Origin: Candidatus Parcubacteria bacterium
GTDB taxonomy: Bacteria; Patescibacteriota; Patescibacteriia; UBA1558; GWA2-36-10
Length of the DNA stretch: 64,000 nucleotides
Assembly (NCBI GenBank): GCA_018669975.1
Contig: JABHSK010000001.1
Coordinates: 88,394-152,393 of the forward strand
Direction of reading: 5' to 3'
Part shown: positions 1-64,000 of the stretch, one piece after another
Layout of the letters: the number at the start of each line of letters is the position of its first letter
Position numbering within the stretch: position 1 is the stretch's first letter
Program-made: the position numbers and the translations under genes
The notes under the pieces: model-generated
The model's database searches: none
The model's input: only the letters and a program-made list of their open reading frames with translations
Told to the model about the DNA's origin: nothing

Positions 1-458
1 TTTTTTCTGCCAATTTCAGCACCAATACCGTGAAAACTGCCATTTAATTCTTGATTAAACTCCTCCGTAACGACTGGGTCAAAAAAAGAAGAATGCGGAT
101 CACCCAAAGCAGACACCATGCCGGCTACTGCACCATAAAATAAATCCTGATCATTGATCTTGTTTTTATCTAGATAATCTTCATGTAAAATGTCCCAAAC
201 TTGAGTAAATAATTCCACGTCTATTTCATCGTTATCCTTGAAAATATCTATCAATTCATCAGCTGTATATTTGATAACATTATCCTGCTGCACATCCGCA
301 CTTGGTTTATTCCCCGTGGAAAAACCATATACAAAAGCAGCTATAATTAATATTAATAAAGCACAAACCTTGGCTAATATTCTCCACCAAGGCTGTTTTT
401 TAGAACCTAATTTTAGATCCTCTGTTTTTATTGGTATATTTGGTTTAAACTGATCCAT
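1..458 (-). CDS. C-terminal processing protease (S41/CtpA family), N-terminal part; runs off the window edge
   Basis: Manual translation from ATG 458: TM segment, then FTQVWDILHEDY...LFYGAVAGMVSALGDPHSSFFDP...LNGSFHGIGAEIG, the typical S41 N-terminus before the PDZ domain. Confidence 0.85.
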   Translation of the reverse strand, partial: MDQFKPNIPIKTEDLKLGSKKQPWWRILAKVCALLILIIAAFVYGFSTGNKPSADVQQDNVIKYTADELIDIFKDNDEIDVELFTQVWDILHEDYLDKNKINDQDLFYGAVAGMVSALGDPHSSFFDPVVTEEFNQELNGSFHGIGAEIGRK

Positions 459-471
459 GCTTTTTATAAAA

Positions 472-1767
472 TTAATTTTCTGTTCTTTCAATTTTAGCTC
501 CCAGCTTTGACAAACGCACATCTAGTGATTCATATCCTCTATCTACTTGGTATATATTAGAAACCACGCTAGTACCTGAGGCTGCTAAAGCAGCTATAAT
601 TAAGGTAGCACCGGCACGCAAATCAAAACTAGTGATTTCTTTACCAAATAAAGGTGCGGGGCCAATCACAACTATACGATGTGGATCTGAGACTACTATA
701 TTAGAGCCCATTTTCTTCAATTCAGCAACATATTTCAATCGACCGTCATACATCCAGTCATGTATTAACGATGTACCCTCTGCTTGAGTCATTAAAACTG
801 TAAAAGGTTGAATTAAATCTGCTTTGAAGCCAGGATGTGGCATGTCATGCAATTTTTTAATAGCCTTTAGGTCTACTCGACCATTAACTTCTATATTGGC
901 TAGTTTATAATTCTCGCTAGGACTAATGTCTAGGTACTTAATATCTAACTTCAAACCAACCTCTTTGTATTTTTCTAATTCTAAAGCTAAAAACTCTGGC
1001 GCTGTATTTTCTATAGTTATTTTTGATCTAGTAGCACCTGCTAAACAAATAAAAGTACCCGTCTCAATTGGATCGGGCATTACAAAATATTCGCAACCCT
1101 TGAGTGAGCTAGCTCCTTTTATTTTAAGATTATTAGTACCAATACCCTCTATATCCACACCCATTTTTTTCAAAAACCAACACAGGTCTTGAACTGATGG
1201 ATCGGCAGCGGCCACTCGAATCCTAACAGTGCCTTGATTAATAGCTGCAGCTAGAATCATATTCTCTGTACCAGTAACTGACAACTCGCTCATGGTTATT
1301 TCTTCATCGGCTGGTCTAGTTTTTTCTAAATGGTAGAACTTGCCATCAAAATCTATATCTGCTCCTAATTTAGAAAAAGCTTTGAGATGAGTATCAATAG
1401 AACGAGAGCCAATTTGGCAACCACCTGGTTCTTTGGTTTTAATTTTACCAAAACGACCTAACAACGATCCCATAAATAATATGGAAGAACGCATAGCAGA
1501 AACCAAAGACATATCTATCTTAGTTGGATCTAACTCTGAATTATCTATTTTTACGCTATTTTTATCCATCCAATTAACCTTGGCACCCATAGATACCAAA
1601 ATTTGAATCATTTTTTTAACATCCTCAATCAATGGGACATTATGCAACAAGACTTCTTCTTTGGTTAAAATACTAGCAGCAATAATAGGTGTGGCTGCAT
1701 TTTTAAAACCAGCTACCTTGATGTTTCCATGCAAGGGTTTTCCTCCTTGAATTATAAAACTAGACAT
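472..1767 (-). CDS. murA: UDP-N-acetylglucosamine 1-carboxyvinyltransferase
   Basis: KNAATPI, PGGCQIGSRSIDTH (catalytic Cys loop), SVTGTEN, DLRAGA, DRGYE motifs; start placed at MSSFII. Confidence 0.95.
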   Translation of the reverse strand: MSSFIIQGGKPLHGNIKVAGFKNAATPIIAASILTKEEVLLHNVPLIEDVKKMIQILVSMGAKVNWMDKNSVKIDNSELDPTKIDMSLVSAMRSSILFMGSLLGRFGKIKTKEPGGCQIGSRSIDTHLKAFSKLGADIDFDGKFYHLEKTRPADEEITMSELSVTGTENMILAAAINQGTVRIRVAAADPSVQDLCWFLKKMGVDIEGIGTNNLKIKGASSLKGCEYFVMPDPIETGTFICLAGATRSKITIENTAPEFLALELEKYKEVGLKLDIKYLDISPSENYKLANIEVNGRVDLKAIKKLHDMPHPGFKADLIQPFTVLMTQAEGTSLIHDWMYDGRLKYVAELKKMGSNIVVSDPHRIVVIGPAPLFGKEITSFDLRAGATLIIAALAASGTSVVSNIYQVDRGYESLDVRLSKLGAKIERTEN

Positions 1768-1825
1768 AGTATAGTGATAGTAAATTATCATATAAATAAT
1801 ACCTTAAATTTGAATTTCTAACAAG

Positions 1826-3115
1826 ATGAGTAAAGCACTAGGCAGAGCCACATATTTATTTTTTTTCCTACTTTTCTTTATTTTAACGCCCATATTTACT
1901 ATGTATGGCTTAGGCTATAGGTACAACTTTGATACTGGCCAAATAGAAAAAAGTGGGGCTTTTTATGTTAAATCTTTTCCCAAGGGTGCAAGTATCTTTG
2001 TGGATGATGAACAAATGGATGATGACACACCAACACAATTGACCAACATCAAGCCTGGTCATCATTTATTGCAAGTCAAAAAAGACAAATATAGAACTTG
2101 GCAGAAAGAATTGGAAATCTATCCTGGTGAAACAACTTTTGCTGAAGACGTGGTCCTATTTTACCAAGACATGGCTAAAACCAAATTAGATTCAGGTAGT
2201 GAAAAATATCTAGTCAGTCATACTTTAGATAAATATGCCTATCTAGATTCTGATAATCAACTACACATAACCGATGTAGAGCAAGCCAAAGACTTCACCG
2301 TATTCACTCTACCTTCAGATATGAATTTATTAGACTGGTCAGCAGATAATCAAAAACTACTTTTACAAAACGTAAATGAATATTATGTATTTGATATTAA
2401 TCAAAAAAACCTAGACCGCCTAGCAATCAATAAAAATAACAAAACAATCTGGGATAATAAAAACGCAGACTTACTGTGGTATTTATATAATGACAAACTT
2501 TTCCAATACGACATAAGCAATTCCTTTGAACCAGATATCCGGGAAATTAAACTAGGTAAAAAAGTGAATGACTTTGCTTTTTATGATGATTATTTAGTAG
2601 TACAATATATTGTCAGTGATAGCAATTATGTTGAGCAACTAAAAAAAAGTGGTCTAGAATCAATCAAGATAATTAACAAGCTCAGTTTGGGTAAACTAGA
2701 TATTTTGCTAGCCGATGAACAAAAAATCATTTTCACGGTTGGCTCAAAACTATACATTAAATATACCTATCGTGATTTAATTACCATTCCAATTATTACA
2801 GCTGAATTACATGATGAACGACTACTAATCACTAATGGTCATGAAATCATGCTCTATAACCACAAAGAAGATTGGCAAGAACTAATAGATCGCTCTTCTC
2901 AAATCATATCTGATATTCTATGGCATCCAAATGGTAGTTATTTTCTTGGTGAAATAAATGGTCAAACTAAAATCACTGAAATTGATGGTCGTGATCAACG
3001 CAATATAATAAATATTCTAGATAATCCTCACAAAAAATTATATCTATTCAATAGCAAGGGTGATAATCTGTTCATCCTAACGCCTGAAGAAAATTATTAT
3101 CTAAACGTACAGTAA
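1826..3115 (+). CDS. PEGA-domain membrane-anchored protein with beta-propeller-like C-terminus (CPR-typical)
   Basis: N-terminal TM helix; GYRYN...GAFYVKSFPKGASIFVD...TP...IKPGHHLLQVKKDKYRTWQK is PEGA-like. Confidence 0.75.
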   Translation: MSKALGRATYLFFFLLFFILTPIFTMYGLGYRYNFDTGQIEKSGAFYVKSFPKGASIFVDDEQMDDDTPTQLTNIKPGHHLLQVKKDKYRTWQKELEIYPGETTFAEDVVLFYQDMAKTKLDSGSEKYLVSHTLDKYAYLDSDNQLHITDVEQAKDFTVFTLPSDMNLLDWSADNQKLLLQNVNEYYVFDINQKNLDRLAINKNNKTIWDNKNADLLWYLYNDKLFQYDISNSFEPDIREIKLGKKVNDFAFYDDYLVVQYIVSDSNYVEQLKKSGLESIKIINKLSLGKLDILLADEQKIIFTVGSKLYIKYTYRDLITIPIITAELHDERLLITNGHEIMLYNHKEDWQELIDRSSQIISDILWHPNGSYFLGEINGQTKITEIDGRDQRNIINILDNPHKKLYLFNSKGDNLFILTPEENYYLNVQ

Positions 3116-3133
3116 TTTTATACAAAAAGAAAA

Positions 3134-3154
3134 AGGAGCTCATTACGAGCTCCT
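3134..3154. terminator. Bidirectional intrinsic terminator between convergent genes
   Basis: AGGAGCTC-ATTAC-GAGCTCCT flanked by A- and T-tracts. Confidence 0.7.
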
Positions 3155-3159
3155 GTTTT

Positions 3160-3738
3160 TTATTCTTCATCTTCTTGATAAATTTCGGGCTTGAGGATGC
3201 CAATCCCAGAAAGATTGCGCAATTGCTGAGCATAGTCCAGACCATAACCGACTACGAAGTCATCACCAATTTCAAAGCCGACATAATCGACTTTAACTTC
3301 TTTTTCACGAGCAGCTGGTTTATCCAGTAAAGTACAGATAGACAATGAGCGCGGCTTACGATCAGACAAAAATTCCTTGAGGTAAGCCAGGGTTAATCCG
3401 GTGTCGACAATGTCTTCAACAATCAGGACGTTGCGACCAGCGATATCGATGTCAATATCTTTCTCAATCTTAACCACACCAGAACTACTAGTAGTGTCAC
3501 CATAGCTAGACACGGCCATAAAGTGAACTTCCAACGGAAGATGCATCGTTCTAATTAAGTCAGCACAAAATACAAAGGCTCCCTTGAGGATGCAAATAAC
3601 CACTAGTGGGTATTCCTCCCCCTCATCTCGATACTCTAGACTAATTTGCTGACCAATCGCTTGGACCCTCCGCTGAATAACAGAATCCGATATAAGACTA
3701 CTTTTGACACTACTAAGCAGATCCAACCCTTTTTTCAT
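3160..3738 (-). CDS. hpt: Hypoxanthine phosphoribosyltransferase
   Basis: ILKGAFVF, VSSYG, VLIVEDIVDTGLTL (PRPP loop), FVVGYGLDY; SD AGGAG upstream. Confidence 0.95.
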   Translation of the reverse strand: MKKGLDLLSSVKSSLISDSVIQRRVQAIGQQISLEYRDEGEEYPLVVICILKGAFVFCADLIRTMHLPLEVHFMAVSSYGDTTSSSGVVKIEKDIDIDIAGRNVLIVEDIVDTGLTLAYLKEFLSDRKPRSLSICTLLDKPAAREKEVKVDYVGFEIGDDFVVGYGLDYAQQLRNLSGIGILKPEIYQEDEE

Positions 3739-3760
3739 GATTTAACTCCTTTTGAAGATG

Positions 3761-3816
3761 ATTTAATGTACGACGTGAATTTGAGTTAATTTAGTATATT
3801 TACTTGTTTTTGTCAA
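3761..3816 (-). promoter_or_regulatory. Sigma70-type promoter plus boxA-like leader motif for hpt
   Basis: TTGACA (3816-3811), 17 nt, TAAATT (3793-3788); GTACATTAAAT at 3771-3761. Confidence 0.6.
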
Positions 3817-3825
3817 AATAAAAAC

Positions 3826-3843
3826 CCCAAACCGAAGTTTGGG
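3826..3843 (-). terminator. Intrinsic terminator after the DsrD-like gene
   Basis: CCCAAAC/GTTTGGG stem followed by a T-tract on the minus strand. Confidence 0.6.
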
Positions 3844-3853
3844 ATGTAAATAC

Positions 3854-4087
3854 TTAATCACCAGCAATGGGTTCAGTGTGTGGAATTTCTACATAACTAC
3901 TGCCGTAGTAAGTATAAATCAGGCGCTCAGAATCGATACACAAACGCAAAGCCTGCTTGCAAATCTTTTTGTCCACACCAAAGTGTCCTTGAATAGCCTT
4001 CTTTAGTTCGGTTGGTTTCCATTTCTTGCTGCCCTGGTCTCTGGTAACCATTTTGACCATTGCATCGGCGACTTGTTCTGCTGTCAT
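3854..4087 (-). CDS. DsrD-like small winged-helix protein (dissimilatory sulfite reductase D family)
   Basis: ~77 aa basic protein with KKWKPTELKK...CKQALRLCIDSERLIYTYYGSSYVEIP, which parallels the DsrD pattern (L)V/I-D/N-x-x-x-L-x-Y-W/T-x-x-G-S-S/T; start at MTAEQ behind GGAAGGTG. Confidence 0.6.
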   Translation of the reverse strand: MTAEQVADAMVKMVTRDQGSKKWKPTELKKAIQGHFGVDKKICKQALRLCIDSERLIYTYYGSSYVEIPHTEPIAGD

Positions 4088-4117
4088 AGCATCACCTTCC
4101 ATTCCGGGTTTGAGTAA

Positions 4118-4173
4118 ATATAATGTACCAGACGAATTTAAATAAACTTATTATATTTACCTATTTTTGTCAA
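4118..4173 (-). promoter_or_regulatory. Sigma70-type promoter plus boxA-like leader motif for the DsrD-like gene; close copy of the hpt promoter
   Basis: TTGACA (4173-4168), 17 nt, TAAGTT (4150-4145); GTACATTATAT at 4128-4118. Confidence 0.6.
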
Positions 4174-4182
4174 AATAAAAAA

Positions 4183-4202
4183 GGTAGCTCCTAGGAGCTA
4201 CC
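4183..4202 (-). terminator. Perfect 20-bp palindrome terminating the five-gene operon
   Basis: GGTAGCTCCTAGGAGCTACC followed on the minus strand by TTTTTTATTTT. Confidence 0.7.
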
Positions 4203-4209
4203 CTATTCT

Positions 4210-5037
4210 TTACTGAAGTAAAGAACCGTGTCGAAAAGCAAATCTAAAGCCATAATTTTGCAAATCAGAAATAAAAACTCTAACCTTTTCTTCTGAAGCA
4301 TCAACTAAGCCGTGTTTGGCCAACTGTTGGTTATCATCTAAGAAATTTACCTTGATGAAAACCCTGTCTACGTCAAACAATTTGGCTAATAGAGATACAT
4401 CATAATTCATACTCTCCATGACTACGAAATTAAGTGTAACTCGATTCCCGGGCCAATGATTAGCAACTTCAGCGATTTCCGCTAAAGTCATCATTGGTAC
4501 CTGCGGACTGAGGAAATTCCGTTCTTCGTCAGAAGTGGTATGACAAGAAAATTGCAACCTTAGTTGTATACCTTGCTCGTGCAATTGCCTGAGCCTGACA
4601 AACAGCTTCGGATTTCTAGAACCAGACGTCGACACAACAAAGTGCAGAAAGGGCCAACGAGCATACATTTGCTCAATAGCTTGGCAGGTGTTATCAACAT
4701 TGAGACTGACATCCCCCATTTGCTTGAAGGAAATCTTTACCTCGTCATAACCTGGACTATCCAACGCAAAGTTGGCATGAACCAGTTCTACCTGATTAAC
4801 TATCTCAGCTACTGACAGCTGACGCCAATCTTTAAACTTTCTAGTAAAACAATAGATGCAGCCGATGCCACAGCCAGAGCAAACAGACACGCCAATTTTA
4901 CGAATCAACTTGCCGTCATTTACATCCTGCAGTGTTTTATCAGCTGATAAAACTAAGCTGTCGTCGGCGACGGCTCGGCTTTTATAGCCAGTACCGTCGC
5001 CGATGTCTCTTGTTTGTTTAAGAATCAGCACACTCAT
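4210..5037 (-). CDS. Radical SAM enzyme, RlmN/Cfr-like fold but lacking the methyl-transfer cysteines
   Basis: CGIGCIYC (CxxxCxxC), QMGD, VVSTSG and FSCHTTSDEERNFLSP align with RlmN motifs; no C-terminal AACGQL. Confidence 0.75.
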   Translation of the reverse strand: MSVLILKQTRDIGDGTGYKSRAVADDSLVLSADKTLQDVNDGKLIRKIGVSVCSGCGIGCIYCFTRKFKDWRQLSVAEIVNQVELVHANFALDSPGYDEVKISFKQMGDVSLNVDNTCQAIEQMYARWPFLHFVVSTSGSRNPKLFVRLRQLHEQGIQLRLQFSCHTTSDEERNFLSPQVPMMTLAEIAEVANHWPGNRVTLNFVVMESMNYDVSLLAKLFDVDRVFIKVNFLDDNQQLAKHGLVDASEEKVRVFISDLQNYGFRFAFRHGSLLQ

Positions 5038-5051
5038 GATGCATCCTCCTT

Positions 5052-6086
5052 TTATCCCCGCTCAATAGCAGACAGGATGTCCAGAGCCAACATCAATGTG
5101 TCTTCATCAAAACAAATATCATCACCGACCATTATGTGTCCATAGCCCATCTGCAACAGACATTGAATATCCATAATGTCCGAACAGGTCGGACGCGGAC
5201 TATGGCGCAGTGAAGTCAGAATACGGGAAGCCACAATGGCATCACTGTCCATTTCGGCAATTTTACGCAGTGGCCGTAGTATCTTATCCGGACGACCAAA
5301 CTCCACATACATATCACCACGAGCAGCCATCAAGCCGACACCTGGGAACTTGCGCAGGCACTTACATGCCCAATCAAAACCCTGAGGTGATTCAATCTTG
5401 GCTTTAATAACAGCCTTAGGATCGAGTGCCAACATTTCCTGAATATCACTGTCCTGCTCCACATAGGAAAGCATGAAAGTGTGAATACCCAGTTTAACTG
5501 CTGCTTCAATATAGCGGCGATCCAGTTCGGTGAAATAACCTTCGACCTCAAAACTAGGATGTATGATATTGATAGATTCTCCACCGCCGACGACCTTTTT
5601 TGGGCCTTCAAGCATAATCAGAGTATCACCATCAATCACGTCAACGATGTGAGCTGAGTCATAACCATCCTGGAACCAACACTTGACTGGTCCCTTGGAA
5701 GTATCCAGCTTGATCTTATGGTCAATCTTGAGCGTTGCCCAAGGTGGCGTCCTGAGGATACCATGAGCCTTGGGACGACTAGAATCAAGCACCACAACTT
5801 CATCTCCAAGCTGATAAGCCTTGGGAGGCCTATCAGAACCATTGAAGAAAAAACCGTGTGAAACCCGAACCTGTCGACACTTGAGATCAATCCACATATC
5901 CTTGTCACCGATTTGAGACTTGATAAGTTTGAGCATAGCCGTCAGTGCTTCGACTGAAGGTAAATCATCCTCCTTAACTCCTTGCACCGGCATAACGGTG
6001 TTGAGCCGAACTCCCGAAATAATCGGAAGTTCGGCCACCCTGCCAATGAAGGGAGCATAGGGAGGAATTGTGGTAATCACTTTCAT
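5052..6086 (-). CDS. Pyruvate-kinase-like protein (barrel and lid, no C-terminal regulatory domain)
   Basis: KVITTIPP, VRLN, IDLK, LSYVE, IKAKIES, LMAARGDMYVE and SRILTSLRHSPRPTCSDIMD parallel PK motifs. Confidence 0.75.
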   Translation of the reverse strand: MKVITTIPPYAPFIGRVAELPIISGVRLNTVMPVQGVKEDDLPSVEALTAMLKLIKSQIGDKDMWIDLKCRQVRVSHGFFFNGSDRPPKAYQLGDEVVVLDSSRPKAHGILRTPPWATLKIDHKIKLDTSKGPVKCWFQDGYDSAHIVDVIDGDTLIMLEGPKKVVGGGESINIIHPSFEVEGYFTELDRRYIEAAVKLGIHTFMLSYVEQDSDIQEMLALDPKAVIKAKIESPQGFDWACKCLRKFPGVGLMAARGDMYVEFGRPDKILRPLRKIAEMDSDAIVASRILTSLRHSPRPTCSDIMDIQCLLQMGYGHIMVGDDICFDEDTLMLALDILSAIERG

Positions 6087-6114
6087 GATCTTTACTCTCC
6101 TCTATGCCTGAAGT

Positions 6115-7146
6115 TTAGGTGAGTTTCCTGCTTTTGAGACTGGTCTTGCCGCCGGACTTCTTACCAACAGCCACTCCATCTGTGCCTCCACCCGCAGATT
6201 TATCCTTGACCGAACGCAGAGACGTCTTGACCCGACTGACACGATCCGGCCGGTCACTATGACGCTTACCAGAACGCAACTCAAAGTCTTCGTACTCGCC
6301 GGCTTCGCCAGCAACGATACCAATGATCATCTCGATGATGTCACGCGGCTTATCCAGGGTAATAACGTTGTCAGTTCCATAGATATCAGTCCAGAAACGA
6401 CGACAACTGGATGTCTTCTTGAACAGCACATAGACCTCAAACTTGTCAGCCAGTCTGCGTAGCACTTCCTTGGAGTTCAGGTTAGCCTGAACATCGTCAC
6501 CAATGTGCTCACGCACATGTGCGGCTTCCAGATTAGTACGTGTCTTGTCGTCCAAAATCCAAACAAAAAGTGGCTTGACGGCATTGGGCATTTCGCAGTG
6601 ATGCGTGAAATAGTAAGCGGCCAAATCATAGCTCTCGGGGCTATCACCGCCACCACCCTCGGGATAGAGCTTCTTAAGCTCACCATCAAGGGGCTTACCC
6701 TTCTTGAAATCCCTGACCTGGAGTGGGAAACTATCATATGCAGAATCCCCAACCAGAGAGAAACATATTTCTCCCTGAGGAATATATCGTTTGGCTTCGT
6801 TGCCCAGCAGGGGCAACTTTTCCAAAATAATACCAACCTCAGTCCTGAAAGATCCGGTGTGATCACAGCAAACCACCAAAGGATGACTACTATTGGTTGA
6901 GACCGCCAGCTTCTTACGCTTGATCGGAGACGGCGTCTTACCGCGAGCTGAAGTGAAGTCATGACTGGCTCGGCTACTACGCGCTGACGAGCGGGCAGTA
7001 GAACGACCAGTGGAACGACCTGAGCTCCGCGTCGGTGTTGTAGACTTCTTATATGCCTTGCGAGCTGAGCGGAAATCTTCTCCGCCACTACGACTGACTC
7101 CTCCAGAAGACGAACTTCCAGAATCATCTTCCCAGCTGTATCCCAT
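6115..7146 (-). CDS. vWA-domain protein with S/R/G-rich disordered N-terminus and basic tail
   Basis: VVCCDHTGSF (MIDAS-like DxTGS), VGD, EGGGGDSPESYDLA, LFVWILDD; start MGYSWED behind GGGAG. Confidence 0.75.
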   Translation of the reverse strand: MGYSWEDDSGSSSSGGVSRSGGEDFRSARKAYKKSTTPTRSSGRSTGRSTARSSARSSRASHDFTSARGKTPSPIKRKKLAVSTNSSHPLVVCCDHTGSFRTEVGIILEKLPLLGNEAKRYIPQGEICFSLVGDSAYDSFPLQVRDFKKGKPLDGELKKLYPEGGGGDSPESYDLAAYYFTHHCEMPNAVKPLFVWILDDKTRTNLEAAHVREHIGDDVQANLNSKEVLRRLADKFEVYVLFKKTSSCRRFWTDIYGTDNVITLDKPRDIIEMIIGIVAGEAGEYEDFELRSGKRHSDRPDRVSRVKTSLRSVKDKSAGGGTDGVAVGKKSGGKTSLKSRKLT

Positions 7147-7230
7147 GTCTTTCTCCCATCGGTTTAACTTGTGCACAATGCACGTGATAGTGAATATAAG
7201 TCTCCGCTATTACCTAAATCTATTAGAAAT

Positions 7231-8019
7231 TTAAGAAACCTTCAGAGTCTCTCCACTGGATCGACCACCAAACAACTCCTGGCGCAAATCCGACAAAGGT
7301 CGAATCAATTCCTGGGCTGTACTGGGACGATCAAGTGGATTACGTTTGATCATCTGACCGATGAATCGCTGCAACTTATCAGGAACAGAGTCCGGAAAAG
7401 TCATACCAATATAGTTACCACCAAGTGCATGAATCATACTTACTCCTAGACCGTAAATATCGGTCTCAGGAATAGGTGGTTTGCCAGCAACCTGTTCTGG
7501 AGCAGCAAAAGCCGGGGTGTAACCCTCAACTTTGGTGCGACTCCGAGGTTTAAGTGTAGCCAAACCATAATCAACCAGAATTGCATTATGTTCATCCGGT
7601 TTGATCATGATATTAGCCGGTTTGACATCACCATGAATAACCCCATAGTAGTGAAGATAATGCAGGGCATTGAGTAGCCGCTGAATCATCCAACACACTT
7701 GTTCGGGATCAATACCTTTCGGATAATCTTCATCAACGATCTTTTGCAGATCTTTACCTTCGATAAAAGTCATAATCATCACAAAACTACCATCATCTAA
7801 CTCGATAAAATCTCGTAGAGTCGGCAATGAGTGATGATGAACATGCCAGAGAAGTTTAGCTTCTTTCTTCAGAAGCTCAACATCTGCAACACTAAGATCT
7901 ATATTCTGTTTAATGCAAGCCATCTCGCCTAGAATTCGATGCCGAGCTAGATAAGTTCTAGCAAAACCACCTTCACCAATCTGCTTAAGCACCTTATAGT
8001 TTCCTATAATAGTAGCCAT
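7231..8019 (-). CDS. Hanks-type Ser/Thr protein kinase (catalytic domain only)
   Basis: IGEGGFARTYLA, CIKQ, IHGDVKPANIM, DYGLA, FAAPEQ, TDIYGLG; start MATII behind AAGGAGGT. Confidence 0.92.
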   Translation of the reverse strand: MATIIGNYKVLKQIGEGGFARTYLARHRILGEMACIKQNIDLSVADVELLKKEAKLLWHVHHHSLPTLRDFIELDDGSFVMIMTFIEGKDLQKIVDEDYPKGIDPEQVCWMIQRLLNALHYLHYYGVIHGDVKPANIMIKPDEHNAILVDYGLATLKPRSRTKVEGYTPAFAAPEQVAGKPPIPETDIYGLGVSMIHALGGNYIGMTFPDSVPDKLQRFIGQMIKRNPLDRPSTAQELIRPLSDLRQELFGGRSSGETLKVS

Positions 8020-8029
8020 TGTCACCTCC

Positions 8030-8761
8030 TTACTCTCCAGAGAAGAGTCTTTCTGCCAACCAACTTGGAAGATCGTGTTTGTAAATAGCATCAGCTGTTT
8101 TCTGAATATCATAAAAAACCCGTCGTAGGTCAAAATAAAATTGACCCTCACGAATTTCTATGACTGCATAGCAGGCTCGACAATCTCCATCACGGGGTTG
8201 TCCAACACTACCAACATTAATCAAAAACTTCTGCTCTCCTGCCAACAACATATCCTCAGTAATGTCCTTAATTAAACCCTCCTCGCTTCCAAAAATAAAT
8301 GGAATGTGAGTGTGTCCAACAAAACAAAGCTTCGTCTGAAAATGTGGAATTTCTTCCCGAGCTCTATCAGCTTCATCGATATAATCCCAGTGATCAGAAA
8401 AAGATCCGTGCGCTAGGGTTATATCAAGCTCTGGCAAAACTAGGTTGTAGGGCAATCTGGCAATAGCTGCTTTTTCCGCAACATTCAATTGCTGATCAGT
8501 AAACTGCACACCAGTCAAAGCGCTACCATTAAAATATTTTGCAGCAAAATCAAGATCAAGAAGACCCTCTTCGTGATTACCACGAATCATATCCGTAGCC
8601 ATTACACAGGCTGTTTCCCAGCAGGCTCGCGGTTGCGGGCCATAGCCGATAATATCACCTAAAAAATAAACTGCATCAATGCGCAGTTCTTTTAGATCAT
8701 ACCAAACAGCCTTGAGAGCTTCCCAATTACTGTGGACGTCTGACAAAACAGCTATCCTCAC
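8030..8761 (-). CDS. Calcineurin-like metallophosphoesterase
   Basis: SDVHSN, LGDIIGYG, RGNHE, AHGS, GHTH, NVGSVGQPRDG; GTG start behind AAGGAGGT. Confidence 0.92.
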   Translation of the reverse strand: MRIAVLSDVHSNWEALKAVWYDLKELRIDAVYFLGDIIGYGPQPRACWETACVMATDMIRGNHEEGLLDLDFAAKYFNGSALTGVQFTDQQLNVAEKAAIARLPYNLVLPELDITLAHGSFSDHWDYIDEADRAREEIPHFQTKLCFVGHTHIPFIFGSEEGLIKDITEDMLLAGEQKFLINVGSVGQPRDGDCRACYAVIEIREGQFYFDLRRVFYDIQKTADAIYKHDLPSWLAERLFSGE

Positions 8762-8802
8762 GTCTTACCTCCTTTTTTAAGCTTTTTTGACTTGTTTTCG
8801 AC

Positions 8803-8991
8803 TTGTCAAAGTACATTAATATCCCCTAAATTAAATACTTAAGAGAATGTAGTTTTTTACCATAAAAGCAGGTTAGCGTCAAGGAAGGTAAGTAAAATGC
8901 ATATCTTTGACTTTTTTTACTTAAACATGCTATTTTTATGCTGGAATATATGAGTAAGTCCCCTCATGTTCAACCCGCACTTTGAAAGGAG
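8803..8991. promoter_or_regulatory. Divergent promoter region with a boxA-like motif in each direction
   Basis: Minus strand: TTGACG (8882-8877) and GTACTTTGACAA (8814-8803). Plus strand: TTGACT (8907-8912), TGCTATTTT, and GCACTTTGAAA (8977-8987) abutting SD AGGAG. Confidence 0.55.
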
Positions 8992-8997
8992 AAAGAT

Positions 8998-9639
8998 ATG
9001 AATCAATGGATGGATAAGTTTAAGAAAATGGGTGCTCTCTGGATACACGATGAAAATCCTGAGCGACCACATGCTTTATTGACTTCAGGCAAACACTCCA
9101 ATGGATACTTTAATGGCAGTAAAGTCATAAAAAATCCTCGTGTTCTAGCTGAGGCCTGCCATGATCTCTTGCAGATCAGCCATGCTGCTCAATTTACACC
9201 ACGATCTGTGTTTGGATCAGCTATGGGTGCCGTGACGATTGCTCACGAGCTGGCCAGGCAAATGGGTATCGAACTTGGCTTTACCGAGCCTGTCGAGACC
9301 AGGGAACAACTAGACATTACCCGCAAACACATGGTCCTCAAACGCTTTAGTGTTGTTCAAAACGAAAAAGTGATTGTGGCTGAAGATGTTATGACTACAG
9401 GTGGTACTACCAGAAAGACTATCGAGACACTGACAAAAACGGGAGCTGATGTGCTCGGCTTTATCCTTGTTTTGGTAAACCGTTCTGGTCAAGAATCTCT
9501 TGACGGCCGACGCATCATTGCTTTAATCGACCATCCTATGCCTTTCTGGGAAGCAGAAGAGTGCCCATTGTGTGCTCAAGGCTCCGAAGCTATCCGCCCC
9601 AAAGGCAGAGAAAGCTGGCAGGAATTAACTGCTCAATAG
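8998..9639 (+). CDS. pyrE: Orotate phosphoribosyltransferase
   Basis: LLTSGKHSNGYFN, VAEDVMTTGGT (PRPP loop), C-terminal CPLC seen in short PyrE proteins. Confidence 0.85.
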   Translation: MNQWMDKFKKMGALWIHDENPERPHALLTSGKHSNGYFNGSKVIKNPRVLAEACHDLLQISHAAQFTPRSVFGSAMGAVTIAHELARQMGIELGFTEPVETREQLDITRKHMVLKRFSVVQNEKVIVAEDVMTTGGTTRKTIETLTKTGADVLGFILVLVNRSGQESLDGRRIIALIDHPMPFWEAEECPLCAQGSEAIRPKGRESWQELTAQ

Positions 9640-9646
9640 ACAACCG

Positions 9647-9674
9647 CACCCTACATTTTGTAGGGTGTTTTTTT
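9647..9674 (+). terminator. Intrinsic terminator after pyrE
   Basis: CACCCTACA-TTT-TGTAGGGTG followed by TTTTTTT. Confidence 0.8.
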
Positions 9675-9685
9675 ATAAAAATAAC

Positions 9686-9733
9686 TTATCCACACCCAAA
9701 GACTTGACGTTCGGTTTTTGTTCGGTATATACT
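9686..9733 (+). promoter_or_regulatory. lexA promoter with candidate SOS operator and a DnaA box
   Basis: TTATCCACA 9686-9694; TTGACG 9704-9709; GTTCGG direct repeat at 9709-9714 and 9720-9725; TATACT 9728-9733. Confidence 0.6.
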
Positions 9734-9760
9734 ATAGGTAGACAAATTAACCACAACAAT

Positions 9761-10360
9761 ATGCCAAGCCTAACAAAAAAACAAAAAGAAATTTTAGACT
9801 TCATAACTCAATTTATCCAAACTAATGCCTATGCACCTAGTTATAGAGAAATCGCCGAATACTTTGGCTACTCCTCCACTGCTACCGTACACGAACATAT
9901 AAAATCTCTAGAGGACAAGGGTCTGTTAACTAGTAATCATAATGCAGCTAGATCATTGGAAGTAGTCGAGCATCGTTTTGGCAAAGCCATAGAGCTACCA
10001 TTGGCCGGACTAATCACTGCTGGTGTACCTATCGAAGCCATCGAAACAAATGAGACCATTGCTGTACCACAAAATTTAGTTAAAGATGAAAACAGTTTTG
10101 TTTTAAAAGTTAAGGGTGAATCTATGATTGAAGATGGAATTTTAAATGGAGATTATGTAGTAGTGGAGAGAAATTTTTATCCTAAAAATGGTGATGTAGT
10201 AGTGGCTTTATTAGATAACACCTATGCCACCCTAAAAAAATACTATCGAGAGAAAGATAGGATTAGACTACAACCAGCCAACAAAACCATGAAACCAATC
10301 TATGCCAAGAACCCAGCTATTCAGGGTATAGTCAAAGCTATTTTAAGAACTTTCTTATAA
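9761..10360 (+). CDS. lexA: SOS repressor LexA
   Basis: LTKKQKEIL, PSYREIA wHTH, TAG cleavage site, GESM (Ser nucleophile), TLKK (Lys); start at MPSLT. Confidence 0.95.
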   Translation: MPSLTKKQKEILDFITQFIQTNAYAPSYREIAEYFGYSSTATVHEHIKSLEDKGLLTSNHNAARSLEVVEHRFGKAIELPLAGLITAGVPIEAIETNETIAVPQNLVKDENSFVLKVKGESMIEDGILNGDYVVVERNFYPKNGDVVVALLDNTYATLKKYYREKDRIRLQPANKTMKPIYAKNPAIQGIVKAILRTFL

Positions 10361-10364
10361 AATT

Positions 10365-10511
10365 ATGTTTAAATTAAAAAACAACAAACTTTGGCAGATC
10401 AAATTCTTTCTAAATAAAGAAGACCGCTTTGTACATAAATGCTATAAAAAACTCAATAAAAACAAGTATCTATACGTAATGCCTAGAAAAACTGAGTTTA
10501 AATTATTTTAA
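10365..10511 (+). CDS. Possible 48-aa basic protein downstream of lexA
   Basis: ATG 4 nt after the lexA stop; MFKLKNNKLWQIKFF...KLF. Confidence 0.3.
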   Translation: MFKLKNNKLWQIKFFLNKEDRFVHKCYKKLNKNKYLYVMPRKTEFKLF

Positions 10512-10528
10512 GTATGCAATAGTGATAG

Positions 10529-10615
10529 TCTACTCCGCCATTTTTGCCTGAAAAATGGTGGTGTAGAGCCCTATACTGGTTTTTTAGTTCAGCTTAAAAT
10601 ATCGGTATAGGGTTC
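10529..10615 (+). ncRNA. Candidate structured RNA or terminator (two abutting long hairpins)
   Basis: TCTAC-T-CCGCCATTTTT/AAAAATGGTGG-T-GTAGA and GCCCTATACTGGT/ATCGGTATAGGGT, with several G-U pairs on the plus strand. Confidence 0.4.
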
Positions 10616-10683
10616 AACCACATCTTGACATATTTTAAGTTTTAAGCTATTATTTACCCTGTTAAATAATATTACTAAAAGGT

Positions 10684-10968
10684 ATGGCACATAAGAAAGC
10701 GGGCGGCTCCACTAGTCTGGGTCGAGATTCCCGAAGTCAACGTCTAGGAGTAAAACTATTTGCTGGTCAAGAAGCTAAAGCCGGCGCTATTTTGGTACGC
10801 CAAAGAGGTACTAAGTTCCATCCTGGATTAAATGTTAAAAGAGGTAGCGATGATACTCTGTTTGCAAAGATAGCTGGTATAGTTAAATTCCGTAAACTAA
10901 AAAAGATAAAATTTGACAGCTCACTTAAAGAGACTCGCTTCATTGATGTGCTACCTGAAAAAAAATAA
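10684..10968 (+). CDS. rpmA: 50S ribosomal protein L27
   Basis: [37 protein letters not shown]. Confidence 0.98.
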
Positions 10969-11022
10969 TTTTCAATATAAAAACACCCTAGATTAAATCA
11001 GATGGGTGTTTTTTTATTTGAA

Positions 11023-11940
11023 CTAAACTTTTAAATACTTTCTCAGAGCTATAGTTGTACTTACTATATTTAAAAATGATAGTACCAAAAATTGTACACC
11101 AAAGATAAATAAGAAGTTATTCCTAAAATATCCTGACAAATCAATAACTTGTGTACCCTGGAAATAAGTGTTTAAAGATGGTTGTAGGAAGCTAATTACA
11201 AAGTAAACAATCGCTATCATTATTAATACAGCCGCCAACGCATAAAATGTACTCTCCAACAAAAATGGCATTCTAACAAACCAATTACCAGCCCCTACTA
11301 ACTTCATAACCATAATTTCATTTTTACGAGTGTAGATGCTAATACGGATAGTATTAAAAATAACAATAATTGATATTAAAGAAAAAACTGCAATCACATA
11401 CCAACTGTACTTGTTAACCATCTTAGCCAAATTATTTATCTTCTCTACAAAAGTTTCATAGTCACGAAAAGTACTGTCCTCTATCCATCCATTATATTTA
11501 TCCTGCTTAGCAAACTCCGAAATAATAACATATTGATCTAAATCATGTGCCTGTATAGCCAGTGAATAGGAAAATGGATTTTCACCTTCTTCAAAAATCT
11601 CCAAGGCTTTTTTAGTGTTATCATCTAAATTTGATTGTTCAAATAAAACCTTATTTTCTTCTGGAGTTATAATTCTAACGCTCTTTACTTCCGATAAACC
11701 GTTCATATCGCTCACCAATGTCTCCACCTTATCCTTGTCTATCTCTGGCTTCATAGATATTAAAATATCTACTTTCTGCTCAACACCATCGATGGTCGCT
11801 TGTCTAATATAATCCATGCCCACCAAAAGCGTGACTGAAAAAATAGCCATCAACATCATAGTAATAGTAACTACTGACAGCCAAAAATTACGGAAAAACC
11901 CCTGCAGGGCAAACTTTATAATCCTAAACAAACTAGTCAT
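11023..11940 (-). CDS. ftsX: Cell division ABC transporter permease FtsX
   Basis: FFRNFWLS, IFNTIRISIYTRKNEI.VMKLVGA.NWFVRMPFLLE; downstream of ftsE. Confidence 0.92.
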   Translation of the reverse strand: MTSLFRIIKFALQGFFRNFWLSVVTITMMLMAIFSVTLLVGMDYIRQATIDGVEQKVDILISMKPEIDKDKVETLVSDMNGLSEVKSVRIITPEENKVLFEQSNLDDNTKKALEIFEEGENPFSYSLAIQAHDLDQYVIISEFAKQDKYNGWIEDSTFRDYETFVEKINNLAKMVNKYSWYVIAVFSLISIIVIFNTIRISIYTRKNEIMVMKLVGAGNWFVRMPFLLESTFYALAAVLIMIAIVYFVISFLQPSLNTYFQGTQVIDLSGYFRNNFLFIFGVQFLVLSFLNIVSTTIALRKYLKV

Positions 11941-11958
11941 AGTATTTATTTTTATTTT

Positions 11959-12639
11959 TTATAATAAATATTTTCCATTCTCCTGATCGCTAATTACATA
12001 ACCCTTTTCTAATGTGATTACCCTACCTCTAAGGCTATTAACTACATCTCGATCGTGTGTTACTAAAACTACAGTTGTACCTAAATTATTTATCTTCTTC
12101 AATAAATCAATGATTTCCCTGGTATTAATAGAATCAAGATTACCAGTAGGTTCATCAGCTACCAATAACTTTGGTTTATGCACTAAACTTCTAGCAATAG
12201 CTACACGCTGTTGTTCACCACCTGACAGTTGATGTGGATACCTATCCCTCTTATCTTTAAGTCCCACTAAAGATAACATTTGATTGACTGTCTTTTTTAT
12301 ATCTGAAGATTTAAAACCACAGGCTTCCATAGCAAAAGATACATTTTCAAAGACTGTTTTTTTAGATAATAATTTATAATCTTGAAAAATAACTCCTAAT
12401 TGACGACGTAAAGTAGGTATTTCATGATTCTTTATATCAGTTATCTCCCAACCACCTATGGTTATCTGCCCACTGTCCATTTTCTCCTCAGCAATAAGCA
12501 GTCTGATTAAAGTTGATTTACCAGAGCCACTTTGCCCAACAATAGACACAAATTCACCTGGCTTAATATGAAGATTCACATCACGTAAAGCATGTACGTC
12601 TTTGCCATAATTTTTTGATAGATTATGAATTTTGATCAT
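11959..12639 (-). CDS. ftsE: Cell division ATP-binding protein FtsE
   Basis: GQSGSGKST, LRRQLGVIFQDYKLL, LSGGEQQRVAIAR, ADEPTGNLD. Confidence 0.93.
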   Translation of the reverse strand: MIKIHNLSKNYGKDVHALRDVNLHIKPGEFVSIVGQSGSGKSTLIRLLIAEEKMDSGQITIGGWEITDIKNHEIPTLRRQLGVIFQDYKLLSKKTVFENVSFAMEACGFKSSDIKKTVNQMLSLVGLKDKRDRYPHQLSGGEQQRVAIARSLVHKPKLLVADEPTGNLDSINTREIIDLLKKINNLGTTVVLVTHDRDVVNSLRGRVITLEKGYVISDQENGKYLL

Positions 12640-12671
12640 AAAGTTCTATTTTTAGATATACTAATCTAATT

Positions 12672-13553
12672 CTAATACAATTTATTAATATTTACCTGCT
12701 CCAAATAGTCTATTAAAAATTCATCCACCCCTTTAGCAGCTACAAATATACCTCTTAACTCTTTGCTATCCTTACCCTCTTCTTCCAAAGAAGACTCCAC
12801 AAACCAAATCATATAGCCACCGGGAGCTGTTCCATACGAACCTGGTATATGTACTATTTTACTAAATTCTCCCTCTTTTAAATCTCTAACTGGATCGTAC
12901 ATAATCGATAACTCGTCTTCACTTACCCATAAAGTATTATCCACATAAGTCATATCATCTGAATATTCTTGGGCTACACTCAAAAAGTCACTGCCACCCT
13001 CTAGCTCCCCATAGGCTGCCTGTATCTTATTTACTCCCTCTATATCTCCAAAATTAAATATAAGATGATCGTATACCTTGGTTTCTAGCATCAAGGGTTT
13101 AATCATTAATTCTGAATAATCATCAAAAGAAACTCCCATCTCTGTTTCTACTTCTTGTTTAAAACTATCTAAATCTGGAACTTCTTGTAAATACGCGTCA
13201 AACTCTTCATCGTTAATTGACAAATCGTTCTCCTCAGCTAATTTATTAAGCCATGTATTCTTTATCAACCTGTTCCAAACCATAGAATCGGCATCTGACT
13301 CAGACATAGCGGGATCTCCTGCCTTGATTATATATTCCAAAACAAATTCTCTGTGCTTCAAATATTCACTTAGGGAAATCACAAAAGATTGATCTATCTC
13401 ATCTATGGTACCTGCTTTTAAATTATAGAGTCCAGCTAAAACTACAGCTGGTGTGCCATTTAATTTATGTTTATATACCATCCTAACAGCCAACCATTGT
13501 GAGGCTATTAAAAATATTATGATAACTATCAATAACTTTATTTTATTACTCAT
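12672..13553 (-). CDS. SurA/PrsA-like foldase (parvulin PPIase-like)
   Basis: N-terminal anchor, SurA_N-like helices, DFLSVAQEYSDD and LKEGEFSKIV parvulin motifs. Confidence 0.7.
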   Translation of the reverse strand: MSNKIKLLIVIIIFLIASQWLAVRMVYKHKLNGTPAVVLAGLYNLKAGTIDEIDQSFVISLSEYLKHREFVLEYIIKAGDPAMSESDADSMVWNRLIKNTWLNKLAEENDLSINDEEFDAYLQEVPDLDSFKQEVETEMGVSFDDYSELMIKPLMLETKVYDHLIFNFGDIEGVNKIQAAYGELEGGSDFLSVAQEYSDDMTYVDNTLWVSEDELSIMYDPVRDLKEGEFSKIVHIPGSYGTAPGGYMIWFVESSLEEEGKDSKELRGIFVAAKGVDEFLIDYLEQVNINKLY

Positions 13554-13555
13554 GA

Positions 13556-13939
13556 TTATTTAAAAAAATAATTAAACCACTTATTAATATTAGGTAAATT
13601 ACCACCTTGTTCTATGATATTTCTATCTGAATCTGTTGTAAATAAGTTTATTTGCTTTTCACCTGGCTTACTTAAATTAAGTTGGGACCTAGCCTGCTTT
13701 TCTACATATTCATCTGTCTTCAGATAAGTAATCAACTTATCCGTTGTTTCCGTTTTCTCTTTTAACTCAGATAACTGGCCTTCTAGTTCTTTAATCTCTT
13801 GGTGAATATTATATCTCAACACTACTTCCTTGCTAACTTTTACAAAAGATAAAATCAGTAGCAACACTAAAATAAGGGTGAATACATTTGACCCCCAAAT
13901 CTTTCCACGCCAATCTTTTTCTGTCTTTTTACGCTTCAT
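13556..13939 (-). CDS. Septum formation initiator (FtsB/DivIC family)
   Basis: TM helix plus coiled coil plus YVEKQARSQLNLSKPGE motif. Confidence 0.85.
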   Translation of the reverse strand: MKRKKTEKDWRGKIWGSNVFTLILVLLLILSFVKVSKEVVLRYNIHQEIKELEGQLSELKEKTETTDKLITYLKTDEYVEKQARSQLNLSKPGEKQINLFTTDSDRNIIEQGGNLPNINKWFNYFFK

Positions 13940-14030
13940 TGAAAAAATATCTGTACGACAATTATATCATAAACAGACCTTTTTTCCAAAATATTTTTGC
14001 TTTTAATGGCAAAAAGTATTATAATATTAA

Positions 14031-14969
14031 ATGAGAAAACGTTACCTTATGAAAATAAATAAAATAAAAACAAAAAAATTAACCTGGATTCATATTAGTA
14101 AGCCGACCCAGGAACATATAGACTACCTCAAAGAAACCTATGACTTCCATCCTTTAGACTTGGAAGACTGCCTCGTAAAAGTACAAAGGCCGCAAATTAG
14201 TGAATACGCTCACTATATATTTTTTATATTGACATTCCCTGTTTATAATAGAAAGGTTAGAGAAATGGAGTCTGGTGAAATAGATTTTTTTGTAGGGTCA
14301 AAATTCTTGATAACTATCAGTGATGGTACTATATCTACTATTGATACTTTTTTTAATGAAGTACAAACCAATGACTTTAGTAGAGAAAAATATATGTCCG
14401 CACATCCCGTTTTCCTATTATACGAAATTTTACACCGTTTACAAAACTATACCTTTCCAATGCTAGATCACATCTCACAAGATATAGAAGGAATAGAAAG
14501 GAGAATATTTAAAGGCGAGGAAAGAAAATTAGTAGTTGAAATATTACACACTAAAAGAAGCATAGTTGATCTACGACGTATCATGCAAGCTCATAAAAAC
14601 ATTATTAAAAAATTGATGAGTACGCACACTAAATTCTTTATGCATGATAAAACAAACGTCTATTTTACAAATATCTTAGATCGCACTAAAGATATTTGGG
14701 ATTTATTAGAAACTTTAAAAGAAAATATAAATACCTTTCAAGAAACAAATGAATCTTTAATTTCCTACAGATTGAACGACATCATGAAAACTTTAACTAT
14801 TATTTCTGTTATCATGATTCCAGCTACTCTGGTCGCCTCTTTATTTGGCATGAATATCAACCAAATGCCACTTATAGACAGCCCAATAGGTTTTTATTAT
14901 GTTTTAACTATCATATTAGCAATAATTTTATTATTTTTTGCCTATTTCCGTAAAAAAGATTGGCTTTAA
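14031..14969 (+). CDS. corA: CorA-family Mg2+ transporter
   Basis: FHPLDLED, LNDIMKTLTIIS, GMN signature, two C-terminal TM helices. Confidence 0.92.
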   Translation: MRKRYLMKINKIKTKKLTWIHISKPTQEHIDYLKETYDFHPLDLEDCLVKVQRPQISEYAHYIFFILTFPVYNRKVREMESGEIDFFVGSKFLITISDGTISTIDTFFNEVQTNDFSREKYMSAHPVFLLYEILHRLQNYTFPMLDHISQDIEGIERRIFKGEERKLVVEILHTKRSIVDLRRIMQAHKNIIKKLMSTHTKFFMHDKTNVYFTNILDRTKDIWDLLETLKENINTFQETNESLISYRLNDIMKTLTIISVIMIPATLVASLFGMNINQMPLIDSPIGFYYVLTIILAIILLFFAYFRKKDWL

Positions 14970-15038
14970 TTTGTCAAAAACATTATTTTATGATATAAAA
15001 ATCCCACTTACTAACAGTGGGATTTTCTATACCAAGAC

Positions 15039-16022
15039 ATGAAAAATTTTTGGACACAATTAAAAAAGCCTATTATCACCACCACACCAATGGCTGGTAT
15101 TACTGATACTGCCTGGAGACAAATTTGTAAGATGTGGGGCGCTGATGTAGTACATACAGAATTCGTATCAGCTGATGCGCTGTATTATGACAGCAAAAAA
15201 ACTCTCAAGATGTTAGAATACCAAGCTATGGAACAACCTGTAGTTGTTCAAATCTTTGGCAGAAGACCAGAGCTATACACTAAAGCTGCTCAAGTGATAG
15301 CCAAGACTGGCGTAGCTGGTATTGATATTAATTTTGGTTGTCCAGCCAAAAAAGTAGCTGGACATGGAGGAGGTATCTGCCTTTTAAGAAACATAGATAC
15401 TGTTAAAAAAATAATTGAGACAACTATAGAGGCAGTTGATATACCCGTGTCTGTAAAAACTAGAATAGGTTTAAATAAAATTCAAGGACAACCAGAAGAA
15501 GGACGAATAACTGTCCTAGATTTTATTGAGGCAATTAAAGAATATCCTATCGCTGCCATGATAGTACACGGCCGGACATATGAAGTCCCTTTTACTGGAC
15601 CAGTAGACTTAGATGCCCTTAAAGAAGCTCGTGATAAGTTTAAGAAATATTTTAAAGATGGTATATATATTATCAATGGATCCTTCCAGACTGTAGAATC
15701 TGTAATCGATGACATGAAATATACACAAGCAGATGGCATTGCCTTATCTAGAGCTATTTATGGTCGGCCCTGGCTATTTAAACAAATAAAAGATTATTTA
15801 GCTACTGGAACATACCAGGAAATTACTTGGGAACAAACTAAAGACACCGTCATAAAACACGCTCATCTATTATGGGAATCAAAAGGTACTGCCGGATTCA
15901 AAGAAATGCGTAAACATTTACTTTTTTATGTAAAAGGACGCCCAGATGCTGCTAAATTAAGAAAGGAATTAGTGTCTGTAGAGCACCCTAAGGATGTTGA
16001 AAAAATCTTTACTAGACTATAA
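15039..16022 (+). CDS. dus: tRNA-dihydrouridine synthase (DusB-like)
   Basis: PMAGITD, IDINFGCP, VSVKTRIG, VHGRT, GRPWLF. Confidence 0.92.
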   Translation: MKNFWTQLKKPIITTTPMAGITDTAWRQICKMWGADVVHTEFVSADALYYDSKKTLKMLEYQAMEQPVVVQIFGRRPELYTKAAQVIAKTGVAGIDINFGCPAKKVAGHGGGICLLRNIDTVKKIIETTIEAVDIPVSVKTRIGLNKIQGQPEEGRITVLDFIEAIKEYPIAAMIVHGRTYEVPFTGPVDLDALKEARDKFKKYFKDGIYIINGSFQTVESVIDDMKYTQADGIALSRAIYGRPWLFKQIKDYLATGTYQEITWEQTKDTVIKHAHLLWESKGTAGFKEMRKHLLFYVKGRPDAAKLRKELVSVEHPKDVEKIFTRL

Positions 16023-16081
16023 ATACTAAATATTGTCAAAATGTACTCCAAAAACCCCACAAAAATGGGGTTTTTATACTA

Positions 16082-16143
16082 TTGACAAAATATATAAAGT
16101 ATGCTATAATACTATATCAACATCAAAGACCGAACCTTTAAAA
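16082..16143 (+). promoter_or_regulatory. Consensus sigma70 promoter plus boxA-like leader motif
   Basis: TTGACA 16082-16087, 17 nt, TATAAT 16105-16110 with extended TG; GAACCTTTAAAA 16132-16143. Confidence 0.7.
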
Positions 16144-16252
16144 CCCCGTCTTTCAACAGTCAGTTCAGAGATAGATTCAATCAATTGTAGTGTTAGTGAC
16201 CCCTATGGGTCGAGTTCAAACCCGGGCAAAAGCCCAACAAAAGGAGCTTCAC

Positions 16253-16966
16253 ATGAAGACCAATCTGATTCGTATCGCCATCCTCTTCGCTGTCATCTTC
16301 ACCACCACCTTCGCCTTCGCCGGCAACACCGAGGTCACCTTGACCGACGAGATGCAGGCGCAGCTCGACGAGCTGATCCTGGCGAAGAATTTCGCCGAAG
16401 CCGACACGCTGCAGATGCAGTTCGAAGCGCAGTTGCGCAGCGATCAGCGAAACAGCAAGCGTATCGAGGAAGCTCGAGCCCGCACAGAAAAGCGCTGGCA
16501 CGCCGAAGTGTCCCCCGACTCGATGACCTATGACAAGGTCTGGCAGTGGGCCGACAATGATTCGACCAAAGCCACCTGGCTGGGCAAGCGCTACAACGTC
16601 GAGTTCGACGAGAACCTGGATACCACTGGCATGATCGATGCTCTCAAGAGCACGATCAACCAACGCCAGGCCGACCGGGTCGTCAACGACAAGATCAACT
16701 CCGCCGTGGCTCGTTCCGAAGCCAAGACCAACAAGCGTATCACTGATCTGGAAAACCAGATCGAACCTATCAAACGCGCGGTCAACCAGCTCGGTTACGA
16801 CATGGGTGCCTCCTTCAGCTACGCTGCCTGCATCAAGCATGTGGACGACGAAGTTCGCCAGGAGAACCTGGACAAGATCGCCGAACTGCGGAAGGCTTTC
16901 CGCGAACAGACCGATCCTATCCTGGAAGAATCCACCAAGAACAACGACAAGACGGACAACGAGTAG
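16253..16966 (+). CDS. Secreted hypothetical protein with strongly GC-rich codon usage
   Basis: SD AAGGAG; signal peptide ending AFA; helical mature part; most codons end in C/G. Confidence 0.8.
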   Translation: MKTNLIRIAILFAVIFTTTFAFAGNTEVTLTDEMQAQLDELILAKNFAEADTLQMQFEAQLRSDQRNSKRIEEARARTEKRWHAEVSPDSMTYDKVWQWADNDSTKATWLGKRYNVEFDENLDTTGMIDALKSTINQRQADRVVNDKINSAVARSEAKTNKRITDLENQIEPIKRAVNQLGYDMGASFSYAACIKHVDDEVRQENLDKIAELRKAFREQTDPILEESTKNNDKTDNE

Positions 16967-17008
16967 TTCCAACCGCTACCTCCCCCCAGCGAGTGGAACT
17001 CAAGACAA

Positions 17009-17040
17009 GAGCCCTTCTTCGGAAGGGCTCACTTTTTTTA
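17009..17040. terminator. Intrinsic terminator
   Basis: GAGCCCTTC-TTCG-GAAGGGCTC followed by a T-tract. Confidence 0.8.
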
Positions 17041-17063
17041 TCTAAAATTTAAAATATTAGAGA

Positions 17064-20000
17064 CTAGACACTTGGACTATCAAAACCTTTTAAACGTATC
17101 GCCACTTCTTTATCTATTATCTCCATACCCTCTCTTAAAGATATGGCTCTAGGATTAGTAGTATCCTTTCCTATAGCTGCTAACTGTGCTTCAGTAAATG
17201 CTTTTACTTTACTAAGATAATCAACATCATAATCATTAATTTTAGCTAGTTCAAAATTCAAACTCTCTTTTCCTGCATTAAGAGTGCCAATCGCATAATC
17301 AATCGGATCCATTGGTTTTTCAACACTAGTCTCTACTCCTGTTGATTGTGTTACTTTAGTATCACTACTAACTCCATCCTCATGTTTAACATCTATTATT
17401 TTATTATCTTTATCAAGCACTAAATTATCTACACCCCCATCTTTATCAGTAACTTCCACATCTAGAAGATCATTATGTGTTGTAATTTTAATTGTGTCTG
17501 TCACACCCTTATCTTCAGGTGATATACCTAGAGTATCAGCTGCTTCTTTGGAAAATACTATAGGACCTGTTCCTGGTACATCTAAACTACCTCCTTTGAA
17601 AGCAATACCCCGCTCTGCCATAACCTTAAAGGCATTATTATCAATATCCACTTTTATATTTGGTGGCAAGTCTGCGGACTTAGTTTCTAACACTGGTATT
17701 GCATCAGTAGTTAGTGGTGTTTCTACAACTTTTGGCATCTCCTTAGTAGATAAGTCTGGCTGAACAGTTTTTGGAACTACATCAGCTGATACTGCCTTCG
17801 GATCAGTAGTAACTGCCGCAACTTCAGGTGATACACCACTTGATTGACTATCAGGAGTAGCTGTGGAAGCCTCTGGTCTCTTCAAACTAAAAGTCTTATC
17901 ATTGTCTAATTCTATCCTTTCGGTTGCTAATGGCACCTTCCCATCAAATACCTCTTTCATAGCATCAGCATCCTTGATTGCATCTGGTACACCATCACCG
18001 TTTATATCTATATAAAATAAATCTTTGCGCATAAAACGGGCATCATGGCGAACTAAGGCATATTTTTCTCCAACTGCCACCGGCACCCATTCTTTATCAC
18101 CGCTAGCTTGATCAAAAGCAAATTCCATTTCTCGATAATTTCTAGTAACGTTAGATTCAAAAGCGCCCATTAGCCTTTTCATACTACCGTCATAATTTCT
18201 GAGCTCATCAGTGCCATACAATTTAGATATCTCATGCAAAAAGACGACTCTCTTATCATCGCCCATATTATTATCCTTAAAATAATCCCCAACGAACTGT
18301 TCTAATTGTTTAGTATTATTATCACTCAACATCTTATGTAAAACATCATCTAATTTTCCATCTGCTTTAGCTACGGCATACATGTCATTACTATACTCTG
18401 TATCACCTACTAGAAAACCATCGATTTGAGTCTTTACGCCCTCCACCCTAGTTAATTCTGCCACACGAGCATCTTCAGTAACCACCTCTTCAGCAGTCAT
18501 GGCAACATTACGCTCTTCCATAAATACCTTGAGCTGTTCAGTGCTCATTTCTTGATGAGAACCATCTGGCATCACTACATTTGGATTACCATCACGATCC
18601 CAATCATAAACTTTAACAACGCCATCTTCTGTTTGTAAACTAACAAACTGATCACCAGTTTGAGCGTCCATCTGCACCTCATGCTCTACACCTCCTTCAA
18701 ACTTGGTATCAGAGAAAAATTTCTCTACATTTGTATCAGATAGATGACTAGCGTTTATTCCTGATGCATCATCAAAACTTAAGACAGGTTTGCCATTAAC
18801 TATGTCTATTTTTACTACATCATTATCATGAACCAAATCAGCTAAATTACCTCCCTGTTCGGCATTTAATCCATTAACTGCGCTAGCTGTTTGTGCTTCA
18901 GCCCACCTTGATAGTTCTGCGGCATCATTAAGGTCACCTTTATAGCCTAGAGCTTCGGCATTGCCCGTAAATATAGCTTTGGCTGATCTCCAAATAGAAT
19001 CTGAACCACTGCTCATCTCTGATGAATCTATAGTGTCCTCGAAATGAGTTGGTTGTTCTTGAGCTACAGTTGTACCTGACTGCATAGATTCGTCTACACC
19101 TTCTGTTGAAACACCTGTTTCACTTGAATCCATAGATGGTGCAACGTCAGATTTCCAAGGATCAGGATCACTCTGACCAGATTTCCAAGGATCAGGCTCA
19201 TTTTTCCAATCTGATGTGCCTTTATATACCTCTGGTGCACCCCCTTCATTACTAGAACTAGAATCTACTTCTGGCTCTCCCACCACCACTTTACCTAAAG
19301 CTTTATCAAGTAATCCTGGACCAAAAAAGGAAGCCGCGCCACCTAATATAGCACCACCTGCCATAAATAATAATTTACGACGTTTAGTATGTTTTTCTAT
19401 ACGAGATACATCTACCTCAACTTGTTCTCCCAATTTTTTAGTATTACTACCGACCTGTTCTAGGAGACCAGTCAAGGTATCCTGATTTTTCATCTCTATT
19501 TTATTTACATTATGTACAAAATTTTCTGCCCTACTCTTGAGCAGTGGATTTGAATCTAAAATACCTAACTCTAATTTACTCTTGACAAAGATACTACCTT
19601 CTCTCAAAAAATCTAAATTTTCAACTGGAAAATTAATATCCTCAATTTTTGCCTCAGCCTCCTTCAGCATCTCACCAATTTCACCAAAAACTTTTTGCTC
19701 TTGCCTTAAATTCCTGTCCTCTGCTAGCATATAACCCATACCTGCACCACCCACAGCGCCTAATGCAACTCTAGTGGTACCCTCTAATCTAATAGCAGCA
19801 GAAACAGCAGCGCCAGTTAAGAAACTATAAGCATCATATTTATGTTTATCCCAGAAACTTTTTTCAGCTTCAGTTGCATCTGCTGGCAAGTCATCTATCT
19901 TGCCAGTGGCACTAAAGAGATTATATTTTTTTATATATCCATAAACAGCCGGATTATGATTCTTGAGTTCATCTAGCCTGGTCTTAGCCTCTGAGTTACC

Positions 20001-23000
20001 TCTTCTATGCTGACCAAGAGTCAATGCTAACTGCACAGCCATATTATGTTTTTCCAGGGCTGTAATATCGCTACGCTCTCCACTTGGATACATAGCTTCT
20101 ATTTGCACTAAAGCTGACTTATAAAGACCTTGTTCAATTTTATCTAAAGTGGAAGCCTCTACCTCTACATGGCCAGTCGCTCTAGCTTCTTCAAAAGCAA
20201 CATCTAATTCCTCCAAGGCTACGCCGCTAGTTTGCTCACGTACAGTATTGCTTATGTGTCCACTTAATTTACGTTTAAATTCTTCCGTGTTCTTAAATAA
20301 TTCTACCAAAAGAGCATCTTTCTTCTTTTCAACCTCTTCTTGTTCTTTAGCTTTGGTCTTTTCAAGATTACCCGTTTCTCTTTTGCCTCTTAATTTTCTA
20401 ACTAGTAAACGAACCCCTGAAACTGCTGAAGATGAAATACCAACTGAGGCAAGTCCTCCAATGCCACCTGTAAAAGCAGTGATAGCAAATGAACCAGCTA
20501 TAACCAGTGCTGCATCTACTGCTGCCCTAGCAGCTAGGCGTTTTACTTTTTTTGCACTTAGCAAAGCCATTTCCTGCTGAGCAGCCATATCTATAGTCTG
20601 CTGAATGACTTCATTGATTCTCTCTGCTACCTTACTTAAATCATCATCTGACAACAATTCTTGATCTCCCTGTTGTTCTAGGATATCCTTTATCTTTGTC
20701 TTATAAAAATTAACAATCTTTTCTTTAGTATTTTGTAATACTCTTTCAGCTGCATATAATTTTTGGCTGGCTTTTTCTGCCTCTTCACTAACCTTCTCTA
20801 TAGCAGCTGTTATTTTTTTAGCATTTTCCTCTCTAATTTTTACTAGACTTTCTTCAGCGCTTTTAGCTTTTACCCTGACTTCTGCTAATTCTTTTCCTAA
20901 CTCTGCAACCTCTTTATCATCACTAGGCACTAACTCTGCGGCAGCTAAATCACTCTCAAGCTCAACAACCTCCTTGGATAAAGATGTCACCACAGCTTCT
21001 GCAGCTCTAATTGGTTCTTCTGCCTCTCGGATAGGCTTGTTGGCTATATCTAATTCTGCTTGAGCAGCAGTCACTGCCTTACCAGCCTGCCTATACTCAT
21101 CCATAAAACCTTTAAGCTCTCCTATCTCTGATTCTTCTAAACTCTCAAAAATCATCCTCGGATGAATATCTAAATAACCAAGTTGTTTTTCCAGTTCTTC
21201 TTGAGAAAAAACAGTTGGTACTTCTGGAACAGCCTCTGCAGTTGTTGTAGCCTCTTCAGATTCCGCATCTGCTGCTTTTTCTTCACCTGACTCCACCTCA
21301 GTAGTCGCTGGTTCTTCAGCAACTGGCTCAACATAATTTTCTACAATTTCTGAATCTGTAATTTTCTCACCATCAGCTTCTCCTTTATGCTCAAATTTAC
21401 CACCTGTCTCTATTTTAATAACGCTACCTGAGACTTCACCATAAACTCTCAAGGTGGCACCATCTCTAACTGTAATATCACAACCAATAAGATCTCCGAC
21501 AGATAAAATTATGTATCGCTTCAAATCTTCCGTTTCACCATTAAGCATTTCATACTCTTTATCCTCTTCGGCAGTCTCTGTAGTTGTAGTTTCTGTGACT
21601 GTCTCAACTAGAGCTTCTTCAGATGTACCTACACCTGCATCTCCCAAATCTATACTCCTTTCGTTTGCGATACGTAATATTGTATCTTGAGCCCGTTCAA
21701 CATCTTTTAACTTTTGTTCAAGAATAGCCTTTTTCCTCACATCTTTTTCTTTACTAGCCTGCCCCTTATATAATTCAAGATCTTTTAAATTCTTTGCAAA
21801 AAAACGTTGAATCATCTCTGGTGGCGTTTTCTCTAAAGCAGCTTCAAGATACTGCTGTGATCGTACACGGAGTGCGTCAATTTGCTTCAACGACTCTTCA
21901 CTTAAATCTTTTTTAAGTGAAATACCAAGTTTTTGAAATATCTTATCTTCAATTGAATTATAATCTCTTCTTAATTTGTCCCATTCTTTTGCATCTATAT
22001 CCCGTTGAAATAGTTTCTCTGCTTTTGCGCGTAAGCCACCCTCCTCTGATATACCTTCACTTGTACCAGTTCCCTGCATATAGTCAGACAAAACATAAAA
22101 AGCATCTTCATTAGGGCCATCACCTACCTTAGTTACTAATTCTTCTAATGATTCTGCATCATATTGTTGTTCAGCGGTGGTTTCTGTAGCTGTATCAGCT
22201 ACACCCGCCTCTTTAATAACTTCTGATTCATGCCCTGCTGGTACTTCAGGTATAATTCCACTACCTTCACTTGTAGCTGGTGTTGGTGACTCTACTGACT
22301 CTGCACTATCTTCATCAGACACTTCAGAACCGTAAGGTTTTAAAATAACACCTGCTTCAACACTTAATTCTAGAATTCCTTGTGTCGTATCATCATATGC
22401 TGCTTGAATTTCTACTTTTATAGCCTCTACGTCATCGCCTGAACTGTCTTCAATAATTATCAAACTTCCTTCTTCGAAGGCTGCTACGAACTCATCCATC
22501 TTAAGATGAATTTTTCTAAGTTTCTCTATGTCCTCAGGTTTAAAACCCTCATGCTCCAAAACTAATCTTGCAAGCTCCACTTGACTCTTCAAGTCTTCGG
22601 TTTTATTAATCAAAAATTCTCTAGCTTCTTCTAATATCTCAGATTTTTTTTCTATATCATGTTCAGCATCACCCACAGGCACTTCATCAGCTGGCGTAGA
22701 CTCTCTATCAAAAGATCTACTATGTTGCTTGATATCAGACATAGTCTCTGCGCGCTTCTCTGCTACCTGTCTTTTGACTTCACCCTCATCTATAGACTCG
22801 ACTGATTTAGATTCAGTCAATTTAGCCAGGGCAAATTCTTTGTATTCATCAAAAAGTTTAGCGATTTTACTAGTTACCGAAACAATTTCTACATGAGCAA
22901 CGGGAGACTCACCTTCTGCCTTAGCTTCACACTGAGCAATAATCTCATCTGCAGCAACTTGAACTTCACTAATTTCAGCAGTAATAAATTCTGAAAAACT

Positions 23001-23063
23001 TAATTGTTCTGGTGATTTTTCACCAGTATCTAATGTGTCTTCTTTGGAATGTTTTCTTGCCAT
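17064..23063 (-). CDS. Giant acidic protein (1999 aa) with coiled coils, Gly-rich hydrophobic segments and DxDxDG-like motifs
   Basis: Uninterrupted 6-kb ORF; E/D-rich; hydrophobic Gly/Ala segments in the middle third; DWDRDGNPN, DINGDGVPD. Confidence 0.85.
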   Translation of the reverse strand: MARKHSKEDTLDTGEKSPEQLSFSEFITAEISEVQVAADEIIAQCEAKAEGESPVAHVEIVSVTSKIAKLFDEYKEFALAKLTESKSVESIDEGEVKRQVAEKRAETMSDIKQHSRSFDRESTPADEVPVGDAEHDIEKKSEILEEAREFLINKTEDLKSQVELARLVLEHEGFKPEDIEKLRKIHLKMDEFVAAFEEGSLIIIEDSSGDDVEAIKVEIQAAYDDTTQGILELSVEAGVILKPYGSEVSDEDSAESVESPTPATSEGSGIIPEVPAGHESEVIKEAGVADTATETTAEQQYDAESLEELVTKVGDGPNEDAFYVLSDYMQGTGTSEGISEEGGLRAKAEKLFQRDIDAKEWDKLRRDYNSIEDKIFQKLGISLKKDLSEESLKQIDALRVRSQQYLEAALEKTPPEMIQRFFAKNLKDLELYKGQASKEKDVRKKAILEQKLKDVERAQDTILRIANERSIDLGDAGVGTSEEALVETVTETTTTETAEEDKEYEMLNGETEDLKRYIILSVGDLIGCDITVRDGATLRVYGEVSGSVIKIETGGKFEHKGEADGEKITDSEIVENYVEPVAEEPATTEVESGEEKAADAESEEATTTAEAVPEVPTVFSQEELEKQLGYLDIHPRMIFESLEESEIGELKGFMDEYRQAGKAVTAAQAELDIANKPIREAEEPIRAAEAVVTSLSKEVVELESDLAAAELVPSDDKEVAELGKELAEVRVKAKSAEESLVKIREENAKKITAAIEKVSEEAEKASQKLYAAERVLQNTKEKIVNFYKTKIKDILEQQGDQELLSDDDLSKVAERINEVIQQTIDMAAQQEMALLSAKKVKRLAARAAVDAALVIAGSFAITAFTGGIGGLASVGISSSAVSGVRLLVRKLRGKRETGNLEKTKAKEQEEVEKKKDALLVELFKNTEEFKRKLSGHISNTVREQTSGVALEELDVAFEEARATGHVEVEASTLDKIEQGLYKSALVQIEAMYPSGERSDITALEKHNMAVQLALTLGQHRRGNSEAKTRLDELKNHNPAVYGYIKKYNLFSATGKIDDLPADATEAEKSFWDKHKYDAYSFLTGAAVSAAIRLEGTTRVALGAVGGAGMGYMLAEDRNLRQEQKVFGEIGEMLKEAEAKIEDINFPVENLDFLREGSIFVKSKLELGILDSNPLLKSRAENFVHNVNKIEMKNQDTLTGLLEQVGSNTKKLGEQVEVDVSRIEKHTKRRKLLFMAGGAILGGAASFFGPGLLDKALGKVVVGEPEVDSSSSNEGGAPEVYKGTSDWKNEPDPWKSGQSDPDPWKSDVAPSMDSSETGVSTEGVDESMQSGTTVAQEQPTHFEDTIDSSEMSSGSDSIWRSAKAIFTGNAEALGYKGDLNDAAELSRWAEAQTASAVNGLNAEQGGNLADLVHDNDVVKIDIVNGKPVLSFDDASGINASHLSDTNVEKFFSDTKFEGGVEHEVQMDAQTGDQFVSLQTEDGVVKVYDWDRDGNPNVVMPDGSHQEMSTEQLKVFMEERNVAMTAEEVVTEDARVAELTRVEGVKTQIDGFLVGDTEYSNDMYAVAKADGKLDDVLHKMLSDNNTKQLEQFVGDYFKDNNMGDDKRVVFLHEISKLYGTDELRNYDGSMKRLMGAFESNVTRNYREMEFAFDQASGDKEWVPVAVGEKYALVRHDARFMRKDLFYIDINGDGVPDAIKDADAMKEVFDGKVPLATERIELDNDKTFSLKRPEASTATPDSQSSGVSPEVAAVTTDPKAVSADVVPKTVQPDLSTKEMPKVVETPLTTDAIPVLETKSADLPPNIKVDIDNNAFKVMAERGIAFKGGSLDVPGTGPIVFSKEAADTLGISPEDKGVTDTIKITTHNDLLDVEVTDKDGGVDNLVLDKDNKIIDVKHEDGVSSDTKVTQSTGVETSVEKPMDPIDYAIGTLNAGKESLNFELAKINDYDVDYLSKVKAFTEAQLAAIGKDTTNPRAISLREGMEIIDKEVAIRLKGFDSPSV

Positions 23064-23068
23064 AATAT

Positions 23069-23242
23069 TTATAATTCGTTTTTAATCTTATCTAAAACAT
23101 CATCAATCTTCTTTTTTTCAGAAGCCTTGAGCTTATTTTCATTATTTTGCAGAAATTCATTCATAATAGACTTCATTTTTTCTAAAGTCTCTTGTTTTTT
23201 CTGGTTTACAATTTTTCTCTTTTCGTCGTCGGAAAGATTCAT
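23069..23242 (-). CDS. Small coiled-coil protein (57 aa), absent from the ORF track
   Basis: Manual translation MNLSDDEKRKIVNQKKQETLEKMKSIMNEFLQNNENKLKASEKKKIDDVLDKIKNEL; fills the gap between co-oriented genes. Confidence 0.65.
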   Translation of the reverse strand: MNLSDDEKRKIVNQKKQETLEKMKSIMNEFLQNNENKLKASEKKKIDDVLDKIKNEL

Positions 23243-23267
23243 AGATGTTTTACTTTTTATTTTAATA

Positions 23268-23603
23268 TTAGCCTAATTTTGTGCCTTTTAACTTTTCAGC
23301 ACCACTGATAAATTCTTCTGCAAATTTAGTTAAGGTGTTTTCTACCTTAGTTTGAAAATCAGTAATTTTGCTATTAAAAAACTCCAAAGTCTTTTTCGGC
23401 TCTGGAGATGGGTTTTTGGCTATAAATTCCTCAAAATCTTTGGCACCCTGTTCATCTAGCTCGGCAATAGCCATCATACCTAATCTACGCTGTGCTTCAA
23501 CTGCTAATTTTTCATTATAGGTCTTTTTAAAATCATCTGGCATATTATCTATCCCAGCTTTTTTAACCATGTCTTGAATAAACTTTTGGATAACGTCTTC
23601 CAT
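23268..23603 (-). CDS. DUF5663-like small helical protein (CPR-typical)
   Basis: GIDNMPDDFKK...RRLGMMAIAELDEQGAKDFEEFI pattern. Confidence 0.65.
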   Translation of the reverse strand: MEDVIQKFIQDMVKKAGIDNMPDDFKKTYNEKLAVEAQRRLGMMAIAELDEQGAKDFEEFIAKNPSPEPKKTLEFFNSKITDFQTKVENTLTKFAEEFISGAEKLKGTKLG

Positions 23604-23668
23604 AATTTTAAAAATTAATTTTTTAGTTTTTGTATATTTATTAAATCATAATCAAGGTAAAAAAACAA

Positions 23669-23703
23669 CCCCGCTAAGATGCGCATGCGCACCTTAGCGG
23701 GGT
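23669..23703 (-). terminator. Terminator hairpin after the SPFH-like gene
   Basis: CCCCGCTAAG...CTTAGCGGGG with an A-tract on the left (T-tract on the minus strand). Confidence 0.7.
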
Positions 23704-23719
23704 CAATAGTGTAGAGAAT

Positions 23720-25264
23720 CTACTTCTTAGGGATCAACTTAGACAACAATCCACCAAGCTTGGCACCGCCAAGATAATGGCTAGCAGCCCGACGAGAACG
23801 CTGGTCCTCAATGATCTGATCCCAGACTTCGCCCTCTGTAACCAAAGGCTTATTCATGGCTGCCAGAGACACGTTAAGCACTTCAGTTATGGATGTCAAA
23901 CGAGCCACAAAGGCTTGACCCTTGGCAGTTTGGACATTAATGTCACGCAGAGCGGTCTTTTCTTCAGCCCGCTTGCTGGCATATTCATCCAGCTGTGCCT
24001 TATAAATCTCATCAGGCACACGACGCAACATACCAATTTCCAACAACTCATGGCCAGTTGACTCAAGTACATAGCCCCTGAGATCATTCAGATCCCTCTG
24101 AATATCCCTCAGTTTAACCTGACGTTCTTCATGTGCCAATCTCAGCACAGTATCCTTAGCGGCATCTGTCCTATTTCTGAGACGACGCAAGTTATCGATC
24201 TTGGTTGACGTCATTTCCTTGAGGAAATCTGCGTCCAAGATCATGTCAGGAGTCTGCGTATGCATGTAGTCAGCCAACCAATCATTGATCACACCGATGA
24301 TATACTCATCAATCCTGTTACGCTCATCATCAGCTAGACCCCAGAAAATATCCACGTGGTCCAAGCTAAGCCGATGAGCTTCACGAAAGTTGAGCTTGAA
24401 AGAAGGGCCAGCGGCCACAGCTTCCTCATCACCATTGTCATCCGTTTCCGGAATGGCCATACATTCTAGCCAATCGGTCTCCGTCTTATTTTCCGGCTTT
24501 GCCCAAGCCAAAGGGACAAAATCCAACGGACCGAGCCAATTAGGTATCCAGCGAAGGCGTTTTAAACCAACCGCCAAAACCTTATTGTGATCATCACTAT
24601 TGGCTTCAGGCTTAGGAATCCACCCTGAACCTTTGGTGTCACGACGCTGAAGGTTACTAGCACCTTTAGCAAACACCGGGTAAAGAGGTTTTCCAAACCA
24701 GGTCAACATGAAAACTTGACGAACAGGAATGTTGATGTGAAGACTCAGCCAATATCCAGCAGCTATCAATACGACAGCCGTTAGATATGTCCACCAGAAG
24801 TGGAGCAGTGCTGCAGTCAAGATACCCAACGCAATCATCGAGAAGGATACCCAGCTCGGCCAATATACCTTGGGAGTTATCGCAGGCACACTCTGAGTGA
24901 ACGTAGCAAACCACTTCCGAGGACGAAAGGCCTTGTAACCGATTACCGACAAGGCTACCAGCAATACCAAGCCAATAATGGCCGGGATAAGCTGAAGCTT
25001 CATGTCAGGCGTACCGATATCAGGTGCATTAATGTTCAAGGAAGCTTTGTTCAGAACAAAGATAACCCATCCCAACGCAATCACACCGCTGGCGATCCAC
25101 TTGAACTTTTTGTTCTCATGGTTAGGACTAGTTAGGCCCCTAATCGCAAAACAAGAGAGAATGAACAACAGGATAACAATCCCGTGATCAATCACCACAT
25201 TTTCCCAGAACTTAGTCCAGGCTTCTGAGAGACCCTGATTGTCTGTGTACTTTTCGCTTGGCAT
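23720..25264 (-). CDS. Multi-pass membrane protein with a possible divergent SPFH/band-7-like C-terminal domain
   Basis: About five N-terminal TM helices; C-terminal ...GVINDWLADYM...GHELLEIGMLRRVPDEIYKAQL plus AE-rich coil; SD AAGGAGG. Confidence 0.55.
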   Translation of the reverse strand: MPSEKYTDNQGLSEAWTKFWENVVIDHGIVILLFILSCFAIRGLTSPNHENKKFKWIASGVIALGWVIFVLNKASLNINAPDIGTPDMKLQLIPAIIGLVLLVALSVIGYKAFRPRKWFATFTQSVPAITPKVYWPSWVSFSMIALGILTAALLHFWWTYLTAVVLIAAGYWLSLHINIPVRQVFMLTWFGKPLYPVFAKGASNLQRRDTKGSGWIPKPEANSDDHNKVLAVGLKRLRWIPNWLGPLDFVPLAWAKPENKTETDWLECMAIPETDDNGDEEAVAAGPSFKLNFREAHRLSLDHVDIFWGLADDERNRIDEYIIGVINDWLADYMHTQTPDMILDADFLKEMTSTKIDNLRRLRNRTDAAKDTVLRLAHEERQVKLRDIQRDLNDLRGYVLESTGHELLEIGMLRRVPDEIYKAQLDEYASKRAEEKTALRDINVQTAKGQAFVARLTSITEVLNVSLAAMNKPLVTEGEVWDQIIEDQRSRRAASHYLGGAKLGGLLSKLIPKK

Positions 25265-25308
25265 TTTATGCCTCCTTTTTTAAGAGAAACTCTACACTTT
25301 ATTTACTT

Positions 25309-25391
25309 TTTTCAAAGGTCTAGACATTAAGAGACAATTTATGCCATCTTAATGAATACAATATTATATCATATATTTGAAAAAATGTCAA
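25309..25391 (-). promoter_or_regulatory. Consensus promoter plus boxA-like motif
   Basis: TTGACA (25391-25386), 17 nt, TATAAT (25368-25363); GACCTTTGAAAA (25320-25309). Confidence 0.65.
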
Positions 25392-25480
25392 TATATAAGA
25401 AAACAACAAAAATACCCTAATTTTAGGTAAAAAGGGCATTTTATAGATATTATACTTATCCTCTATTTTAATGTTATTGG

Positions 25481-26125
25481 CTATTTTTTAAGCTTTTTAT
25501 AAATAAAATATGAGTAAACTACACTACTTAAAGTAAGTAAAATAACGATGATCAGGCCAACCCCGAACCATTCCTCGGGTAATACTCCTAATAACATAAA
25601 TAACAAGCCACTTAACACAAATGTCTTGCCTCCAAATTCATGGGTTTTCTTCCAAACAGTATCATTAGATAGTGTCCAAGGTGTCCGAATGCCCATAAAC
25701 CAATTAGGCTTAATATCTTTCATCACTACACCCATTACAATAAACAACAGGCCAATCAAAATAGGCATAACAGCTGAGATGGAAATGTCATAACCCAAAT
25801 TCACAAAACCAGTTAGAAAATATATTATTGCTAGATAGCCAACAATAGCCACTCTAAAAATACCATATACGTTAGCAAATTTTTCATAATTCTTTTTCTT
25901 GGGATCAATTTTTGGCAAAAGCTTGAACAGCAGATGTACAAATAAAATTAGTAAGGGCAAAAATATAATCTGCATATTTTTACTACCCCAACCATCAGCT
26001 TCTCCGGCTGCATTCCAATGAGTTACTATTTTGTCTGGTAAATATTGATAAAAATAAAAGGCTGCTAATACAACTGCTACTACCAACAAACAAGAAGCTA
26101 ACTCCCAAATATTTTTCTTTTTCAT
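25481..26125 (-). CDS. SdpI-family immunity membrane protein (DUF1648 N-terminus)
   Basis: LPDKIVTHWNAAGEADGW and PNWFMGIRTPWTLSNDTVWKKTH motifs. Confidence 0.88.
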   Translation of the reverse strand: MKKKNIWELASCLLVVAVVLAAFYFYQYLPDKIVTHWNAAGEADGWGSKNMQIIFLPLLILFVHLLFKLLPKIDPKKKNYEKFANVYGIFRVAIVGYLAIIYFLTGFVNLGYDISISAVMPILIGLLFIVMGVVMKDIKPNWFMGIRTPWTLSNDTVWKKTHEFGGKTFVLSGLLFMLLGVLPEEWFGVGLIIVILLTLSSVVYSYFIYKKLKK

Positions 26126-26139
26126 AGTTCTATTTTAAT

Positions 26140-26994
26140 TTATCTCTGGCAACGAGAACAAAAATGTGTTCCCCTACCTCCTAATTTTACCTTTTTTATA
26201 TTTTCCTGTCGACAACCCATACATTTTTGACCATCGCGACCATATACTTTAAGAAATTTTACAAAATTACCTGGCTGACCACTGGTATCACGATAATCAC
26301 TAAAAGTAGTACCTCTTTTTTCAACTGCCTTCTCAATAATATATTTAGTAGCTGTAAATATCTTTTTCTTTTCTACTACAGTCAAGGTGTTTACCTTCCT
26401 GTCTGGTCTAACTTTAGCACGATAACAAATCTCATCAGCATAAATATTGCCAATACCTGAAACTATTTGTTGATTTAATAATAAAGATTTTATAGTTATT
26501 TTTCTATTAACAAAAATCTTTTGAAAATTTACCCAAGTAAAATTTTTAGTGCCTGGCTCAATACCATATTTTTTAATGATTAGTTCTACATCCTCCACCA
26601 ACTCCATATAACCAAACTGCCGCATGTCATTAAAAAATAATTTAGAATCATCAGCAAAATGAAAAATGATATGTGAATATTTATTGGGTAACTCCCCTTC
26701 TATGGCTTGCTTATGACCACCAGCCACCATTTGATTACCTTTGGTATAAATCAATTGTCCAGTCATTTTCAAGTGCACTAAAAGATAATTCTGTTCATCT
26801 GCTAAAACAAAAATCAATAATTTACCAATTCTATTAATACTTGAAATGCTATTGTTTTTTAGAGTGTTCAAAAAATAAGCTCGCTGATTACGTAGCAACT
26901 TTGGTTTTGTGACTTGCAAATCAACTATCTGTTTGTTAATGACAGCTGATTCAAGTCCACGACGAATTGTCTCTACTTCAGGTAATTCCGGCAT
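26140..26994 (-). CDS. mutM: Formamidopyrimidine-DNA glycosylase
   Basis: MPELPEVE N-terminus, HLKMTG, DMRQFG, GIGNIYADE, C-terminal zinc finger. Confidence 0.96.
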   Translation of the reverse strand: MPELPEVETIRRGLESAVINKQIVDLQVTKPKLLRNQRAYFLNTLKNNSISSINRIGKLLIFVLADEQNYLLVHLKMTGQLIYTKGNQMVAGGHKQAIEGELPNKYSHIIFHFADDSKLFFNDMRQFGYMELVEDVELIIKKYGIEPGTKNFTWVNFQKIFVNRKITIKSLLLNQQIVSGIGNIYADEICYRAKVRPDRKVNTLTVVEKKKIFTATKYIIEKAVEKRGTTFSDYRDTSGQPGNFVKFLKVYGRDGQKCMGCRQENIKKVKLGGRGTHFCSRCQR

Positions 26995-27070
26995 AATGAA
27001 TGTTTTATAACACAATTTTTAACAAAACAAAAGCGCCCGACGAGTGCCGGGCGCTTTCTATATTTAGTAT

Positions 27071-27904
27071 TTAGTATTGAGCTAAAATAGTATCACTTAC
27101 ATCGAAAATATGTTTTCCAGCATACTTTTGTAATTCTTTTAGACTTGGTATATGACGCTTTTGTCCTTTTTCAATGACAAATATTTTACCGTCACCGCCT
27201 CTTAGTAAACTACCATCAGCATATTCTTTGACGCCAGCTACACCTTGAGGTGTCCAATCTGGATAAGAATCAACTACAGATTGTGCTACATTATAAATCC
27301 TAGTATAAAGATAATTCTGCATCAAATGCTCAAGAGTTGGAATATGAAATTTCTTTTGTTCTTTAATTTCATATACCTTCATTTCTGGATCACAACCTCT
27401 GATTAATGCTCCATCAGGGAATGTGAATACACCTACAATATCTTCATCTGGTCCAAGTGAACCACTAGGTCTTAAAAATTTACAAATCTCTTCCTCAATC
27501 TTTTCACCTAAAACTTCTTCCGGAATCTTTGGAGCACAGTCGCTTGGCACTGTAAACTCATGACCAACACTATTAGTTGTACCGTCTTCATTGGTAGCTT
27601 TAATAGTGTAGTAATAAGTTGCGCCAGCTTCTAGGCCTTCTAAGGCAAAAGAATGTTCTGTGGCAGTATTTTCAGATTTGTATTCCTGATCTAAATCATT
27701 TTCATCTGTACCATAGATTACCCATGAAATTGAGTTCAATGAAGTATCCCAGGTAATAACAGTATACTTGTCTTGAACGGTAGTTAGCTCTGGACCAACT
27801 TCTTCAGCAGTAGCCATGTTGATTTGTGTGGGAATTCCTGTACCCCAAATCACCAAGGTAAAAGCTGTGAATTGAATCAAGGCTTTACTAAGTAATTTTT
27901 TCAT
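27071..27904 (-). CDS. Exported fibronectin type III domain protein with CPR-type C-terminal repeats
   Basis: Signal peptide; VITWDT...VIYG...LEGLEAGATYYYTIKA; two DG.LIRG...KR/FHIP.L repeats. Confidence 0.7.
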   Translation of the reverse strand: MKKLLSKALIQFTAFTLVIWGTGIPTQINMATAEEVGPELTTVQDKYTVITWDTSLNSISWVIYGTDENDLDQEYKSENTATEHSFALEGLEAGATYYYTIKATNEDGTTNSVGHEFTVPSDCAPKIPEEVLGEKIEEEICKFLRPSGSLGPDEDIVGVFTFPDGALIRGCDPEMKVYEIKEQKKFHIPTLEHLMQNYLYTRIYNVAQSVVDSYPDWTPQGVAGVKEYADGSLLRGGDGKIFVIEKGQKRHIPSLKELQKYAGKHIFDVSDTILAQY

Positions 27905-28033
27905 ATGCTTTAAGATAAATTAATTTCTTAATTCTATATATTAAATTTTTTTATACTTTACAATACAATAATTTACTATGTAGAGTCAATAGCTTTTTTT
28001 GACAAAAAACTTACATCTCCAACTTACTCCAAT

Positions 28034-29842
28034 CTAGAATATTGTCAAGAATACTAAGAGCACTATAACTCCAATAGTAGAAGCAATAGTATGTGGGTGT
28101 TGTTTGCGAACCTCTATAAAGATACTTAACAGTAAAGCAATGATAGCCAAAGTAAGTATCACTTGATAATAAATAGAACTTAAGTCAAATAAAGGCTTTA
28201 TAAATTCTGATTGATTATTCTTTAAAAATACATACTGATTGACAGTTGAATTCTTTACTGGTGTAATATTATCCCAATTTACATCTTTTATAGTAGTATT
28301 TCCAGCCACATCTACAGCTGTTAAACTAGCTAAAACAAGTGGATTAAATAACTTCTCATAATCTATATCCGAAACTATCTTATTTCCGGTCCATTTTCCT
28401 TCTTCACTAAAATCTCTAGTTAAAGCAAGGGTGTAATCATCAAACTTAATATGGGCTGATTCTGTATCATCACTTAAATAGGCAGTGGCTTTAAAAACAA
28501 TATCTTCTTGACCCAGAGGTCTGTTTACTAATACTTTAGTTGCATTTTCATCAACTTCTGGGGCAGTATTATCAATATTTAAAGTATAATTACCAGATAA
28601 CATCACTTCTATACCACGATAGGATTTCAAGCTAATTATATGCTCACCTTCTTCAAGATTTAACTCGGTTATAACTGAATCATTTAGTACATCAAAAGCA
28701 GCTATTTCTTGACCATGATCTAAAATAGCTAAACTCTCAGCGTTTGGTGCTGATATTTCTAAATTAATATTATTACCTGAATTTATAGAATTTGTACTTG
28801 GATTAAGTAATTTTGGTATTACCAACGGTATTACAATTTCTTGAATATTTTCCTCTTTTTCAGCTAAAACATCTTCTTCGGGTTCAGTAATAACTACTAT
28901 TTCTTCTTCATTAGTTCTAGAGTTATCTAGAACTTCTTTTTCTTTTTCTACGATTTCTATGTTATCCACAAGCTCCCCTACTGTTTCTAATACAGCCACT
29001 TCTTCGGGCTCGATCTCCACTACAGGGACTACTTTTGGATCACCAAAGTACTGTGCAGCCAATGAGGTATCGTAACCTTGATAATTACCACTAACCATAG
29101 CTACACCAATCTCTGTAAAATCAGTATCAACCATATTAGCGTAATGAGTTGGACTCTTAACCCAGGCATTCACCACATCCTCGGGATTACTAAAACCTAA
29201 GGCTAAATTTTCACCAGCTACCCTAAAGGAATAATCAGCATCAAATAGCCAGTTCTTTAAGCTTCTGTTGTCAGGACTAGTATGAGCAAAATATTCATTA
29301 ATCATCATATCTTGAGCCTTGGCTAGAGCAGCCGTCTGTAAAACAGGACTTTCTTGTAAGGTATGAATATTTAAATTAGTTCTAATATTATTGGTTAATG
29401 CTACAATCTTTTTACTTTGAGTGTATAAAACATCTGGGGAAAGCCAAGCATGTACAGGAAAAGACATCAAAAAACCAACCATAATGACTTTTATGGCTAC
29501 AGCTGAAATAGCATGAAATGCTAATCTTTTTGGATGTAGAGCTTTTGGTCGATAATTATTATGACGAGTTGGAATAAACAAGTCAGATAATTTACCAGCA
29601 CCTTTAGGATTTCTTCCCAACATAACCTCAACACCATCTTCTACTCCGTCACGATCAGTGTCCGGATCCAATGGGTCTGTTTCATAAACATTTACTTCTT
29701 GGTAGTCACCTAAAGCATCATGATCACTATCTGGATCACGTGGATCAGTGCCTATTTTTTGCTCTTCCTTATCTAGCAAACCATCAGCATCTGAGTCTAT
29801 AGAGTCTTTACCAAGATTTTTATTGTTTTTTTTATTGGGCAT
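28034..29842 (-). CDS. CAP-domain membrane protein with N-terminal DxDxDG (TSP3-like) repeats
   Basis: DSDADGLLD...DTDRDGVEDG repeats; AKAQDM..YFAHTSP..AGENLALG..AWVKSPTHYANM..EIGVA. Confidence 0.85.
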   Translation of the reverse strand: MPNKKNNKNLGKDSIDSDADGLLDKEEQKIGTDPRDPDSDHDALGDYQEVNVYETDPLDPDTDRDGVEDGVEVMLGRNPKGAGKLSDLFIPTRHNNYRPKALHPKRLAFHAISAVAIKVIMVGFLMSFPVHAWLSPDVLYTQSKKIVALTNNIRTNLNIHTLQESPVLQTAALAKAQDMMINEYFAHTSPDNRSLKNWLFDADYSFRVAGENLALGFSNPEDVVNAWVKSPTHYANMVDTDFTEIGVAMVSGNYQGYDTSLAAQYFGDPKVVPVVEIEPEEVAVLETVGELVDNIEIVEKEKEVLDNSRTNEEEIVVITEPEEDVLAEKEENIQEIVIPLVIPKLLNPSTNSINSGNNINLEISAPNAESLAILDHGQEIAAFDVLNDSVITELNLEEGEHIISLKSYRGIEVMLSGNYTLNIDNTAPEVDENATKVLVNRPLGQEDIVFKATAYLSDDTESAHIKFDDYTLALTRDFSEEGKWTGNKIVSDIDYEKLFNPLVLASLTAVDVAGNTTIKDVNWDNITPVKNSTVNQYVFLKNNQSEFIKPLFDLSSIYYQVILTLAIIALLLSIFIEVRKQHPHTIASTIGVIVLLVFLTIF

Positions 29843-30028
29843 GGTCCTAAAATTAATATACTATTAAAGCATAGATTTTTATTTCTGTCAATAGCTAGCT
29901 AAAAAATCTATTTTCGTATGTTTAATTATACCATAAAAATCAGCAAAAATGTATAAAAAAAGAGGAGGAAAACACCCAGCCGTTGCTGTTTGTTCTCCTC
30001 CCCTGTGCTAGGGAAACAAGCTTAAATC

Positions 30029-31057
30029 TTAGGGGTTATTACCCACATTAAGATCCTGCATGAATCCTTCGCCACCGGCGGTCATATCGAGCTTTCCAGC
30101 CTCGATGATGGTTGTGGCGGTCTCCACATCACAATAGTTGATGTAGATAGTGCCTGCCGGCTTAGGTTGCCAGAAGGTCAATTCTTCCGAATCAGGATGG
30201 ATACGCTGGTTGACACGAGCTCCAGCAGCTACTTCGATTTGGGGTGCAGATTCAAGACTACGGGTCGAGGCTCCGATCAACGGACCTCTACTACTAAACC
30301 TCTTGACTCCGAGATTACCCCTACGATAGCGGCCACCGTAACTGTGTCCACCACCGGCAAAACCGACATCACCTAAGAGATCTCGGTAGACAGACGGCGG
30401 CGGAGCCGGTCGTTCTTCCCGACTGAGGTAGAAAGCAATGCCAATGGCAAAGACTCGCTCAGCTCCGATGACCTGAGCAGCCACACCACGCATCATTTCC
30501 TCAGTAAAGTAGAACTGACGGACTACACCGTCCTTAGCTCGGAAGCCATCCAACCAGAAACTCCCACGGGGAGTAACATTGCTGGCCAGATAATTCTGGG
30601 AATCCCACTTGAAGCCGCAGTCTGCGCAAAAACGCTCGTGACCGAGCTTGGTGCCGTGTACCGGACAATTGTCATGGTACTGCTCCAAGGAGTGGTCATC
30701 TACCTTGCGACCTGTAATGGCGTTGATACCCTGAACTGAAACCAGAGCTGCCACATGGTGAGTGTGTCCGGCATTGCCGTTGAAATCCAACCAGAGTCCG
30801 TGTTCCGACATAACCGGGACAAAGAAACTGGCAGCATCGGCATTGCCACGCATCCAGGAATCTGGACATGCCAGATACTCGTCAACTGCAAAGGCAGGAC
30901 GTCGGTTGTAGGGCGGTAGGCCTTGAGCTACCTCATTGCCTGAGCCATCATCCCGACGCTTGAGCGCCTTAGGCATGTTGAGAGTACAGGTAAGTCCGTT
31001 GATGGACATTTCGGTGCTACCACCACGTCCGCTGGCAAAAGGGTCGTTGGTACTCAT
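30029..31057 (-). CDS. Hypothetical protein, GC-rich, with a CPVH..CADC insert
   Basis: SD GAGGAG; LPP...W...FFVP...LWLDF, QNYL..P..WLDGF...VRQF, AAGARVNQRIHPD motifs. Confidence 0.75.
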   Translation of the reverse strand: MSTNDPFASGRGGSTEMSINGLTCTLNMPKALKRRDDGSGNEVAQGLPPYNRRPAFAVDEYLACPDSWMRGNADAASFFVPVMSEHGLWLDFNGNAGHTHHVAALVSVQGINAITGRKVDDHSLEQYHDNCPVHGTKLGHERFCADCGFKWDSQNYLASNVTPRGSFWLDGFRAKDGVVRQFYFTEEMMRGVAAQVIGAERVFAIGIAFYLSREERPAPPPSVYRDLLGDVGFAGGGHSYGGRYRRGNLGVKRFSSRGPLIGASTRSLESAPQIEVAAGARVNQRIHPDSEELTFWQPKPAGTIYINYCDVETATTIIEAGKLDMTAGGEGFMQDLNVGNNP

Positions 31058-31092
31058 TATCGATCTCCTCGTTTAGTAAACCAAAGATTGGT

Positions 31093-31121
31093 GCGGCGGG
31101 ACGGTCAGACCGTCCCGCCGC
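31093..31121. repeat. Perfect 14-bp inverted repeat between co-oriented genes
   Basis: GCGGCGGGACGGTC-A-GACCGTCCCGCCGC with no T-tract. Confidence 0.75.
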
Positions 31122-31152
31122 GAAATCACCCGATATTTACTAGACACTAGGT

Positions 31153-32031
31153 CTAGAACCTACGGTGTTTACCTCCAAAGGGATTATTGAGACCATTACC
31201 ATTCTGTCCGGTCCGCATAAGCTTAAGCGAAGGCAAGCCTCCGCCCTGCTTAAGTGCATCGAACATGACAGAAGCCTGCGAATAACGCTGACGAATCTTG
31301 CTCTCGGCATCATCGCCGAAAACCATGTCCATCACCGTATGGGCATCGTTGAGCTGGTTGACGACCACCTCTCGGGTCTCCTTGACGGTCAAATGGACCA
31401 GAACACGTACATCGAAAGGCACTCCGGCCCAACTACGATTAGTCTGATCACAGGTACCGTCGGGACGAAGCATGCGTCCCGGATAGAGCGGATTTTCATC
31501 CGCCGTCATATCCGGCCGTTCACCGATGCGGAAGGTCTGACGGGGACGTTCGTCCACCACCATGGTCTCGCGCTCGGGGAACTTGTCCCTGAGCTCATCA
31601 ACCAAAGTCGTGGAAGGCTCCACGTTGACCGTACCGTTATCGTTGAAAACGATACAGCGACCACCATTTGACAGCGTACTGAGACGCTTGCCAACAGGAT
31701 TGTCCGGGTCACGCGGATCGTAGTGCTCGAGGAGCTCTGCGACTGCCATACCCTGGGCACGCCTTTCGGTAATCACTGTCGGACGCTTCTTGTCCTGCTC
31801 GCGCTCGCGAAAAATTTTGGCCACTCGCTTGGCCACAAACTTTGGCAGACCACACTCCTGCAAATCCTCCCAGGAACATTCCTGCAAGGCCTCCAGGGTG
31901 GTGCCGCCTGCCAGGCGGAGTTTTTGGAAGAAGTCCGAGGTGGAAATACCCGTTCCGCCACCGGAATGAGCACTTTCGTTGTTAGCTGCGATGGCCTCAC
32001 GGGCCTGTTCGATCTTCTGTTCGTAAGACAT
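31153..32031 (-). CDS. Hypothetical protein, GC-rich, with an N-terminal SAM/HhH-like helical motif
   Basis: SD AAGGAG before MSYEQ; LEALQECSWEDLQECGLPKFVAKRVAKIF. Confidence 0.75.
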   Translation of the reverse strand: MSYEQKIEQAREAIAANNESAHSGGGTGISTSDFFQKLRLAGGTTLEALQECSWEDLQECGLPKFVAKRVAKIFREREQDKKRPTVITERRAQGMAVAELLEHYDPRDPDNPVGKRLSTLSNGGRCIVFNDNGTVNVEPSTTLVDELRDKFPERETMVVDERPRQTFRIGERPDMTADENPLYPGRMLRPDGTCDQTNRSWAGVPFDVRVLVHLTVKETREVVVNQLNDAHTVMDMVFGDDAESKIRQRYSQASVMFDALKQGGGLPSLKLMRTGQNGNGLNNPFGGKHRRF

Positions 32032-32271
32032 GTGTCTCTCCTTTGCTCTCAAGCTCTCTCTCGCTCTTAGCAAATCTTTTTCACCTGATAAACCTCAGGT
32101 AAAGCCGACGAGATATCAATGTATCCTCCCTCCTTTCCTGTCGAAAATTGACCCCAAGGGTCAGAAAAAGACCCTCGGAATTTCCGGTAAAACTAGATTC
32201 TACCGGCCGAGGAGTTAAACCCCTATTTTAATACAAATAAGAAACTAACTCCTGACCAATAAAACCTATAT

Positions 32272-32449
32272 TTATTAAGGTACAAACGTTAGACATTATA
32301 ATAAAATCAGTGCTTTGTCAATTCTTATTTATTATAATAAAAAATGTTTAAAGTGGCTATATTGACAAAAACATCAAATATTATTAAAGTACTCTATTGT
32401 TATATTCAGCAAAGAAAAATCCTGAAAAACTCGTACCTTTAAAAAGGAG
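32272..32449. promoter_or_regulatory. Divergent promoters, each followed by a boxA-like motif
   Basis: Minus strand: TTGACA (32321-32316) and GTACCTTAATAA (32283-32272). Plus strand: TTGACA (32362-32367), 17 nt, TAAAGT, and GTACCTTTAAAA (32433-32444) abutting AAGGAG. Confidence 0.6.
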
Positions 32450-32461
32450 AAAAAACTAGGC

Positions 32462-32995
32462 ATGAAAAACCTAAAAGAGCTTGGCTTAAAACTACTCGAG
32501 CCTTTTCGCATCTTTTTTGTCGACTTGGTCTGGAGAGAAATGACACACCCTTCATGGGGTAATCGCCTGACGGCCTATAGCGCACTTGCCATCTTTGGTT
32601 TTGTCTTTGGCTTTGTGCTTATTGTACTGTCTGAAGATCTACCGACCTACGACGAACTGGCAGCCAAAGACCCCAATGCGCCATTTACCGAGTGGCAAGC
32701 TGTGGTCGAGGGTGTCCGATATCCTTCGTGGGATGATCTTACTTTAGGATTAATCTTGGACCGACTCAAGCAAAAAGCTCGAAGATATGAAGAATGGATG
32801 GTGGTATACAACACCTCAGTGGGCCGAGGCGCTCACCGACGAGTAGAACGACTATCTCTAGAAAAACTTCTGGAAACTGCCCAAAGCTACGAGCAAGCTG
32901 AATTCGTCTATAAACACCACAACTACCATCGCCATCTCAAGGGTCAAGCCTTGGGTAAAATGGCCAACCTGACCCAAAATACAGGGAGAAAGTAA
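32462..32995 (+). CDS. Membrane-anchored helical-repeat protein, paralog 1
   Basis: TM helix, PTYDELAAKD, repeats of A-x-x-Y/F-E-E/Q-W/A-x-x-V-Y. Confidence 0.7.
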   Translation: MKNLKELGLKLLEPFRIFFVDLVWREMTHPSWGNRLTAYSALAIFGFVFGFVLIVLSEDLPTYDELAAKDPNAPFTEWQAVVEGVRYPSWDDLTLGLILDRLKQKARRYEEWMVVYNTSVGRGAHRRVERLSLEKLLETAQSYEQAEFVYKHHNYHRHLKGQALGKMANLTQNTGRK

Positions 32996-33577
32996 TGCTC
33001 ACAATCAAACACCTTCTCGGATGGCCCCTACGATATCTCAATAGCGAATGGAAGAACGCCCCTTTCTCAGTCCGCCTGATGATGATCGTAGTAGGAATAT
33101 TCTTTTCGCTACTGATCTTCCTGAGTACTGCATCCTGGATCGAGCAAACGCCCTCATTTGAAACCTTGGCCGCCAAGGATGATGACACCTCGTTCCAAGA
33201 ATGGAGAGATATAGAGGCGCAGGCCAAATATTCAAAGTGGAATGAAGCCAGCTTCACGCTAATCATCACCAATATGCAGCAAAAGGCTGAAAGCTACGAT
33301 GACTGTCTTCAAAACCGTCAAGGGTAATAATCATTATAGACACATCGAAAGAGCTGCTCTGACTCAATCGCTAAACAAGGCTGAGGCCTATGAGCAAGCC
33401 AAGTGGCTCTACAAAAATGACGACTACAACAGCGATCTCAAAAGCGCGGCCTTAGAAAAAATGGCTGCTCTAGCCAGTACCTACGATGAGTGGGAATATG
33501 TCTTCGAGAAAACCTATCCAGCTCATCCACTGCATGCTCGTGCTTTACGTAAAATGCAAGAACTAACCTCATCCTAA
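32995..33577 (+). pseudogene. Helical-repeat protein, paralog 2, split by a frameshift near 33298-33305
   Basis: ORFs 32995-33327 and 33299-33577 each match consecutive parts of paralog 1. Confidence 0.7.
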
Positions 33578-33591
33578 CAAGGAGTCAGAAC

Positions 33592-34656
33592 ATGCCAAAA
33601 CGTTGGGTAGTACCTATTATATTAACTTCTGTATTGGCAAGCATAGTCATAACTATTCTTTTGAACAAATCACCCTCTTTTGAGGAGCTGGTTGCCCAGA
33701 ACCTAACTTTTGGCGAATGGGTCGAGGCCTATGACGATGCCAAGTATGGCTCTGACGAGCGCAAGCTGATCATCCAGAAGATGGCTGAAGGAGCCACGGA
33801 ATTTGCTCAATGGGATATTGTCCGAGAAAAAGCTGGCTATGACAGCGATTTTGATGATCTGGCCGTGCAAAACATGGCCCTCACAGCCCAGACCGCCAAA
33901 CAATGGCATCGACTAATGACTGTCACCTACGACCATGAGCTACGCCAAACTGCTGTGGCGAAAATCCAAGAGCTGTGCGCTAGCTTTGAAGATTGGCAAG
34001 CTGTCTACAAAATATCTTCTTGGTCCAGTGGCAGCAGCGAATATATGGCTGAGATGTCCATAACTAAGATGCTGGAAACTGCCCAGACCTTTGAGCAGGC
34101 CCAGTTTACTTTTAGTAGACTAAGCAACAGAAGCGAACAATACCAAGCTGCCGTAACAACTATGGCTAAGCTGGCTGGCAACTACCAGCAATGGAATATT
34201 GTCTACGAGGCTGCTCACTGGCAAGACAGAGACACCAGAAATCAAGCCTTGGCCGCTATGCGTAATCGTGCCGACAATTTTGAGCAGTGGAAGATTATTT
34301 ACCGCCACTCTGAGCGTGATAGCCCGAAACGGGTGGAAGCCGTAGAACGTATGGCTGATTATGCTGGCGTTTTTCTGGAGTGGGCTGATGTCTACACTGC
34401 CATACCCGATGAGCACGAGCTCAAGCAAATTGCCTTTGTACTCATGGATCAATCTCCACTACCGTTTGATATGTGGTATGATGTCTGGACTACTCACGGT
34501 TCCAAAAAGGTCAAATCACTAGCTTTTAGCAAGCTGAGCAAGCAAGCTCACACCTTTGACCAGTGGCACAAGATCTGGCAGAATTCACCCTCGGGTAGTG
34601 ATACCGAATCCATGGCCCTAGCCAAAATGCAAGAGTTTAGCACTGCTTCTCCTTAA
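33592..34656 (+). CDS. Membrane-anchored helical-repeat protein, paralog 3 (about ten ~30-aa repeats)
   Basis: SD AAGGAG; PSFEELVAQ; recurring M-A-x-x-A-x-x-F-x-Q/E-W motif. Confidence 0.8.
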   Translation: MPKRWVVPIILTSVLASIVITILLNKSPSFEELVAQNLTFGEWVEAYDDAKYGSDERKLIIQKMAEGATEFAQWDIVREKAGYDSDFDDLAVQNMALTAQTAKQWHRLMTVTYDHELRQTAVAKIQELCASFEDWQAVYKISSWSSGSSEYMAEMSITKMLETAQTFEQAQFTFSRLSNRSEQYQAAVTTMAKLAGNYQQWNIVYEAAHWQDRDTRNQALAAMRNRADNFEQWKIIYRHSERDSPKRVEAVERMADYAGVFLEWADVYTAIPDEHELKQIAFVLMDQSPLPFDMWYDVWTTHGSKKVKSLAFSKLSKQAHTFDQWHKIWQNSPSGSDTESMALAKMQEFSTASP

Positions 34657-34665
34657 CAAAAATGT

Positions 34666-34689
34666 ACCCCGTACTTAAATGTGCGGGGT
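34666..34689 (+). terminator. Hairpin, copy 1
   Basis: ACCCCGTAC-TTAAAT-GTGCGGGGT followed by a T-tract. Confidence 0.7.
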
Positions 34690-34850
34690 TTTTATTTTAT
34701 CTCTTTACAAATAGACCAAATAATGGCAAGATACGGTCAGCGTTCATTGTCCTTTATAGCTCCGACAGAATCCTTAGAACGCGGGAATGGCTGTCTTTGC
34801 ACTTTCACCGATGGGATTTAATGGCCCGTCGAGAAATGAGAGGTCCTCCA

Positions 34851-35726
34851 ATGGCACGAGATGTAAAACCCCGAGATCTCCAAGAACCAATGTCTAGAAA
34901 GGCCATCGTCATAATGATTGGCTGGCTAGCACTATTCTGCCTGCTAGGTTTCCTAACCCTCAAGAGAATATCTAACCCTGAAATGATTTTCGTTTTTTTA
35001 CTGGAAATGTTTATTGTGTCTTACTGCTTCTACTATATTGGCTCGGAGTGGTTTCCTAGAAACTTCAAGACTCGATATCTCTGGTACTGGCTGGAAAGAC
35101 CACAAAATGAAGACAGAAGGCTTCGTTGCCAGACTGGTTTTAATCCATCACGAGCTCCTGTAGCTTTTCGACTCAAAATCTCCGGCTGGTCCGGTAATAA
35201 TCAGATCTTTGTTGATGGAAAGCCTAGTGATGACTGGCGAGTGGAAGTCTTTAAAGACTTGGACTTTTTTAGCTATCACGACTTGATTATCTATGACAAG
35301 GAAGGTAGACCACTATACATTGAAGGTCATGGTTTCCATAGTGTCGAATACCTACTCTGGGTCGTCGAGAGTGCACCTGATCTTTCCAAACATTGGAACT
35401 ATGAATATACCATCGCCAAAGAACACCGTGATATGATCAATGCGCTACTAGTCCTGGAGGAAGCCTCTGCTCCTGATGGAACCATGGGTAATAAATGGCA
35501 AGCCAAATTTATCCGAGATTTCGTCGGCGCAGAACTTGACCAAGTAATCGGTAGGTGGCTCAATGGTGAGTCCACGGATGATCTCCTTCCTGGAACTGAT
35601 CTGAAGCTGTCGTGCAAACGATATGATCTAGAAAATGTTCTTCGAAATTGCACTGGCAGAATGAGACTGCTACCGGCCGAACCTGTGTTCAGGTGTAGTG
35701 AGAAGAAAATGATAACTACATCCTGA
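34851..35726 (+). CDS. Hypothetical membrane protein (two N-terminal TM helices)
   Basis: Start MARDVKP behind GAGAGGT; the longer ORF would overlap the upstream terminator. Confidence 0.65.
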   Translation: MARDVKPRDLQEPMSRKAIVIMIGWLALFCLLGFLTLKRISNPEMIFVFLLEMFIVSYCFYYIGSEWFPRNFKTRYLWYWLERPQNEDRRLRCQTGFNPSRAPVAFRLKISGWSGNNQIFVDGKPSDDWRVEVFKDLDFFSYHDLIIYDKEGRPLYIEGHGFHSVEYLLWVVESAPDLSKHWNYEYTIAKEHRDMINALLVLEEASAPDGTMGNKWQAKFIRDFVGAELDQVIGRWLNGESTDDLLPGTDLKLSCKRYDLENVLRNCTGRMRLLPAEPVFRCSEKKMITTS

Positions 35727-35750
35727 AACTAATCGGAGCAAAATAAAAAC

Positions 35751-35773
35751 ACCCCGTACTCAAAGTGCGGGGT
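35751..35773 (+). terminator. Hairpin, copy 2 (near-identical to 34666-34689)
   Basis: ACCCCGTAC-TCAAA-GTGCGGGGT followed by a T-rich tract. Confidence 0.7.
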
Positions 35774-35797
35774 CTTCTTTTTATTTAAATTTATTTT

Positions 35798-36796
35798 TTA
35801 CTTACAGTTTTTCTTGTTGGCCAATTGACCACAGGCAGCATCTATGTCCTGACCAAAACTATAACGCTGGGTAACACCTACGCCCTCTTGCTCTAATACT
35901 TTTCTAAAATCTTCAATAGCATTTTTATCTGAAGCCTTGTAAACATCCGTAGGATTATAAGCTATAAGGTTGACCATATATAATGGTTTCTTCATCAACT
36001 CCGCCAATTCTTTGGCCTGCTCTGGACTGTCATTGATACCCTTAATCATTAAATATTCAAACATTACCCTACGACCCGTTTTAATAATATATTTATCGAC
36101 AGCCTTAAATAAGTCCTTCATTGGAAAACGCTTATTGATAGGCATCAACTCGTTACGCAGTCTATCATTAGGGGCGTGTAAAGAAATCGCTAAATTAACT
36201 TGCATTTTTTCATTAGCTAGCTTATCTATACCATTTAGCACTCCACTGGTAGATATAGAAATATGACGAGCACCAATACCCAAATCCTCATTAAGATATT
36301 TAATAGCCTTGATAGTGTTATCATAATTTAAAAATGGCTCCCCCATTCCCATAACAACTACATTAGAAACTCGCTTGTCTTCTTCTTTGAGTATTCTAGA
36401 AAAAAATAACACCTGCTGCAACATTTCTTCTACTTCTAGGTTTCTTTTTAGACCCATCTTGCCAGTGGCACAAAATGTACAGGCTAAAGAACAACCTACT
36501 TGAGTAGATACACAAACAGTGTGCCGCCCGTCTTTGTGAGACAACATTACTGTTTCAATCTGCAAACCGTCAGCTAAAGTAATTAAAGCCTTGGTGGTTT
36601 TAGCATCTCGGGAAGCAAAAATCTGCCCATCTATTTCCAAAGGGCACTCTTTATTTAATTTTTCCTTGAAGTCCTTAGAAATATTTGAAGCTTCAGACCA
36701 ATTACTAGCTAATTTCTTGAAGATAGCATCTTTAGCCTGTTGGATACGATATTTAGGCTGACCTTCTAATACTTTGTATAGTTTATTTAAATTCAT
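35798..36796 (-). CDS. rlmN: 23S rRNA/tRNA adenine C2-methyltransferase RlmN
   Basis: TVCVSTQVGCSLACTFCATG, MGMGEP, AISLHAP, GQDIDAACGQL. Confidence 0.95.
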   Translation of the reverse strand: MNLNKLYKVLEGQPKYRIQQAKDAIFKKLASNWSEASNISKDFKEKLNKECPLEIDGQIFASRDAKTTKALITLADGLQIETVMLSHKDGRHTVCVSTQVGCSLACTFCATGKMGLKRNLEVEEMLQQVLFFSRILKEEDKRVSNVVVMGMGEPFLNYDNTIKAIKYLNEDLGIGARHISISTSGVLNGIDKLANEKMQVNLAISLHAPNDRLRNELMPINKRFPMKDLFKAVDKYIIKTGRRVMFEYLMIKGINDSPEQAKELAELMKKPLYMVNLIAYNPTDVYKASDKNAIEDFRKVLEQEGVGVTQRYSFGQDIDAACGQLANKKNCK

Positions 36797-36805
36797 CCTG
36801 TTTAT

Positions 36806-37237
36806 TTAGTTTGATTGTTTATACTTTAAAAAATTTTCTATTGTTTTGTCATAGTCCTCTCCCAAATCCAGCTTTAAAGCTTCTTCTGGTTTTATCCAAA
36901 CATATTCTGTCAATTCATCTTTTTCTAAGACTACTTCTCCACCGTCAGACTGACAATAGATATCAAAATAAACAAAATGGGCTGGTCTTTCAAAATCTTT
37001 TGAATTAATCAATTCACCATAAGCAAAGGTAGCTATATACTTTACATCTAGACCAGTTTCTTCTTTTGCTTCACGAACCAGGGCATCTTTGATAGTTTCT
37101 CCTATTTCAACATGTCCACCTGGTAAAACCCATTTATCACTCCATTTTGGTGATTTAGCTAAAAGTATTTCACTCTTATTATTTTCAATAACAGATGAAC
37201 CTACTACTTCTATACCTTTGGGAAAAATTTTATTCAT
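36806..37237 (-). CDS. NUDIX hydrolase
   Basis: GGHVEIGETIKDALVREAKEETGL Nudix box. Confidence 0.92.
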   Translation of the reverse strand: MNKIFPKGIEVVGSSVIENNKSEILLAKSPKWSDKWVLPGGHVEIGETIKDALVREAKEETGLDVKYIATFAYGELINSKDFERPAHFVYFDIYCQSDGGEVVLEKDELTEYVWIKPEEALKLDLGEDYDKTIENFLKYKQSN

Positions 37238-37384
37238 AGTGTTTTTTAGTTTTTATGTATTCATTATATCAAAAAGCCCAGCAAATGCTAGGACTTAATG
37301 GTGGAGAGTACTGGATTGGTATGTTTTTGTCAAGAAAAAATAAACTTAACATTGACAAAACAAAAAACACCCAAAAGGGTGAAA

Positions 37385-37429
37385 TGGAGCCGTCACGCAG
37401 ACTTGAACTGCGGACCCCTTCCTTACCAT
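37385..37429 (-). tRNA. 3' half of tRNA-Thr(GGT); putative att site of the integrated element
   Basis: Minus strand ATGGTAA-GGAAG-GGGTC-CGCAG-TTCAAGT-CTGCG-TGACGGC-T-CCA gives anticodon loop, T arm, acceptor 3' strand and CCA; 5' half absent; next to the integrase. Confidence 0.85.
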
Positions 37430-37571
37430 AAATACACCTGGGGTATATTTATGATATTTGGTCTAATGTTAGCGCTAAATAGTAAGTTTATCGTATTTAA
37501 TTTATACCAGCCGGTGGACCTGTTTACCAACCAGGAGCTCCGAAAAATACTGCTCTATTATTGTATCAAAT

Positions 37572-38516
37572 CTAGAGCATATCGTCCATGTTCAAATCCT
37601 CTATATCACCTCTCATAGCATTACTAGGAATACAGCGTAAATAAGCCGCCGTCATACGTATATCTTTGTGTCCTAGAAGTTGTTTTATCTTCATAATATC
37701 TGAACCATTGTTAATCAAATTTATAGCAAAAGAATGCCTAAATCTATGAACATGAAATTTAACACCTGATTCCTCTACTATTTTAGTCACAGTATTTTTT
37801 AACCCATGCTCAGTAAACTTATTATCACTATTGTTTGATACAAAAAAATATTCTGTTTTATACCCTAGACTTTTACGCTCCTTTAAATAATCTTTTAAAA
37901 TGCTAATAAGCCTTCTGTTTAGAGGTATTACTCTGTTTATTTTTGATTTTGAAATCTCAGCCCTAACTGTCAATTCTTCTATATCAAAGTTAAAATCTAT
38001 TAACTTTAAGCCTAATAACTCACTTTTCCTTATTCCTGTGTATAAAAATAGATTAAAAATAGCCGTATTTCTCTTTCTTACCAAATTATTAATCCAATCT
38101 ATATTTATAACAATTGCTGAAAATATTTTATCCAGATCTTTTTTTTGGATAAATTTTTTGTCAGCATACTCTACATTTGGACACTTGATTTCTTTAAAAG
38201 GATTTTCCTTTATTTTCTTGTGTTTTTCCAGCCATACCATAAAAACATTTAACTTTGACCAATACGTAGCTGTTGTACTTCTTTTTATTCCAGTTTTAAT
38301 CTCTCCTCTACCAACTTCTCTTTCTCTTTGTTCTAGTCTTTTAAAAAATTTAACCATGGTTTCAGCTGATAAATCAGCCACTGTTACGCCAGGATTTAGT
38401 TTTAGAAATAAATTAAATGCGCCAACATAGCCTCTGATAGTAGTATCAGATAATTTACCGACATATTTACATTCTTCAATAAAATCTTGGTGTAAAAGTT
38501 TTAAATTTTTCTTCAT
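37572..38516 (-). CDS. Tyrosine recombinase/integrase
   Basis: LYTGIRKSEL (R), SK (K), HRFRHSFA (HxxR), LGHKDIRMTAAY (H, Y). Confidence 0.95.
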   Translation of the reverse strand: MKKNLKLLHQDFIEECKYVGKLSDTTIRGYVGAFNLFLKLNPGVTVADLSAETMVKFFKRLEQREREVGRGEIKTGIKRSTTATYWSKLNVFMVWLEKHKKIKENPFKEIKCPNVEYADKKFIQKKDLDKIFSAIVINIDWINNLVRKRNTAIFNLFLYTGIRKSELLGLKLIDFNFDIEELTVRAEISKSKINRVIPLNRRLISILKDYLKERKSLGYKTEYFFVSNNSDNKFTEHGLKNTVTKIVEESGVKFHVHRFRHSFAINLINNGSDIMKIKQLLGHKDIRMTAAYLRCIPSNAMRGDIEDLNMDDML

Positions 38517-38530
38517 ATAAGCTAATTTAA

Positions 38531-38890
38531 TTACTCACTAGTGTTAGATGTTTTTGTCTGCTTACTATTCTCTATCATTCCCTTGTATTTTCTACACCTA
38601 TACTCAAGATTTAAACACGTTCTACAGCCCAAAATATGGCTTATAGGGTGTTTATATAGCTTACCTACCCTTTTATTACACATAGGACATTTAAACCAAT
38701 ATCTCAGCCCCTTATAGTTAGTCTTACTAGTATCTAAATCAATATTTAAACCTTCTAATTCAAGCTGAGAATTGATAATTAGCTCTTTCATCCCCGCTCT
38801 AACTTGTTTTAAATAATTAGAAATATTTATCTGAACACACTGATCAACTATATATTTTTTTCCTAAATTATTTGGGTTCAATGTTCTCAT
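38531..38890 (-). CDS. Zinc-ribbon protein of the integrase module
   Basis: RYWFKCPMCNKRVGKLY...GCRTCLNLEY; start MRTLNP. Confidence 0.7.
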   Translation of the reverse strand: MRTLNPNNLGKKYIVDQCVQINISNYLKQVRAGMKELIINSQLELEGLNIDLDTSKTNYKGLRYWFKCPMCNKRVGKLYKHPISHILGCRTCLNLEYRCRKYKGMIENSKQTKTSNTSE

Positions 38891-39539
38891 TTTCTTGTGT
38901 TTGATGATTATTAAATTGTTGATTCTGAGCAATAAAAGCATTTTTAGTTTTAACATTAACTTTTAGCTCTGGTTGTTTCATCTGCCTTAATGTTTCTAGA
39001 GCGGTAATAAAATGTCTATTAGCCCTATCAACTTCTTTGCCCATAACAGATATATAGTTATTAAGGAGGGCTGTTGTGTAATCCTTACCCGATGAATTAA
39101 TCAATAGCTTTGTTAAAGATAAATTTCTAGCATAAGCGCCAATAACCATATCTACCAATGCTTTTTCACTATAAGTCTTACAATTATATTCTTTGATTAA
39201 CTCCCTTCTTAAATTGATTATCAACCCTCTATATCTTACCTCTACTGATTCAACCATTGATAAATTATTCTCTATTCCGTAATCAATATTAAATTGAGAT
39301 ATTAAGCTTATCTCTTCCTCAGTTAAATCTTTAATCTTTTTGCCCTCTATATTAAGTTTTGGCATTACACGCTTACTTAATTGATCTAGAGTATTTTTGG
39401 GGTCACAATCAGTGTACCCATATTTTAATAAAAAATCTTTGGTTTCTTTACATACTTCTTCATCGCCTATCTTTCTATCCCATTCTTCTAGTTCTTTCTT
39501 TTTACTAACAGATGATTGTTTAGTTTTGTTTTTTGACAT
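38868..39539 (-). CDS. Hypothetical protein of the mobile-element core
   Basis: 223-aa ORF overlapping its neighbours; C-terminal ALETLRQMKQPELKVNVKTKNAFIAQNQQ. Confidence 0.7.
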   Translation of the reverse strand: MSKNKTKQSSVSKKKELEEWDRKIGDEEVCKETKDFLLKYGYTDCDPKNTLDQLSKRVMPKLNIEGKKIKDLTEEEISLISQFNIDYGIENNLSMVESVEVRYRGLIINLRRELIKEYNCKTYSEKALVDMVIGAYARNLSLTKLLINSSGKDYTTALLNNYISVMGKEVDRANRHFITALETLRQMKQPELKVNVKTKNAFIAQNQQFNNHQTQENENIEPK

Positions 39540-39786
39540 ATCTTTGTCTTTCTAATCTTTTATTTATATATTTCAGCATATCACCTGACTTCTCATTTTC
39601 TTTTATAAAATAATCAAATAGAGCTTCCGTAACTCTCAAAGCCATAATATTTTCTTTTATATCAGATACTCCTAATCCAACTTCACTGTTTTCCCAATTT
39701 TTTATTACTTCTCTATGGCCCGCCATTATAAGGTCAGAGCTATCCTGTTTAATTTGCTCTATTGTTTCTTTTGATACATCTTTCAT
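39520..39786 (-). CDS. Hypothetical protein
   Basis: Operon-like overlap with neighbours. Confidence 0.55.
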   Translation of the reverse strand: MKDVSKETIEQIKQDSSDLIMAGHREVIKNWENSEVGLGVSDIKENIMALRVTEALFDYFIKENEKSGDMLKYINKRLERQRYVKKQN

Positions 39787-39801
39787 AGTTTTATTATTTA
39801 A

Positions 39802-40182
39802 TTATAATTCTTTTTCTAATTGCTCTAAGGACATAATATCAATTCCTTTCATCTTGTCTTCATGTTGCTGGTCTTTAAATTCCCTTATCGCCTTAGACCA
39901 TTTATCATATTGTATAGGGCAAGCAGAGACTTCAAGATATATTCCCCTACTTAAATCTGCTTTTGCTTCTTGAAATTGGGCATTTATTTCTTCTCTGCTC
40001 CCATAGAAGCGAACATCTAGCAAAATATCATTTCCTTTATTTGGTTTATAAAGAAATCCGATCAATTTTGTTTTGATATATTGAATATCATCTTTAATAC
40101 AAATGGCGTCTTTCGCTACAAGTAATTTTTCTTCCCAGCCTATTGAATATTTTTCTTTAAATTTAAGTATTTCGTCTTCCAT
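39802..40182 (-). CDS. Hypothetical protein
   Basis: Operon-like overlap with the replication gene. Confidence 0.55.
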   Translation of the reverse strand: MEDEILKFKEKYSIGWEEKLLVAKDAICIKDDIQYIKTKLIGFLYKPNKGNDILLDVRFYGSREEINAQFQEAKADLSRGIYLEVSACPIQYDKWSKAIREFKDQQHEDKMKGIDIMSLEQLEKEL

Positions 40183-40891
40183 ATTTCTGTATTAATCTAT
40201 TATTTAAATCTTCTATTTCTTCTTGTTCTGATTTAGGTTTATTCTTTAGCCGAGCAGTTATTTTATCTATTTTCCTATAAAGAGCGCTGGGGCTTTCAAT
40301 TATATACGGATATTCTTCAAAACTATTAGCTTGTTTGGCAAACTCAAGAAGCTTGGTCTTATCCCCAAACCTTTTAAGGAGTTTCTCAATATCTTTGTAG
40401 AGTGATTTATTATAGGAAACCCTATAATCAAATACTAAAGAAAGTTGTAATAGAATGTTGTTATATAATATATTATTGTCATTATTATCATTCTTGTTTA
40501 TCGGAGTGCTTCTCTGATGCTTCTCTGGTGCTTCTCTGGTGACATCTGTAGTGCTTTTGATGTCATAATAGTAGTTATTAAGTGTCTGAAAATAGTCATA
40601 TTTGAGGACTTTAATGGTAACGCCTCTAGTGCTTCTTACAGTGCTTACCATTCCCATATCCTTTAACCAACGTATACATTTCTTTATTTGGTCTGGTGTA
40701 GCCTTTGTAGATTCTTGAATCCAACTGTACTTCATAAAGCCATAACCTCTTTTAAACTGTTTAACATCCTTGTGGTTTACCCGATTCACTATATAAAACC
40801 AAATCTTAAACCATTTATCAGGTTTGTTATAAAAAATATCACTTTCACTTGTTTTTCTTGCCCAGATCGTGGCCCCACCTTTAATTTTCAT
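40163..40891 (-). CDS. Phage-type replication initiator/replisome organizer (N-terminal wHTH)
   Basis: GATIWARK..ESDIF..FKIWFYIVNRVNHKD..IKKCIRWLKDMGMV..TIKVLKYDYFQ followed by a low-complexity NKNDNNDNN linker. Confidence 0.7.
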   Translation of the reverse strand: MKIKGGATIWARKTSESDIFYNKPDKWFKIWFYIVNRVNHKDVKQFKRGYGFMKYSWIQESTKATPDQIKKCIRWLKDMGMVSTVRSTRGVTIKVLKYDYFQTLNNYYYDIKSTTDVTREAPEKHQRSTPINKNDNNDNNILYNNILLQLSLVFDYRVSYNKSLYKDIEKLLKRFGDKTKLLEFAKQANSFEEYPYIIESPSALYRKIDKITARLKNKPKSEQEEIEDLNNRLIQKYGRRNT

Positions 40892-40902
40892 ATAAATTTA
40901 AT

Positions 40903-41145
40903 TTACTTTTTATTAGAAAAGAGCATCTGCCGCAAAGTCTTTAAAGCTTCATCATAATCCTTGATATTCCCCTTAAGATCACCATTGATGAAAGCTGTTA
41001 ATGTTTCTTGAGCTGCCCCATTATCGCTAAAAATGAACCACCCTACGCCATCCTCCCAAATAACATCTATTAGCTTATAATTTTGTGATTTAAGTAATGC
41101 TGAGTAACTAAGGTCTTTAAGTCTCAGATCTTTTTTCTTCTTCAT
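40903..41145 (-). CDS. DUF5659-like small protein
   Basis: DLSYSALL...FIF...FINGDL...YDEALKTLRQML pattern. Confidence 0.55.
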   Translation of the reverse strand: MKKKKDLRLKDLSYSALLKSQNYKLIDVIWEDGVGWFIFSDNGAAQETLTAFINGDLKGNIKDYDEALKTLRQMLFSNKK

Positions 41146-41394
41146 TTTTTTCTATATTACTATTTAAATCTTCGACGCGAAGCAACTGGGACAAAGCTAA
41201 AAATATAAGCCTCTCTCTATCTTCAGGCTTTTTATTAGATTCTATATATTGTGTTTGAAATTCGTTCATAAAAAATTAAGCTTCTTTATATTATGAACTT
41301 TACAGCACCTAAAAGAATATGTTGAATAAAGAAAAATACAAAAAAAGCGGCTAATATAAGCCACTTAAAATTCGCTATCCACTCTACCTATTTT

Positions 41395-42195
41395 TTATTC
41401 TATTAATTCTAAATTTAAACTAAATGCTTTACCTTTTTGTTCTGGTATAATCAATTGATTATAGCCTGTTCTATCATTAATATCTTTTTTTAATTCCGAC
41501 AATTTGCCTTTCCAAGAAGGACAATGTTGTTGTACATATTTATTTGCTTTATGGTTATAATAAATATTATCTTCATTATAATTTTTGAATATATATTCTG
41601 CTAACCTACATTTAGCAGCACCTCTCTTAAAAGACATCTTTTTGTTAGCTTTAGTTATAACTGTGTAATAATCTTCAGTCTCTTTAATTTTAAAAGGTAA
41701 TGATTCATCTTTATCCATTTTTTCAAGGCTATCCATTATGAGATTGTGAAGCTTTTGTATATTATAGAGGTCATCTTTCAACTCCTTCTCCGAAAAACTG
41801 GAAAAACTTTGGGTAGAAAGAGCAGACTCAAATTCTTTCTTTGTTTCCTCTACTTCATCAATAACCACTTCTTTAAGTGTCTTAAAGTATGCCTTATATA
41901 ACCCTAGCTCCTTTTCTAAACTTTTTGACATAAATGAAGGGGGTTGTGGCTTGCTCTTTCTATCGATAGCCCTAGCTAACTCGCCACCCATATAGAACCT
42001 TAATAATAATTCTAGGGTGGCTTTATATATTTGACCATCAAAAAAAAGTTTTTGAATTATATCACCAGTAATTTTGTTCCTACAAATATAGTCTATATAA
42101 TCACTTTCAATAAAAACGAAATAATAAGTATCATCTTTATATTCTTTTAGTGCTTGAAAACGTCTTTCTAGACTTTCTTTTGTTAAATTATTCAT
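41395..42195 (-). CDS. Hypothetical protein, possible C-terminal winged-helix regulator
   Basis: 266-aa ORF heading the core module; C-terminal LKKDINDR...FSLN wing-like end. Confidence 0.5.
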   Translation of the reverse strand: MNNLTKESLERRFQALKEYKDDTYYFVFIESDYIDYICRNKITGDIIQKLFFDGQIYKATLELLLRFYMGGELARAIDRKSKPQPPSFMSKSLEKELGLYKAYFKTLKEVVIDEVEETKKEFESALSTQSFSSFSEKELKDDLYNIQKLHNLIMDSLEKMDKDESLPFKIKETEDYYTVITKANKKMSFKRGAAKCRLAEYIFKNYNEDNIYYNHKANKYVQQHCPSWKGKLSELKKDINDRTGYNQLIIPEQKGKAFSLNLELIE

Positions 42196-42287
42196 ATCAT
42201 TTACATATAATTTACCTTAATCCTATATTTTATTCACAAATTGGTCAAACTAAAAAACCACCCTATTAAGGGTGGCTTTTATGGTAT

Positions 42288-43745
42288 TTAATATTTATAC
42301 TCAATATTTTGAATATTCTGTATAATACCCTGATTAGCATAAACACCTTGTTGTACCCACGTTGGCTGACCTAAAACACAAAGAGTATCATTGATTTCTG
42401 CTAAAGCGAGTCCACCAGAATTTCCAGCATCTATTGAGGTAGTGGTGAAATATTCAGTATAAGGAAGGCTGGCGTGTACATTTAGATAGCCACTTATAAT
42501 ACCTGTTGTAATAATTTTAGAGACCTGTGGTATTGGGATTGGTATACCCTCTTTTATCTTACTAGTCATACCAGAGGCAGGATAACCAATAACGAATACA
42601 TTAGTAACCATTGGTGTAGATTCTTGGCAATAAGAAGTAGAAGAGAGACTAACTATGTAATTAAGTTCAGAAATTTCAGCAAATTGTGCGTGTATGCTTT
42701 CTAAGATTTCAGGGGTGTCGGTTATATAGTGTCGTTTTTCCATAAGTTCTAATAAGGCAAAATCGGTATAGTCATTGAACTTAGAATATGAGGGTCCATC
42801 GGTACGGTACCATCCAATAATCTTGTTGTCTGCTGTATAGACACCAGCATTACAGTGAGAAAAATCAGGATCATCTATTACGTGGTGATTTGTTGCGACG
42901 AAATATTTAATAGGTCCAGTTGTTTCTATCTTAGTCTTATAAAGATACCCACTGCCATTACCAAACTCTTCTTCGCCAGTAGTAGTATCACGGTAGCATT
43001 CAAGGCGAACAACAGCTGACAGAAAATCATTAACTGTTAATTTTTGATTAGTATTAACGGTGGTTTGTGGTTGAGATGATTTATAGTTAACAGTCGTTAA
43101 TGTATTTATTTTACCTGAAAGAGCAGGGCCTAAAGGGTAAGTAGATATAGTATCTAACTCTAAAATATTGTCAGCTGTGAGATTATTGTAACTGAGAGAG
43201 TTAACATCAAAAGCACGTCGTTTACCCTCTTCAATATAGTAATAAGTATTTCCAGTTTTTACGACAGTTCCCGTAGGTAGTGTATTACTTAATTCTGGAC
43301 CAATAGTGTAGCTAACACTAAAAAACCCCGGTAAAACATCTTGGACTAGGGTGTACCAAGTAGGGCCATAGAGATTTTCAGCTGTCTGTGCATCCTTTAA
43401 CCAACGAATGATACCACCAGGCTCCACACCGTAAATTTTAGCTGTATCTGAATGAGTGATAAGTCTTACTCCTCCACGATAGGGAACTGTTCCACCATCT
43501 GGGTATTCATCTAATACACTTAAACTTACTTTTTTCACATTGTCAAAGTTTTCATACCAAGTAAAATAGGTTTTACTGTCTGGAAAAATATACTTTTTTC
43601 CGTCAGAGCCTATATAATAGACAGTAGCTGCTTCCACTCCCTCTCTAGCAATAAGAGCTCCCGCTGAATAAGTTGCTGCTTCTACTTTATAGAAATTAGG
43701 AAGTACTAATAGTAGAAACAGACTAATAATAAACAATTTTTTCAT
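42288..43745 (-). CDS. Exported trypsin-like serine protease with CPR-type N-terminal surface repeats
   Basis: Signal peptide; VYYIGSDGKKYIFPDSKTYFTWY repeat; ATNHHV (His), DFALL (Asp), GNSGG (Ser). Confidence 0.85.
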   Translation of the reverse strand: MKKLFIISLFLLLVLPNFYKVEAATYSAGALIAREGVEAATVYYIGSDGKKYIFPDSKTYFTWYENFDNVKKVSLSVLDEYPDGGTVPYRGGVRLITHSDTAKIYGVEPGGIIRWLKDAQTAENLYGPTWYTLVQDVLPGFFSVSYTIGPELSNTLPTGTVVKTGNTYYYIEEGKRRAFDVNSLSYNNLTADNILELDTISTYPLGPALSGKINTLTTVNYKSSQPQTTVNTNQKLTVNDFLSAVVRLECYRDTTTGEEEFGNGSGYLYKTKIETTGPIKYFVATNHHVIDDPDFSHCNAGVYTADNKIIGWYRTDGPSYSKFNDYTDFALLELMEKRHYITDTPEILESIHAQFAEISELNYIVSLSSTSYCQESTPMVTNVFVIGYPASGMTSKIKEGIPIPIPQVSKIITTGIISGYLNVHASLPYTEYFTTTSIDAGNSGGLALAEINDTLCVLGQPTWVQQGVYANQGIIQNIQNIEYKY

Positions 43746-43945
43746 AGATTTAATTTAAATTTTAATATCTTTAGTATAACAAAAAACTGCTTGTTTATAA
43801 AGCAGTTTTTTATCAGGGGCAATATATAAATGAACTATAATAATAATTCTATTTCATGCCTTAAAAGTGTGGGTTGGTGTCCCTAATACCAATTAATTAG
43901 AGTACACAAAAACCACCCGTTAAGAGTGGTCTTTGTTAAAATAAA

Positions 43946-44221
43946 TTAAAGTCTAATTAACCAAATATCATTATATCCAAAACCATATGACTCTGTGTTT
44001 GCAACTACAACATACCCACCATCTGTGGTTTGTAGTATAGCCTCTCCTTTATCACGTGGCGCCTCACCATAAGCTTGATTCCATTCCTCTATACCATTAG
44101 AGTCTGTTTTTATAACTAGCACATCATAAGTGTTCCCAAGTTCTGAAAAAATTCCACCGGTCATAACATAACCACCGTCCGTAGTTTGTTGTACAAATTC
44201 ACACTCTGCGTGTTCGCCCAT
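43946..44221 (-). pseudogene. Fragment of a beta-propeller protein (QTTDGGY repeats)
   Basis: Only two blades (QQTTDGGYVMTG, LQTTDGGYVVVA); no signal peptide. Confidence 0.55.
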
Positions 44222-44524
44222 ACCAAATATTTGATGCCCTACATCAACTCCAGACGAGAGCTAAATTGATTTGTTTTGATATGAATAGACCCCCATACCC
44301 CGATTTTGTTTTAAAAAAATATTTGCCCACCCCTTCAAAAATTTATACTATTTTTTAAAATGAGTTTAAAAACATACTTAATATATATTAAATCTACTAA
44401 TCTTTTATTTTAAAATCATAACTCTTACCAACTCCCTTTCCTTTACCAAATTTTCTTAAAACAAAACTTTTTTACCTATTATTATTCTGATATATCCGAA
44501 TCCTTACAACCATTGACACAATGA

Positions 44525-44686
44525 TTAAAAGTAATAATATTCCTCGTCCTCTTCTTCTTTCTCTGGTTCTACCTCATATCCCATAGCTATTGCAATTTCT
44601 CTACATTCCTGTTTACATTGATCGCAAAAGTCTTCGTGGCTATGATTATTTAGGCTCCACCTCTTACATTCTTTACACTGTTTCAT
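44525..44686 (-). CDS. Small Cys-rich protein (53 aa), absent from the ORF track
   Basis: Manual translation MKQCKECKRW...FCDQCKQEC...EEYYYF; two CxxC motifs. Confidence 0.55.
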   Translation of the reverse strand: MKQCKECKRWSLNNHSHEDFCDQCKQECREIAIAMGYEVEPEKEEEDEEYYYF

Positions 44687-44740
44687 ACTAATTTATTACT
44701 AACCCCTCACTTCTTTCCAATACTTCAATTTATTTTAATA

Positions 44741-45274
44741 TTATCTCCAACTAATTTCTTTTATCTCATCTCCTACTATTATAAATACAAAAGATGAATT
44801 GTCACTAACAACATCAATATTTATATTATCTGGTAACTTATCTAATATATACTCTGAAAAAAAATCTTTATAGTTTAAATCTTTTGGATATGATCGTAGA
44901 TACCACTCTGCACATGGTCCATTATCATAACACCGTGGACTAACTTCAATTATAGAACTGGGAAATTCATAATAATAGTGAATCCATGTTTTATCCTCCT
45001 CATCTTTTTCTGTTGGTTCGCCAAAAATATCTTCTACTGGTCCTATTTCTGTTATAGGCTCAAAATAATGGAACATATCCTCTTTTATTTTCCGCATCAA
45101 CTGTGAATTGTTATTAACTCTAATTATAGCTGTGTTCTTGTGTATTAAAATATCTTCAATGCCATCTTTATTTATTTTAATAACTTTTGTTCTTTGAGTG
45201 TAAAAGAAAAACACACCACCAAAAATAATTATAATGACTAATATCAAAAATTCTATTTTATATATATTTTTCAT
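44741..45274 (-). CDS. Membrane-anchored hypothetical protein, paralog A
   Basis: N-terminal TM helix; closely similar to 46464-46928. Confidence 0.7.
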   Translation of the reverse strand: MKNIYKIEFLILVIIIIFGGVFFFYTQRTKVIKINKDGIEDILIHKNTAIIRVNNNSQLMRKIKEDMFHYFEPITEIGPVEDIFGEPTEKDEEDKTWIHYYYEFPSSIIEVSPRCYDNGPCAEWYLRSYPKDLNYKDFFSEYILDKLPDNINIDVVSDNSSFVFIIVGDEIKEISWR

Positions 45275-45289
45275 ATATTTGTTTGATAC

Positions 45290-45460
45290 TTATTTTTTTT
45301 CTTTGGTTTTAGTTGCACCTATTACAATTAACCATAATATGCCGAGTGGTATTAGGCCTAATTCAATATTTTTGCTAGATAAAAGCCATGCATAAACAAG
45401 AATATAAATTATAGTCACTAGTATTAAATACAAAATTCTTTTAAAACTTGGTTTTTTCAT
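45290..45460 (-). CDS. Small two-helix membrane protein (56 aa)
   Basis: Manual translation MKKPSFKRILYLILVTIIYILVYAWLL...GILWLIVIGATKTKEKK. Confidence 0.5.
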   Translation of the reverse strand: MKKPSFKRILYLILVTIIYILVYAWLLSSKNIELGLIPLGILWLIVIGATKTKEKK

Positions 45461-45578
45461 ATAATTGATTTAATTATTTTTCTTTAACTCTTTATACCAT
45501 TGATTAGATGTTGTTAATCCTTATATTTAGTGGGCTTATATATAAATATAGCTGTGTATACACACCTGGATCTTATAA

Positions 45579-46259
45579 TCATTTAAACTCATCATCAATT
45601 CTATATTTCAAACTGCCATATTTAACTTTTGTTTCTAAAATAATATGAGGCCCACCCTTTTTTTTAAATTCTTCTTCATCAGATTCTTCTTTATCAGATT
45701 CAATAAATAATCCTTCGTATATGTGTGCTTGAATTATATCTCCTTTTTTTAAATTTTGTTTTATTTCAAGAGCACCCCCATAACTGCTTGTGCACAAAAA
45801 AACATCTTTTTTTTGAAATGGACTAATCTTATTATATAAAATTTTATTATTAATTTTAATAAGAACCTCACCTTGTTGTTGCATTCTTATTTTTTCATTC
45901 GAAGTATCAAAAAAATTGGGAATACTGGTAGCTTTAACAATGATACAGCTCCCTTTTTTTGGTACACATTTTACATTTAAGCTCCACCCTGCCTTATAAT
46001 TTTTTTTATATAGTTCTTTTATCTTACTTGTTAATCTTACTAGCTTTATACAATCATCAGAAAATAGAAGTATCAAAGAGCCTATACCTATAAAAAAAAT
46101 ATATGTAATAGCTAAACCTACTGGAAGGCCAATAAATATTGCAAACATTGCATCTTTGTCAATTGTATAAAATACTAAAGTAATTATAGCAATCAAGGAT
46201 AAATACCTAAAATATTGATTAAAGGCCTTTGATAAAGAATTTTTACTATTATCAGACAT
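45579..46259 (-). CDS. Hypothetical membrane protein
   Basis: Two N-terminal TM helices plus a soluble domain. Confidence 0.6.
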   Translation of the reverse strand: MSDNSKNSLSKAFNQYFRYLSLIAIITLVFYTIDKDAMFAIFIGLPVGLAITYIFFIGIGSLILLFSDDCIKLVRLTSKIKELYKKNYKAGWSLNVKCVPKKGSCIIVKATSIPNFFDTSNEKIRMQQQGEVLIKINNKILYNKISPFQKKDVFLCTSSYGGALEIKQNLKKGDIIQAHIYEGLFIESDKEESDEEEFKKKGGPHIILETKVKYGSLKYRIDDEFK

Positions 46260-46463
46260 TAATTTATATTAAATTATTTTTCTATCTTTATAACCTCTAG
46301 GGTTGGTATATATACTTTACTTACTTTGTTTAGGGTAGTTTAGTGGCAATTTCACTAGTATCCTTGCAAGTACGAACTATATCACCTATTGCGGGCAATA
46401 ATGGTGTAGGAGGACTTAAAGCATGAGTTTTAGTATCTATATCAGCATCAGCAAGTAAATTCA

Positions 46464-46928
46464 TCAATAAAACAAAAACGTCGCCTGTGTAGATAGTTTT
46501 AATAGGTATTCTAAGTAAAGGAAGACCAGAAAGTAGCTTAAATCTTTGGGATAAGAATACAAATGCCACTCAGCACATGGTTCATTGTCATAGCATAAAG
46601 AATAAACACCTACTGTAGAGTTAGGAAAATCATAATAAAACTCTGGGAACGTCTCATCAACCTCATCTGCAGTGCCGAAGATGTCCTCTATTAATTCCCT
46701 CTTTGTAATTGGTTCAAAAGAATGAAATAAATCTTCTTTTATTTTTCTTATCAACTCGGAATTATCATCAGCTTTAATAATAGCTGTGTTGCCATGTATT
46801 AAAATACTCTCGATGCCATCTTTATTTATTTTAATAACATCTGTTCTTTGAGTATAAAAGAAAAACATGCCACCTAATATTATTATAATAGCTAATATGA
46901 AAAATTCTATTTTGTATACCCTCTTCAT
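46464..46928 (-). CDS. Membrane-anchored hypothetical protein, paralog B, with replaced C-terminus
   Basis: Matches paralog A up to YPKDL, then diverges abruptly. Confidence 0.6.
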   Translation of the reverse strand: MKRVYKIEFFILAIIIILGGMFFFYTQRTDVIKINKDGIESILIHGNTAIIKADDNSELIRKIKEDLFHSFEPITKRELIEDIFGTADEVDETFPEFYYDFPNSTVGVYSLCYDNEPCAEWHLYSYPKDLSYFLVFLYLEYLLKLSTQATFLFY

Positions 46929-46938
46929 TGTGTTGTAT

Positions 46939-47904
46939 TTAATAAATATTTTCTGGAAAAATTCCTCTGTATGTATTTCCAAAATCATCTACACAAGTAA
47001 CTTTGAAATCATAAAAATCATACAAGAATTTATTAAAAACAGTATGTTTCTCAGTTGCAGTTTCAGCTTTAGTTATTTCGGAATATGGGACACCCGCATT
47101 ACCTCCTGCGTAAGTCCATATGCAAGTAGAGCGATTGCCAGTAGAAATTGATAGCGAGTAACCTTGTTCTCCATCATAAAACTTAGATACAGTTATGTTT
47201 CCAGGGGATTCCTCAGCGTTTGACTTTTGATATTCCCCAATTGACCCATTGTAAACCGTATTAAGGCTTAAACATCGCATATATATAGGGACCCTGGGTG
47301 GTAGAAAATTATTTACACCTACCCTTCCCTCAGCACTATTATTGTCAATGAAAGCCGTGTCTGTTGTAAAAGATATATCTAAACCGTGATCGCCCCATAT
47401 TTCCCATGAACAAATTATTTCATTTTCAACAGATGGCGCATGCAATTCCCCGGTGCTTTTATTATAATAAAGCTCAACTTCTTTTATTTCTTCTATAATT
47501 TTTAAATTTTCAGGATCAATTATGCCATTGTGTTTAATTTGATTTTCATTATTTAAAATATTTTGGTCTGTTCCACCTTTGGGTAAAAATAAACCAAAAG
47601 ATGATATAAAGGATAAAAAAATAGACAAAATGAAAAGAGTTATGCCAATTATAAGCCAGCTCCATTTGTCCTTATACCAGGACCTATATACACCCAGGTT
47701 ACGTTTATTATCTGTTATTAAGCTAGCAACAAAAAATACGGAAAGATAGAGAAATGGTGATTTTTCTAAGGCCACTACTACGCCCATATTTATATAAACA
47801 GCAATTGCCATCCAGAAAATCATAGTAGCTAATATAGCATATAACCATATAGCTATCTTTCGTTTTTTTCTTGTTGAACTAACTCTATTTTTTTCTTTTG
47901 ACAT
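46939..47904 (-). CDS. Membrane protein with two repeated extracytoplasmic Cys-pair domains
   Basis: Three TM helices; ICSWEIWG...MRC and TCIWTYAG...VTC repeats. Confidence 0.6.
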   Translation of the reverse strand: MSKEKNRVSSTRKKRKIAIWLYAILATMIFWMAIAVYINMGVVVALEKSPFLYLSVFFVASLITDNKRNLGVYRSWYKDKWSWLIIGITLFILSIFLSFISSFGLFLPKGGTDQNILNNENQIKHNGIIDPENLKIIEEIKEVELYYNKSTGELHAPSVENEIICSWEIWGDHGLDISFTTDTAFIDNNSAEGRVGVNNFLPPRVPIYMRCLSLNTVYNGSIGEYQKSNAEESPGNITVSKFYDGEQGYSLSISTGNRSTCIWTYAGGNAGVPYSEITKAETATEKHTVFNKFLYDFYDFKVTCVDDFGNTYRGIFPENIY

Positions 47905-47962
47905 AATTTTTATATTAATTCTTTATAGATTTCTTCATTCGAATCATCAAAAACAACAAATA

Positions 47963-48481
47963 CTATCTATTATTTTTCTTTAATAAAAGAAAAACACTAC
48001 CAAAAATATAAGAACCAAATATTACAATCTTCTTGAATGCCCTATCATATACAGAGTCCACTGTAAATAACTCATTGTATTGGGGCTCAGTTCCAGTTGG
48101 AGTATTTAACCACAACCAATTAGCCATATGAGCTGAAGAATACCAAATGTAAAAAGAGATTAATCCTACTAATATAATAGCCGAATAAATAATAATCTTT
48201 TCTCTGTTTTTAATAAAAAAATTAAAAAGCCAATATTTTTCTCTATCATGACTGGACATTTTTACATACATTCTAATTAATACAAGAATAAATAAAATAG
48301 TTATCATAAGGCACCATTTTGCAGAAGAAATACTATACACTAACGCTGGACCACTGCCCTCAAGATTCCATCTGTACCAAAGTTTGTATAAAACACGAAT
48401 TATAAAAACAGTAGAAGAAACTATGGCTAGGGTTGATATTATATCCAATTTTGATTTAAGGCTTGTTTTTCTTTTAAACAT
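47963..48481 (-). CDS. Hypothetical membrane protein
   Basis: Four hydrophobic segments. Confidence 0.6.
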   Translation of the reverse strand: MFKRKTSLKSKLDIISTLAIVSSTVFIIRVLYKLWYRWNLEGSGPALVYSISSAKWCLMITILFILVLIRMYVKMSSHDREKYWLFNFFIKNREKIIIYSAIILVGLISFYIWYSSAHMANWLWLNTPTGTEPQYNELFTVDSVYDRAFKKIVIFGSYIFGSVFLLLKKNNR

Positions 48482-48497
48482 ATTTTTAAATTATTTA

Positions 48498-49313
48498 TTA
48501 ATACCAACAAAGATCTTCATACTCTATAGCACCTTGATTTATAAAATACTGCATTGCATCTGTTCTGCTGCCTAGTTTATCAATCAAGCCATTGTCTAGT
48601 GCCATCTGACCCATCACAGTAGAACCATCGGCCAATTCTTTAACTTTGTCAATTTCTAAACCTCTATTGGCAGCTACTTGCTCTACAAAATATTGATGCA
48701 TAATATCTAAATCTCTTTGCCATAAAGCCCTCTCTTCAAGTGTTAATGGTTTGTCTGGATTACCAGTATCTTTAAATTTTCCAGAATTTAATTCTATAAA
48801 AGTAAGACCATCATTTTGATTTTGTTTAGTGTAGTCTAAATAAGATCCTGTAACACCTATACTACCAACATCAGATATAGGAGAAGCTATTATATAATCA
48901 GCTCCAGTAGCTGCCCAATAAGCAGCAGATGCCGCTCCATCTCTAATTAATGCTACTGTTGGCTTTTCTGCTACTTTCAAAGCAGTAGCTATTTCATCAC
49001 CAGCTACACCGCTGCCACCATATGAATCAACTTCTAATAATATAGCTGAAACATTAGGATCTAAATCAGCGTCTTCAATAGCCCAGACAACATCATCAGC
49101 TGAAGTACTTAAAATCTCTCCTCCATTTTCGTCTAAATTAGTACCATAAGTGGTCACATCTCCATAAAGCTCTATCCCCATAACAGGACAATATACCATT
49201 TCTTCATAGTCAGAGGTAGATTCTATATAAGACTCAACGATAAGCTGAACACCAAATAGTGCGACTACTAACATTAACATCTTGAAGCTCATTTTTAAAA
49301 TTGTTTTTTTCAT
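48498..49313 (-). CDS. sppA: Signal peptide peptidase SppA (S49 family)
   Basis: VDSYGGS, AASAAYW, VGSIGV, SGKFKDTG, GLIDKLG. Confidence 0.88.
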   Translation of the reverse strand: MKKTILKMSFKMLMLVVALFGVQLIVESYIESTSDYEEMVYCPVMGIELYGDVTTYGTNLDENGGEILSTSADDVVWAIEDADLDPNVSAILLEVDSYGGSGVAGDEIATALKVAEKPTVALIRDGAASAAYWAATGADYIIASPISDVGSIGVTGSYLDYTKQNQNDGLTFIELNSGKFKDTGNPDKPLTLEERALWQRDLDIMHQYFVEQVAANRGLEIDKVKELADGSTVMGQMALDNGLIDKLGSRTDAMQYFINQGAIEYEDLCWY

Positions 49314-49329
49314 AAGTTTAATTTATTAA

Positions 49330-50247
49330 TTATTTTTTATAATCATCAAAATTTTCTATTTTAATATATTTCCTCATCTCATCTGTAATAACCTCTTTTG
49401 ATTCTCCACGAGATGTTGTTGCTATCAAGTATATACCTAGATCTTTACCTTCTTTAGCTATTTTTATAAAAGCCTTCTCTGTTTTTTCTGGACAGATACG
49501 CATTGCTGCTGCATATTGTGAAATTAAAATAACAGCCTTTTTATCTTTATAACTCTTTTTCTTCTTTTTTGTTTTTATTAATATACCTAGCCAATTCTCA
49601 AATAATTTAGAATCTGTTGTATGGAAATCAACTATCGGACCAGTAACAAAAGAAAAACCCCTATAAAAAGAAAAATGTAACCTATCACCATCAATTAAAA
49701 CAAATTTACAGGTTTTGGAATATTTATGTATAAAATGTTGTAGATAGGCATACTTACCAGTGTTAACATGACCCATGATTATTTTTGTCTCTAGTTTTGG
49801 TTCTACGGGTGATTTAGTGGTTCTTTTCATTTCATCTAATATTTCTTGCTCTGTACCCACATGAACTCCTAGATGCTCTACAAAATTTTCTAGATTGTTA
49901 GATATTATTTTTACTTTATGTTCTGCTCTGTGCTCGCATAATACTTTTTTTTCTTGTGGAAATAGATAATCATCAATCCAATTAAAATCTTTAGTAAAAT
50001 CTATAGCTTCCGTTTTCCAAGTATTCCAAATGGTTGGTTTTATTTTTTTTAAATATTTAATAGACTCTTTAGGAAATTCTTTACTTAAAATCTCCAAAGC
50101 CTTATCAGCATTACCATCTTTACACCAGGTAGTTAGCCAATACACATCATACTCTTCTGTAAGTTTTTTAACTAGCTCTGGAGCACCAATATTAAGATTG
50201 CCTCTCTTGTCTAGTAAAACACCATCAATGTCTAAATATATATTCAT
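49330..50247 (-). CDS. HAD-superfamily domain fused to a degenerate FtsK-like P-loop domain
   Basis: IYLDIDGVL, WLTTW, WIDD; then IMGHVNTGK, FVLID, IAKEGKDLGIYLIATT. Confidence 0.65.
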   Translation of the reverse strand: MNIYLDIDGVLLDKRGNLNIGAPELVKKLTEEYDVYWLTTWCKDGNADKALEILSKEFPKESIKYLKKIKPTIWNTWKTEAIDFTKDFNWIDDYLFPQEKKVLCEHRAEHKVKIISNNLENFVEHLGVHVGTEQEILDEMKRTTKSPVEPKLETKIIMGHVNTGKYAYLQHFIHKYSKTCKFVLIDGDRLHFSFYRGFSFVTGPIVDFHTTDSKLFENWLGILIKTKKKKKSYKDKKAVILISQYAAAMRICPEKTEKAFIKIAKEGKDLGIYLIATTSRGESKEVITDEMRKYIKIENFDDYKK

Positions 50248-50251
50248 AAAT

Positions 50252-50488
50252 TTATTTATTCCTTTGTTTCTTGCGTAAATAAGTTGGCGTATCAAGATCT
50301 TCTTGTTTAGCTATTTTATTCAGAATCTTTTTTAGCTTTCCATGTTCCTTGTTATCATCTTTAACAAAAAAATCTTTAACCACAACCATAAAATCATTAT
50401 GACAAGATTTACATAAATCATAACCAAGCTCTTCTATTATCTTTTTAGAAAATTCTTCTTTACATTTATCACAAATATATTTTTTCAT
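50252..50488 (-). CDS. Small zinc-ribbon protein ending in an FtsZ-tail-like peptide
   Basis: CDKC...LCKSC; C-terminal EDLDTPTYLRKK. Confidence 0.6.
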   Translation of the reverse strand: MKKYICDKCKEEFSKKIIEELGYDLCKSCHNDFMVVVKDFFVKDDNKEHGKLKKILNKIAKQEDLDTPTYLRKKQRNK

Positions 50489-50497
50489 ATTTTTATT

Positions 50498-50752
50498 TTA
50501 TTTATCAGCTTCTGGCTTCCAAACTTTTTTCTCGTATGGATGTGAGTCAATAATATAAACTGGGCCAATCGGTTTAGTTTTTTCATCTTGATTGTGATTA
50601 TCACAATAAGTCCAAAGTGGTTTTGGAATTTTAAACTTTCTAATTACACAATATGCATCTCCCTCTTTTTCTATTTCTGGGTAGCCCTTTTTTCCATCAT
50701 TTTTACTATTAAACTTACAGGTTCCGCAATGGCCTGGTCCTCCATTTGGCAT
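50498..50752 (-). CDS. Small Cys/His-rich hypothetical protein
   Basis: MPNGGPGHCGTCKFN...YCVIR...TYCDNH. Confidence 0.65.
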   Translation of the reverse strand: MPNGGPGHCGTCKFNSKNDGKKGYPEIEKEGDAYCVIRKFKIPKPLWTYCDNHNQDEKTKPIGPVYIIDSHPYEKKVWKPEADK

Positions 50753-50767
50753 AGTTTTATTTATTAA

Positions 50768-51181
50768 TTATTTTTTATTTAATTTTCTAGCATACTCTAT
50801 AGTTTCTTCTTTCTTTGCTATCTCAGTATATAATAGATTTGGATCTGGTTTACTATTTATTCTCCATAAATCTAATCTATCTGCATCCCAACATGTTTGA
50901 ATAGTAATATCATTACTTTGAGCATTTGATTCACTATGATTAGCACAGGCAAAAATAAGTTGTTCAAATTGTTTATCTGTCACATCCAATAAATTTTTAT
51001 TGTACAAAAGTTTTAAATACTGAGCAGATCGTTTACCATGTTGGCCATCAAATCCGTCATCTCTCCTTCTTATATCATGAAAATATGCAAATAAACTCAA
51101 AACTTTTTTATCGGCATTATTGTAATCAGCTAAATAGTGGCCGATTTTCTCTACATTTTCAAAATGATCTTCTTGATGCAT
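50768..51181 (-). CDS. HD-domain phosphohydrolase
   Basis: FAYFHD, HG..SA, CANH, CWDADRLDL. Confidence 0.8.
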   Translation of the reverse strand: MHQEDHFENVEKIGHYLADYNNADKKVLSLFAYFHDIRRRDDGFDGQHGKRSAQYLKLLYNKNLLDVTDKQFEQLIFACANHSESNAQSNDITIQTCWDADRLDLWRINSKPDPNLLYTEIAKKEETIEYARKLNKK

Positions 51182-51183
51182 AT

Positions 51184-52017
51184 TTAATTTATAACTTCAC
51201 AATAGTAGAAATATGGAGGCCCATAAGTATTTTTTATGCCTAATATTCTTACTTTTTTTACACCTGTACATGCATCATATTCCATATGACCCTTATATCC
51301 GCTTTGATAGGTGCCCTCTACATATCTTTCTCTGCAATTAAATTTTGTAGTGGGAGGAAAATAACAATTCATATCTTTAACATGTCCACTTTGTCCATCT
51401 ATGTATACTTGTAATTGTGCATAAGAATTATCAACTTCTCTGGGGGCATATTCAGTTATTGCATAAACATAATATTCTTGAGTCTTGTCTCTATATACTT
51501 GCCAATAAATTATGCTAATAATTAATACTACTATCAATATTCCAAAAATTAGCTTTTTCATAATATTTTTATTACTTGCTTCTTGTCTTTGTTTATTGTG
51601 CGTATTATTAATATTTGTTTTCATAGCTATGTTTTCTTTATTATCAAAAAATTCCTTACATGTTTCAATAACTTCTGACGGCACTACAGTTGCTTTAACC
51701 AAGTATTTGACGGCACCTAGTTTATTAGCTCTATTTATATCTTCCTTCTGCGAATGATTAGTAAGAAAAATAATTGGAATATCTTTTGTTTTTTTATCTT
51801 TTTTTAAAATTTCTGTAGCTGCAAGACCACTCATTACTGGCATTGTTATACTCATTAATATAAGATTGGGCTTTTCTTTTAAAACCTGCTCTACAAGCTC
51901 TTTGGCTTCAGCAGGTGGATTTAAATAATATTTATAATTAAATCCTGCATTTCTAAACTTAATAGCATACATATTAGCTAGCATCTCCTCATCTTCAAAA
52001 TGTACAATTTTCTTCAT
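51184..52017 (-). CDS. Receiver-domain protein (phospho-acceptor Asp apparently Ser) with TM helix and extracytoplasmic domain
   Basis: HFEDE, LILMSITMPVMSG, FLTN, YLVK; hydrophobic LIFGILIVVLIISIIYW. Confidence 0.7.
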   Translation of the reverse strand: MKKIVHFEDEEMLANMYAIKFRNAGFNYKYYLNPPAEAKELVEQVLKEKPNLILMSITMPVMSGLAATEILKKDKKTKDIPIIFLTNHSQKEDINRANKLGAVKYLVKATVVPSEVIETCKEFFDNKENIAMKTNINNTHNKQRQEASNKNIMKKLIFGILIVVLIISIIYWQVYRDKTQEYYVYAITEYAPREVDNSYAQLQVYIDGQSGHVKDMNCYFPPTTKFNCRERYVEGTYQSGYKGHMEYDACTGVKKVRILGIKNTYGPPYFYYCEVIN

Positions 52018-52078
52018 ATTTTTTGTTAGTTATCTATTAATACATCGTATACCAAATAGCTGACATTTACAAGAATCA

Positions 52079-52474
52079 CTATTGTCTGCCGGATTGACCG
52101 CCAAATTGTATATAAGCGCCTTCTTCGGTGTCTAGCTTATTTTCAATTGAATGTTGAACACTAGAAATATCAGATATACGATGGTTATCACTATCAATTT
52201 CTCGAGTGTCTTTTGCATTACTCTTGTTCCAAATTTTTTCATTGTTTCTGTCATTTTTTCTCCTTTCTTTAGGCTGGATAAGTCCAGCTTTTATTAAACT
52301 TTTTGCTACTTGGCCAAAAATACTTTCTAAATACCAAGCTAAGTCGGTATCTACTAAATATTGCCAAGCATCGTGCTCTTCATCTTTGTTTGCTTCGACT
52401 CCTTCGCAGAATCCCTGAGCTATTACTGTAGCTAAGTAGGGTGTCATTTTTGTATTACTATAATATCTTTTCAT
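52079..52474 (-). CDS. Hypothetical protein (phage-like)
   Basis: AWQYLVDTDLAWYL..FG..A..LI.AGLI motif. Confidence 0.6.
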   Translation of the reverse strand: MKRYYSNTKMTPYLATVIAQGFCEGVEANKDEEHDAWQYLVDTDLAWYLESIFGQVAKSLIKAGLIQPKERRKNDRNNEKIWNKSNAKDTREIDSDNHRISDISSVQHSIENKLDTEEGAYIQFGGQSGRQ

Positions 52475-52498
52475 ATTTTTATTGATTAATAATTAAAT

Positions 52499-52846
52499 TT
52501 AGTCATTGTTTTCACAGAGAATTGTATTAATACCTGGGTCATTTAACCTCTCCTTACCCTTAGGAAGCTTCTCATGTGCCTTATAAACACAACTAGCTTC
52601 CTTATCATATATTCTGACATCCCAACCTTTGTCCATATAGTGCCACTGCGCCCTAGTACGGTCATTTGGGTTTAAAGCCAAAAAAAGCCTATCAGCAAGC
52701 GCTATACAATGCTCAATAGAGCTAAAGTCGCTAGCTAGTATCTTATAGCGATAGTCATCAAAAATATCAGCATAGTGATAGGCGTCCATCAAGTCTATAA
52801 TAGCGATTGTATAAGGTAGTTTAGATTGTTTTTCTTTTGTTTTCAT
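52499..52846 (-). CDS. Hypothetical protein
   Basis: 115-aa ORF directly downstream of the structured RNA. Confidence 0.6.
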   Translation of the reverse strand: MKTKEKQSKLPYTIAIIDLMDAYHYADIFDDYRYKILASDFSSIEHCIALADRLFLALNPNDRTRAQWHYMDKGWDVRIYDKEASCVYKAHEKLPKGKERLNDPGINTILCENND

Positions 52847-52865
52847 ATTTTTATTGGTTAATTGT

Positions 52866-53097
52866 TAGCTTGCAGCTATTGTTTTTGGCTTCATGCCTCG
52901 ACCTTTATAAAAACAAAAAACGGCTGAGAGATTTGATCAACGTATAAAACGTCAATGAAATCTCCCAACCGTCATAGGCTAGTCGAAATATACCATCTGG
53001 CTCACCGCAGATTTCCCAGTTTGCCTCCCATCTCAAGGATGGAGATATATTCGGCGCGAATTAGCTGCACGCGCTACAGACTCTTCTATCAAAGTAC
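52866..53097 (-). ncRNA. Candidate structured ncRNA or riboswitch-like leader with an internal intrinsic terminator
   Basis: Promoter TTGACA-16-TATAAT (53131-53104), boxA-like GTACTTTGATA, hairpin, three-way junction, 14-bp stem plus T-tract. Confidence 0.55.
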
Positions 53098-53140
53098 ATA
53101 GTAATTATAGCAAAAATAGGGGTTTTGTCAAGGTTTTTGC

Positions 53141-53626
53141 TTATTTTTTTTCTAGTTTTTTAAGATTAAGAGTTATGTCTTTTATAGAAGCATCTTGTAA
53201 TACTTTTCTTAAAGTTAAAATATGGCCTTTCTGATGCTCGCTATACCTAGCATATTTATTTATAATATTATGAGGGATTCTATAAGCTTCTTTCACTGAA
53301 TAATCTTCATTAAAAATAACTGCGTCTAAAAAATCAAATCCTTGCTTATCTAAATTTCTTATAACACCAAGCTGATTAGATTTATTATCTTTTTTTAATC
53401 TTCTAGATTTAACTTGGTATCTTTTTTTTGATCTTCTATCAATAGCGTCATAACTAGAAAAAGAATTTGCCATTAAATCATATCCAAAAGCTTCTGCTAC
53501 TAACCACTCTGCATAATCAGCCACTGGATTGTTTGCTGTCCTTATAAGGCCTTTTTTCTTTAGCTCCAATAATGTATCACTATTAAGCCTTAATAATTCT
53601 ATAGATGATAATTTAGATAAATTCAT
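53141..53626 (-). CDS. PD-(D/E)xK-like nuclease-fold protein (DUF6998-like)
   Basis: NNPVADYAEWL, YDAID...YQVKSRR. Confidence 0.6.
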   Translation of the reverse strand: MNLSKLSSIELLRLNSDTLLELKKKGLIRTANNPVADYAEWLVAEAFGYDLMANSFSSYDAIDRRSKKRYQVKSRRLKKDNKSNQLGVIRNLDKQGFDFLDAVIFNEDYSVKEAYRIPHNIINKYARYSEHQKGHILTLRKVLQDASIKDITLNLKKLEKK

Positions 53627-53632
53627 AAAAAA

Positions 53633-53905
53633 TTATTTCTTACTGTGATAAACTTTTCCGCCCTTTTTTTCTTGATATATTATATCCTCATCGTCTTCAT
53701 ACATCTTTTTTATAATTTTTTTCTTACCTTTTTTACTATCTTTTTCATAGGGAACATAATAATACTGCTCTGGAGGTTGTTCAAAATGAGGAAGGCCTTC
53801 TTGAATCCAGTTGATTTCTTCTTTAATAATATTAATATCTTGTCTATTTCTTTGTAAATACCATATTATTAATAAAGCTAGGGTTATAAGAATGTAGTCT
53901 GTCAT
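53633..53905 (-). CDS. Small membrane-anchored hypothetical protein
   Basis: N-terminal hydrophobic segment. Confidence 0.5.
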   Translation of the reverse strand: MTDYILITLALLIIWYLQRNRQDINIIKEEINWIQEGLPHFEQPPEQYYYVPYEKDSKKGKKKIIKKMYEDDEDIIYQEKKGGKVYHSKK

Positions 53906-53909
53906 AATT

Positions 53910-54140
53910 TTATATTTTAGCTCTATTTAAAATATTACCCATTATCCAATACTTATAATCACCCTCATAGTAATATCTATAAATATCCATCTTACCATGC
54001 AAAGTAAACTCTTCTTCTTTGCCTGACTTAGATATTTTTATTTTATATTCATCAAACAGCTCCAGCTCATTCTCTTTTACTATATATTCATGAGGAGCTA
54101 TTTTGGCGTAAGTTTTTGCAAATATCCAAGGCATTTCCAT
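53910..54140 (-). CDS. Hypothetical protein
   Basis: WIFAKTY...PHEYIV...YKYW.M..ILNR. Confidence 0.55.
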   Translation of the reverse strand: MEMPWIFAKTYAKIAPHEYIVKENELELFDEYKIKISKSGKEEEFTLHGKMDIYRYYYEGDYKYWIMGNILNRAKI

Positions 54141-54161
54141 ATTATTAATTTTATTAAAAAA

Positions 54162-55019
54162 TTATAATTTTTTCCAATTCTTATTAACCAATTTATAATT
54201 ACTCAAGTTTAAGGTAGAAAAACCTTTACTATTATCCAATATTGATGCAAATGATCTAATGGTGTGATCCTCAACTCTTTCTAATAAATTACTAAATTCC
54301 GGCTTAACTATATCGTATCTAAATTTATCCCAATCACCAGACATTCCTTGGTGAGTCCTTCCATGCTTCACTCTATTTCCAAAAATTTCTGCTTTTCCGA
54401 TATACAGTAATTTCTTTTTTGTATTAGCTAAATAATATATTACATTTACTTGTCCTGCATGTCTTGATAATTCCTTATGAGAATACCACCCTGTACTTCT
54501 AGAAATTAAATGTTTTTTATCTTTTAAAAATAACCACCCAAATACATTAGCGTCAGCCAACCTTTCAAATAAAGAATTCCATTCTGTTTTTATTTGAATG
54601 AATGGCTCAATGTAAATTTCTTTTAAAGAAGCCCCTCTAAGAGTTATTACTTCTTGTTGCCCCGCTAACATATGACTACGAAATTTTTTTAACTCACCTG
54701 CATTTTCATGTAATTCTTTTTGTGATTTTAATATCACATAACTATTTATAAATTCACGACGCAATACCATTAGAAAGTCTTTGCCAATGTCCCACCTTAA
54801 CTGGTAAACATTTGTGTTGTTTCTTCTATTAATATGGCGAATCTTTGCCTTATAAGACTTTTTTTTATATTTAATCTTAACCTCTCTTGAATGACCGGGC
54901 GTAATCGGTACTCCGTGTAGAAAATCTTTTTCGTACTCCTTGGGAATAATAGTACCCCATTCAAAAGTAGACCTGTCTATTTTTTTATAATAAGGATGTT
55001 TGGTGTATTTTTTTTTCAT
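54162..55019 (-). CDS. GIY-YIG-family nuclease with an N-terminal putative DNA-recognition domain
   Basis: VIYYL...LLYIGKA...R...E in the C-terminal part. Confidence 0.7.
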   Translation of the reverse strand: MKKKYTKHPYYKKIDRSTFEWGTIIPKEYEKDFLHGVPITPGHSREVKIKYKKKSYKAKIRHINRRNNTNVYQLRWDIGKDFLMVLRREFINSYVILKSQKELHENAGELKKFRSHMLAGQQEVITLRGASLKEIYIEPFIQIKTEWNSLFERLADANVFGWLFLKDKKHLISRSTGWYSHKELSRHAGQVNVIYYLANTKKKLLYIGKAEIFGNRVKHGRTHQGMSGDWDKFRYDIVKPEFSNLLERVEDHTIRSFASILDNSKGFSTLNLSNYKLVNKNWKKL

Positions 55020-55079
55020 ATAATTATTTTTTACAGTAGCAATCTTTATTACCTGCTTCTCTAAAGATGTTTTTAATAA

Positions 55080-57737
55080 TTAATATTTGATATTAAAAAA
55101 CTTTTTTACATTCACTGGAAGCTGACACTCACCATATTCTTTATCAATCTTAATATTTGTATCGATTATTTTTTCTGCATTTATTTTTTCTTCTTCGAGT
55201 CGATCCACTGACTGCTCGCTTATTATTAAATCCAATATACTTCCACCGCTATTATCTTCAATTTTATTATCAAATAACTCCTGATTTAATTTTGCGCTTG
55301 CCTCCTCTATCTTGAGCAGTTCGTTCTTCATTTTTAATTGAATACTTCTCTTGTGTTTTAAGGCCATAAAATGCAACGACTCTCTTAACTTCTCTTTACT
55401 GACTGGCTCTTGTAATAATTCTTCCCAGGACAAATCAGGAAGTTTAAAATCATTGTTAATGAAAAACAATTGGTCATATATTTTTTTTATTATTTCCGTA
55501 CTAATTACATTTACTAATAATTTTTCTGGAACTTTTTTGATAAAATCTTTTATACCATAAAATATATCAGCCAGCTCTTTATACTTTTCTTCAATGATCT
55601 CAAAGCTATCATCATCATTCTCTATTATGTGTAGAGAATATAACACAAAGCAAAGCGGTAAAGCAATTATGTTTACTAGCGAAATTAACTTATATTCATC
55701 CTCCTTAAGTTCATTAAACAAAAAATCACCTTCTTTAATGTCAGACCACATCCTATATAGCAAGTTAATAGAGCTGTCAATATAATCCTTTTTTGACATT
55801 AATACATTAGTTTGCTCATCCCCAAACTCTATCTTAATACCATTCTGAAACCAAGTTAAAGATGCAATCAACTGATTTATTGCCATTGCAGCGGATAAAT
55901 CTAACTTAAAATCTTTTTTATTTATTTGAGTTACAGTGCGATCTACAGTTCTATTCACCAAAGAATTTAATTTTTGTTTCACGTCTTCTATTCCTGGTGA
56001 TTCATCTTTGTCTTTTTTATTTTCTTCTTTGTCCAAGCTAACGTCCTCTTTAACAACATATTTCTTGTAGTGGTCTTGCACCTGTCTAGCTACACCACCA
56101 AACAACTGTCCAAAAATATCATATTTATCATTAGCAACTGCTCTTGTTAATATAGTAGATGCATCTTGATATTCTGATTTTTCTTCCACAAAATATCTTT
56201 GCTCCGGCAATTCTACTTGTTCCTCTAGTTCCTCTTGCTCACCTAGTTTACTGCCTTTGAATATGTTATTTTCATACCCCTGCTTAACCTCAAAGGGAGT
56301 AGTAAGTTCTATTATAGACTTTGCTATTTCAATATTATCAATATAACTACCAATAGAATTAAGATGTCCTGTAATTTTATTTTCTGCACCTGGTTTATAA
56401 ATAGTATAATTATGTAACCAAACCTTGTTACTTGTATCACCTCTCATTTTTAAACAAATAATATTTGTGTTTTTGCTGAGATGTTCTTTTATAGTTAAAT
56501 CTAATAAACATTCAATTCTACCTTCTCCACTGTTAATATTTTCTTTTATAACTTCAACATCATTTATAATTACACCAACCTTACCCTTAGCTTCTGAATA
56601 GTAGTCGATATAAAGAATAGACTCCTTAATAAAGGCTCCCTTAACTTGTATTTTGTTTTTAGATATTGATGGTATATAATCTTTCGATATATCCGAAACT
56701 CTAATGTCAGTTATTTTCTCAATCTTCTCTTTAGTTATATGATTATTCCAAATATTGGAGATACCTGAGCCTATAGTTTTCTCTGCGTTTATAAACATAC
56801 CGCATTCAACATTCCCGTTATTAGCATATTTAATTAATGCGGGTGATGAAATATTAGCGCTTCCGGAAAATAAATATTCATGAGAAGCATTACAAAAATA
56901 AAGCATTTTAGCATGCAATCTTCGTGAAGTATCGTCAGCTTTAAATTTGTGAAGTGAAACAAAAGGTAAGCTAGTTTTATTCTCTATAAAATATTTAATA
57001 GGAAAATTAGTAGTGTGGTCTTGAATAATTATTTTTATCTTAGTATTGCTATATATTTTTTTTAGTTTATCAATAACCGCTAGCTTACTATCAAAGTATG
57101 GTGCCATTAATACGATCTCATCAATGTCTTGGGGTAGTTGTTTTGTAATTTGATCGAGCAACGGTGTATCTAGATTATGTAAAAATAAATTATTACTTGA
57201 CTCAGCATCTTTTGGTATCCAACCAGTATCATTTAAAATATTATTAATCCTTTTCTCTGTTGCGGGGTTCAGATAATTACGCTTTGTTAAGTCTATAATA
57301 AAGTCTTTTACATTTTTAAATACGGGTAAATGTTCTTTATTATCTTCGGAATATTCATACTTATTAAACATTTCAAAACTACTACCATACCCCGGAACAG
57401 TTAAATTGCCACTACCAATTAATACTTTACCTTTTGTTTTACTTGTTAACAAAATTATCTTTGGATGAAATACTCCTTTAACTCTAATTGGATCAAGCGA
57501 ATAGTACTTACTACCACAAAACTGAATATCTCCTACCTCTTCATTTATAACGTCTTCGTACTGAGAACCATCCATTATAATCGCATTACAATAACAACCA
57601 GAGTTCACTAAATTTTTTAAAATAATTTTTTCGTAAAACGCAAGGCTACTATTGTAAGTTAAAATTAAGCAGTGTTCGTAATCATTACTGCTAATAATTT
57701 CATCTATAATGCTAATTGTTTTATTTTGTATGCTCAT
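55080..57737 (-). CDS. Phospholipase D-fold (two HxK motifs) putative nuclease with a long helical C-terminus
   Basis: LTYN, FHPKIILL..GSGNLT, APYFD, LHAKMLYF..GSANIS..A...NVE. Confidence 0.8.
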   Translation of the reverse strand: MSIQNKTISIIDEIISSNDYEHCLILTYNSSLAFYEKIILKNLVNSGCYCNAIIMDGSQYEDVINEEVGDIQFCGSKYYSLDPIRVKGVFHPKIILLTSKTKGKVLIGSGNLTVPGYGSSFEMFNKYEYSEDNKEHLPVFKNVKDFIIDLTKRNYLNPATEKRINNILNDTGWIPKDAESSNNLFLHNLDTPLLDQITKQLPQDIDEIVLMAPYFDSKLAVIDKLKKIYSNTKIKIIIQDHTTNFPIKYFIENKTSLPFVSLHKFKADDTSRRLHAKMLYFCNASHEYLFSGSANISSPALIKYANNGNVECGMFINAEKTIGSGISNIWNNHITKEKIEKITDIRVSDISKDYIPSISKNKIQVKGAFIKESILYIDYYSEAKGKVGVIINDVEVIKENINSGEGRIECLLDLTIKEHLSKNTNIICLKMRGDTSNKVWLHNYTIYKPGAENKITGHLNSIGSYIDNIEIAKSIIELTTPFEVKQGYENNIFKGSKLGEQEELEEQVELPEQRYFVEEKSEYQDASTILTRAVANDKYDIFGQLFGGVARQVQDHYKKYVVKEDVSLDKEENKKDKDESPGIEDVKQKLNSLVNRTVDRTVTQINKKDFKLDLSAAMAINQLIASLTWFQNGIKIEFGDEQTNVLMSKKDYIDSSINLLYRMWSDIKEGDFLFNELKEDEYKLISLVNIIALPLCFVLYSLHIIENDDDSFEIIEEKYKELADIFYGIKDFIKKVPEKLLVNVISTEIIKKIYDQLFFINNDFKLPDLSWEELLQEPVSKEKLRESLHFMALKHKRSIQLKMKNELLKIEEASAKLNQELFDNKIEDNSGGSILDLIISEQSVDRLEEEKINAEKIIDTNIKIDKEYGECQLPVNVKKFFNIKY

Positions 57738-59385
57738 TTAATATTTTCTTACCTTTGATGGTTATAGACACCTTCTTCTCGTTTCTTCTTTCGACAAGGT
57801 TTAAATCTTCTAAAAAATTAATAACATTTTCAAATTTTGGTGCATTTATGTTCGGTCTTGCTTCCTTAATTCCCTTTATTCTACCGGCGCTATATTCAAA
57901 ATGAAAAGTATTGTTCTTGTACCAAGATAGCTTGGCTAGAGCTACTCGACAGTGTTGTTTGATTACAAGTTCCTTCGCTATCCATTCAACCATATCTTTA
58001 ATTTTTAAATCCTTATCAGTTAATTTTTCAAAACCTAAAAAGAAATCATCAATTGACAAGCTGACTGTCTCTCCGATACGCCCAAAATCCCAATATGGCG
58101 AATTGTTAACTCTGTAATAATTAAATCTTAAATATAAAACTGACAACAAATATACTAAATGTGCTAAACAGTCTTTATTATTATTACTTTTTATATTCTT
58201 TTGAACATTTTTATAAACATCCCACTCATTAATCTTTGATTCCAGGTTACAACTTTTATCAAAGTCGCTTCCAGTTTTTCCTGCAGATATAATTTTCACT
58301 AAATCTTTTAGCTTAGTATCTATACTTAATTCTTGCTCGTAGTTATCATTTACCGACTGAAAGCCATCTTCAGTTAAATTATTTAATTCTCTAATGAACG
58401 CCGACAAATCAATATTTCGATTATAAACTACCTCTGTCATAACTGAAAAATAACTTTCTATTGCGTATATCAGCAATTGTCTAGCTTGGAATATTCTCCA
58501 GTACTCTAAACAATTAACTAATTTCTTGTTAGATTTATATCCTAAATTTTGAACATTTGAATAAAGCACAATCTTTTGAAAATCTTCATAGTCAAAGCTT
58601 TGGTCCCCTTTCTGTTCTACCATATCCAACATCAACAATAATGACTCTCTTCTTGCCCTAGCCCCATTAGGAGGGTTATCCGAATAATAAACACTAAAAT
58701 CATTAAGCTCTTTGCTAATTTTCTCAGGTCTAAAAATTATATCCTGTAATAATTGCTGTTCTTTAATAGAAATATGTAAGTTAGTCACACTACATTTCTC
58801 CGCATACTCTTTTAATACATCTGCTGGGATATTATTATCTTTTTTATCGCAATATTTTTTGAAATATTTTGTGTCTTTGATGTTGTCTTCATAGGCCTCA
58901 GCTAAGCTCTTGCCATAAGTTTTTGTTAATCCAATAAAATCAGCCCCCTCAATATCAGCAGTAATGCCAACCTGTTTCATTTTTTGCGAATATATCCAGT
59001 AGTTATCTTTATACTTACTTACAAATGCGTCATCCCATTCGTATGTTTCTTTCTCTCCGTTGTTTTTAATGTCTGTTCGGAATATTTCAATACCATTTAA
59101 ACCAACCTTCGATGAATCCTGATGTAAAAAACCATTAGCATACAAAAAAGCTAATGATTTTATTTTTAAATACTTTTTATAATTTTTATTATTTTTAGGA
59201 TGGTCAGACTTAATAAACCTATATAAGACCCAGGAGAAAAAAGAATAATATCTTAACCTGTCAGTGATATTTGATATCCCAGGCAACAATCTTTCTAGCA
59301 TAATAACACCAACATTCATGTAACCTAAAAAATCTCTACCACCCTGAGCTGTGTTATATTTTTCTGTCCACTGAGGTAATATCAT
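57721..59385 (-). CDS. Uncharacterised partner of the PLD protein
   Basis: GRDFLG...LLPGISNITDRLRYYSFFSW N-terminus; overlaps the PLD gene start; wHTH-like end LEDLNLV..ITIKG. Confidence 0.75.
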   Translation of the reverse strand: MILPQWTEKYNTAQGGRDFLGYMNVGVIMLERLLPGISNITDRLRYYSFFSWVLYRFIKSDHPKNNKNYKKYLKIKSLAFLYANGFLHQDSSKVGLNGIEIFRTDIKNNGEKETYEWDDAFVSKYKDNYWIYSQKMKQVGITADIEGADFIGLTKTYGKSLAEAYEDNIKDTKYFKKYCDKKDNNIPADVLKEYAEKCSVTNLHISIKEQQLLQDIIFRPEKISKELNDFSVYYSDNPPNGARARRESLLLMLDMVEQKGDQSFDYEDFQKIVLYSNVQNLGYKSNKKLVNCLEYWRIFQARQLLIYAIESYFSVMTEVVYNRNIDLSAFIRELNNLTEDGFQSVNDNYEQELSIDTKLKDLVKIISAGKTGSDFDKSCNLESKINEWDVYKNVQKNIKSNNNKDCLAHLVYLLSVLYLRFNYYRVNNSPYWDFGRIGETVSLSIDDFFLGFEKLTDKDLKIKDMVEWIAKELVIKQHCRVALAKLSWYKNNTFHFEYSAGRIKGIKEARPNINAPKFENVINFLEDLNLVERRNEKKVSITIKGKKILNEHTK

Positions 59386-59398
59386 TTAATTTTTTACA

Positions 59399-60895
59399 CT
59401 ATTTAACTTTATTTAATACCTTATATATCTCCACCATTGCTAAAGTATCCAACTTACAATATTTTAACAAATCAGATAAAATTTTATCCTTGTCCTCTTG
59501 ATTTTTACCACCTATAATTGTTTCCATCCAAATACGTTGAGCAGCGGCTCCCCCGCCAATATCTAATTCTTTATAGCTAAGACTTGGAATAAGCACTGGC
59601 AATACTTTTTTTATAGAGGCACTACCAAAAAAATCTTTATCCGCATACCAGCCCTCTGCAAAAGGTATCATTAAATCTACAATTCTATCATTTACATCAA
59701 GTAAAAAATCACTATGCTCTGGTAAAATATCTGCCATTGTAATATTACACCTTTTTTCAAAGCCCTCGCACCAGACAATAACTGATCCTTTCTCTCCAAT
59801 ATCTTTTTTTAATTGCTTCAAAAGACCCTCTACTGGTAGAGTATTATCTACGTGTAAATACTCCTTATGTTTCAGCTCACCATCAGGAGATTCTAATACA
59901 TGTAGAGAATATTGAAATGGTATCTGTTGATATGGCTTTATACCGTTATAAGCTGGTATAACACCAGATAAAGTCTCATAATCTAAAAAATAAAGTGGGT
60001 ATTGAAAAGTCTTTAAAAAATCTTTAATTTCTTCTTTACTAATTATCCTTTCTCCGCTCTTAGTTGCCTGAACTTGATAATGTTGTTTTACGGTGAGATT
60101 AGTATCATCGGGAACATCATGTATAGATATAACTCCATCGTCTTCAAAATTACCTATCTTTCTAACTCCAGGGCTACATAAATTATATATACTATATTTA
60201 TCTAAGTCTGGATTAAGAATTTTATAAATATCCAACCAATTACTAAACGCTCCCGACTTAGCGTGCCGAGGTGATGGGTCTGGCATCTCTGTTGCTACTA
60301 ATACTGCCTTGGCCTTATCTATATTAACAAGTGTTTCATCTATCATACTTCTGACTGCTGTTGTAACTTCTGTAGTAGTGGTAATTTCATTATAATCAAT
60401 ATCTCCATCTCTAACATATTCATTGTTTACATGAATAACAAAAACATCTTTAATGTTTAAGCCAGATTTTTCTAAAACAATAGTTTGAAATGCTAAATCA
60501 TACTCGTGTTCTTTTTTAGCTTTGGTGCTTGATTTAATTTCATAGAGATTATATGTACCATCTTCATTCCGTTCCAAAGCATCAAATATACACGTTATAC
60601 CATCAACTTCTAAACGCCCTTGGAATAATATCTTTGTATTATCTACAAGAGCTTTCTTGGTAACAGCTGGTAAAGCCATATATTTTTTAAAATCAAATTC
60701 TCCTTTAGTTTTATATCCTAGAGTTATTCCATCTGGAAAAAGTTTTTCTGCGTATGATTCAAATAAATTACCAGCATCAAAAACTGCTTGAGTATCAGCA
60801 TCAACCTCTGGTAATATTTTTTTATTATGTTTTTCTAGCCATAGCCAAACAGGATGCCTGAGGTATAACATGTAATTTGATTTTGACAGGATCAT
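59399..60895 (-). CDS. DUF2779-like protein (PD-(D/E)xK nuclease plus RNase H-like domain)
   Basis: LSKSNY, D.L...YEIKSST, YPLYFLDYET, YQQIPFQYSLH, SIKKVLP, YCKLDTLAM. Confidence 0.82.
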   Translation of the reverse strand: MILSKSNYMLYLRHPVWLWLEKHNKKILPEVDADTQAVFDAGNLFESYAEKLFPDGITLGYKTKGEFDFKKYMALPAVTKKALVDNTKILFQGRLEVDGITCIFDALERNEDGTYNLYEIKSSTKAKKEHEYDLAFQTIVLEKSGLNIKDVFVIHVNNEYVRDGDIDYNEITTTTEVTTAVRSMIDETLVNIDKAKAVLVATEMPDPSPRHAKSGAFSNWLDIYKILNPDLDKYSIYNLCSPGVRKIGNFEDDGVISIHDVPDDTNLTVKQHYQVQATKSGERIISKEEIKDFLKTFQYPLYFLDYETLSGVIPAYNGIKPYQQIPFQYSLHVLESPDGELKHKEYLHVDNTLPVEGLLKQLKKDIGEKGSVIVWCEGFEKRCNITMADILPEHSDFLLDVNDRIVDLMIPFAEGWYADKDFFGSASIKKVLPVLIPSLSYKELDIGGGAAAQRIWMETIIGGKNQEDKDKILSDLLKYCKLDTLAMVEIYKVLNKVK

Positions 60896-61090
60896 ATTTT
60901 TTCTATTATACCAGTTTTTGTCTTGGTATTTTGTAATATTCGGACATAAAATTATTCACGTTAGAGCTTTAAGTATAAATGTTAAATACTTTTAATAAAA
61001 TTTCATTTAACATATTATAATTTAATAATAAATACTCTAAAAAATTAAAAAACAAAAAAATTACCTAACTACATTAATAAACCTACTTAA

Positions 61091-61621
61091 TTATTTTTTT
61101 CTTTTTTTATATACCATATCATTTTCAATGTCTTTATTCATTATATCCCTCAACCAATCTGCTATGCTCATATCTGACTTTTTAGCTTTCCACTGCAGAT
61201 AATCTTTTAACTTTTGTGACACACGAAAGGTATATTTTATAGATTTTTTATTTTTTTTCAATATTTCTATAAATTCAAATAACTTCAAAGATAAATTGCT
61301 TACATTATAAAATCTTGTAAACAAAAATTTATGATGCTTGCTATCTTTTTGCAAGTCATTTAAATATTTATTGTTATCTTCATTTTCTGGAAGTAAAAGT
61401 AAGACCTTTTTTCTTTGAGACAAAGCTTTGTTCAAAAAATATATACTTTTAACATTTAATGAATTTAAACAGATAATATAAGCATCTACTTCTTTAAATA
61501 TTTCATTTTTTAAAAATTCCTGATTAGCATCCTTATAGAAACTAATATTATTACTCTCTAGTAAATTCTCTACATGATTTGCTTTTTTAAAGTCCTGACT
61601 TAAATATAGATAAGATATCAT
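61091..61621 (-). CDS. Hypothetical protein with C-terminal ribbon-helix-helix DNA-binding motif
   Basis: YTFRVSQKLKDYLQWKAKKSDMSIADWLRDIM. Confidence 0.6.
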   Translation of the reverse strand: MISYLYLSQDFKKANHVENLLESNNISFYKDANQEFLKNEIFKEVDAYIICLNSLNVKSIYFLNKALSQRKKVLLLLPENEDNNKYLNDLQKDSKHHKFLFTRFYNVSNLSLKLFEFIEILKKNKKSIKYTFRVSQKLKDYLQWKAKKSDMSIADWLRDIMNKDIENDMVYKKRKK

Positions 61622-61635
61622 ATTATTTCTATTAC

Positions 61636-62697
61636 TTAATTATTTATGGAAGCAATAACTCCTCTGCCGAAAATATATTCCTTATGATAGTTAATCGAAA
61701 CTAATGAGGGGTAAAATTCCGTATCTTTAGGTAAAAAATTTATTTTTTGAATTTTCGGCAAATAATCATGTTCTTTAACTCTTGGATCAATTAAAATATT
61801 GTAATTTTCATCAAAAGTAATTGCTCCAGAATCTAATGCTTTATGCAAATCTGAAGTAATTAAAATACCATTATTTACATCGTATGAACCGCCATGAGAA
61901 ACAGGAATAATATGGGCAGCTTCTAATAGATTACTCTCTTTAAATACAAAATACTTGCCCGTTATTGCACAGATTCCTTCATAAACATCCAATAATTCAT
62001 TTCTAAAATTAACCTGATCTAAACCCCTTCCTATTATCCTATATTTATTACGTTCTGTATCTTTTTTGTGTCTAGGTATATTTTCAATTTCTGCAAAAAA
62101 TATTTCTAAAAAATCTTTAACATTGCTATTCAATTTTTCTCCATTTTCATCTTGAATAGCTAACCCAGCATTTTTTAAATAATTAAGCCAATAAGAATAG
62201 GGGCGCATAGCTTCTTCCATATTACTCTTTACTAGGCTATTGAAGTCTGGCTCCCTTTCATTATTTGTATAATAAATAATCTCATTTATGGGTAACGAAA
62301 GAAAATTTTTAATTTCATCCCTATCCCAATATTTGTCTACCCCATATTTTAAAAACAAAAATTTACATAAAACAGCATATGGCCTAAATCCATTAAAACT
62401 ATATGTCCCTAATATACTAGCTATCATTTTTTGATATTGATCTTTGTTTTTGCTTCCATAAATATTTAATAGTTCATTACCAATATCTGTGATTTCCCAC
62501 TTACTTGTTTTTTTAAGAATGTTTAATTTTTTTAAATCTGGGTACTTAGATTTTAAAATAACTGGTTTAGATTTCGCATAAAACTCAAGATTATTTTGAT
62601 TTTCGTATAATTCTTTAATAAGGGTATCAATATTATTTTTGATATCACTTAAAATCTGATAAAAATATTTTATTTCATTCTTCCTTTTTCTATTCAT
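61636..62697 (-). CDS. HNH endonuclease, putative restriction enzyme
   Basis: QVNFR..LL..Y...CAITG..LEAAHIIP..NGIL...LHKALD. Confidence 0.85.
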   Translation of the reverse strand: MNRKRKNEIKYFYQILSDIKNNIDTLIKELYENQNNLEFYAKSKPVILKSKYPDLKKLNILKKTSKWEITDIGNELLNIYGSKNKDQYQKMIASILGTYSFNGFRPYAVLCKFLFLKYGVDKYWDRDEIKNFLSLPINEIIYYTNNEREPDFNSLVKSNMEEAMRPYSYWLNYLKNAGLAIQDENGEKLNSNVKDFLEIFFAEIENIPRHKKDTERNKYRIIGRGLDQVNFRNELLDVYEGICAITGKYFVFKESNLLEAAHIIPVSHGGSYDVNNGILITSDLHKALDSGAITFDENYNILIDPRVKEHDYLPKIQKINFLPKDTEFYPSLVSINYHKEYIFGRGVIASINN

Positions 62698-63382
62698 ATA
62701 ATCTTTTACGTGCTAAATTACAATATTTCTTATTATTTTCAAAGCCAATAAACTTTTTTTTCATTCTTTTAGCCACTAACATAGTCGTGCCACTTCCAAC
62801 GAATGGATCTAAAACAATTTTAGATTTAGGAAAACAGCTCAATATATCTTCAACCATTTTTTCTGGAAATGCGCGAGTATGGCTGCCTTTAATACCAACT
62901 GGCCTCCACTCTTTCCAATCAAAAACATCATGATGATTTATATTATTTTCAAGTACTGTCTTTCTGTCCTTAACTAACCAATATATTCTTTCTGTCCAGG
63001 GATAAAATCTGATTTTGTGAAAATTTTGACTTCTGTTTATCCACACAAGCTCCTGCTTTATAAGAAAATTAGTTTTAAATAACCACTCATATGGAGAAAT
63101 CTGCGAACCATTCTTTATTCTGTTTTTATGATTATAAAAAATTGAACCATTATTTTTTAAAACACGGAAACACTCATTTAATACTTGTAACTGAAAATCT
63201 TGATAGTCAGATTCTTTCATATTATCCTCATAAGGTTTATGCTTTTTGAAACCTGTATGATGATCATTGCCTAAATTATATGGGGGCGAAGTAATTATTA
63301 AATCAATAGAATTGCTATCTATCTTACCTAGACCTTTTAAACAATCAATGCATTTTATTTTATTTAAAAAAATTTTATTCAT
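62690..63382 (-). CDS. DNA methyltransferase (amino-MTase, beta class)
   Basis: ITSPPY before H...FP and VLDPFVGSGTT. Confidence 0.92.
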   Translation of the reverse strand: MNKIFLNKIKCIDCLKGLGKIDSNSIDLIITSPPYNLGNDHHTGFKKHKPYEDNMKESDYQDFQLQVLNECFRVLKNNGSIFYNHKNRIKNGSQISPYEWLFKTNFLIKQELVWINRSQNFHKIRFYPWTERIYWLVKDRKTVLENNINHHDVFDWKEWRPVGIKGSHTRAFPEKMVEDILSCFPKSKIVLDPFVGSGTTMLVAKRMKKKFIGFENNKKYCNLARKRLYE

Positions 63383-63384
63383 AT

Positions 63385-64000
63385 TTATTTTGTCATTATT
63401 ATAACACTCTCCCTTAATGCTTCCCCATTTTTAAATAATTTTGCCTGCTGAGAGCTAGCGCGTAATTTTCTTGCTATATTAATTTCCACTTTACTAAAAC
63501 CTAAGCGTAATCCAATTTTAGACAAAATCACATCAGTTTTTATTATATGACCTCCATATGCTGAGTTACCAACTATAATAACACAATGCCCGCCCTTCTT
63601 TAGTATATTAAATGCATTTTTCAATACCTCCTCCATATCAAAGAAATAACCGTTTAACATACTTGGAATTTTTTTACTCCACAATTTTTTTTGCTTCAAC
63701 TTTTCTATATCATTAATTAAGAGATCATAATCATTATAATCTTTTAAGTGCTTGTTAAGATGTGACGATAACGATTGTTTTCTGACCACAGACAAATCTT
63801 TATACTCTTTTATATAGTCACTCAACCATAATTCTAATTTATATACTTCTGAATAATCAAAACAATTAGCATATGGAGGAGAAAAAATTATTAAAGATGT
63901 TTCGTTTTTAATTTCATTAATATATCTCTTTGGTATATTTCTACTATCAGCTAATATAACCCTTGATTTTTTTATATTTTTTTTATTATTTTTAATTATG
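63385..64000 (-). CDS. Second DNA methyltransferase (SPPY type), C-terminal part; start lies beyond the window
   Basis: Frame is open past the called start: IIFSPPYANCFDYSEVYKLELW...LKKGGHCVIIVGNS...LRESVI. Confidence 0.85.
   Translation of the reverse strand, partial: IIKNNKKNIKKSRVILADSRNIPKRYINEIKNETSLIIFSPPYANCFDYSEVYKLELWLSDYIKEYKDLSVVRKQSLSSHLNKHLKDYNDYDLLINDIEKLKQKKLWSKKIPSMLNGYFFDMEEVLKNAFNILKKGGHCVIIVGNSAYGGHIIKTDVILSKIGLRLGFSKVEINIARKLRASSQQAKLFKNGEALRESVIIMTK

Follow-up and report, generated by a model that had tools for sequence, protein, structure and literature searches.

The question raised by this DNA of Candidatus Parcubacteria bacterium (GCA_018669975.1, JABHSK010000001.1, positions 88,394-152,393 of the forward strand; the whole stretch of 64,000 nt is referred to as the window) is whether the GC-richer genes scattered among its AT-rich ones form a second class with expression signals of their own, and what the boxA-like motif found in several of their leaders may be.

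Two gene classes and their expression signals

Genes were called genome-wide with our own ORF caller (about 1071-1076 in total), and those with a GC content of at least 0.42 were taken as class 2 (167 of 1071, approximately one in six). The GC heterogeneity proposed in the preliminary description was confirmed, and its contrast between a core poor in Shine-Dalgarno (SD) sites and an SD-led, GC-richer class holds at both scales. In the window, an SD 4-mer precedes the first start of 9 of 16 genes with GC >=0.42 versus 1 of 50 core genes; genome-wide (1076 genes), its frequency is 4-7% below GC 0.39, 20% at 0.39-0.42 and 57-67% at 0.42 and above. The TTGAC-type promoters and terminators also ascribed to class 2 are indeed commoner there (promoters, 53/131 class-2 versus 73/340 core upstream regions; terminators, 92/167 versus 204/822 genes), and the median upstream gap is 136 nt as against 28 nt. 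An unbiased k-mer test of the class split returned AAGGAGG (28 versus 3), TATTGACA (32 versus 11) and GAACCTT (14 versus 2). Terminator-like sites exceed shuffled controls in two scans (33 versus 13.3+/-3.7; 27 versus 14.2+/-4.6), and the only two promoter matches of 12 of 12 positions in the first 40 kb of the window both head class-2 genes (table). Both gene classes are real and genome-wide, and the second has shared expression signals.

Class-2 genes form islets of one to nine genes spread over all large contigs; their GC content is raised at every codon position, the DNA upstream of them is AT-rich (GC 0.33), and their promoters are of the type found in the genome's own rRNA leader. They are accessory and mostly lineage-specific: a homologue in G005, an independent genome of the sister genus, was found for 12 of 167 (7%) versus 513 of 822 core genes (62%), and their proteins are mostly singletons, with 23 of the 167 in paralogue families. 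The class-2 operon of five genes (metallophosphoesterase, Ser/Thr kinase, unknown, pyruvate-kinase-barrel-like and radical SAM, according to Pfam) has its gene order repeated in a Peribacteria MAG, again within a GC-rich islet, with protein identities of 61% and 45%. The stretch 16190-16972 consists of a single plus-strand gene with its own SD; its codon-position GC is 0.56/0.36/0.77, the N-terminus of its product is signal-peptide-like as judged by eye, and among 5.8 billion proteins only two matches were obtained, namely the protein itself and one at 64% identity. The label 'dsrD-like' given earlier to the ORF at 3854-4102, downstream of GTACATTATAT, finds no support in Pfam, a search of which returned no family. 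An integrase lies 1.8 kb from the cluster at 32462-35726. The structured leader at 52847-53110 folds with -82.3 kcal/mol (z -5.1) and matches no Rfam family at E<=0.3 except for chance miRNA hits.

Table. Features of the window; motif scores are from a matrix trained on contigs other than the window's.
Feature	Coordinates	Strand	Evidence
Class-2 phosphoribosyltransferase gene (hpt-like), GC 0.43	3160..3738	-	Pfam Pribosyltran 1.6e-27; AAGGAG-type SD before ATG; terminator 3154-3134
Claimed motif GTACATTAAAT, weak	3761..3771	-	4.9 bits
Promoter-like site for hpt	3788..3816	-	TTGACA-17-TAAATT
Claimed motif GTACATTATAT, unsupported	4118..4128	-	-5.6 bits
Class-2 five-gene operon, GC 0.42-0.51	4210..8761	-	Pfam; terminator 4204-4181
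Kinase-operon leader motif GTACTTTGACAA	8803..8814	-	9.1 bits
Promoter-like site ahead of pyrE-like gene	8907-8936
Leader motif GCACTTTGAAA, adjoins SD of pyrE-like gene 8998-9639	8977..8987	+	9.1 bits
Terminator after pyrE-like gene	9646-9668
Consensus promoter with TG extension	16082..16110	+	TTGACA-17-TATAAT; 12 of 12
Leader motif GAACCTTTAAAA, 21 nt past -10 hexamer	16132..16143	+	16.1 bits, top of nine
Class-2 orphan gene, 237-aa protein	16253..16966	+	SD AAGGAG 16241-16246; terminator 17009-17030 and T-run
Class-2 gene, 514 aa, GC 0.48	23720..25264	-	No Pfam family; terminator 23705-23666
Leader motif GACCTTTGAAAA	25309..25320	-	6.7 bits
Consensus promoter with TG extension	25363..25391	-	12 of 12
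Two class-2 genes, GC 0.54-0.55	30029..32073	-	No Pfam family
Leader motif GTACCTTAATAA, ~10 nt past TATAAT	32272..32283	-	11.1 bits
Promoter-like site	32362..32390	+	TTGACA-17-TAAAGT
Leader motif GTACCTTTAAAA, adjoins SD of 32462-32995	32433..32444	+	12.6 bits
Class-2 gene cluster, GC 0.44-0.48	32462..35726	+	No Pfam families; terminators 34666-34689, 35751-35773
Structured leader before gene 52499-52846, ending in intrinsic-terminator-like hairpin	52847..53110	-	Fold
Claimed motif, weak	53097-53087	-	3.4 bits

The leader motif and rRNA leaders

All nine motif strings listed in the preliminary description are present at the positions and on the strands given there; those at 16132, 32433 and 32283 are strong, those at 8814, 8977 and possibly 25320 plausible, while the remaining three (3771, 53097 and 4128) score at the level of AT-rich background. 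The cross-validated motif, nG-A/T/C-A/C/T-C-C/T-T-T-n-A-A-A-A/C, reaches a matrix score of at least 10 in 17% of 84 and 21% of 47 class-2 upstream regions on held-out contigs, as compared with 1% of core upstream regions, 5-6% on the reverse strand and 3-4% of shuffles, which shows its enrichment before class-2 genes. The pattern G[ACT][ACT]C[CT]TTNA[ACT]A gave 27/131 class-2 and 5/340 core upstream regions and 0.9% of shuffles. In G005 the corresponding values are 10/53 versus 7/281 at a score of at least 9 (reverse strand, 2%; shuffled, 7%) and 6/53 versus 0/281 for the pattern. The motif is, thus, specific to the sense strand and recurrent in the sister genus.

Over 25 sites the motif lies a median of 19 nt past the -10 hexamer and 9 nt (IQR 4-23) ahead of the SD, which it directly adjoins in several leaders. 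In an alignment of 58 sites, no position outside the motif exceeds 0.3 bits of information; G1 and C4 are the most informative positions, and the 3' half of the motif is A-rich. A comparison of class-2 upstream regions with each other revealed neither copies nor detectable leader homology, which, together with the mostly singleton proteins, indicates that the motif is kept on its own. It occurs in only some of the class-2 leaders, roughly a fifth to a third, and the majority lack it, so the earlier proposal of one regulon is too strong.

The genome's own 23S gene is absent from the assembly and its rRNA operon is incomplete, hence 23S leaders could be compared in relatives only. Those of 11 related genomes of the family have a conserved G-N-A-C-T-T-T-G-A-C-A-A in common. 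A model built solely from this element found its best match in the whole window in the kinase-operon leader (8803-8815, E 0.063) and placed four of the nine claimed sites among its top 20, the others being 25309-25320 (rank 5), 53097-53087 (rank 16) and 8977-8987 (rank 17); its E-values are weak, and TTGACAA is shared with -35 boxes. A model of a second 23S-leader element missed all nine sites, and the genome's own 16S leader (450 nt) contains no matrix match of 6 bits or more; the 16S-leader element of the family has G or T at the near-invariant C of the class-2 motif and lies partly within the leader-trailer helix. The motif family includes the published boxA consensus GYTCTTTAANA, from which it differs at positions 2-3, and exact matches to the consensus occur just ahead of SDs in this genome. 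In E. coli boxA, C4 and T6 are critical (PMC5725501). Because the motif matches the relatives' conserved 23S-leader element, the resemblance to boxA suggested earlier is more than superficial, and a boxA reading, as a predicted Nus loading site, has gained support.

As to the factors involved, NusB and S10 are both encoded, which also favours this reading. A NusB-Nudix fusion occurs here and altogether in 47 of 61 genomes examined from the order; the upstream regions of nusB and rpsJ carry no motif. Of the two genes that the preliminary description had singled out, nusB was thus found, whereas for rho the RNA-binding domain was not found in this 96%-complete genome. Protection from Rho is, therefore, unlikely as the purpose of the motif, and antitermination lacks its classical purpose here.

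Alternative readings and a tentative mechanism

Alternatively, the motif could belong to an extended ribosome-binding region and, just ahead of the SD, help 30S subunits onto GC-rich, structured mRNAs as an enhancer or standby site, with no part played by Nus factors; phage late genes offer known cases of enhancers immediately before a strong SD. Its closeness to the SD, the presence of an SD in 37 of 43 motif-bearing class-2 genes (upstream region of at least 60 nt, after start refinement) and its A-rich 3' half would agree with such a role, which is nevertheless judged rather unlikely: information peaks at G1 and C4 rather than in the A/U-rich part, neither the 16S of this genome (822 nt) nor five full-length 16S sequences of relatives contain a 7- or 8-mer complementary to it, the motif at 16132 is 96 nt from the SD, it is closer to the promoter in three of eight long leaders, and the same element occurs in the untranslated leaders of 23S. 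A similarly low probability is assigned to a site for another lineage-specific regulator (a DNA-binding repressor acting shortly past the start site, an RNA-binding protein or a small RNA) that would co-regulate or silence accessory genes. Predicted transcripts would have it at about +6 to +29, a position typical of roadblock operators, the motif is strand-specific and confined to a subset of cassettes, and strict GAACCTT, its commonest form here, has multiplied in this genome alone (24 matches versus 6 for the control, with 85 further genomes from the order at background). However, the 58 aligned sites show neither a second half-site nor a partner box at a fixed distance, the spacing from the -10 hexamer varies, and the occurrence of the relaxed motif in another genus and in rRNA leaders points to a conserved factor.

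More improbable still is that the signals were carried in passively with horizontal genes from SD-using, GC-richer donors, the motif being a remnant of donor leaders with no role here. The high GC at all codon positions, the rarity of class-2 genes in the sister genus, the operon shared with a distant CPR lineage and the intermediate SD frequency at GC 0.39-0.42, as amelioration would predict, are in line with it. Yet upstream regions are AT-rich with native-type promoters, unrelated proteins share one motif with no detectable leader homology, the motif matches rRNA leaders of the recipient family, the operon remains GC-rich in both hosts at 45-61% identity, and the most GC-rich gene examined is the orphan, for which 5.8 billion proteins held no donor. 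Finally, the speculation that class-2 mRNAs are tuned for another organism's ribosomes is not supported and is rated extremely improbable. Its one argument is the contrast between SD-led GC-rich and SD-less core genes; against it, the anti-SD at the 16S 3' end, to which attention had been drawn, is canonical in 16 of 16 relatives with that end, the core gene rpsU has an extended SD here (AAGGGAGGTGAT), as do at least 17 of the 30 rpsU loci examined in relatives, and class 2 includes ordinary enzymes besides the signal-peptide-like N-terminus. We know of no route for mRNA export.

The explanation preferred, although at somewhat less than an even chance, is that about one-sixth of the genes reside in cassettes and that the motif is a boxA variant particular to this lineage, through which NusB(-Nudix)/S10 would be loaded on the polymerase transcribing them. 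Each cassette is self-contained, with a near-consensus sigma-70 promoter, an SD site and an intrinsic terminator, to which about a fifth to a third add the sense-strand motif (G, two variable positions, C, C/T, T, T, one variable position, A-rich). Nus factors would bind it; the effect may be on elongation, on read-through of hairpins where the RNA is GC-rich, on handling of the 5' end or on translation. Counting against the boxA reading are the genome's own 16S leader without a match, the deviating 16S-leader element of the family, the outcome of the second 23S model, the weak E-values of the first and its overlap with -35 boxes, the differences from the published consensus, the background level of GAACCTT elsewhere in the order, the motif-free upstream regions of nusB and rpsJ, the negative search for Rho, the dozens of sites per genome and the many class-2 leaders that lack the motif. 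It is the cell's own ribosomes that would read the SD sites of these mRNAs, with anti-SD availability perhaps gated by bS21 by analogy with Bacteroidia, given the extended SD of rpsU across the family, and the cassettes would probably represent an accessory gene pool exchanged horizontally.

Comparison with known systems

A close parallel is the mRNA boxA of gamma-proteobacteria (suhB and other genes; PMC5725501), also a short sense-strand leader element near the SD, which in E. coli suhB is 6 nt away (Baniulyte et al. 2017, PMC5725501). G1, C4, T6, T7, A9 and A11 are common to the class-2 motif and GYTCTTTAANA, although A or T is preferred here at positions 2-3. Unlike the 0-7 sites per genome reported there, dozens are found here, on accessory genes rather than on Nus or translation genes; unlike in suhB-type systems, nusB and rpsJ lack an upstream site, and Rho-linked repression cannot be the outcome here since no Rho was found. 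With the boxA of rrn leaders and spacers and the Nus antitermination complex (NusB, NusE/S10, NusA, NusG; PMC4807359, PMC13753749), this genome shares NusB and S10 and, through the 11 relatives, a resemblance of the motif to a 23S-leader element. However, the element sits here on protein-coding cassettes (the genome's own rRNA copy, from an incompletely assembled operon, being outside the comparison), and the Nudix-fused NusB departs from the classical one.

With horizontally acquired genomic islets the class-2 islets share deviant GC at all codon positions, a patchy distribution and, for one operon, occurrence in distant lineages, but those described here are very small and scattered, with uniform native-type promoters, a shared leader motif and a GC-richness that persists despite the divergence of the proteins.

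In Bacteroidia, ribosomes are SD-blind while rpsU is SD-led, residues of bS21 (Tyr54), bS18 and bS6 occluding the anti-SD (Jha et al. 2021, PMC7797042; McNutt et al. 2023, PMC9976891). The retention of a canonical anti-SD (here from relatives), a nearly SD-free core and the extended SD of rpsU are common to both; unlike in F. johnsoniae, with essentially one SD-led gene, more than 100 further genes have strong SDs here.

Two gene classes and the probable turnover of the GC-rich one

All class statistics are based on the non-overlapping longest ORFs of at least 70 aa (1084 genes, 91% coding) of the Candidatus Parcubacteria genome under study (G000; 1.07 Mb, 10 contigs, GC 0.36, completeness 96%). 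The window corresponds to C8:88394-152393 of this genome. The gene GC distribution is bimodal: it peaks at 0.34-0.36, and a second, shoulder-like mode spans 0.42-0.52; genes with GC of at least 0.42 are here called class 2, and the AT-rich ones class 1 or core. With genes binned by GC, a Shine-Dalgarno (SD) 4-mer was found within -20 to -4 in 6%, 4%, 4% and 7% of the genes of the four bins below 0.39 (n = 65, 151, 324 and 284), in 20% between 0.39 and 0.42 (n = 84), and in 62%, 57%, 60% and 67% of the four bins from 0.42 upwards (n = 52, 58, 40 and 18), all of them lower bounds because starts were taken as the first ATG, GTG or TTG. SD duplex energies gave the same picture of the classes. Thus, the SD-led, GC-rich class described within an SD-poor core, where the window alone has SDs before 9/16 class-2 and 1/50 core genes, is found genome-wide (57-67% versus 4-7%). 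The presence of two start-site grammars also implies that a gene caller trained on either class will mis-start genes of the other, as seen at 16253, where the longest-ORF start was wrong at first.

The preliminary description had also assigned promoters and bounding hairpins of their own to the GC-rich genes, and the genome-wide counts agree with it. The TTGAC-N16-18-TAnnnT promoter is present in 53/131 class-2 and 73/340 class-1 upstreams of at least 60 nt, with a richer consensus in class 2 (TaTTGACAAaA...TGnTATAaT), and a hairpin with a T-run is found after the stop codon of 92/167 class-2 versus 204/822 class-1 genes. The median upstream gap is 136 nt in class 2 and 28 nt in class 1. The only two 12/12 promoter matches in the first 40 kb of the window both precede class-2 genes, and, in a separate scan, terminator-like sites in the window were about twice as frequent as in shuffled sequence. 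No Rfam family reached its gathering score in the window, and a tRNA search of it found none. The 167 class-2 genes are scattered over all large contigs, in islets of 1-9 genes. This mosaic is not an assembly artefact: pieces of one islet of the window recur without one letter's difference on low-depth contigs of four other marine runs, and its boundary with class 1 is spanned by one contig of run X4.

Class-2 proteins are mostly mutually unrelated, with 23/167 genes in paralogue families versus 211/822 in class 1, and homology among their upstream regions is undetectable apart from a few small groups, so that the shared signals are not copies of one ancestral leader. In the sister-genus genome of the same family (G005; 16S identity 90% over 822 nt, 800 of the 842 kb of the main contig covered), a homologue was found for 12/167 class-2 genes, 36/82 genes of the intermediate GC bin and 513/822 class-1 genes. 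The gene starting at 16253 (GC 0.56, 0.36 and 0.77 at the three codon positions) has a single relative, at 64% identity, among 5.8 billion proteins, and a metagenome scan for its homologues returned the identical copy only. The kinase operon, a five-gene class-2 operon, recurs in a Candidatus Peribacteria MAG, apparently in the same order as judged from ORF lengths, with 61% and 45% identity in the two protein pairs compared; there, too, the operon is a GC-rich islet (0.50-0.53, against 0.37-0.43 in its flanks). By taking into account the few G005 homologues, the orphan gene and the operon in a distant MAG, class 2 is probably an exchangeable, fast-turnover accessory pool, the high GC of which may stem either from repeated recent import or from active maintenance.

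Other features of these regions were recorded. The region around the orphan gene was considered as a large non-coding RNA, which was rejected on account of its strong codon periodicity, SD, start codon and an N-terminus that by eye is signal-peptide-like. A gene of the phage-integrase recombinase family lies 1.8 kb from a class-2 cluster. Two class-2 leaders, on contigs C2 and C7, are 89% identical over 84 nt, each with a hairpin whose 3' arm is the anti-SD-like CCTCCTTTGC. Intergenic repeats that are nearly identical (up to 100% over 52 nt) form a family found before 17 class-1 genes, unrelated to the class-2 signals. As a candidate attenuator or riboswitch, a leader of about 260 nt in the window was noted: it folds far better than shuffled sequence (z -5.1), has a strong terminator-like hairpin at its end and is without a match in Rfam.

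Positions of the features discussed (window coordinates unless a contig, C, of G000 or an extracted locus, L, is named)
Feature	Position	Strand	Remark
Class-2 islet	3160-9639		class-1/class-2 boundary 3115/3160
Kinase operon	4210-8761	-	leader motif at 8803-8814
Orphan gene	16253-16966
Region rejected as non-coding RNA	16190-16972
12/12 promoter matches	16082-16110; 25391-25363
Class-2 cluster	32462-35726
Recombinase gene	37572-38516	-
Candidate attenuator or riboswitch	52847-53110	-	leader of gene 52499-52846
Top hit of model R1	8803-8815		kinase-operon leader, E 0.063
Other R1 hits	25309-25321; 53089-53098; 8977-8987
R1 hits that are partial matches to -35 boxes	3810-3818; 4167-4175; 16033-16040
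Genes behind the two similar leaders	C2:73754-74218; C7:106518-106817
Intergenic repeat family	C7 ~94-113 kb; C8 ~2-8 kb
GTTCTTTGACAATTCG, Peribacteria operon copy	L074:30-45		14/16 match to G000 leader site 8814-8799
NusB-Nudix gene	C4:147762-148625 (L032:1483-2346)		287 aa
rpsU	C3:78553-78801 (L076:1482-1743)
23S-like piece	C1:181304-181389 (L002)		86 nt; 23S positions 2128-2213

The leader motif of class-2 genes

When the k-mers of 131 class-2 and 340 class-1 upstreams were compared, those enriched in class 2, besides the SD and the -35 box, were GAACCTT (14 versus 2, p 7e-7) and TCAAAAC (16 versus 2). Refinement yielded a 14-column matrix, nG-(A/T/C)-(A/C/T)-C-(C/T)-T-T-n-A-A-A-(A/C), with frequencies of 0.81 for G1, 0.98 for C4, 0.90 for T6 and 0.81 for T7, an A-rich 3' half, and G1 and C4 as the most informative positions. 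Because matrix refinement flatters itself, training was carried out on half of the contigs and testing on the other half. At a score of at least 10 the motif was found in 17% (n = 84) and 21% (n = 47) of the held-out class-2 upstreams, in 1% of class-1 upstreams in both halves (n = 205 and 135), in 5-6% on the reverse strand and in 3-4% of dinucleotide shuffles. Thus, on held-out contigs the motif is commoner before class-2 genes than before core genes or in shuffles, as had been proposed. The relaxed pattern G[ACT][ACT]C[CT]TTNA[ACT]A is similarly distributed (27/131 class-2 and 5/340 class-1 upstreams, 6/131 on the reverse strand, 0.9% of shuffles). With intergenic DNA making up 8.9% of G000, all six genome-wide occurrences of GAACCTTAAAA and 15/18 of G[ACT]ACCTT[ACT]AAA are intergenic.

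All nine strings listed as instances in the preliminary description are present where placed. With the matrix trained without the window's contig they score 16.1, 12.6, 11.1, 9.1, 9.1, 6.7, 4.9, 3.4 and -5.6 bits, so that three are strong and two or three plausible, while three (those at 3771, 53097 and 4128) are at background level: the observation is largely right and the list is partly padded.

Where a recognisable promoter and an SD are both present (25 sites), the motif lies between them, the median distance being 19 nt from the -10 hexamer to its start (IQR 13-36) and 9 nt from its end to the SD (IQR 4-23); in the eight long leaders it is closer to the SD in five and to the promoter in three. 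The 58 aligned intergenic sites have no conserved flanking position beyond the motif, and its presence is not associated with N-terminal hydrophobicity, protein length or GC. The core-gene figure of the motif-association test was discarded, its start refinement being biased towards finding SDs. Upstream of the Peribacteria operon copy, GTTCTTTGACAATTCG lies about 290 nt from the first start.

The class split recurs in G005, where 70/770 genes are class 2, SDs are present in 47% versus 5%, and TTGACAA is enriched. The motif was not enriched in 400 kb of that genome, an outcome reversed by the full 800 kb: with the G000-trained matrix, a score of at least 9 was reached in 10/53 class-2 versus 7/281 class-1 upstreams (reverse strand 2%, shuffles 7%), and the relaxed pattern was found in 6/53 versus 0/281. 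In two G000/G005 orthologous pairs, motif-like elements occupy comparable places in both leaders. Behind TTGAC, the strict GAACCTT form gave 24 matches in G000, versus 6 for a reversed-pattern control, and stays at background in 85 other genomes of the order, being amplified only in G000. Together, the G005 enrichment and the orthologous pairs indicate a motif family shared by both genera, one variant of which expanded in G000.

Likeness of the motif to boxA

Several identities were weighed for the motif. A -35 box of ECF type, read by an alternative sigma factor, would call for a partner -10 box, and none was found, the 58 aligned sites being without information outside the motif. Nor was a 7- or 8-mer complement of the motif found in 16S rRNA, as searched in 822 nt of the G000 gene and five full ones of relatives. 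The motif was also considered as an anti-SD mimic that would sequester the SD through its CCTT core, but predicted pairing between motif core and SD in 24 leaders was 0.16 versus 0.10 with a shuffled motif, and that of the SD 0.65 versus 0.62, and sequestration was rejected as a general mechanism. The reading as boxA starts from the gamma-proteobacterial consensus GYTCTTTAANA (PMC5725501); according to the same paper, E. coli boxA loses its function when C4 or T6 is mutated, and in suhB it is 6 nt away from the SD. The motif family includes this consensus, but favours A at the second and third positions and C or T at the fifth. The exact consensus occurs 24 times in G000, with seven occurrences intergenic (intergenic DNA, 8.9% of the genome), three or four of which are directly before an SD.

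The protein partners are encoded, a NusB domain, which had been proposed as a check, being detected at 8.2e-36 (5.6e-35 in Pfam) and S10 (NusE) at 2.8e-35. The classical role of boxA presupposes Rho-dependent termination to act on; G000 differs in that the Rho_RNA_bind domain was not found in the 96%-complete genome, by a search that detects it in 9 known genomes. According to PMC13753749, the NusB-S10-NusG network is retained even where Rho is dispensable or absent.

The rRNA leaders of relatives offer a further comparison. The pre-23S alignment of nine relatives contains two conserved elements, C(C/T)TT-n-AAAA directly 3' of a hairpin and, about 100 nt past it, AGAACTTTGACAAGTGAATA, which over 11 genomes reads G-N-A-C-T-T-T-G-A-C-A-A, with G, TT and three A's invariant, A3 in 10/11 and C4 in 9/11. 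In contrast to the E. coli consensus, this element and the class-2 motif share an A at position 3 and in many cases at position 2 as well. R1, a sequence-only model of the second element with no G000 sequence in training, gave in an unfiltered run on both strands of the window 20 hits, with the kinase-operon leader at the top and three further motif-region hits (table); its E-values are weak for so short a model, and TTGACAA is shared with -35 boxes, three hits being partial matches to these. The corresponding model of the first element (R2) recovered 0/9 of the claimed sites and A/T-rich chance hits only. The 450 nt before the 16S gene of G000 contain no matrix hit of at least 6 bits; the 16S-leader element of the family has G or T at position 4 and lies partly within the leader-trailer helix. 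The motif was found neither upstream of nusB (behind rpmF) nor of rpsJ (behind tuf).

As to the rRNA genes themselves, the 23S of G000 is outside the assembly, with only an 86-nt LSU-like piece found, an isolated match in a class-2-rich stretch and possibly an rRNA mimic within an mRNA leader. In the family (loci L003-L016) the 16S gene has a conserved leader-trailer helix; in several genomes a terminator of its own follows this gene, with tRNA and 23S in separate units, and the rRNA genes appear to be unlinked.

The likeliest reading of class 2 is a pool of self-contained accessory-gene cassettes, the leaders of which often carry the lineage's putative boxA variant. As for the motif itself, by taking into account the evidence for and against, its identity with boxA as a putative NusB/NusE site has a little less than an even chance. 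To our knowledge, hardly any targets of Nus factors are known so far outside rRNA and a few mRNAs; if the motif functions as a boxA, their control would extend to a large set of accessory protein genes of genome-reduced bacteria, and this would offer a concrete handle on how newly acquired, compositionally foreign genes are expressed beside an SD-less core.

NusB of G000 is a NusB-Nudix fusion, present at full length in one frame in 47/61 genomes of the order, while 12, from a single family, encode a stand-alone NusB and no match was obtained in 2; the IRELSEETGL stretch of the G000 protein resembles an intact Nudix catalytic core. As a matter of speculation, a 5'-proximal boxA would place the Nudix domain near the nascent 5' end. 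A second, rRNA-like expression channel for the exchangeable genes, which we consider improbable, would build on this: a boxA tag close to the 5' end of the mRNA would recruit the clade-specific fusion, the Nudix domain would act on, or read, the nascent 5' end, the strong SDs would make translation dependent on ribosomes with a free anti-SD (bS21-poor), and the cell would thereby gate the whole accessory pool apart from the SD-less core. The boxA hypothesis would tie together three oddities of the clade, namely the SD-less core with an SD-led rpsU, the NusB-Nudix fusion and the persistently GC-rich accessory genes. The supplements of the cited papers aside, the literature searched held no description of the split into gene classes, of accessory leaders tagged with boxA or of the fusion.

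Shine-Dalgarno sites, anti-SD and known systems

The SD-led messages had also been imagined as tuned for the ribosomes of another organism. The 16S 3' end, proposed as a check, reads GGATCACCTCCTTTCT in 16/16 relatives of the family or order, that of G000 itself being outside the assembly; with the relatives' canonical anti-SD intact, the cell's own ribosomes can pair with AAGGAGG, host ribosomes need not be invoked, and the idea was dropped. In the AT-rich core gene rpsU (bS21) of G000, downstream of a conserved promoter and 5' hairpin, AAGGGAGGTGAT ends 3 nt before the GTG. GGAGGTGA adjoins rpsU in 12 of 31 family loci, overlapping the first matched codons in one, RGGAGG is beside it in one more, and GAGGTG-type sites were found in 5/5 further loci read, the count covering all but 13 loci that were not inspected. 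In Bacteroidia, according to PMC7797042 and PMC9976891, the anti-SD is masked by bS21, bS18 and bS6, and translation of rpsU falls to ribosomes poor in bS21; the occluding residues include bS21 Tyr54 (PMC7797042). In a PDB sequence search, the best matches of G000 bS21 were Firmicutes-type chains, and a usable alignment to that of F. johnsoniae was not obtained. By analogy, the SD-led rpsU suggests that anti-SD availability may be regulated in the G000 lineage, and that class-2 translation possibly depends on it.

Class 2 resembles horizontally acquired genomic islets in its deviant composition and patchy phyletic distribution. A Parcubacteria subgroup has been reported without an anti-SD (PMC9297842), from which the family of G000 differs in keeping it. 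The closest parallel in translation, the SD-blind system of Bacteroidia, shares with G000 an anti-SD that is kept (as judged from the relatives), SDs in as few as 4-7% of core genes and an SD-led rpsU; however, in Bacteroidia SDs are confined to a few ribosomal genes, whereas in G000 about 100 class-2 genes carry one.

Follow-up and report, generated by a model that had tools for sequence, protein, structure and literature searches.

A mobile five-gene cassette combining kinase, vWA, pyruvate-kinase-like and radical SAM proteins in a Parcubacteria bacterium: a candidate phosphorylation-switched module for purine nucleotide chemistry

What would a bacterium do with an operon that places a phosphoesterase, a protein kinase and a vWA protein directly ahead of two metabolic enzymes that appear to have been repurposed? 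Such an operon occupies positions 4,210 to 8,761 of the 64,000-nucleotide stretch of Candidatus Parcubacteria bacterium DNA analysed here (the window). Its host is a tiny-genome marine bacterium, and the cassette is rare. The initial annotation regarded the combination as unlike any named system, and our searches likewise returned neither a named system nor a paper on the cassette, with an unseen mention in the Ter, NAD-pathway-genomics or SapH literature, or in supplements, being possible. While that annotation was right about the genes as a unit and about their motifs, it assigned a role to the flanking hpt and pyrE genes that did not hold up, and it missed both a link to NAD salvage and a PurA-like alternative to the radical SAM enzyme.

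Organization, distribution and genomic context

The packed, co-oriented genes are minus-strand open reading frames separated by gaps of 10, 84, 28 and 14 nt, each preceded by a GGAG(G) Shine-Dalgarno sequence, as had been described. The starts of the kinase (8019) and of the vWA gene (7146) were picked from this sequence and from homologs, not from the longer mechanical open reading frames. A single promoter and a single terminator had also been proposed. The terminator is present as an intrinsic-terminator-like hairpin (4181..4204, minus strand) of 10 pairs with a T run, 5 nt past the radical SAM stop, while a single promoter is not established, the promoter-like sites being at chance level (17 observed versus 14.9 +/- 4.5 in shuffles). 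An 82-aa open reading frame (3854-4102) between the operon and hpt has promoter-like and terminator-like sites of its own. An assembly artefact or pseudogene is excluded by four further runs, in which near-identical DNA covers the region, and by purifying selection on the radical SAM gene (dN 0.16 versus dS 1.55, compared with L105). The cassette adjoins lexA. As for hpt and pyrE, they adjoin 0 of the 80 genome loci; a single close relative, whose copy occupies the same chromosomal location, has hpt as a neighbour. Since the cassette sits in an insertion hotspot, we place both genes outside it.

Across loci the five genes share one order and stay linked, all with catalytic or metal-binding residues kept, and form part of a wider module tied to NAD salvage. 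A gene-neighbourhood search found them recurring as a unit, with all five in identical order at 5 loci among the 80 from genomes and at another 3 from metagenomes (L107, L108 and L114); complete copies thus occur in at least eight other lineages or samples. The pyruvate-kinase-like gene (mini-PK) lies upstream of the radical SAM gene in every one of the 13 metagenome loci that have this gene and upstream sequence, and a comparison of 9 loci shows correlated pairwise identities for the five genes (rho 0.31-0.70). Within a wider kinase–vWA–mini-PK module, also found in Woesearchaeota, Chloroflexota and large phages, the cassette represents the branch from Patescibacteria. Because the radical SAM gene is missing from L023 and L030 and the phosphoesterase from archaeal versions, these two components are dispensable. 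Several features suggest that the cassette moves horizontally: no close mini-PK homolog was found in 60 relatives, the mini-PK clade is monophyletic (99) across several labelled Patescibacteria groups in a quick tree, GC content is 0.42-0.51 against a genome mean of 0.37, and the site is a hotspot.

NAD-type genes adjoin the module in 56 of the 80 genome loci, with none beside the cassette at the 12 of these loci that carry its radical-SAM family. In a sample of one class (n=400), the salvage enzyme NAPRTase is found in 8 of 12 vWA-positive and 50 of 388 vWA-negative genomes (odds ratio 13.5), an enrichment uncontrolled for genome size: all 12 vWA-positive genomes are at least 1.0 Mb, and with fewer than about 90 vWA-negative genomes of that size the enrichment would be lost. 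A NAPRTase match was absent from 3 of 7 other cassette genomes (MAGs of 0.7-0.8 Mb). The genome studied here has a separate NrtR-PP2C-kinase-...-NAPRTase-Prs-NadE operon 73 kb away. A PurA-like gene follows the PK or vWA gene at 7 same-class loci, and also in phages; the slot after the mini-PK holds either a PurA-like ligase or a small RlmN-derived radical-SAM family, an alternation that is new here. This wider context fits the nucleotide-type substrate suggested earlier.

Features of the five proteins

The first gene of the operon encodes a calcineurin-like metallophosphoesterase (8030..8761, minus strand; 243 aa, GTG start). As first proposed, this enzyme is calcineurin-like rather than a PP2C: it matches PF12850 and PF00149 above cut-off (Metallophos_2 67 bits, cut-off 27) and has no PP2C match in the Pfam search. 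The metal motifs DxH, GDxxxYG, GNH[E/D] and GHTH are invariant in 10 cassette orthologs; such motifs serve phosphoprotein and nucleotide hydrolysis alike. The protein is likely to be the phosphatase of a switch and is possibly a nucleotide hydrolase. Next comes a stand-alone Hanks-type Ser/Thr kinase (7231..8019, minus strand; 262 aa; Pkinase 123 bits), in which K37, E53, D131, K133 and D150 are invariant in 44 of 44 aligned sequences and the Hanks-type set (catalytic Lys, alphaC Glu, HxD-K-N, DxG and PE) is complete. It is a non-RD kinase (HGD) with no sensor or membrane domain, and in the 44-sequence alignment it ends with the kinase fold, with no C-terminal zinc ribbon or OB fold. Archaeal and viral relatives are J-domain-fused, as seen from longer N-termini in relatives and a DnaJ match in a phage kinase.

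The vWA protein (6115..7146, minus strand; 343 aa; phrog_2971, E 3e-24) has no family match in Pfam, NCBIfam or PADLOC, and sequence-profile search returned no solved structure for it. In Foldseek, integrin beta I/vWA domains come up as matches to its predicted structure (pLDDT 82.5). The MIDAS residues D95, S99, D134 and E171 are invariant (65/65), with T97 and D199 kept in 64 of 65; MIDAS is therefore as intact as the motifs of the kinase and the phosphoesterase. No homology was detected by BLASTP between this protein and the vWA-like gene of the PP2C module in the same genome.

The Ser/Thr/Arg-rich N-terminal arm noted at the outset is real: it is disordered, and among 85 residues 30 are Ser/Thr and 18 are Arg/Lys. 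Three motifs stand out, YxW at residues 3-5, SARxxY at residues 27-32 and a KSxKL-type C-terminal tail. Of 47 kinase-bearing vWAs, 43 have a SARxxY-type motif and 35 the tail motif; among 11 without a kinase the counts are 1 and 0. YxW is retained irrespective of the kinase (45/47 versus 9/11). The patterns were defined by eye on the dataset in which they were counted, and a single Chloroflexota clade supplies 8 of the 11 vWAs that lack a kinase. Among later loci, the SARxxY-type pattern was seen in 4 of 6 with a close kinase and 0 of 2 without; in L182 and L184 a close kinase is present and the pattern absent. In keeping with the earlier suggestion, two arm motifs track the kinase. At the 4 loci without a vWA, a different protein (the c5 protein) carries the arm. 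Both the tracking and this transfer are new here.

The mini-PK (5052..6086, minus strand; 344 aa; PK barrel 48 bits) is, as had been read, a pyruvate kinase barrel minus the allosteric domain: it matches PF00224 above cut-off, PK_C (PF02887) is unmatched, and its alignment to canonical pyruvate kinase stops at residue 313 of 475. The PEP/Mg residues R27, N29, D67, R74, K230, E232, R256-G257-D258 and S287 are invariant (40/40). At the positions of the canonical ADP-side motifs NFSH and SGE..K, the family has invariant NTVMP and GDDIC instead. This pairing of a retained PEP/Mg site with a rebuilt nucleotide-acceptor side is new here. The accessible portion of a PEP-node review (PMC8100219) holds nothing on pyruvate kinases without the C domain. 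Wherever upstream sequence is available, the mini-PK adjoins the vWA or its arm-bearing substitute.

The last gene encodes an RlmN-derived radical SAM enzyme (4210..5037, minus strand; 275 aa; Radical_SAM 33 bits) whose CxxxCxxC cysteines (C56, C60 and C63) are invariant (35/35). Its modelled fold is nearest to RlmN (Z 25.9, rmsd 2.6 over 253 residues), with model residue 1 aligning to RlmN residue 77 and the model spanning RlmN 77-347 only. Consistent with the initial description of an RlmN-like enzyme without catalytic cysteines, equivalents of both are absent: the position of the resolving cysteine C118 is G49 (Gly in 32 of 35 sequences, Cys in 3), and the family tails stop short of the motif, kept by the genome's own RlmN, that holds the methyl-carrying cysteine, C355 in E. 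coli RlmN. A plain RlmN or Cfr is excluded by the TIGR00048 score (70 bits, cut-off 290) and the missing cysteines and N-terminal domain. The invariant basic residues are K47, K105, K229 and R269, with barrel-lining positions taken from strand pattern and alignment, not coordinates; beyond the triad, C165 is the only conserved cysteine. A small RlmN-derived family without both catalytic cysteines and the N-terminal domain, and with invariant basic residues, is new here. A sister family occurs in lytic phages, in one of them among tRNA genes. Searches run without a positive control found the radical-SAM family of the cassette itself in 0 of 4 vWA-bearing viral records and at 0 loci in IMG/VR, and the phage sister family together with a cassette-type vWA in 0 of 5 phages.

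Proposed mechanism and alternative readings

We favour, tentatively and at somewhat less than even confidence, a mobile cassette that acts as a phosphorylation-switched module: by a mechanism that we infer, it would produce a modified purine nucleotide and serve as an accessory to NAD/adenylate salvage. The kinase would phosphorylate or dock on the arm motifs of the vWA (SARxxY and the KSxKL tail), and the calcineurin-like enzyme would remove the phosphate. The YxW arm and MIDAS would bind and gate the mini-PK, which would use PEP to phosphorylate a nucleotide held in the rebuilt pocket. The radical SAM enzyme, without RlmN-type methylation, would perform 5'-deoxyadenosyl-radical chemistry on a free phosphorylated purine nucleotide in a lysine/arginine-lined barrel, occupying the slot of the PurA-like purine ligase in sister cassettes. 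A broader form, which we consider conceivable but rather doubtful, is an undescribed class of phosphorylation-gated nucleotide factory with a vWA scaffold and portable docking arm, a PEP-driven kinase of new specificity and interchangeable purine-modifying enzymes (the PurA-like ligase or the RlmN derivative without cysteines), its product, a new modified purine nucleotide, serving NAD-centred conflict in symbiotic bacteria, DPANN archaea and large phages. In this form the radical SAM family would be the first RlmN offshoot to act on a free nucleotide without methyl transfer.

Alternatively, the mini-PK may be an ordinary ATP/GTP-regenerating pyruvate kinase, with the vWA and phosphorylation replacing the allosteric domain, that fuels ATP-costly NAD salvage or GTP use by PurA-like ligases, the radical SAM enzyme being co-inherited with a separate target such as tRNA. 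This possibility, which we think unlikely but worth weighing, draws on the invariance of the PEP/Mg residues and on the mini-PK being the sole PF00224 gene found in the genome, which fits plain glycolytic use; the genome also encodes enolase and a PEP synthase/PPDK-type gene, and other pyruvate kinases without the C domain exist (relatives L008 and L017, and the 321-aa enzyme of PDB 8IW2). However, the ADP-side residues are swapped for new invariant ones, and of 5 cassette genomes tested 3 also encode a canonical pyruvate kinase, a finding that likewise weakens replacement of a missing pyruvate kinase as the sole reason for the mini-PK. While the phage sister family among tRNA genes would suit a separate radical SAM target, the mini-PK stands upstream in all 13 informative loci, the RlmN N-terminal domain is missing and the genome has a separate intact RlmN.

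Anti-phage or stress defence of the TerY-P kind, with a viperin-like output, would have infection fire the switch to yield an inhibitory nucleotide or to restore NAD after attack. The invariant basic residues resemble viperin's triphosphate site, the hotspot-borne cassette next to lexA is patchily distributed, and related modules and the sister radical-SAM family occur in lytic phages; in addition, TerY-P-like triads function as stand-alone defence according to PMC11090510. On the other hand, PADLOC gave only generic kinase-fold matches and no known defence system, no defence island was seen around other cassette loci, viperin scores a Z of about 14.8 versus 25.9 for RlmN with no viperin family match in family-profile and PADLOC searches, and most module loci lie in housekeeping-type NAD operons. 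A viperin-like reaction is conceivable. We judge the defence reading quite improbable. For the conflict or host-manipulation role suggested by the initial annotation, PADLOC likewise returned generic kinase matches only.

It is very unlikely that the radical SAM enzyme modifies a cassette protein, either treating the YxW arm as a RiPP-like substrate or using mini-PK-derived pyruvate as a co-substrate attached, as in TYW1, to an invariant lysine. Movement of the arm between vWA and c5 protein is seen mainly in radical-SAM loci, most of which start M-[G/S/A]-Y-x-W rather than M-Y-x-W (read by eye), and PFL-activating enzyme and TYW1 come after RlmN/Cfr in the fold list; yet YxW is conserved in many loci without the radical SAM gene, the N-terminal difference tracks clades, and no auxiliary-cluster cysteines are conserved. 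Least probable of all is a calcineurin-like protein that hydrolyses dinucleotides or ADP-ribose to feed the mini-PK with no reversible switch: its second-nearest structure after 3RQZ (E 2e-56) is 3QFM, which we take to be the Ap4A/ATP hydrolase SapH, and it shares its position with a nucleotidyltransferase-like gene of NAD-operon versions, but it immediately precedes the kinase in 9 of 9 other aligned loci, an unrelated PP2C holds its place in the genome's second kinase module, and L182 has a second, separate calcineurin-like gene after kinase-vWA.

If the phosphorylation-switched reading is true, five soluble proteins would let three questions be probed together: the acceptor of a mini-PK widespread in symbionts and jumbo phages, the chemistry of RlmN-derived enzymes after loss of the methyl-carrying cysteine (the sister family being common in lytic phages), and kinase-vWA control over NAD and purine metabolism. 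With the writer and likely eraser included and no membrane parts, the cassette lends itself better to in vitro reconstitution than any other form of the module.

Comparison with known systems

The cassette is neither TerY-P nor RlmN. Its radical SAM enzyme shares with RlmN/Cfr (PDB 5HR6, 3RF9, 6FZ6) the fold, CxxxCxxC, an MG[D/E]P-type SAM motif and the beta-extension, but lacks the N-terminal domain, ends before C355, mostly carries glycine in place of C118 (32 of 35 sequences) and has new invariant lysines. Likewise, the mini-PK retains the barrel, lid and all PEP/Mg/K residues of pyruvate kinase (EC 2.7.1.40; PF00224 + PF02887), while the C domain is missing and the nucleotide-side motifs are family-specific invariant residues. 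Sister loci lie mostly among pncA, pncB, nadM/Nudix and NAD-kinase-like genes, as in NrtR-regulated NAD salvage, whereas the cassette stands alone with no NrtR gene seen adjoining; in the accessible text of PMC2330246 on NrtR-regulated salvage, the terms vWA, pyruvate kinase, protein kinase and adenylosuccinate each occur 0 times. Cluster C mycobacteriophages (for example LinStu gp257, gp258 and gp260) have a homologous vWA (30% identity) after a kinase and then a purine-nucleotide enzyme, but there a PurA-like ligase replaces the mini-PK and radical SAM enzyme, and there is no phosphatase.

In PMC11090510 (citing Anantharaman 2012 and Gao 2020), the TerY-P triad consists of a TerY-like vWA, a PP2C and a Ser/Thr kinase with a zinc ribbon/OB fold. 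Like it, the cassette is mobile, joins phosphatase, kinase and vWA in one operon and has a proposed phosphorylation switch. In contrast, it has a calcineurin-like enzyme where TerY-P has a PP2C, its kinase lacks the C-terminal zinc ribbon or OB fold, its vWA family has long arms and no Pfam vWA match, and it adds two dedicated downstream enzymes; the wider module is tied to NAD salvage, and TerY-P to tellurite or restriction loci.

Linkage, mobility and insertion site of the cassette

The source genome (1.07 Mb, 96% complete, 36.5% GC) carries the cassette as five minus-strand genes running from 8761 to 4210, and the region's DNA was also found in marine metagenome runs. The genes encode a calcineurin-like phosphoesterase (8030-8761), a Hanks kinase (7231-8019), a vWA protein (6115-7146), a pyruvate kinase (PK) barrel without PK_C (mini-PK, 5052-6086) and a radical SAM enzyme (4210-5037). 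Successive gaps of 10, 84, 28 and 14 nt, an SD ahead of every gene and a 10-pair hairpin 5 nt past the final stop codon agree with the tightly packed, terminated operon of the initial annotation; its single promoter is not established, promoter-like sites being no more frequent than expected by chance. The cassette genes are GC-rich relative to their own genome (86th-98th percentile).

A PK-seeded scan returned 262 related stretches, the best 80 of which were analysed as genome loci. Among these 80, vWA is present in 70 (66 by ORF, 4 more by tblastn) and replaced in 4 by c5, a different protein with vWA-type terminal arms, while the PK of the remaining 6 lies at a contig edge. The kinase was found in 49 by ORF and in one more by tblastn. 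Thirteen loci have a radical SAM gene, which belongs to the cassette family in 12 and to a sister type in one; 6 have the phosphoesterase, and 5 (L022, L024-L027) have the complete five-gene set. A metagenome scan seeded with the radical SAM protein found 30 loci, of which 19 are strong; mini-PK lies upstream of the radical SAM gene in all 13 that have upstream sequence, and L107, L108 and L114 are additional complete cassettes (L110 and L111 repeat L025). These scans bear out the conserved linkage of the five genes, whose identities vary together over 9 complete loci (rho 0.31-0.70). Compared with L105, a close relative from the same chromosomal site, the radical SAM gene has dN 0.16 and dS 1.55. 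No close homolog of mini-PK was found in 60 relatives, where 26 weak matches are other PKs, and the cassette radical SAM family was not found in 400 phylum genomes, the sole match being another subtype that keeps a C-terminal cysteine. In a quick tree, the 13 rows of Patescibacteria mini-PKs make up a single clade with support 99, spanning several labelled groups. The five-gene cassette is a unit, and it is mobile.

Two record titles deserve comment. L023 (the same as L175) is titled Gammaproteobacteria, probably wrongly, since the identical contig turned up in the window's class sample (G732); in the PK tree, many records titled 'Methanosarcinales' fall with Woesearchaeota.

Of 10 family relatives, 4 have nothing in the interval from the PEGA gene to lexA (3116-9664 in the window) and 6 have differing cargo there; hpt is present in it, with the cassette absent, in 3 of the 10 and pyrE in none. 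These two phosphoribosyltransferase genes flank the locus; we rejected them as parts of it because site content varies and neither adjoins any of the 80 genome loci (best 80 of 262). Among 8 metagenome loci checked, hpt adjoins only L105. Both are neighbours at an insertion hotspot. An 82-aa minus-strand ORF (3854-4102), without a family match and absent from the corresponding site of L105, presumably resembles a DsrD-type winged-helix protein. Upstream of hpt and of this ORF are the two copies of a 64-nt direct repeat (3761-3824 and 4118-4181), spaced 357 nt apart with 81% identity; the repeat contains a TTGACA promoter-like site and suggests one promoter duplicated or reused at the hotspot.

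The pyruvate-kinase-like protein and a proposed scheme

We aligned mini-PK to canonical PKs of relatives by hhalign (probability 98.9). All 40 sequences share residues R27, N29, D67, R74, K230, E232, R256-G257-D258 and S287, which we take to be the ligands of PEP, Mg and K. On the nucleotide side, invariant NTVMP-type and GDDIC-type residues stand in place of NFSH and SGE..K, and R288 is new relative to canonical PKs. The description of a PK barrel without its allosteric domain was accurate: PK_C is missing, the PEP/Mg/K residues are kept and the acceptor side is remodelled, which places the protein outside the canonical PKs. Loss of the C domain is not special in itself, because two canonical-type short PKs exist in relatives. 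Canonical-type or divergent PKs of 335-357 aa without a C domain occur in same-order relatives (L008, L017, L020), with no vWA within the 1.5 kb examined.

We tentatively propose that the kinase and phosphoesterase would toggle the vWA arm, that vWA would gate mini-PK, that mini-PK would phosphorylate a purine nucleotide from PEP and that the radical SAM enzyme would convert the product, a scheme to which, as a whole, we give a little short of an even chance. An ordinary PK under regulation, with the radical SAM gene as an unrelated passenger, would suit a genome in which mini-PK is the sole PF00224 gene found and which encodes enolase and a PEP synthase/PPDK-type gene; it is a doubtful account of a protein with a replaced nucleotide side, and a full-length PK is also present in 3 of 5 other cassette genomes tested.

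The wider module and its NAD-type neighbours

NAD-type genes occur in 56 of the 80 loci (best 80 of 262), with counts of 25 for NAPRTase, 19 for nicotinamidase and 14 for ADP-ribosylglycohydrolase; other neighbours are nucleotidyltransferase/Nudix genes, NadA and nucleoside hydrolase, and 31 loci have NAD-kinase-like genes, a label of our own without a Pfam match. NAD genes were found near none of the 12 radical SAM-family loci among these 80. In a class sample of 400 genomes, vWA occurs in 12, and NAPRTase is present in 8 of these versus 50 of 388 vWA-negative genomes (odds ratio 13.5, p 4e-5), an enrichment for which genome size may partly account, because all 12 are at least 1.0 Mb, and in which related genomes are not independent. 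The window's genome has NAPRTase, as do 4 of 7 other genomes with the cassette.

A high-GC operon of the window's genome (L144, G000:C8:170329-181013; GC 0.47-0.60), at a distance of 73 kb from the cassette, is ordered NrtR, PP2C, a 625-aa kinase, two genes without a Pfam match, Nudix, an unknown gene, NAPRTase, Prs and NadE. This is a second phosphatase-kinase module, non-homologous to the cassette. A nucleotidyltransferase/NAD-kinase-like pair lies on a separate contig.

The 14 loci fetched from the class sample are arranged as phosphoesterase-kinase-vWA-PK (1), kinase-vWA-PK (5), vWA-PK-PurA-like preceded by an AAA ATPase or kinase (3), kinase, vWA and PurA-like without PK (4), and kinase-vWA-calcineurin-like (1). 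Two phage records inspected hold kinase-vWA-PurA-like and vWA-PurA-like, respectively. From these arrangements, the last slot of the module is filled by either a PurA-like purine ligase or a cassette-type radical SAM enzyme. In L179 and L181 a 637-651-aa AAA ATPase takes the usual kinase position ahead of vWA-mini-PK-PurA-like, hinting at an AAA-vWA remodelling variant.

The kinase-vWA-PK trio was also seen on two viral contigs, one of them 485 kb long, and mycobacteriophages account for 200 of the 209 phage records matched by vWA. Phage defence, a role that might be expected of a mobile cassette at a hotspot, is improbable.

The radical SAM enzyme, the proposed switch and known systems

With a Z of 25.9, the radical SAM model (pLDDT 94.5) matches residues 77-347 of RlmN; scores for PFL-activating enzyme (16), TYW1 (15) and viperin (14.8) are far lower. 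Unlike RlmN, the enzyme has no N-terminal domain and ends short of the methyl-carrying cysteine, and 32 of 35 family members have glycine where RlmN has C118. As the initial annotation held, the catalytic cysteines are gone; RlmN methylation chemistry is lost, the enzyme falls outside RlmN, and the genome retains a separate intact RlmN. K47, K105, Q162, K229, D234 and R269 are identical throughout the family, K101 and R160 in 34 of 35; most of the conserved residues face the barrel by strand pattern, which suggests a phosphorylated substrate. A protein or pyruvate co-substrate for the enzyme we consider a long shot.

The family is small, with 18 clusters above 260 bits and the next at 189. A larger sister family, also without the C-terminal cysteine, matched 42 lytic phage records (loci include L145-L149) and occurs once in an archaeal NAD operon beside the kinase-vWA-mini-PK trio (L045:3046-3870). 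In five phages inspected it lies in mixed accessory regions, once near Ter genes and once amid tRNAs, and no cassette-type vWA was found in these five; one phage record (P0209) has an intein-like insertion. A third RlmN-like subtype (L143:11683-12576), without a C118 equivalent, has a C-terminal cysteine and adjoins flavin-oxidoreductase-like and isochorismatase-like genes.

The kinase retains all catalytic residues in 44 of 44 sequences. The vWA protein has no Pfam or NCBIfam match and matches phage family phrog_2971; its model, at pLDDT 82.5 with arms of low confidence (residues 1-60 and 320-343), resembles integrin beta-I vWA domains, and the MIDAS residues are invariant. The arms conserve YxW at the extreme N-terminus, a SARxxY-type motif and a KSxKL-type tail, patterns defined by eye and found, respectively, in 45, 43 and 35 of 47 vWAs from kinase-bearing loci and in 9, 1 and 0 of 11 from kinase-less loci. 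The latter have at least 1.5 kb upstream (6 edge cases excluded), and six-frame checks confirmed that the kinase is absent. Because a single Chloroflexota clade supplies 8 of the 11, this represents about three independent losses, not eleven. Among loci fetched later, the arm motif is present in 4 of 6 with a close kinase and 0 of 2 without. We infer that SARxxY and the KSxKL tail serve the kinase and YxW another partner, most simply PK. The arms behave as portable tags, since archaeal loci missing vWA bear them on c5. Patescibacteria cassettes have a longer arm with a higher Ser/Thr content (mean 0.30 vs 0.18).

Several variants were seen. Kinase-less Chloroflexota vWAs (L065, L068, L081, L082, L086, L088, L089, L091, L092, L097) have a terminal zinc ribbon replacing the KSxKL tail. 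A Woesearchaeotal version (L028-L033) combines a J-domain-like kinase, a long mini-PK, arm-bearing c5 and radical SAM; in L029 the N-arm is present on both of its vWAs and on c5, and the c5 of L031 has two copies of the arm.

The phosphoesterase is confined to Patescibacteria cassettes (6 of the best 80 of 262 loci). Its nearest structures are 3RQZ and 3QFM, and it may act on a nucleotide because the latter is, we presume, an Ap4A/ATP hydrolase; as an account of the cassette, a nucleotide-hydrolase role is rated very improbable.

Full-text literature searches found no description of the module, in line with the original remark that the combination was not recognised as a named system; a mention in a supplementary table is possible. 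The accessible text of a jumbo-phage survey (PMC7824862) has no occurrence of pyruvate kinase, adenylosuccinate or radical SAM, that of the NrtR paper (PMC2330246) none of vWA, pyruvate kinase or protein kinase, and that of a PEP-node review (PMC8100219) nothing on a C-domain-less PK. Compared with TerY-P as defined in the accessible text of PMC11090510, the cassette shares the switch build, as first proposed, but departs from two defining features, a PP2C-type phosphatase and a kinase fused to a C-terminal zinc ribbon or OB fold. The cassette is a real, rare and undescribed variant of the triad-type switch with an enzyme payload, and this locus adds to the trio a radical SAM family, a phosphoesterase, an exchangeable last slot and a portable arm.
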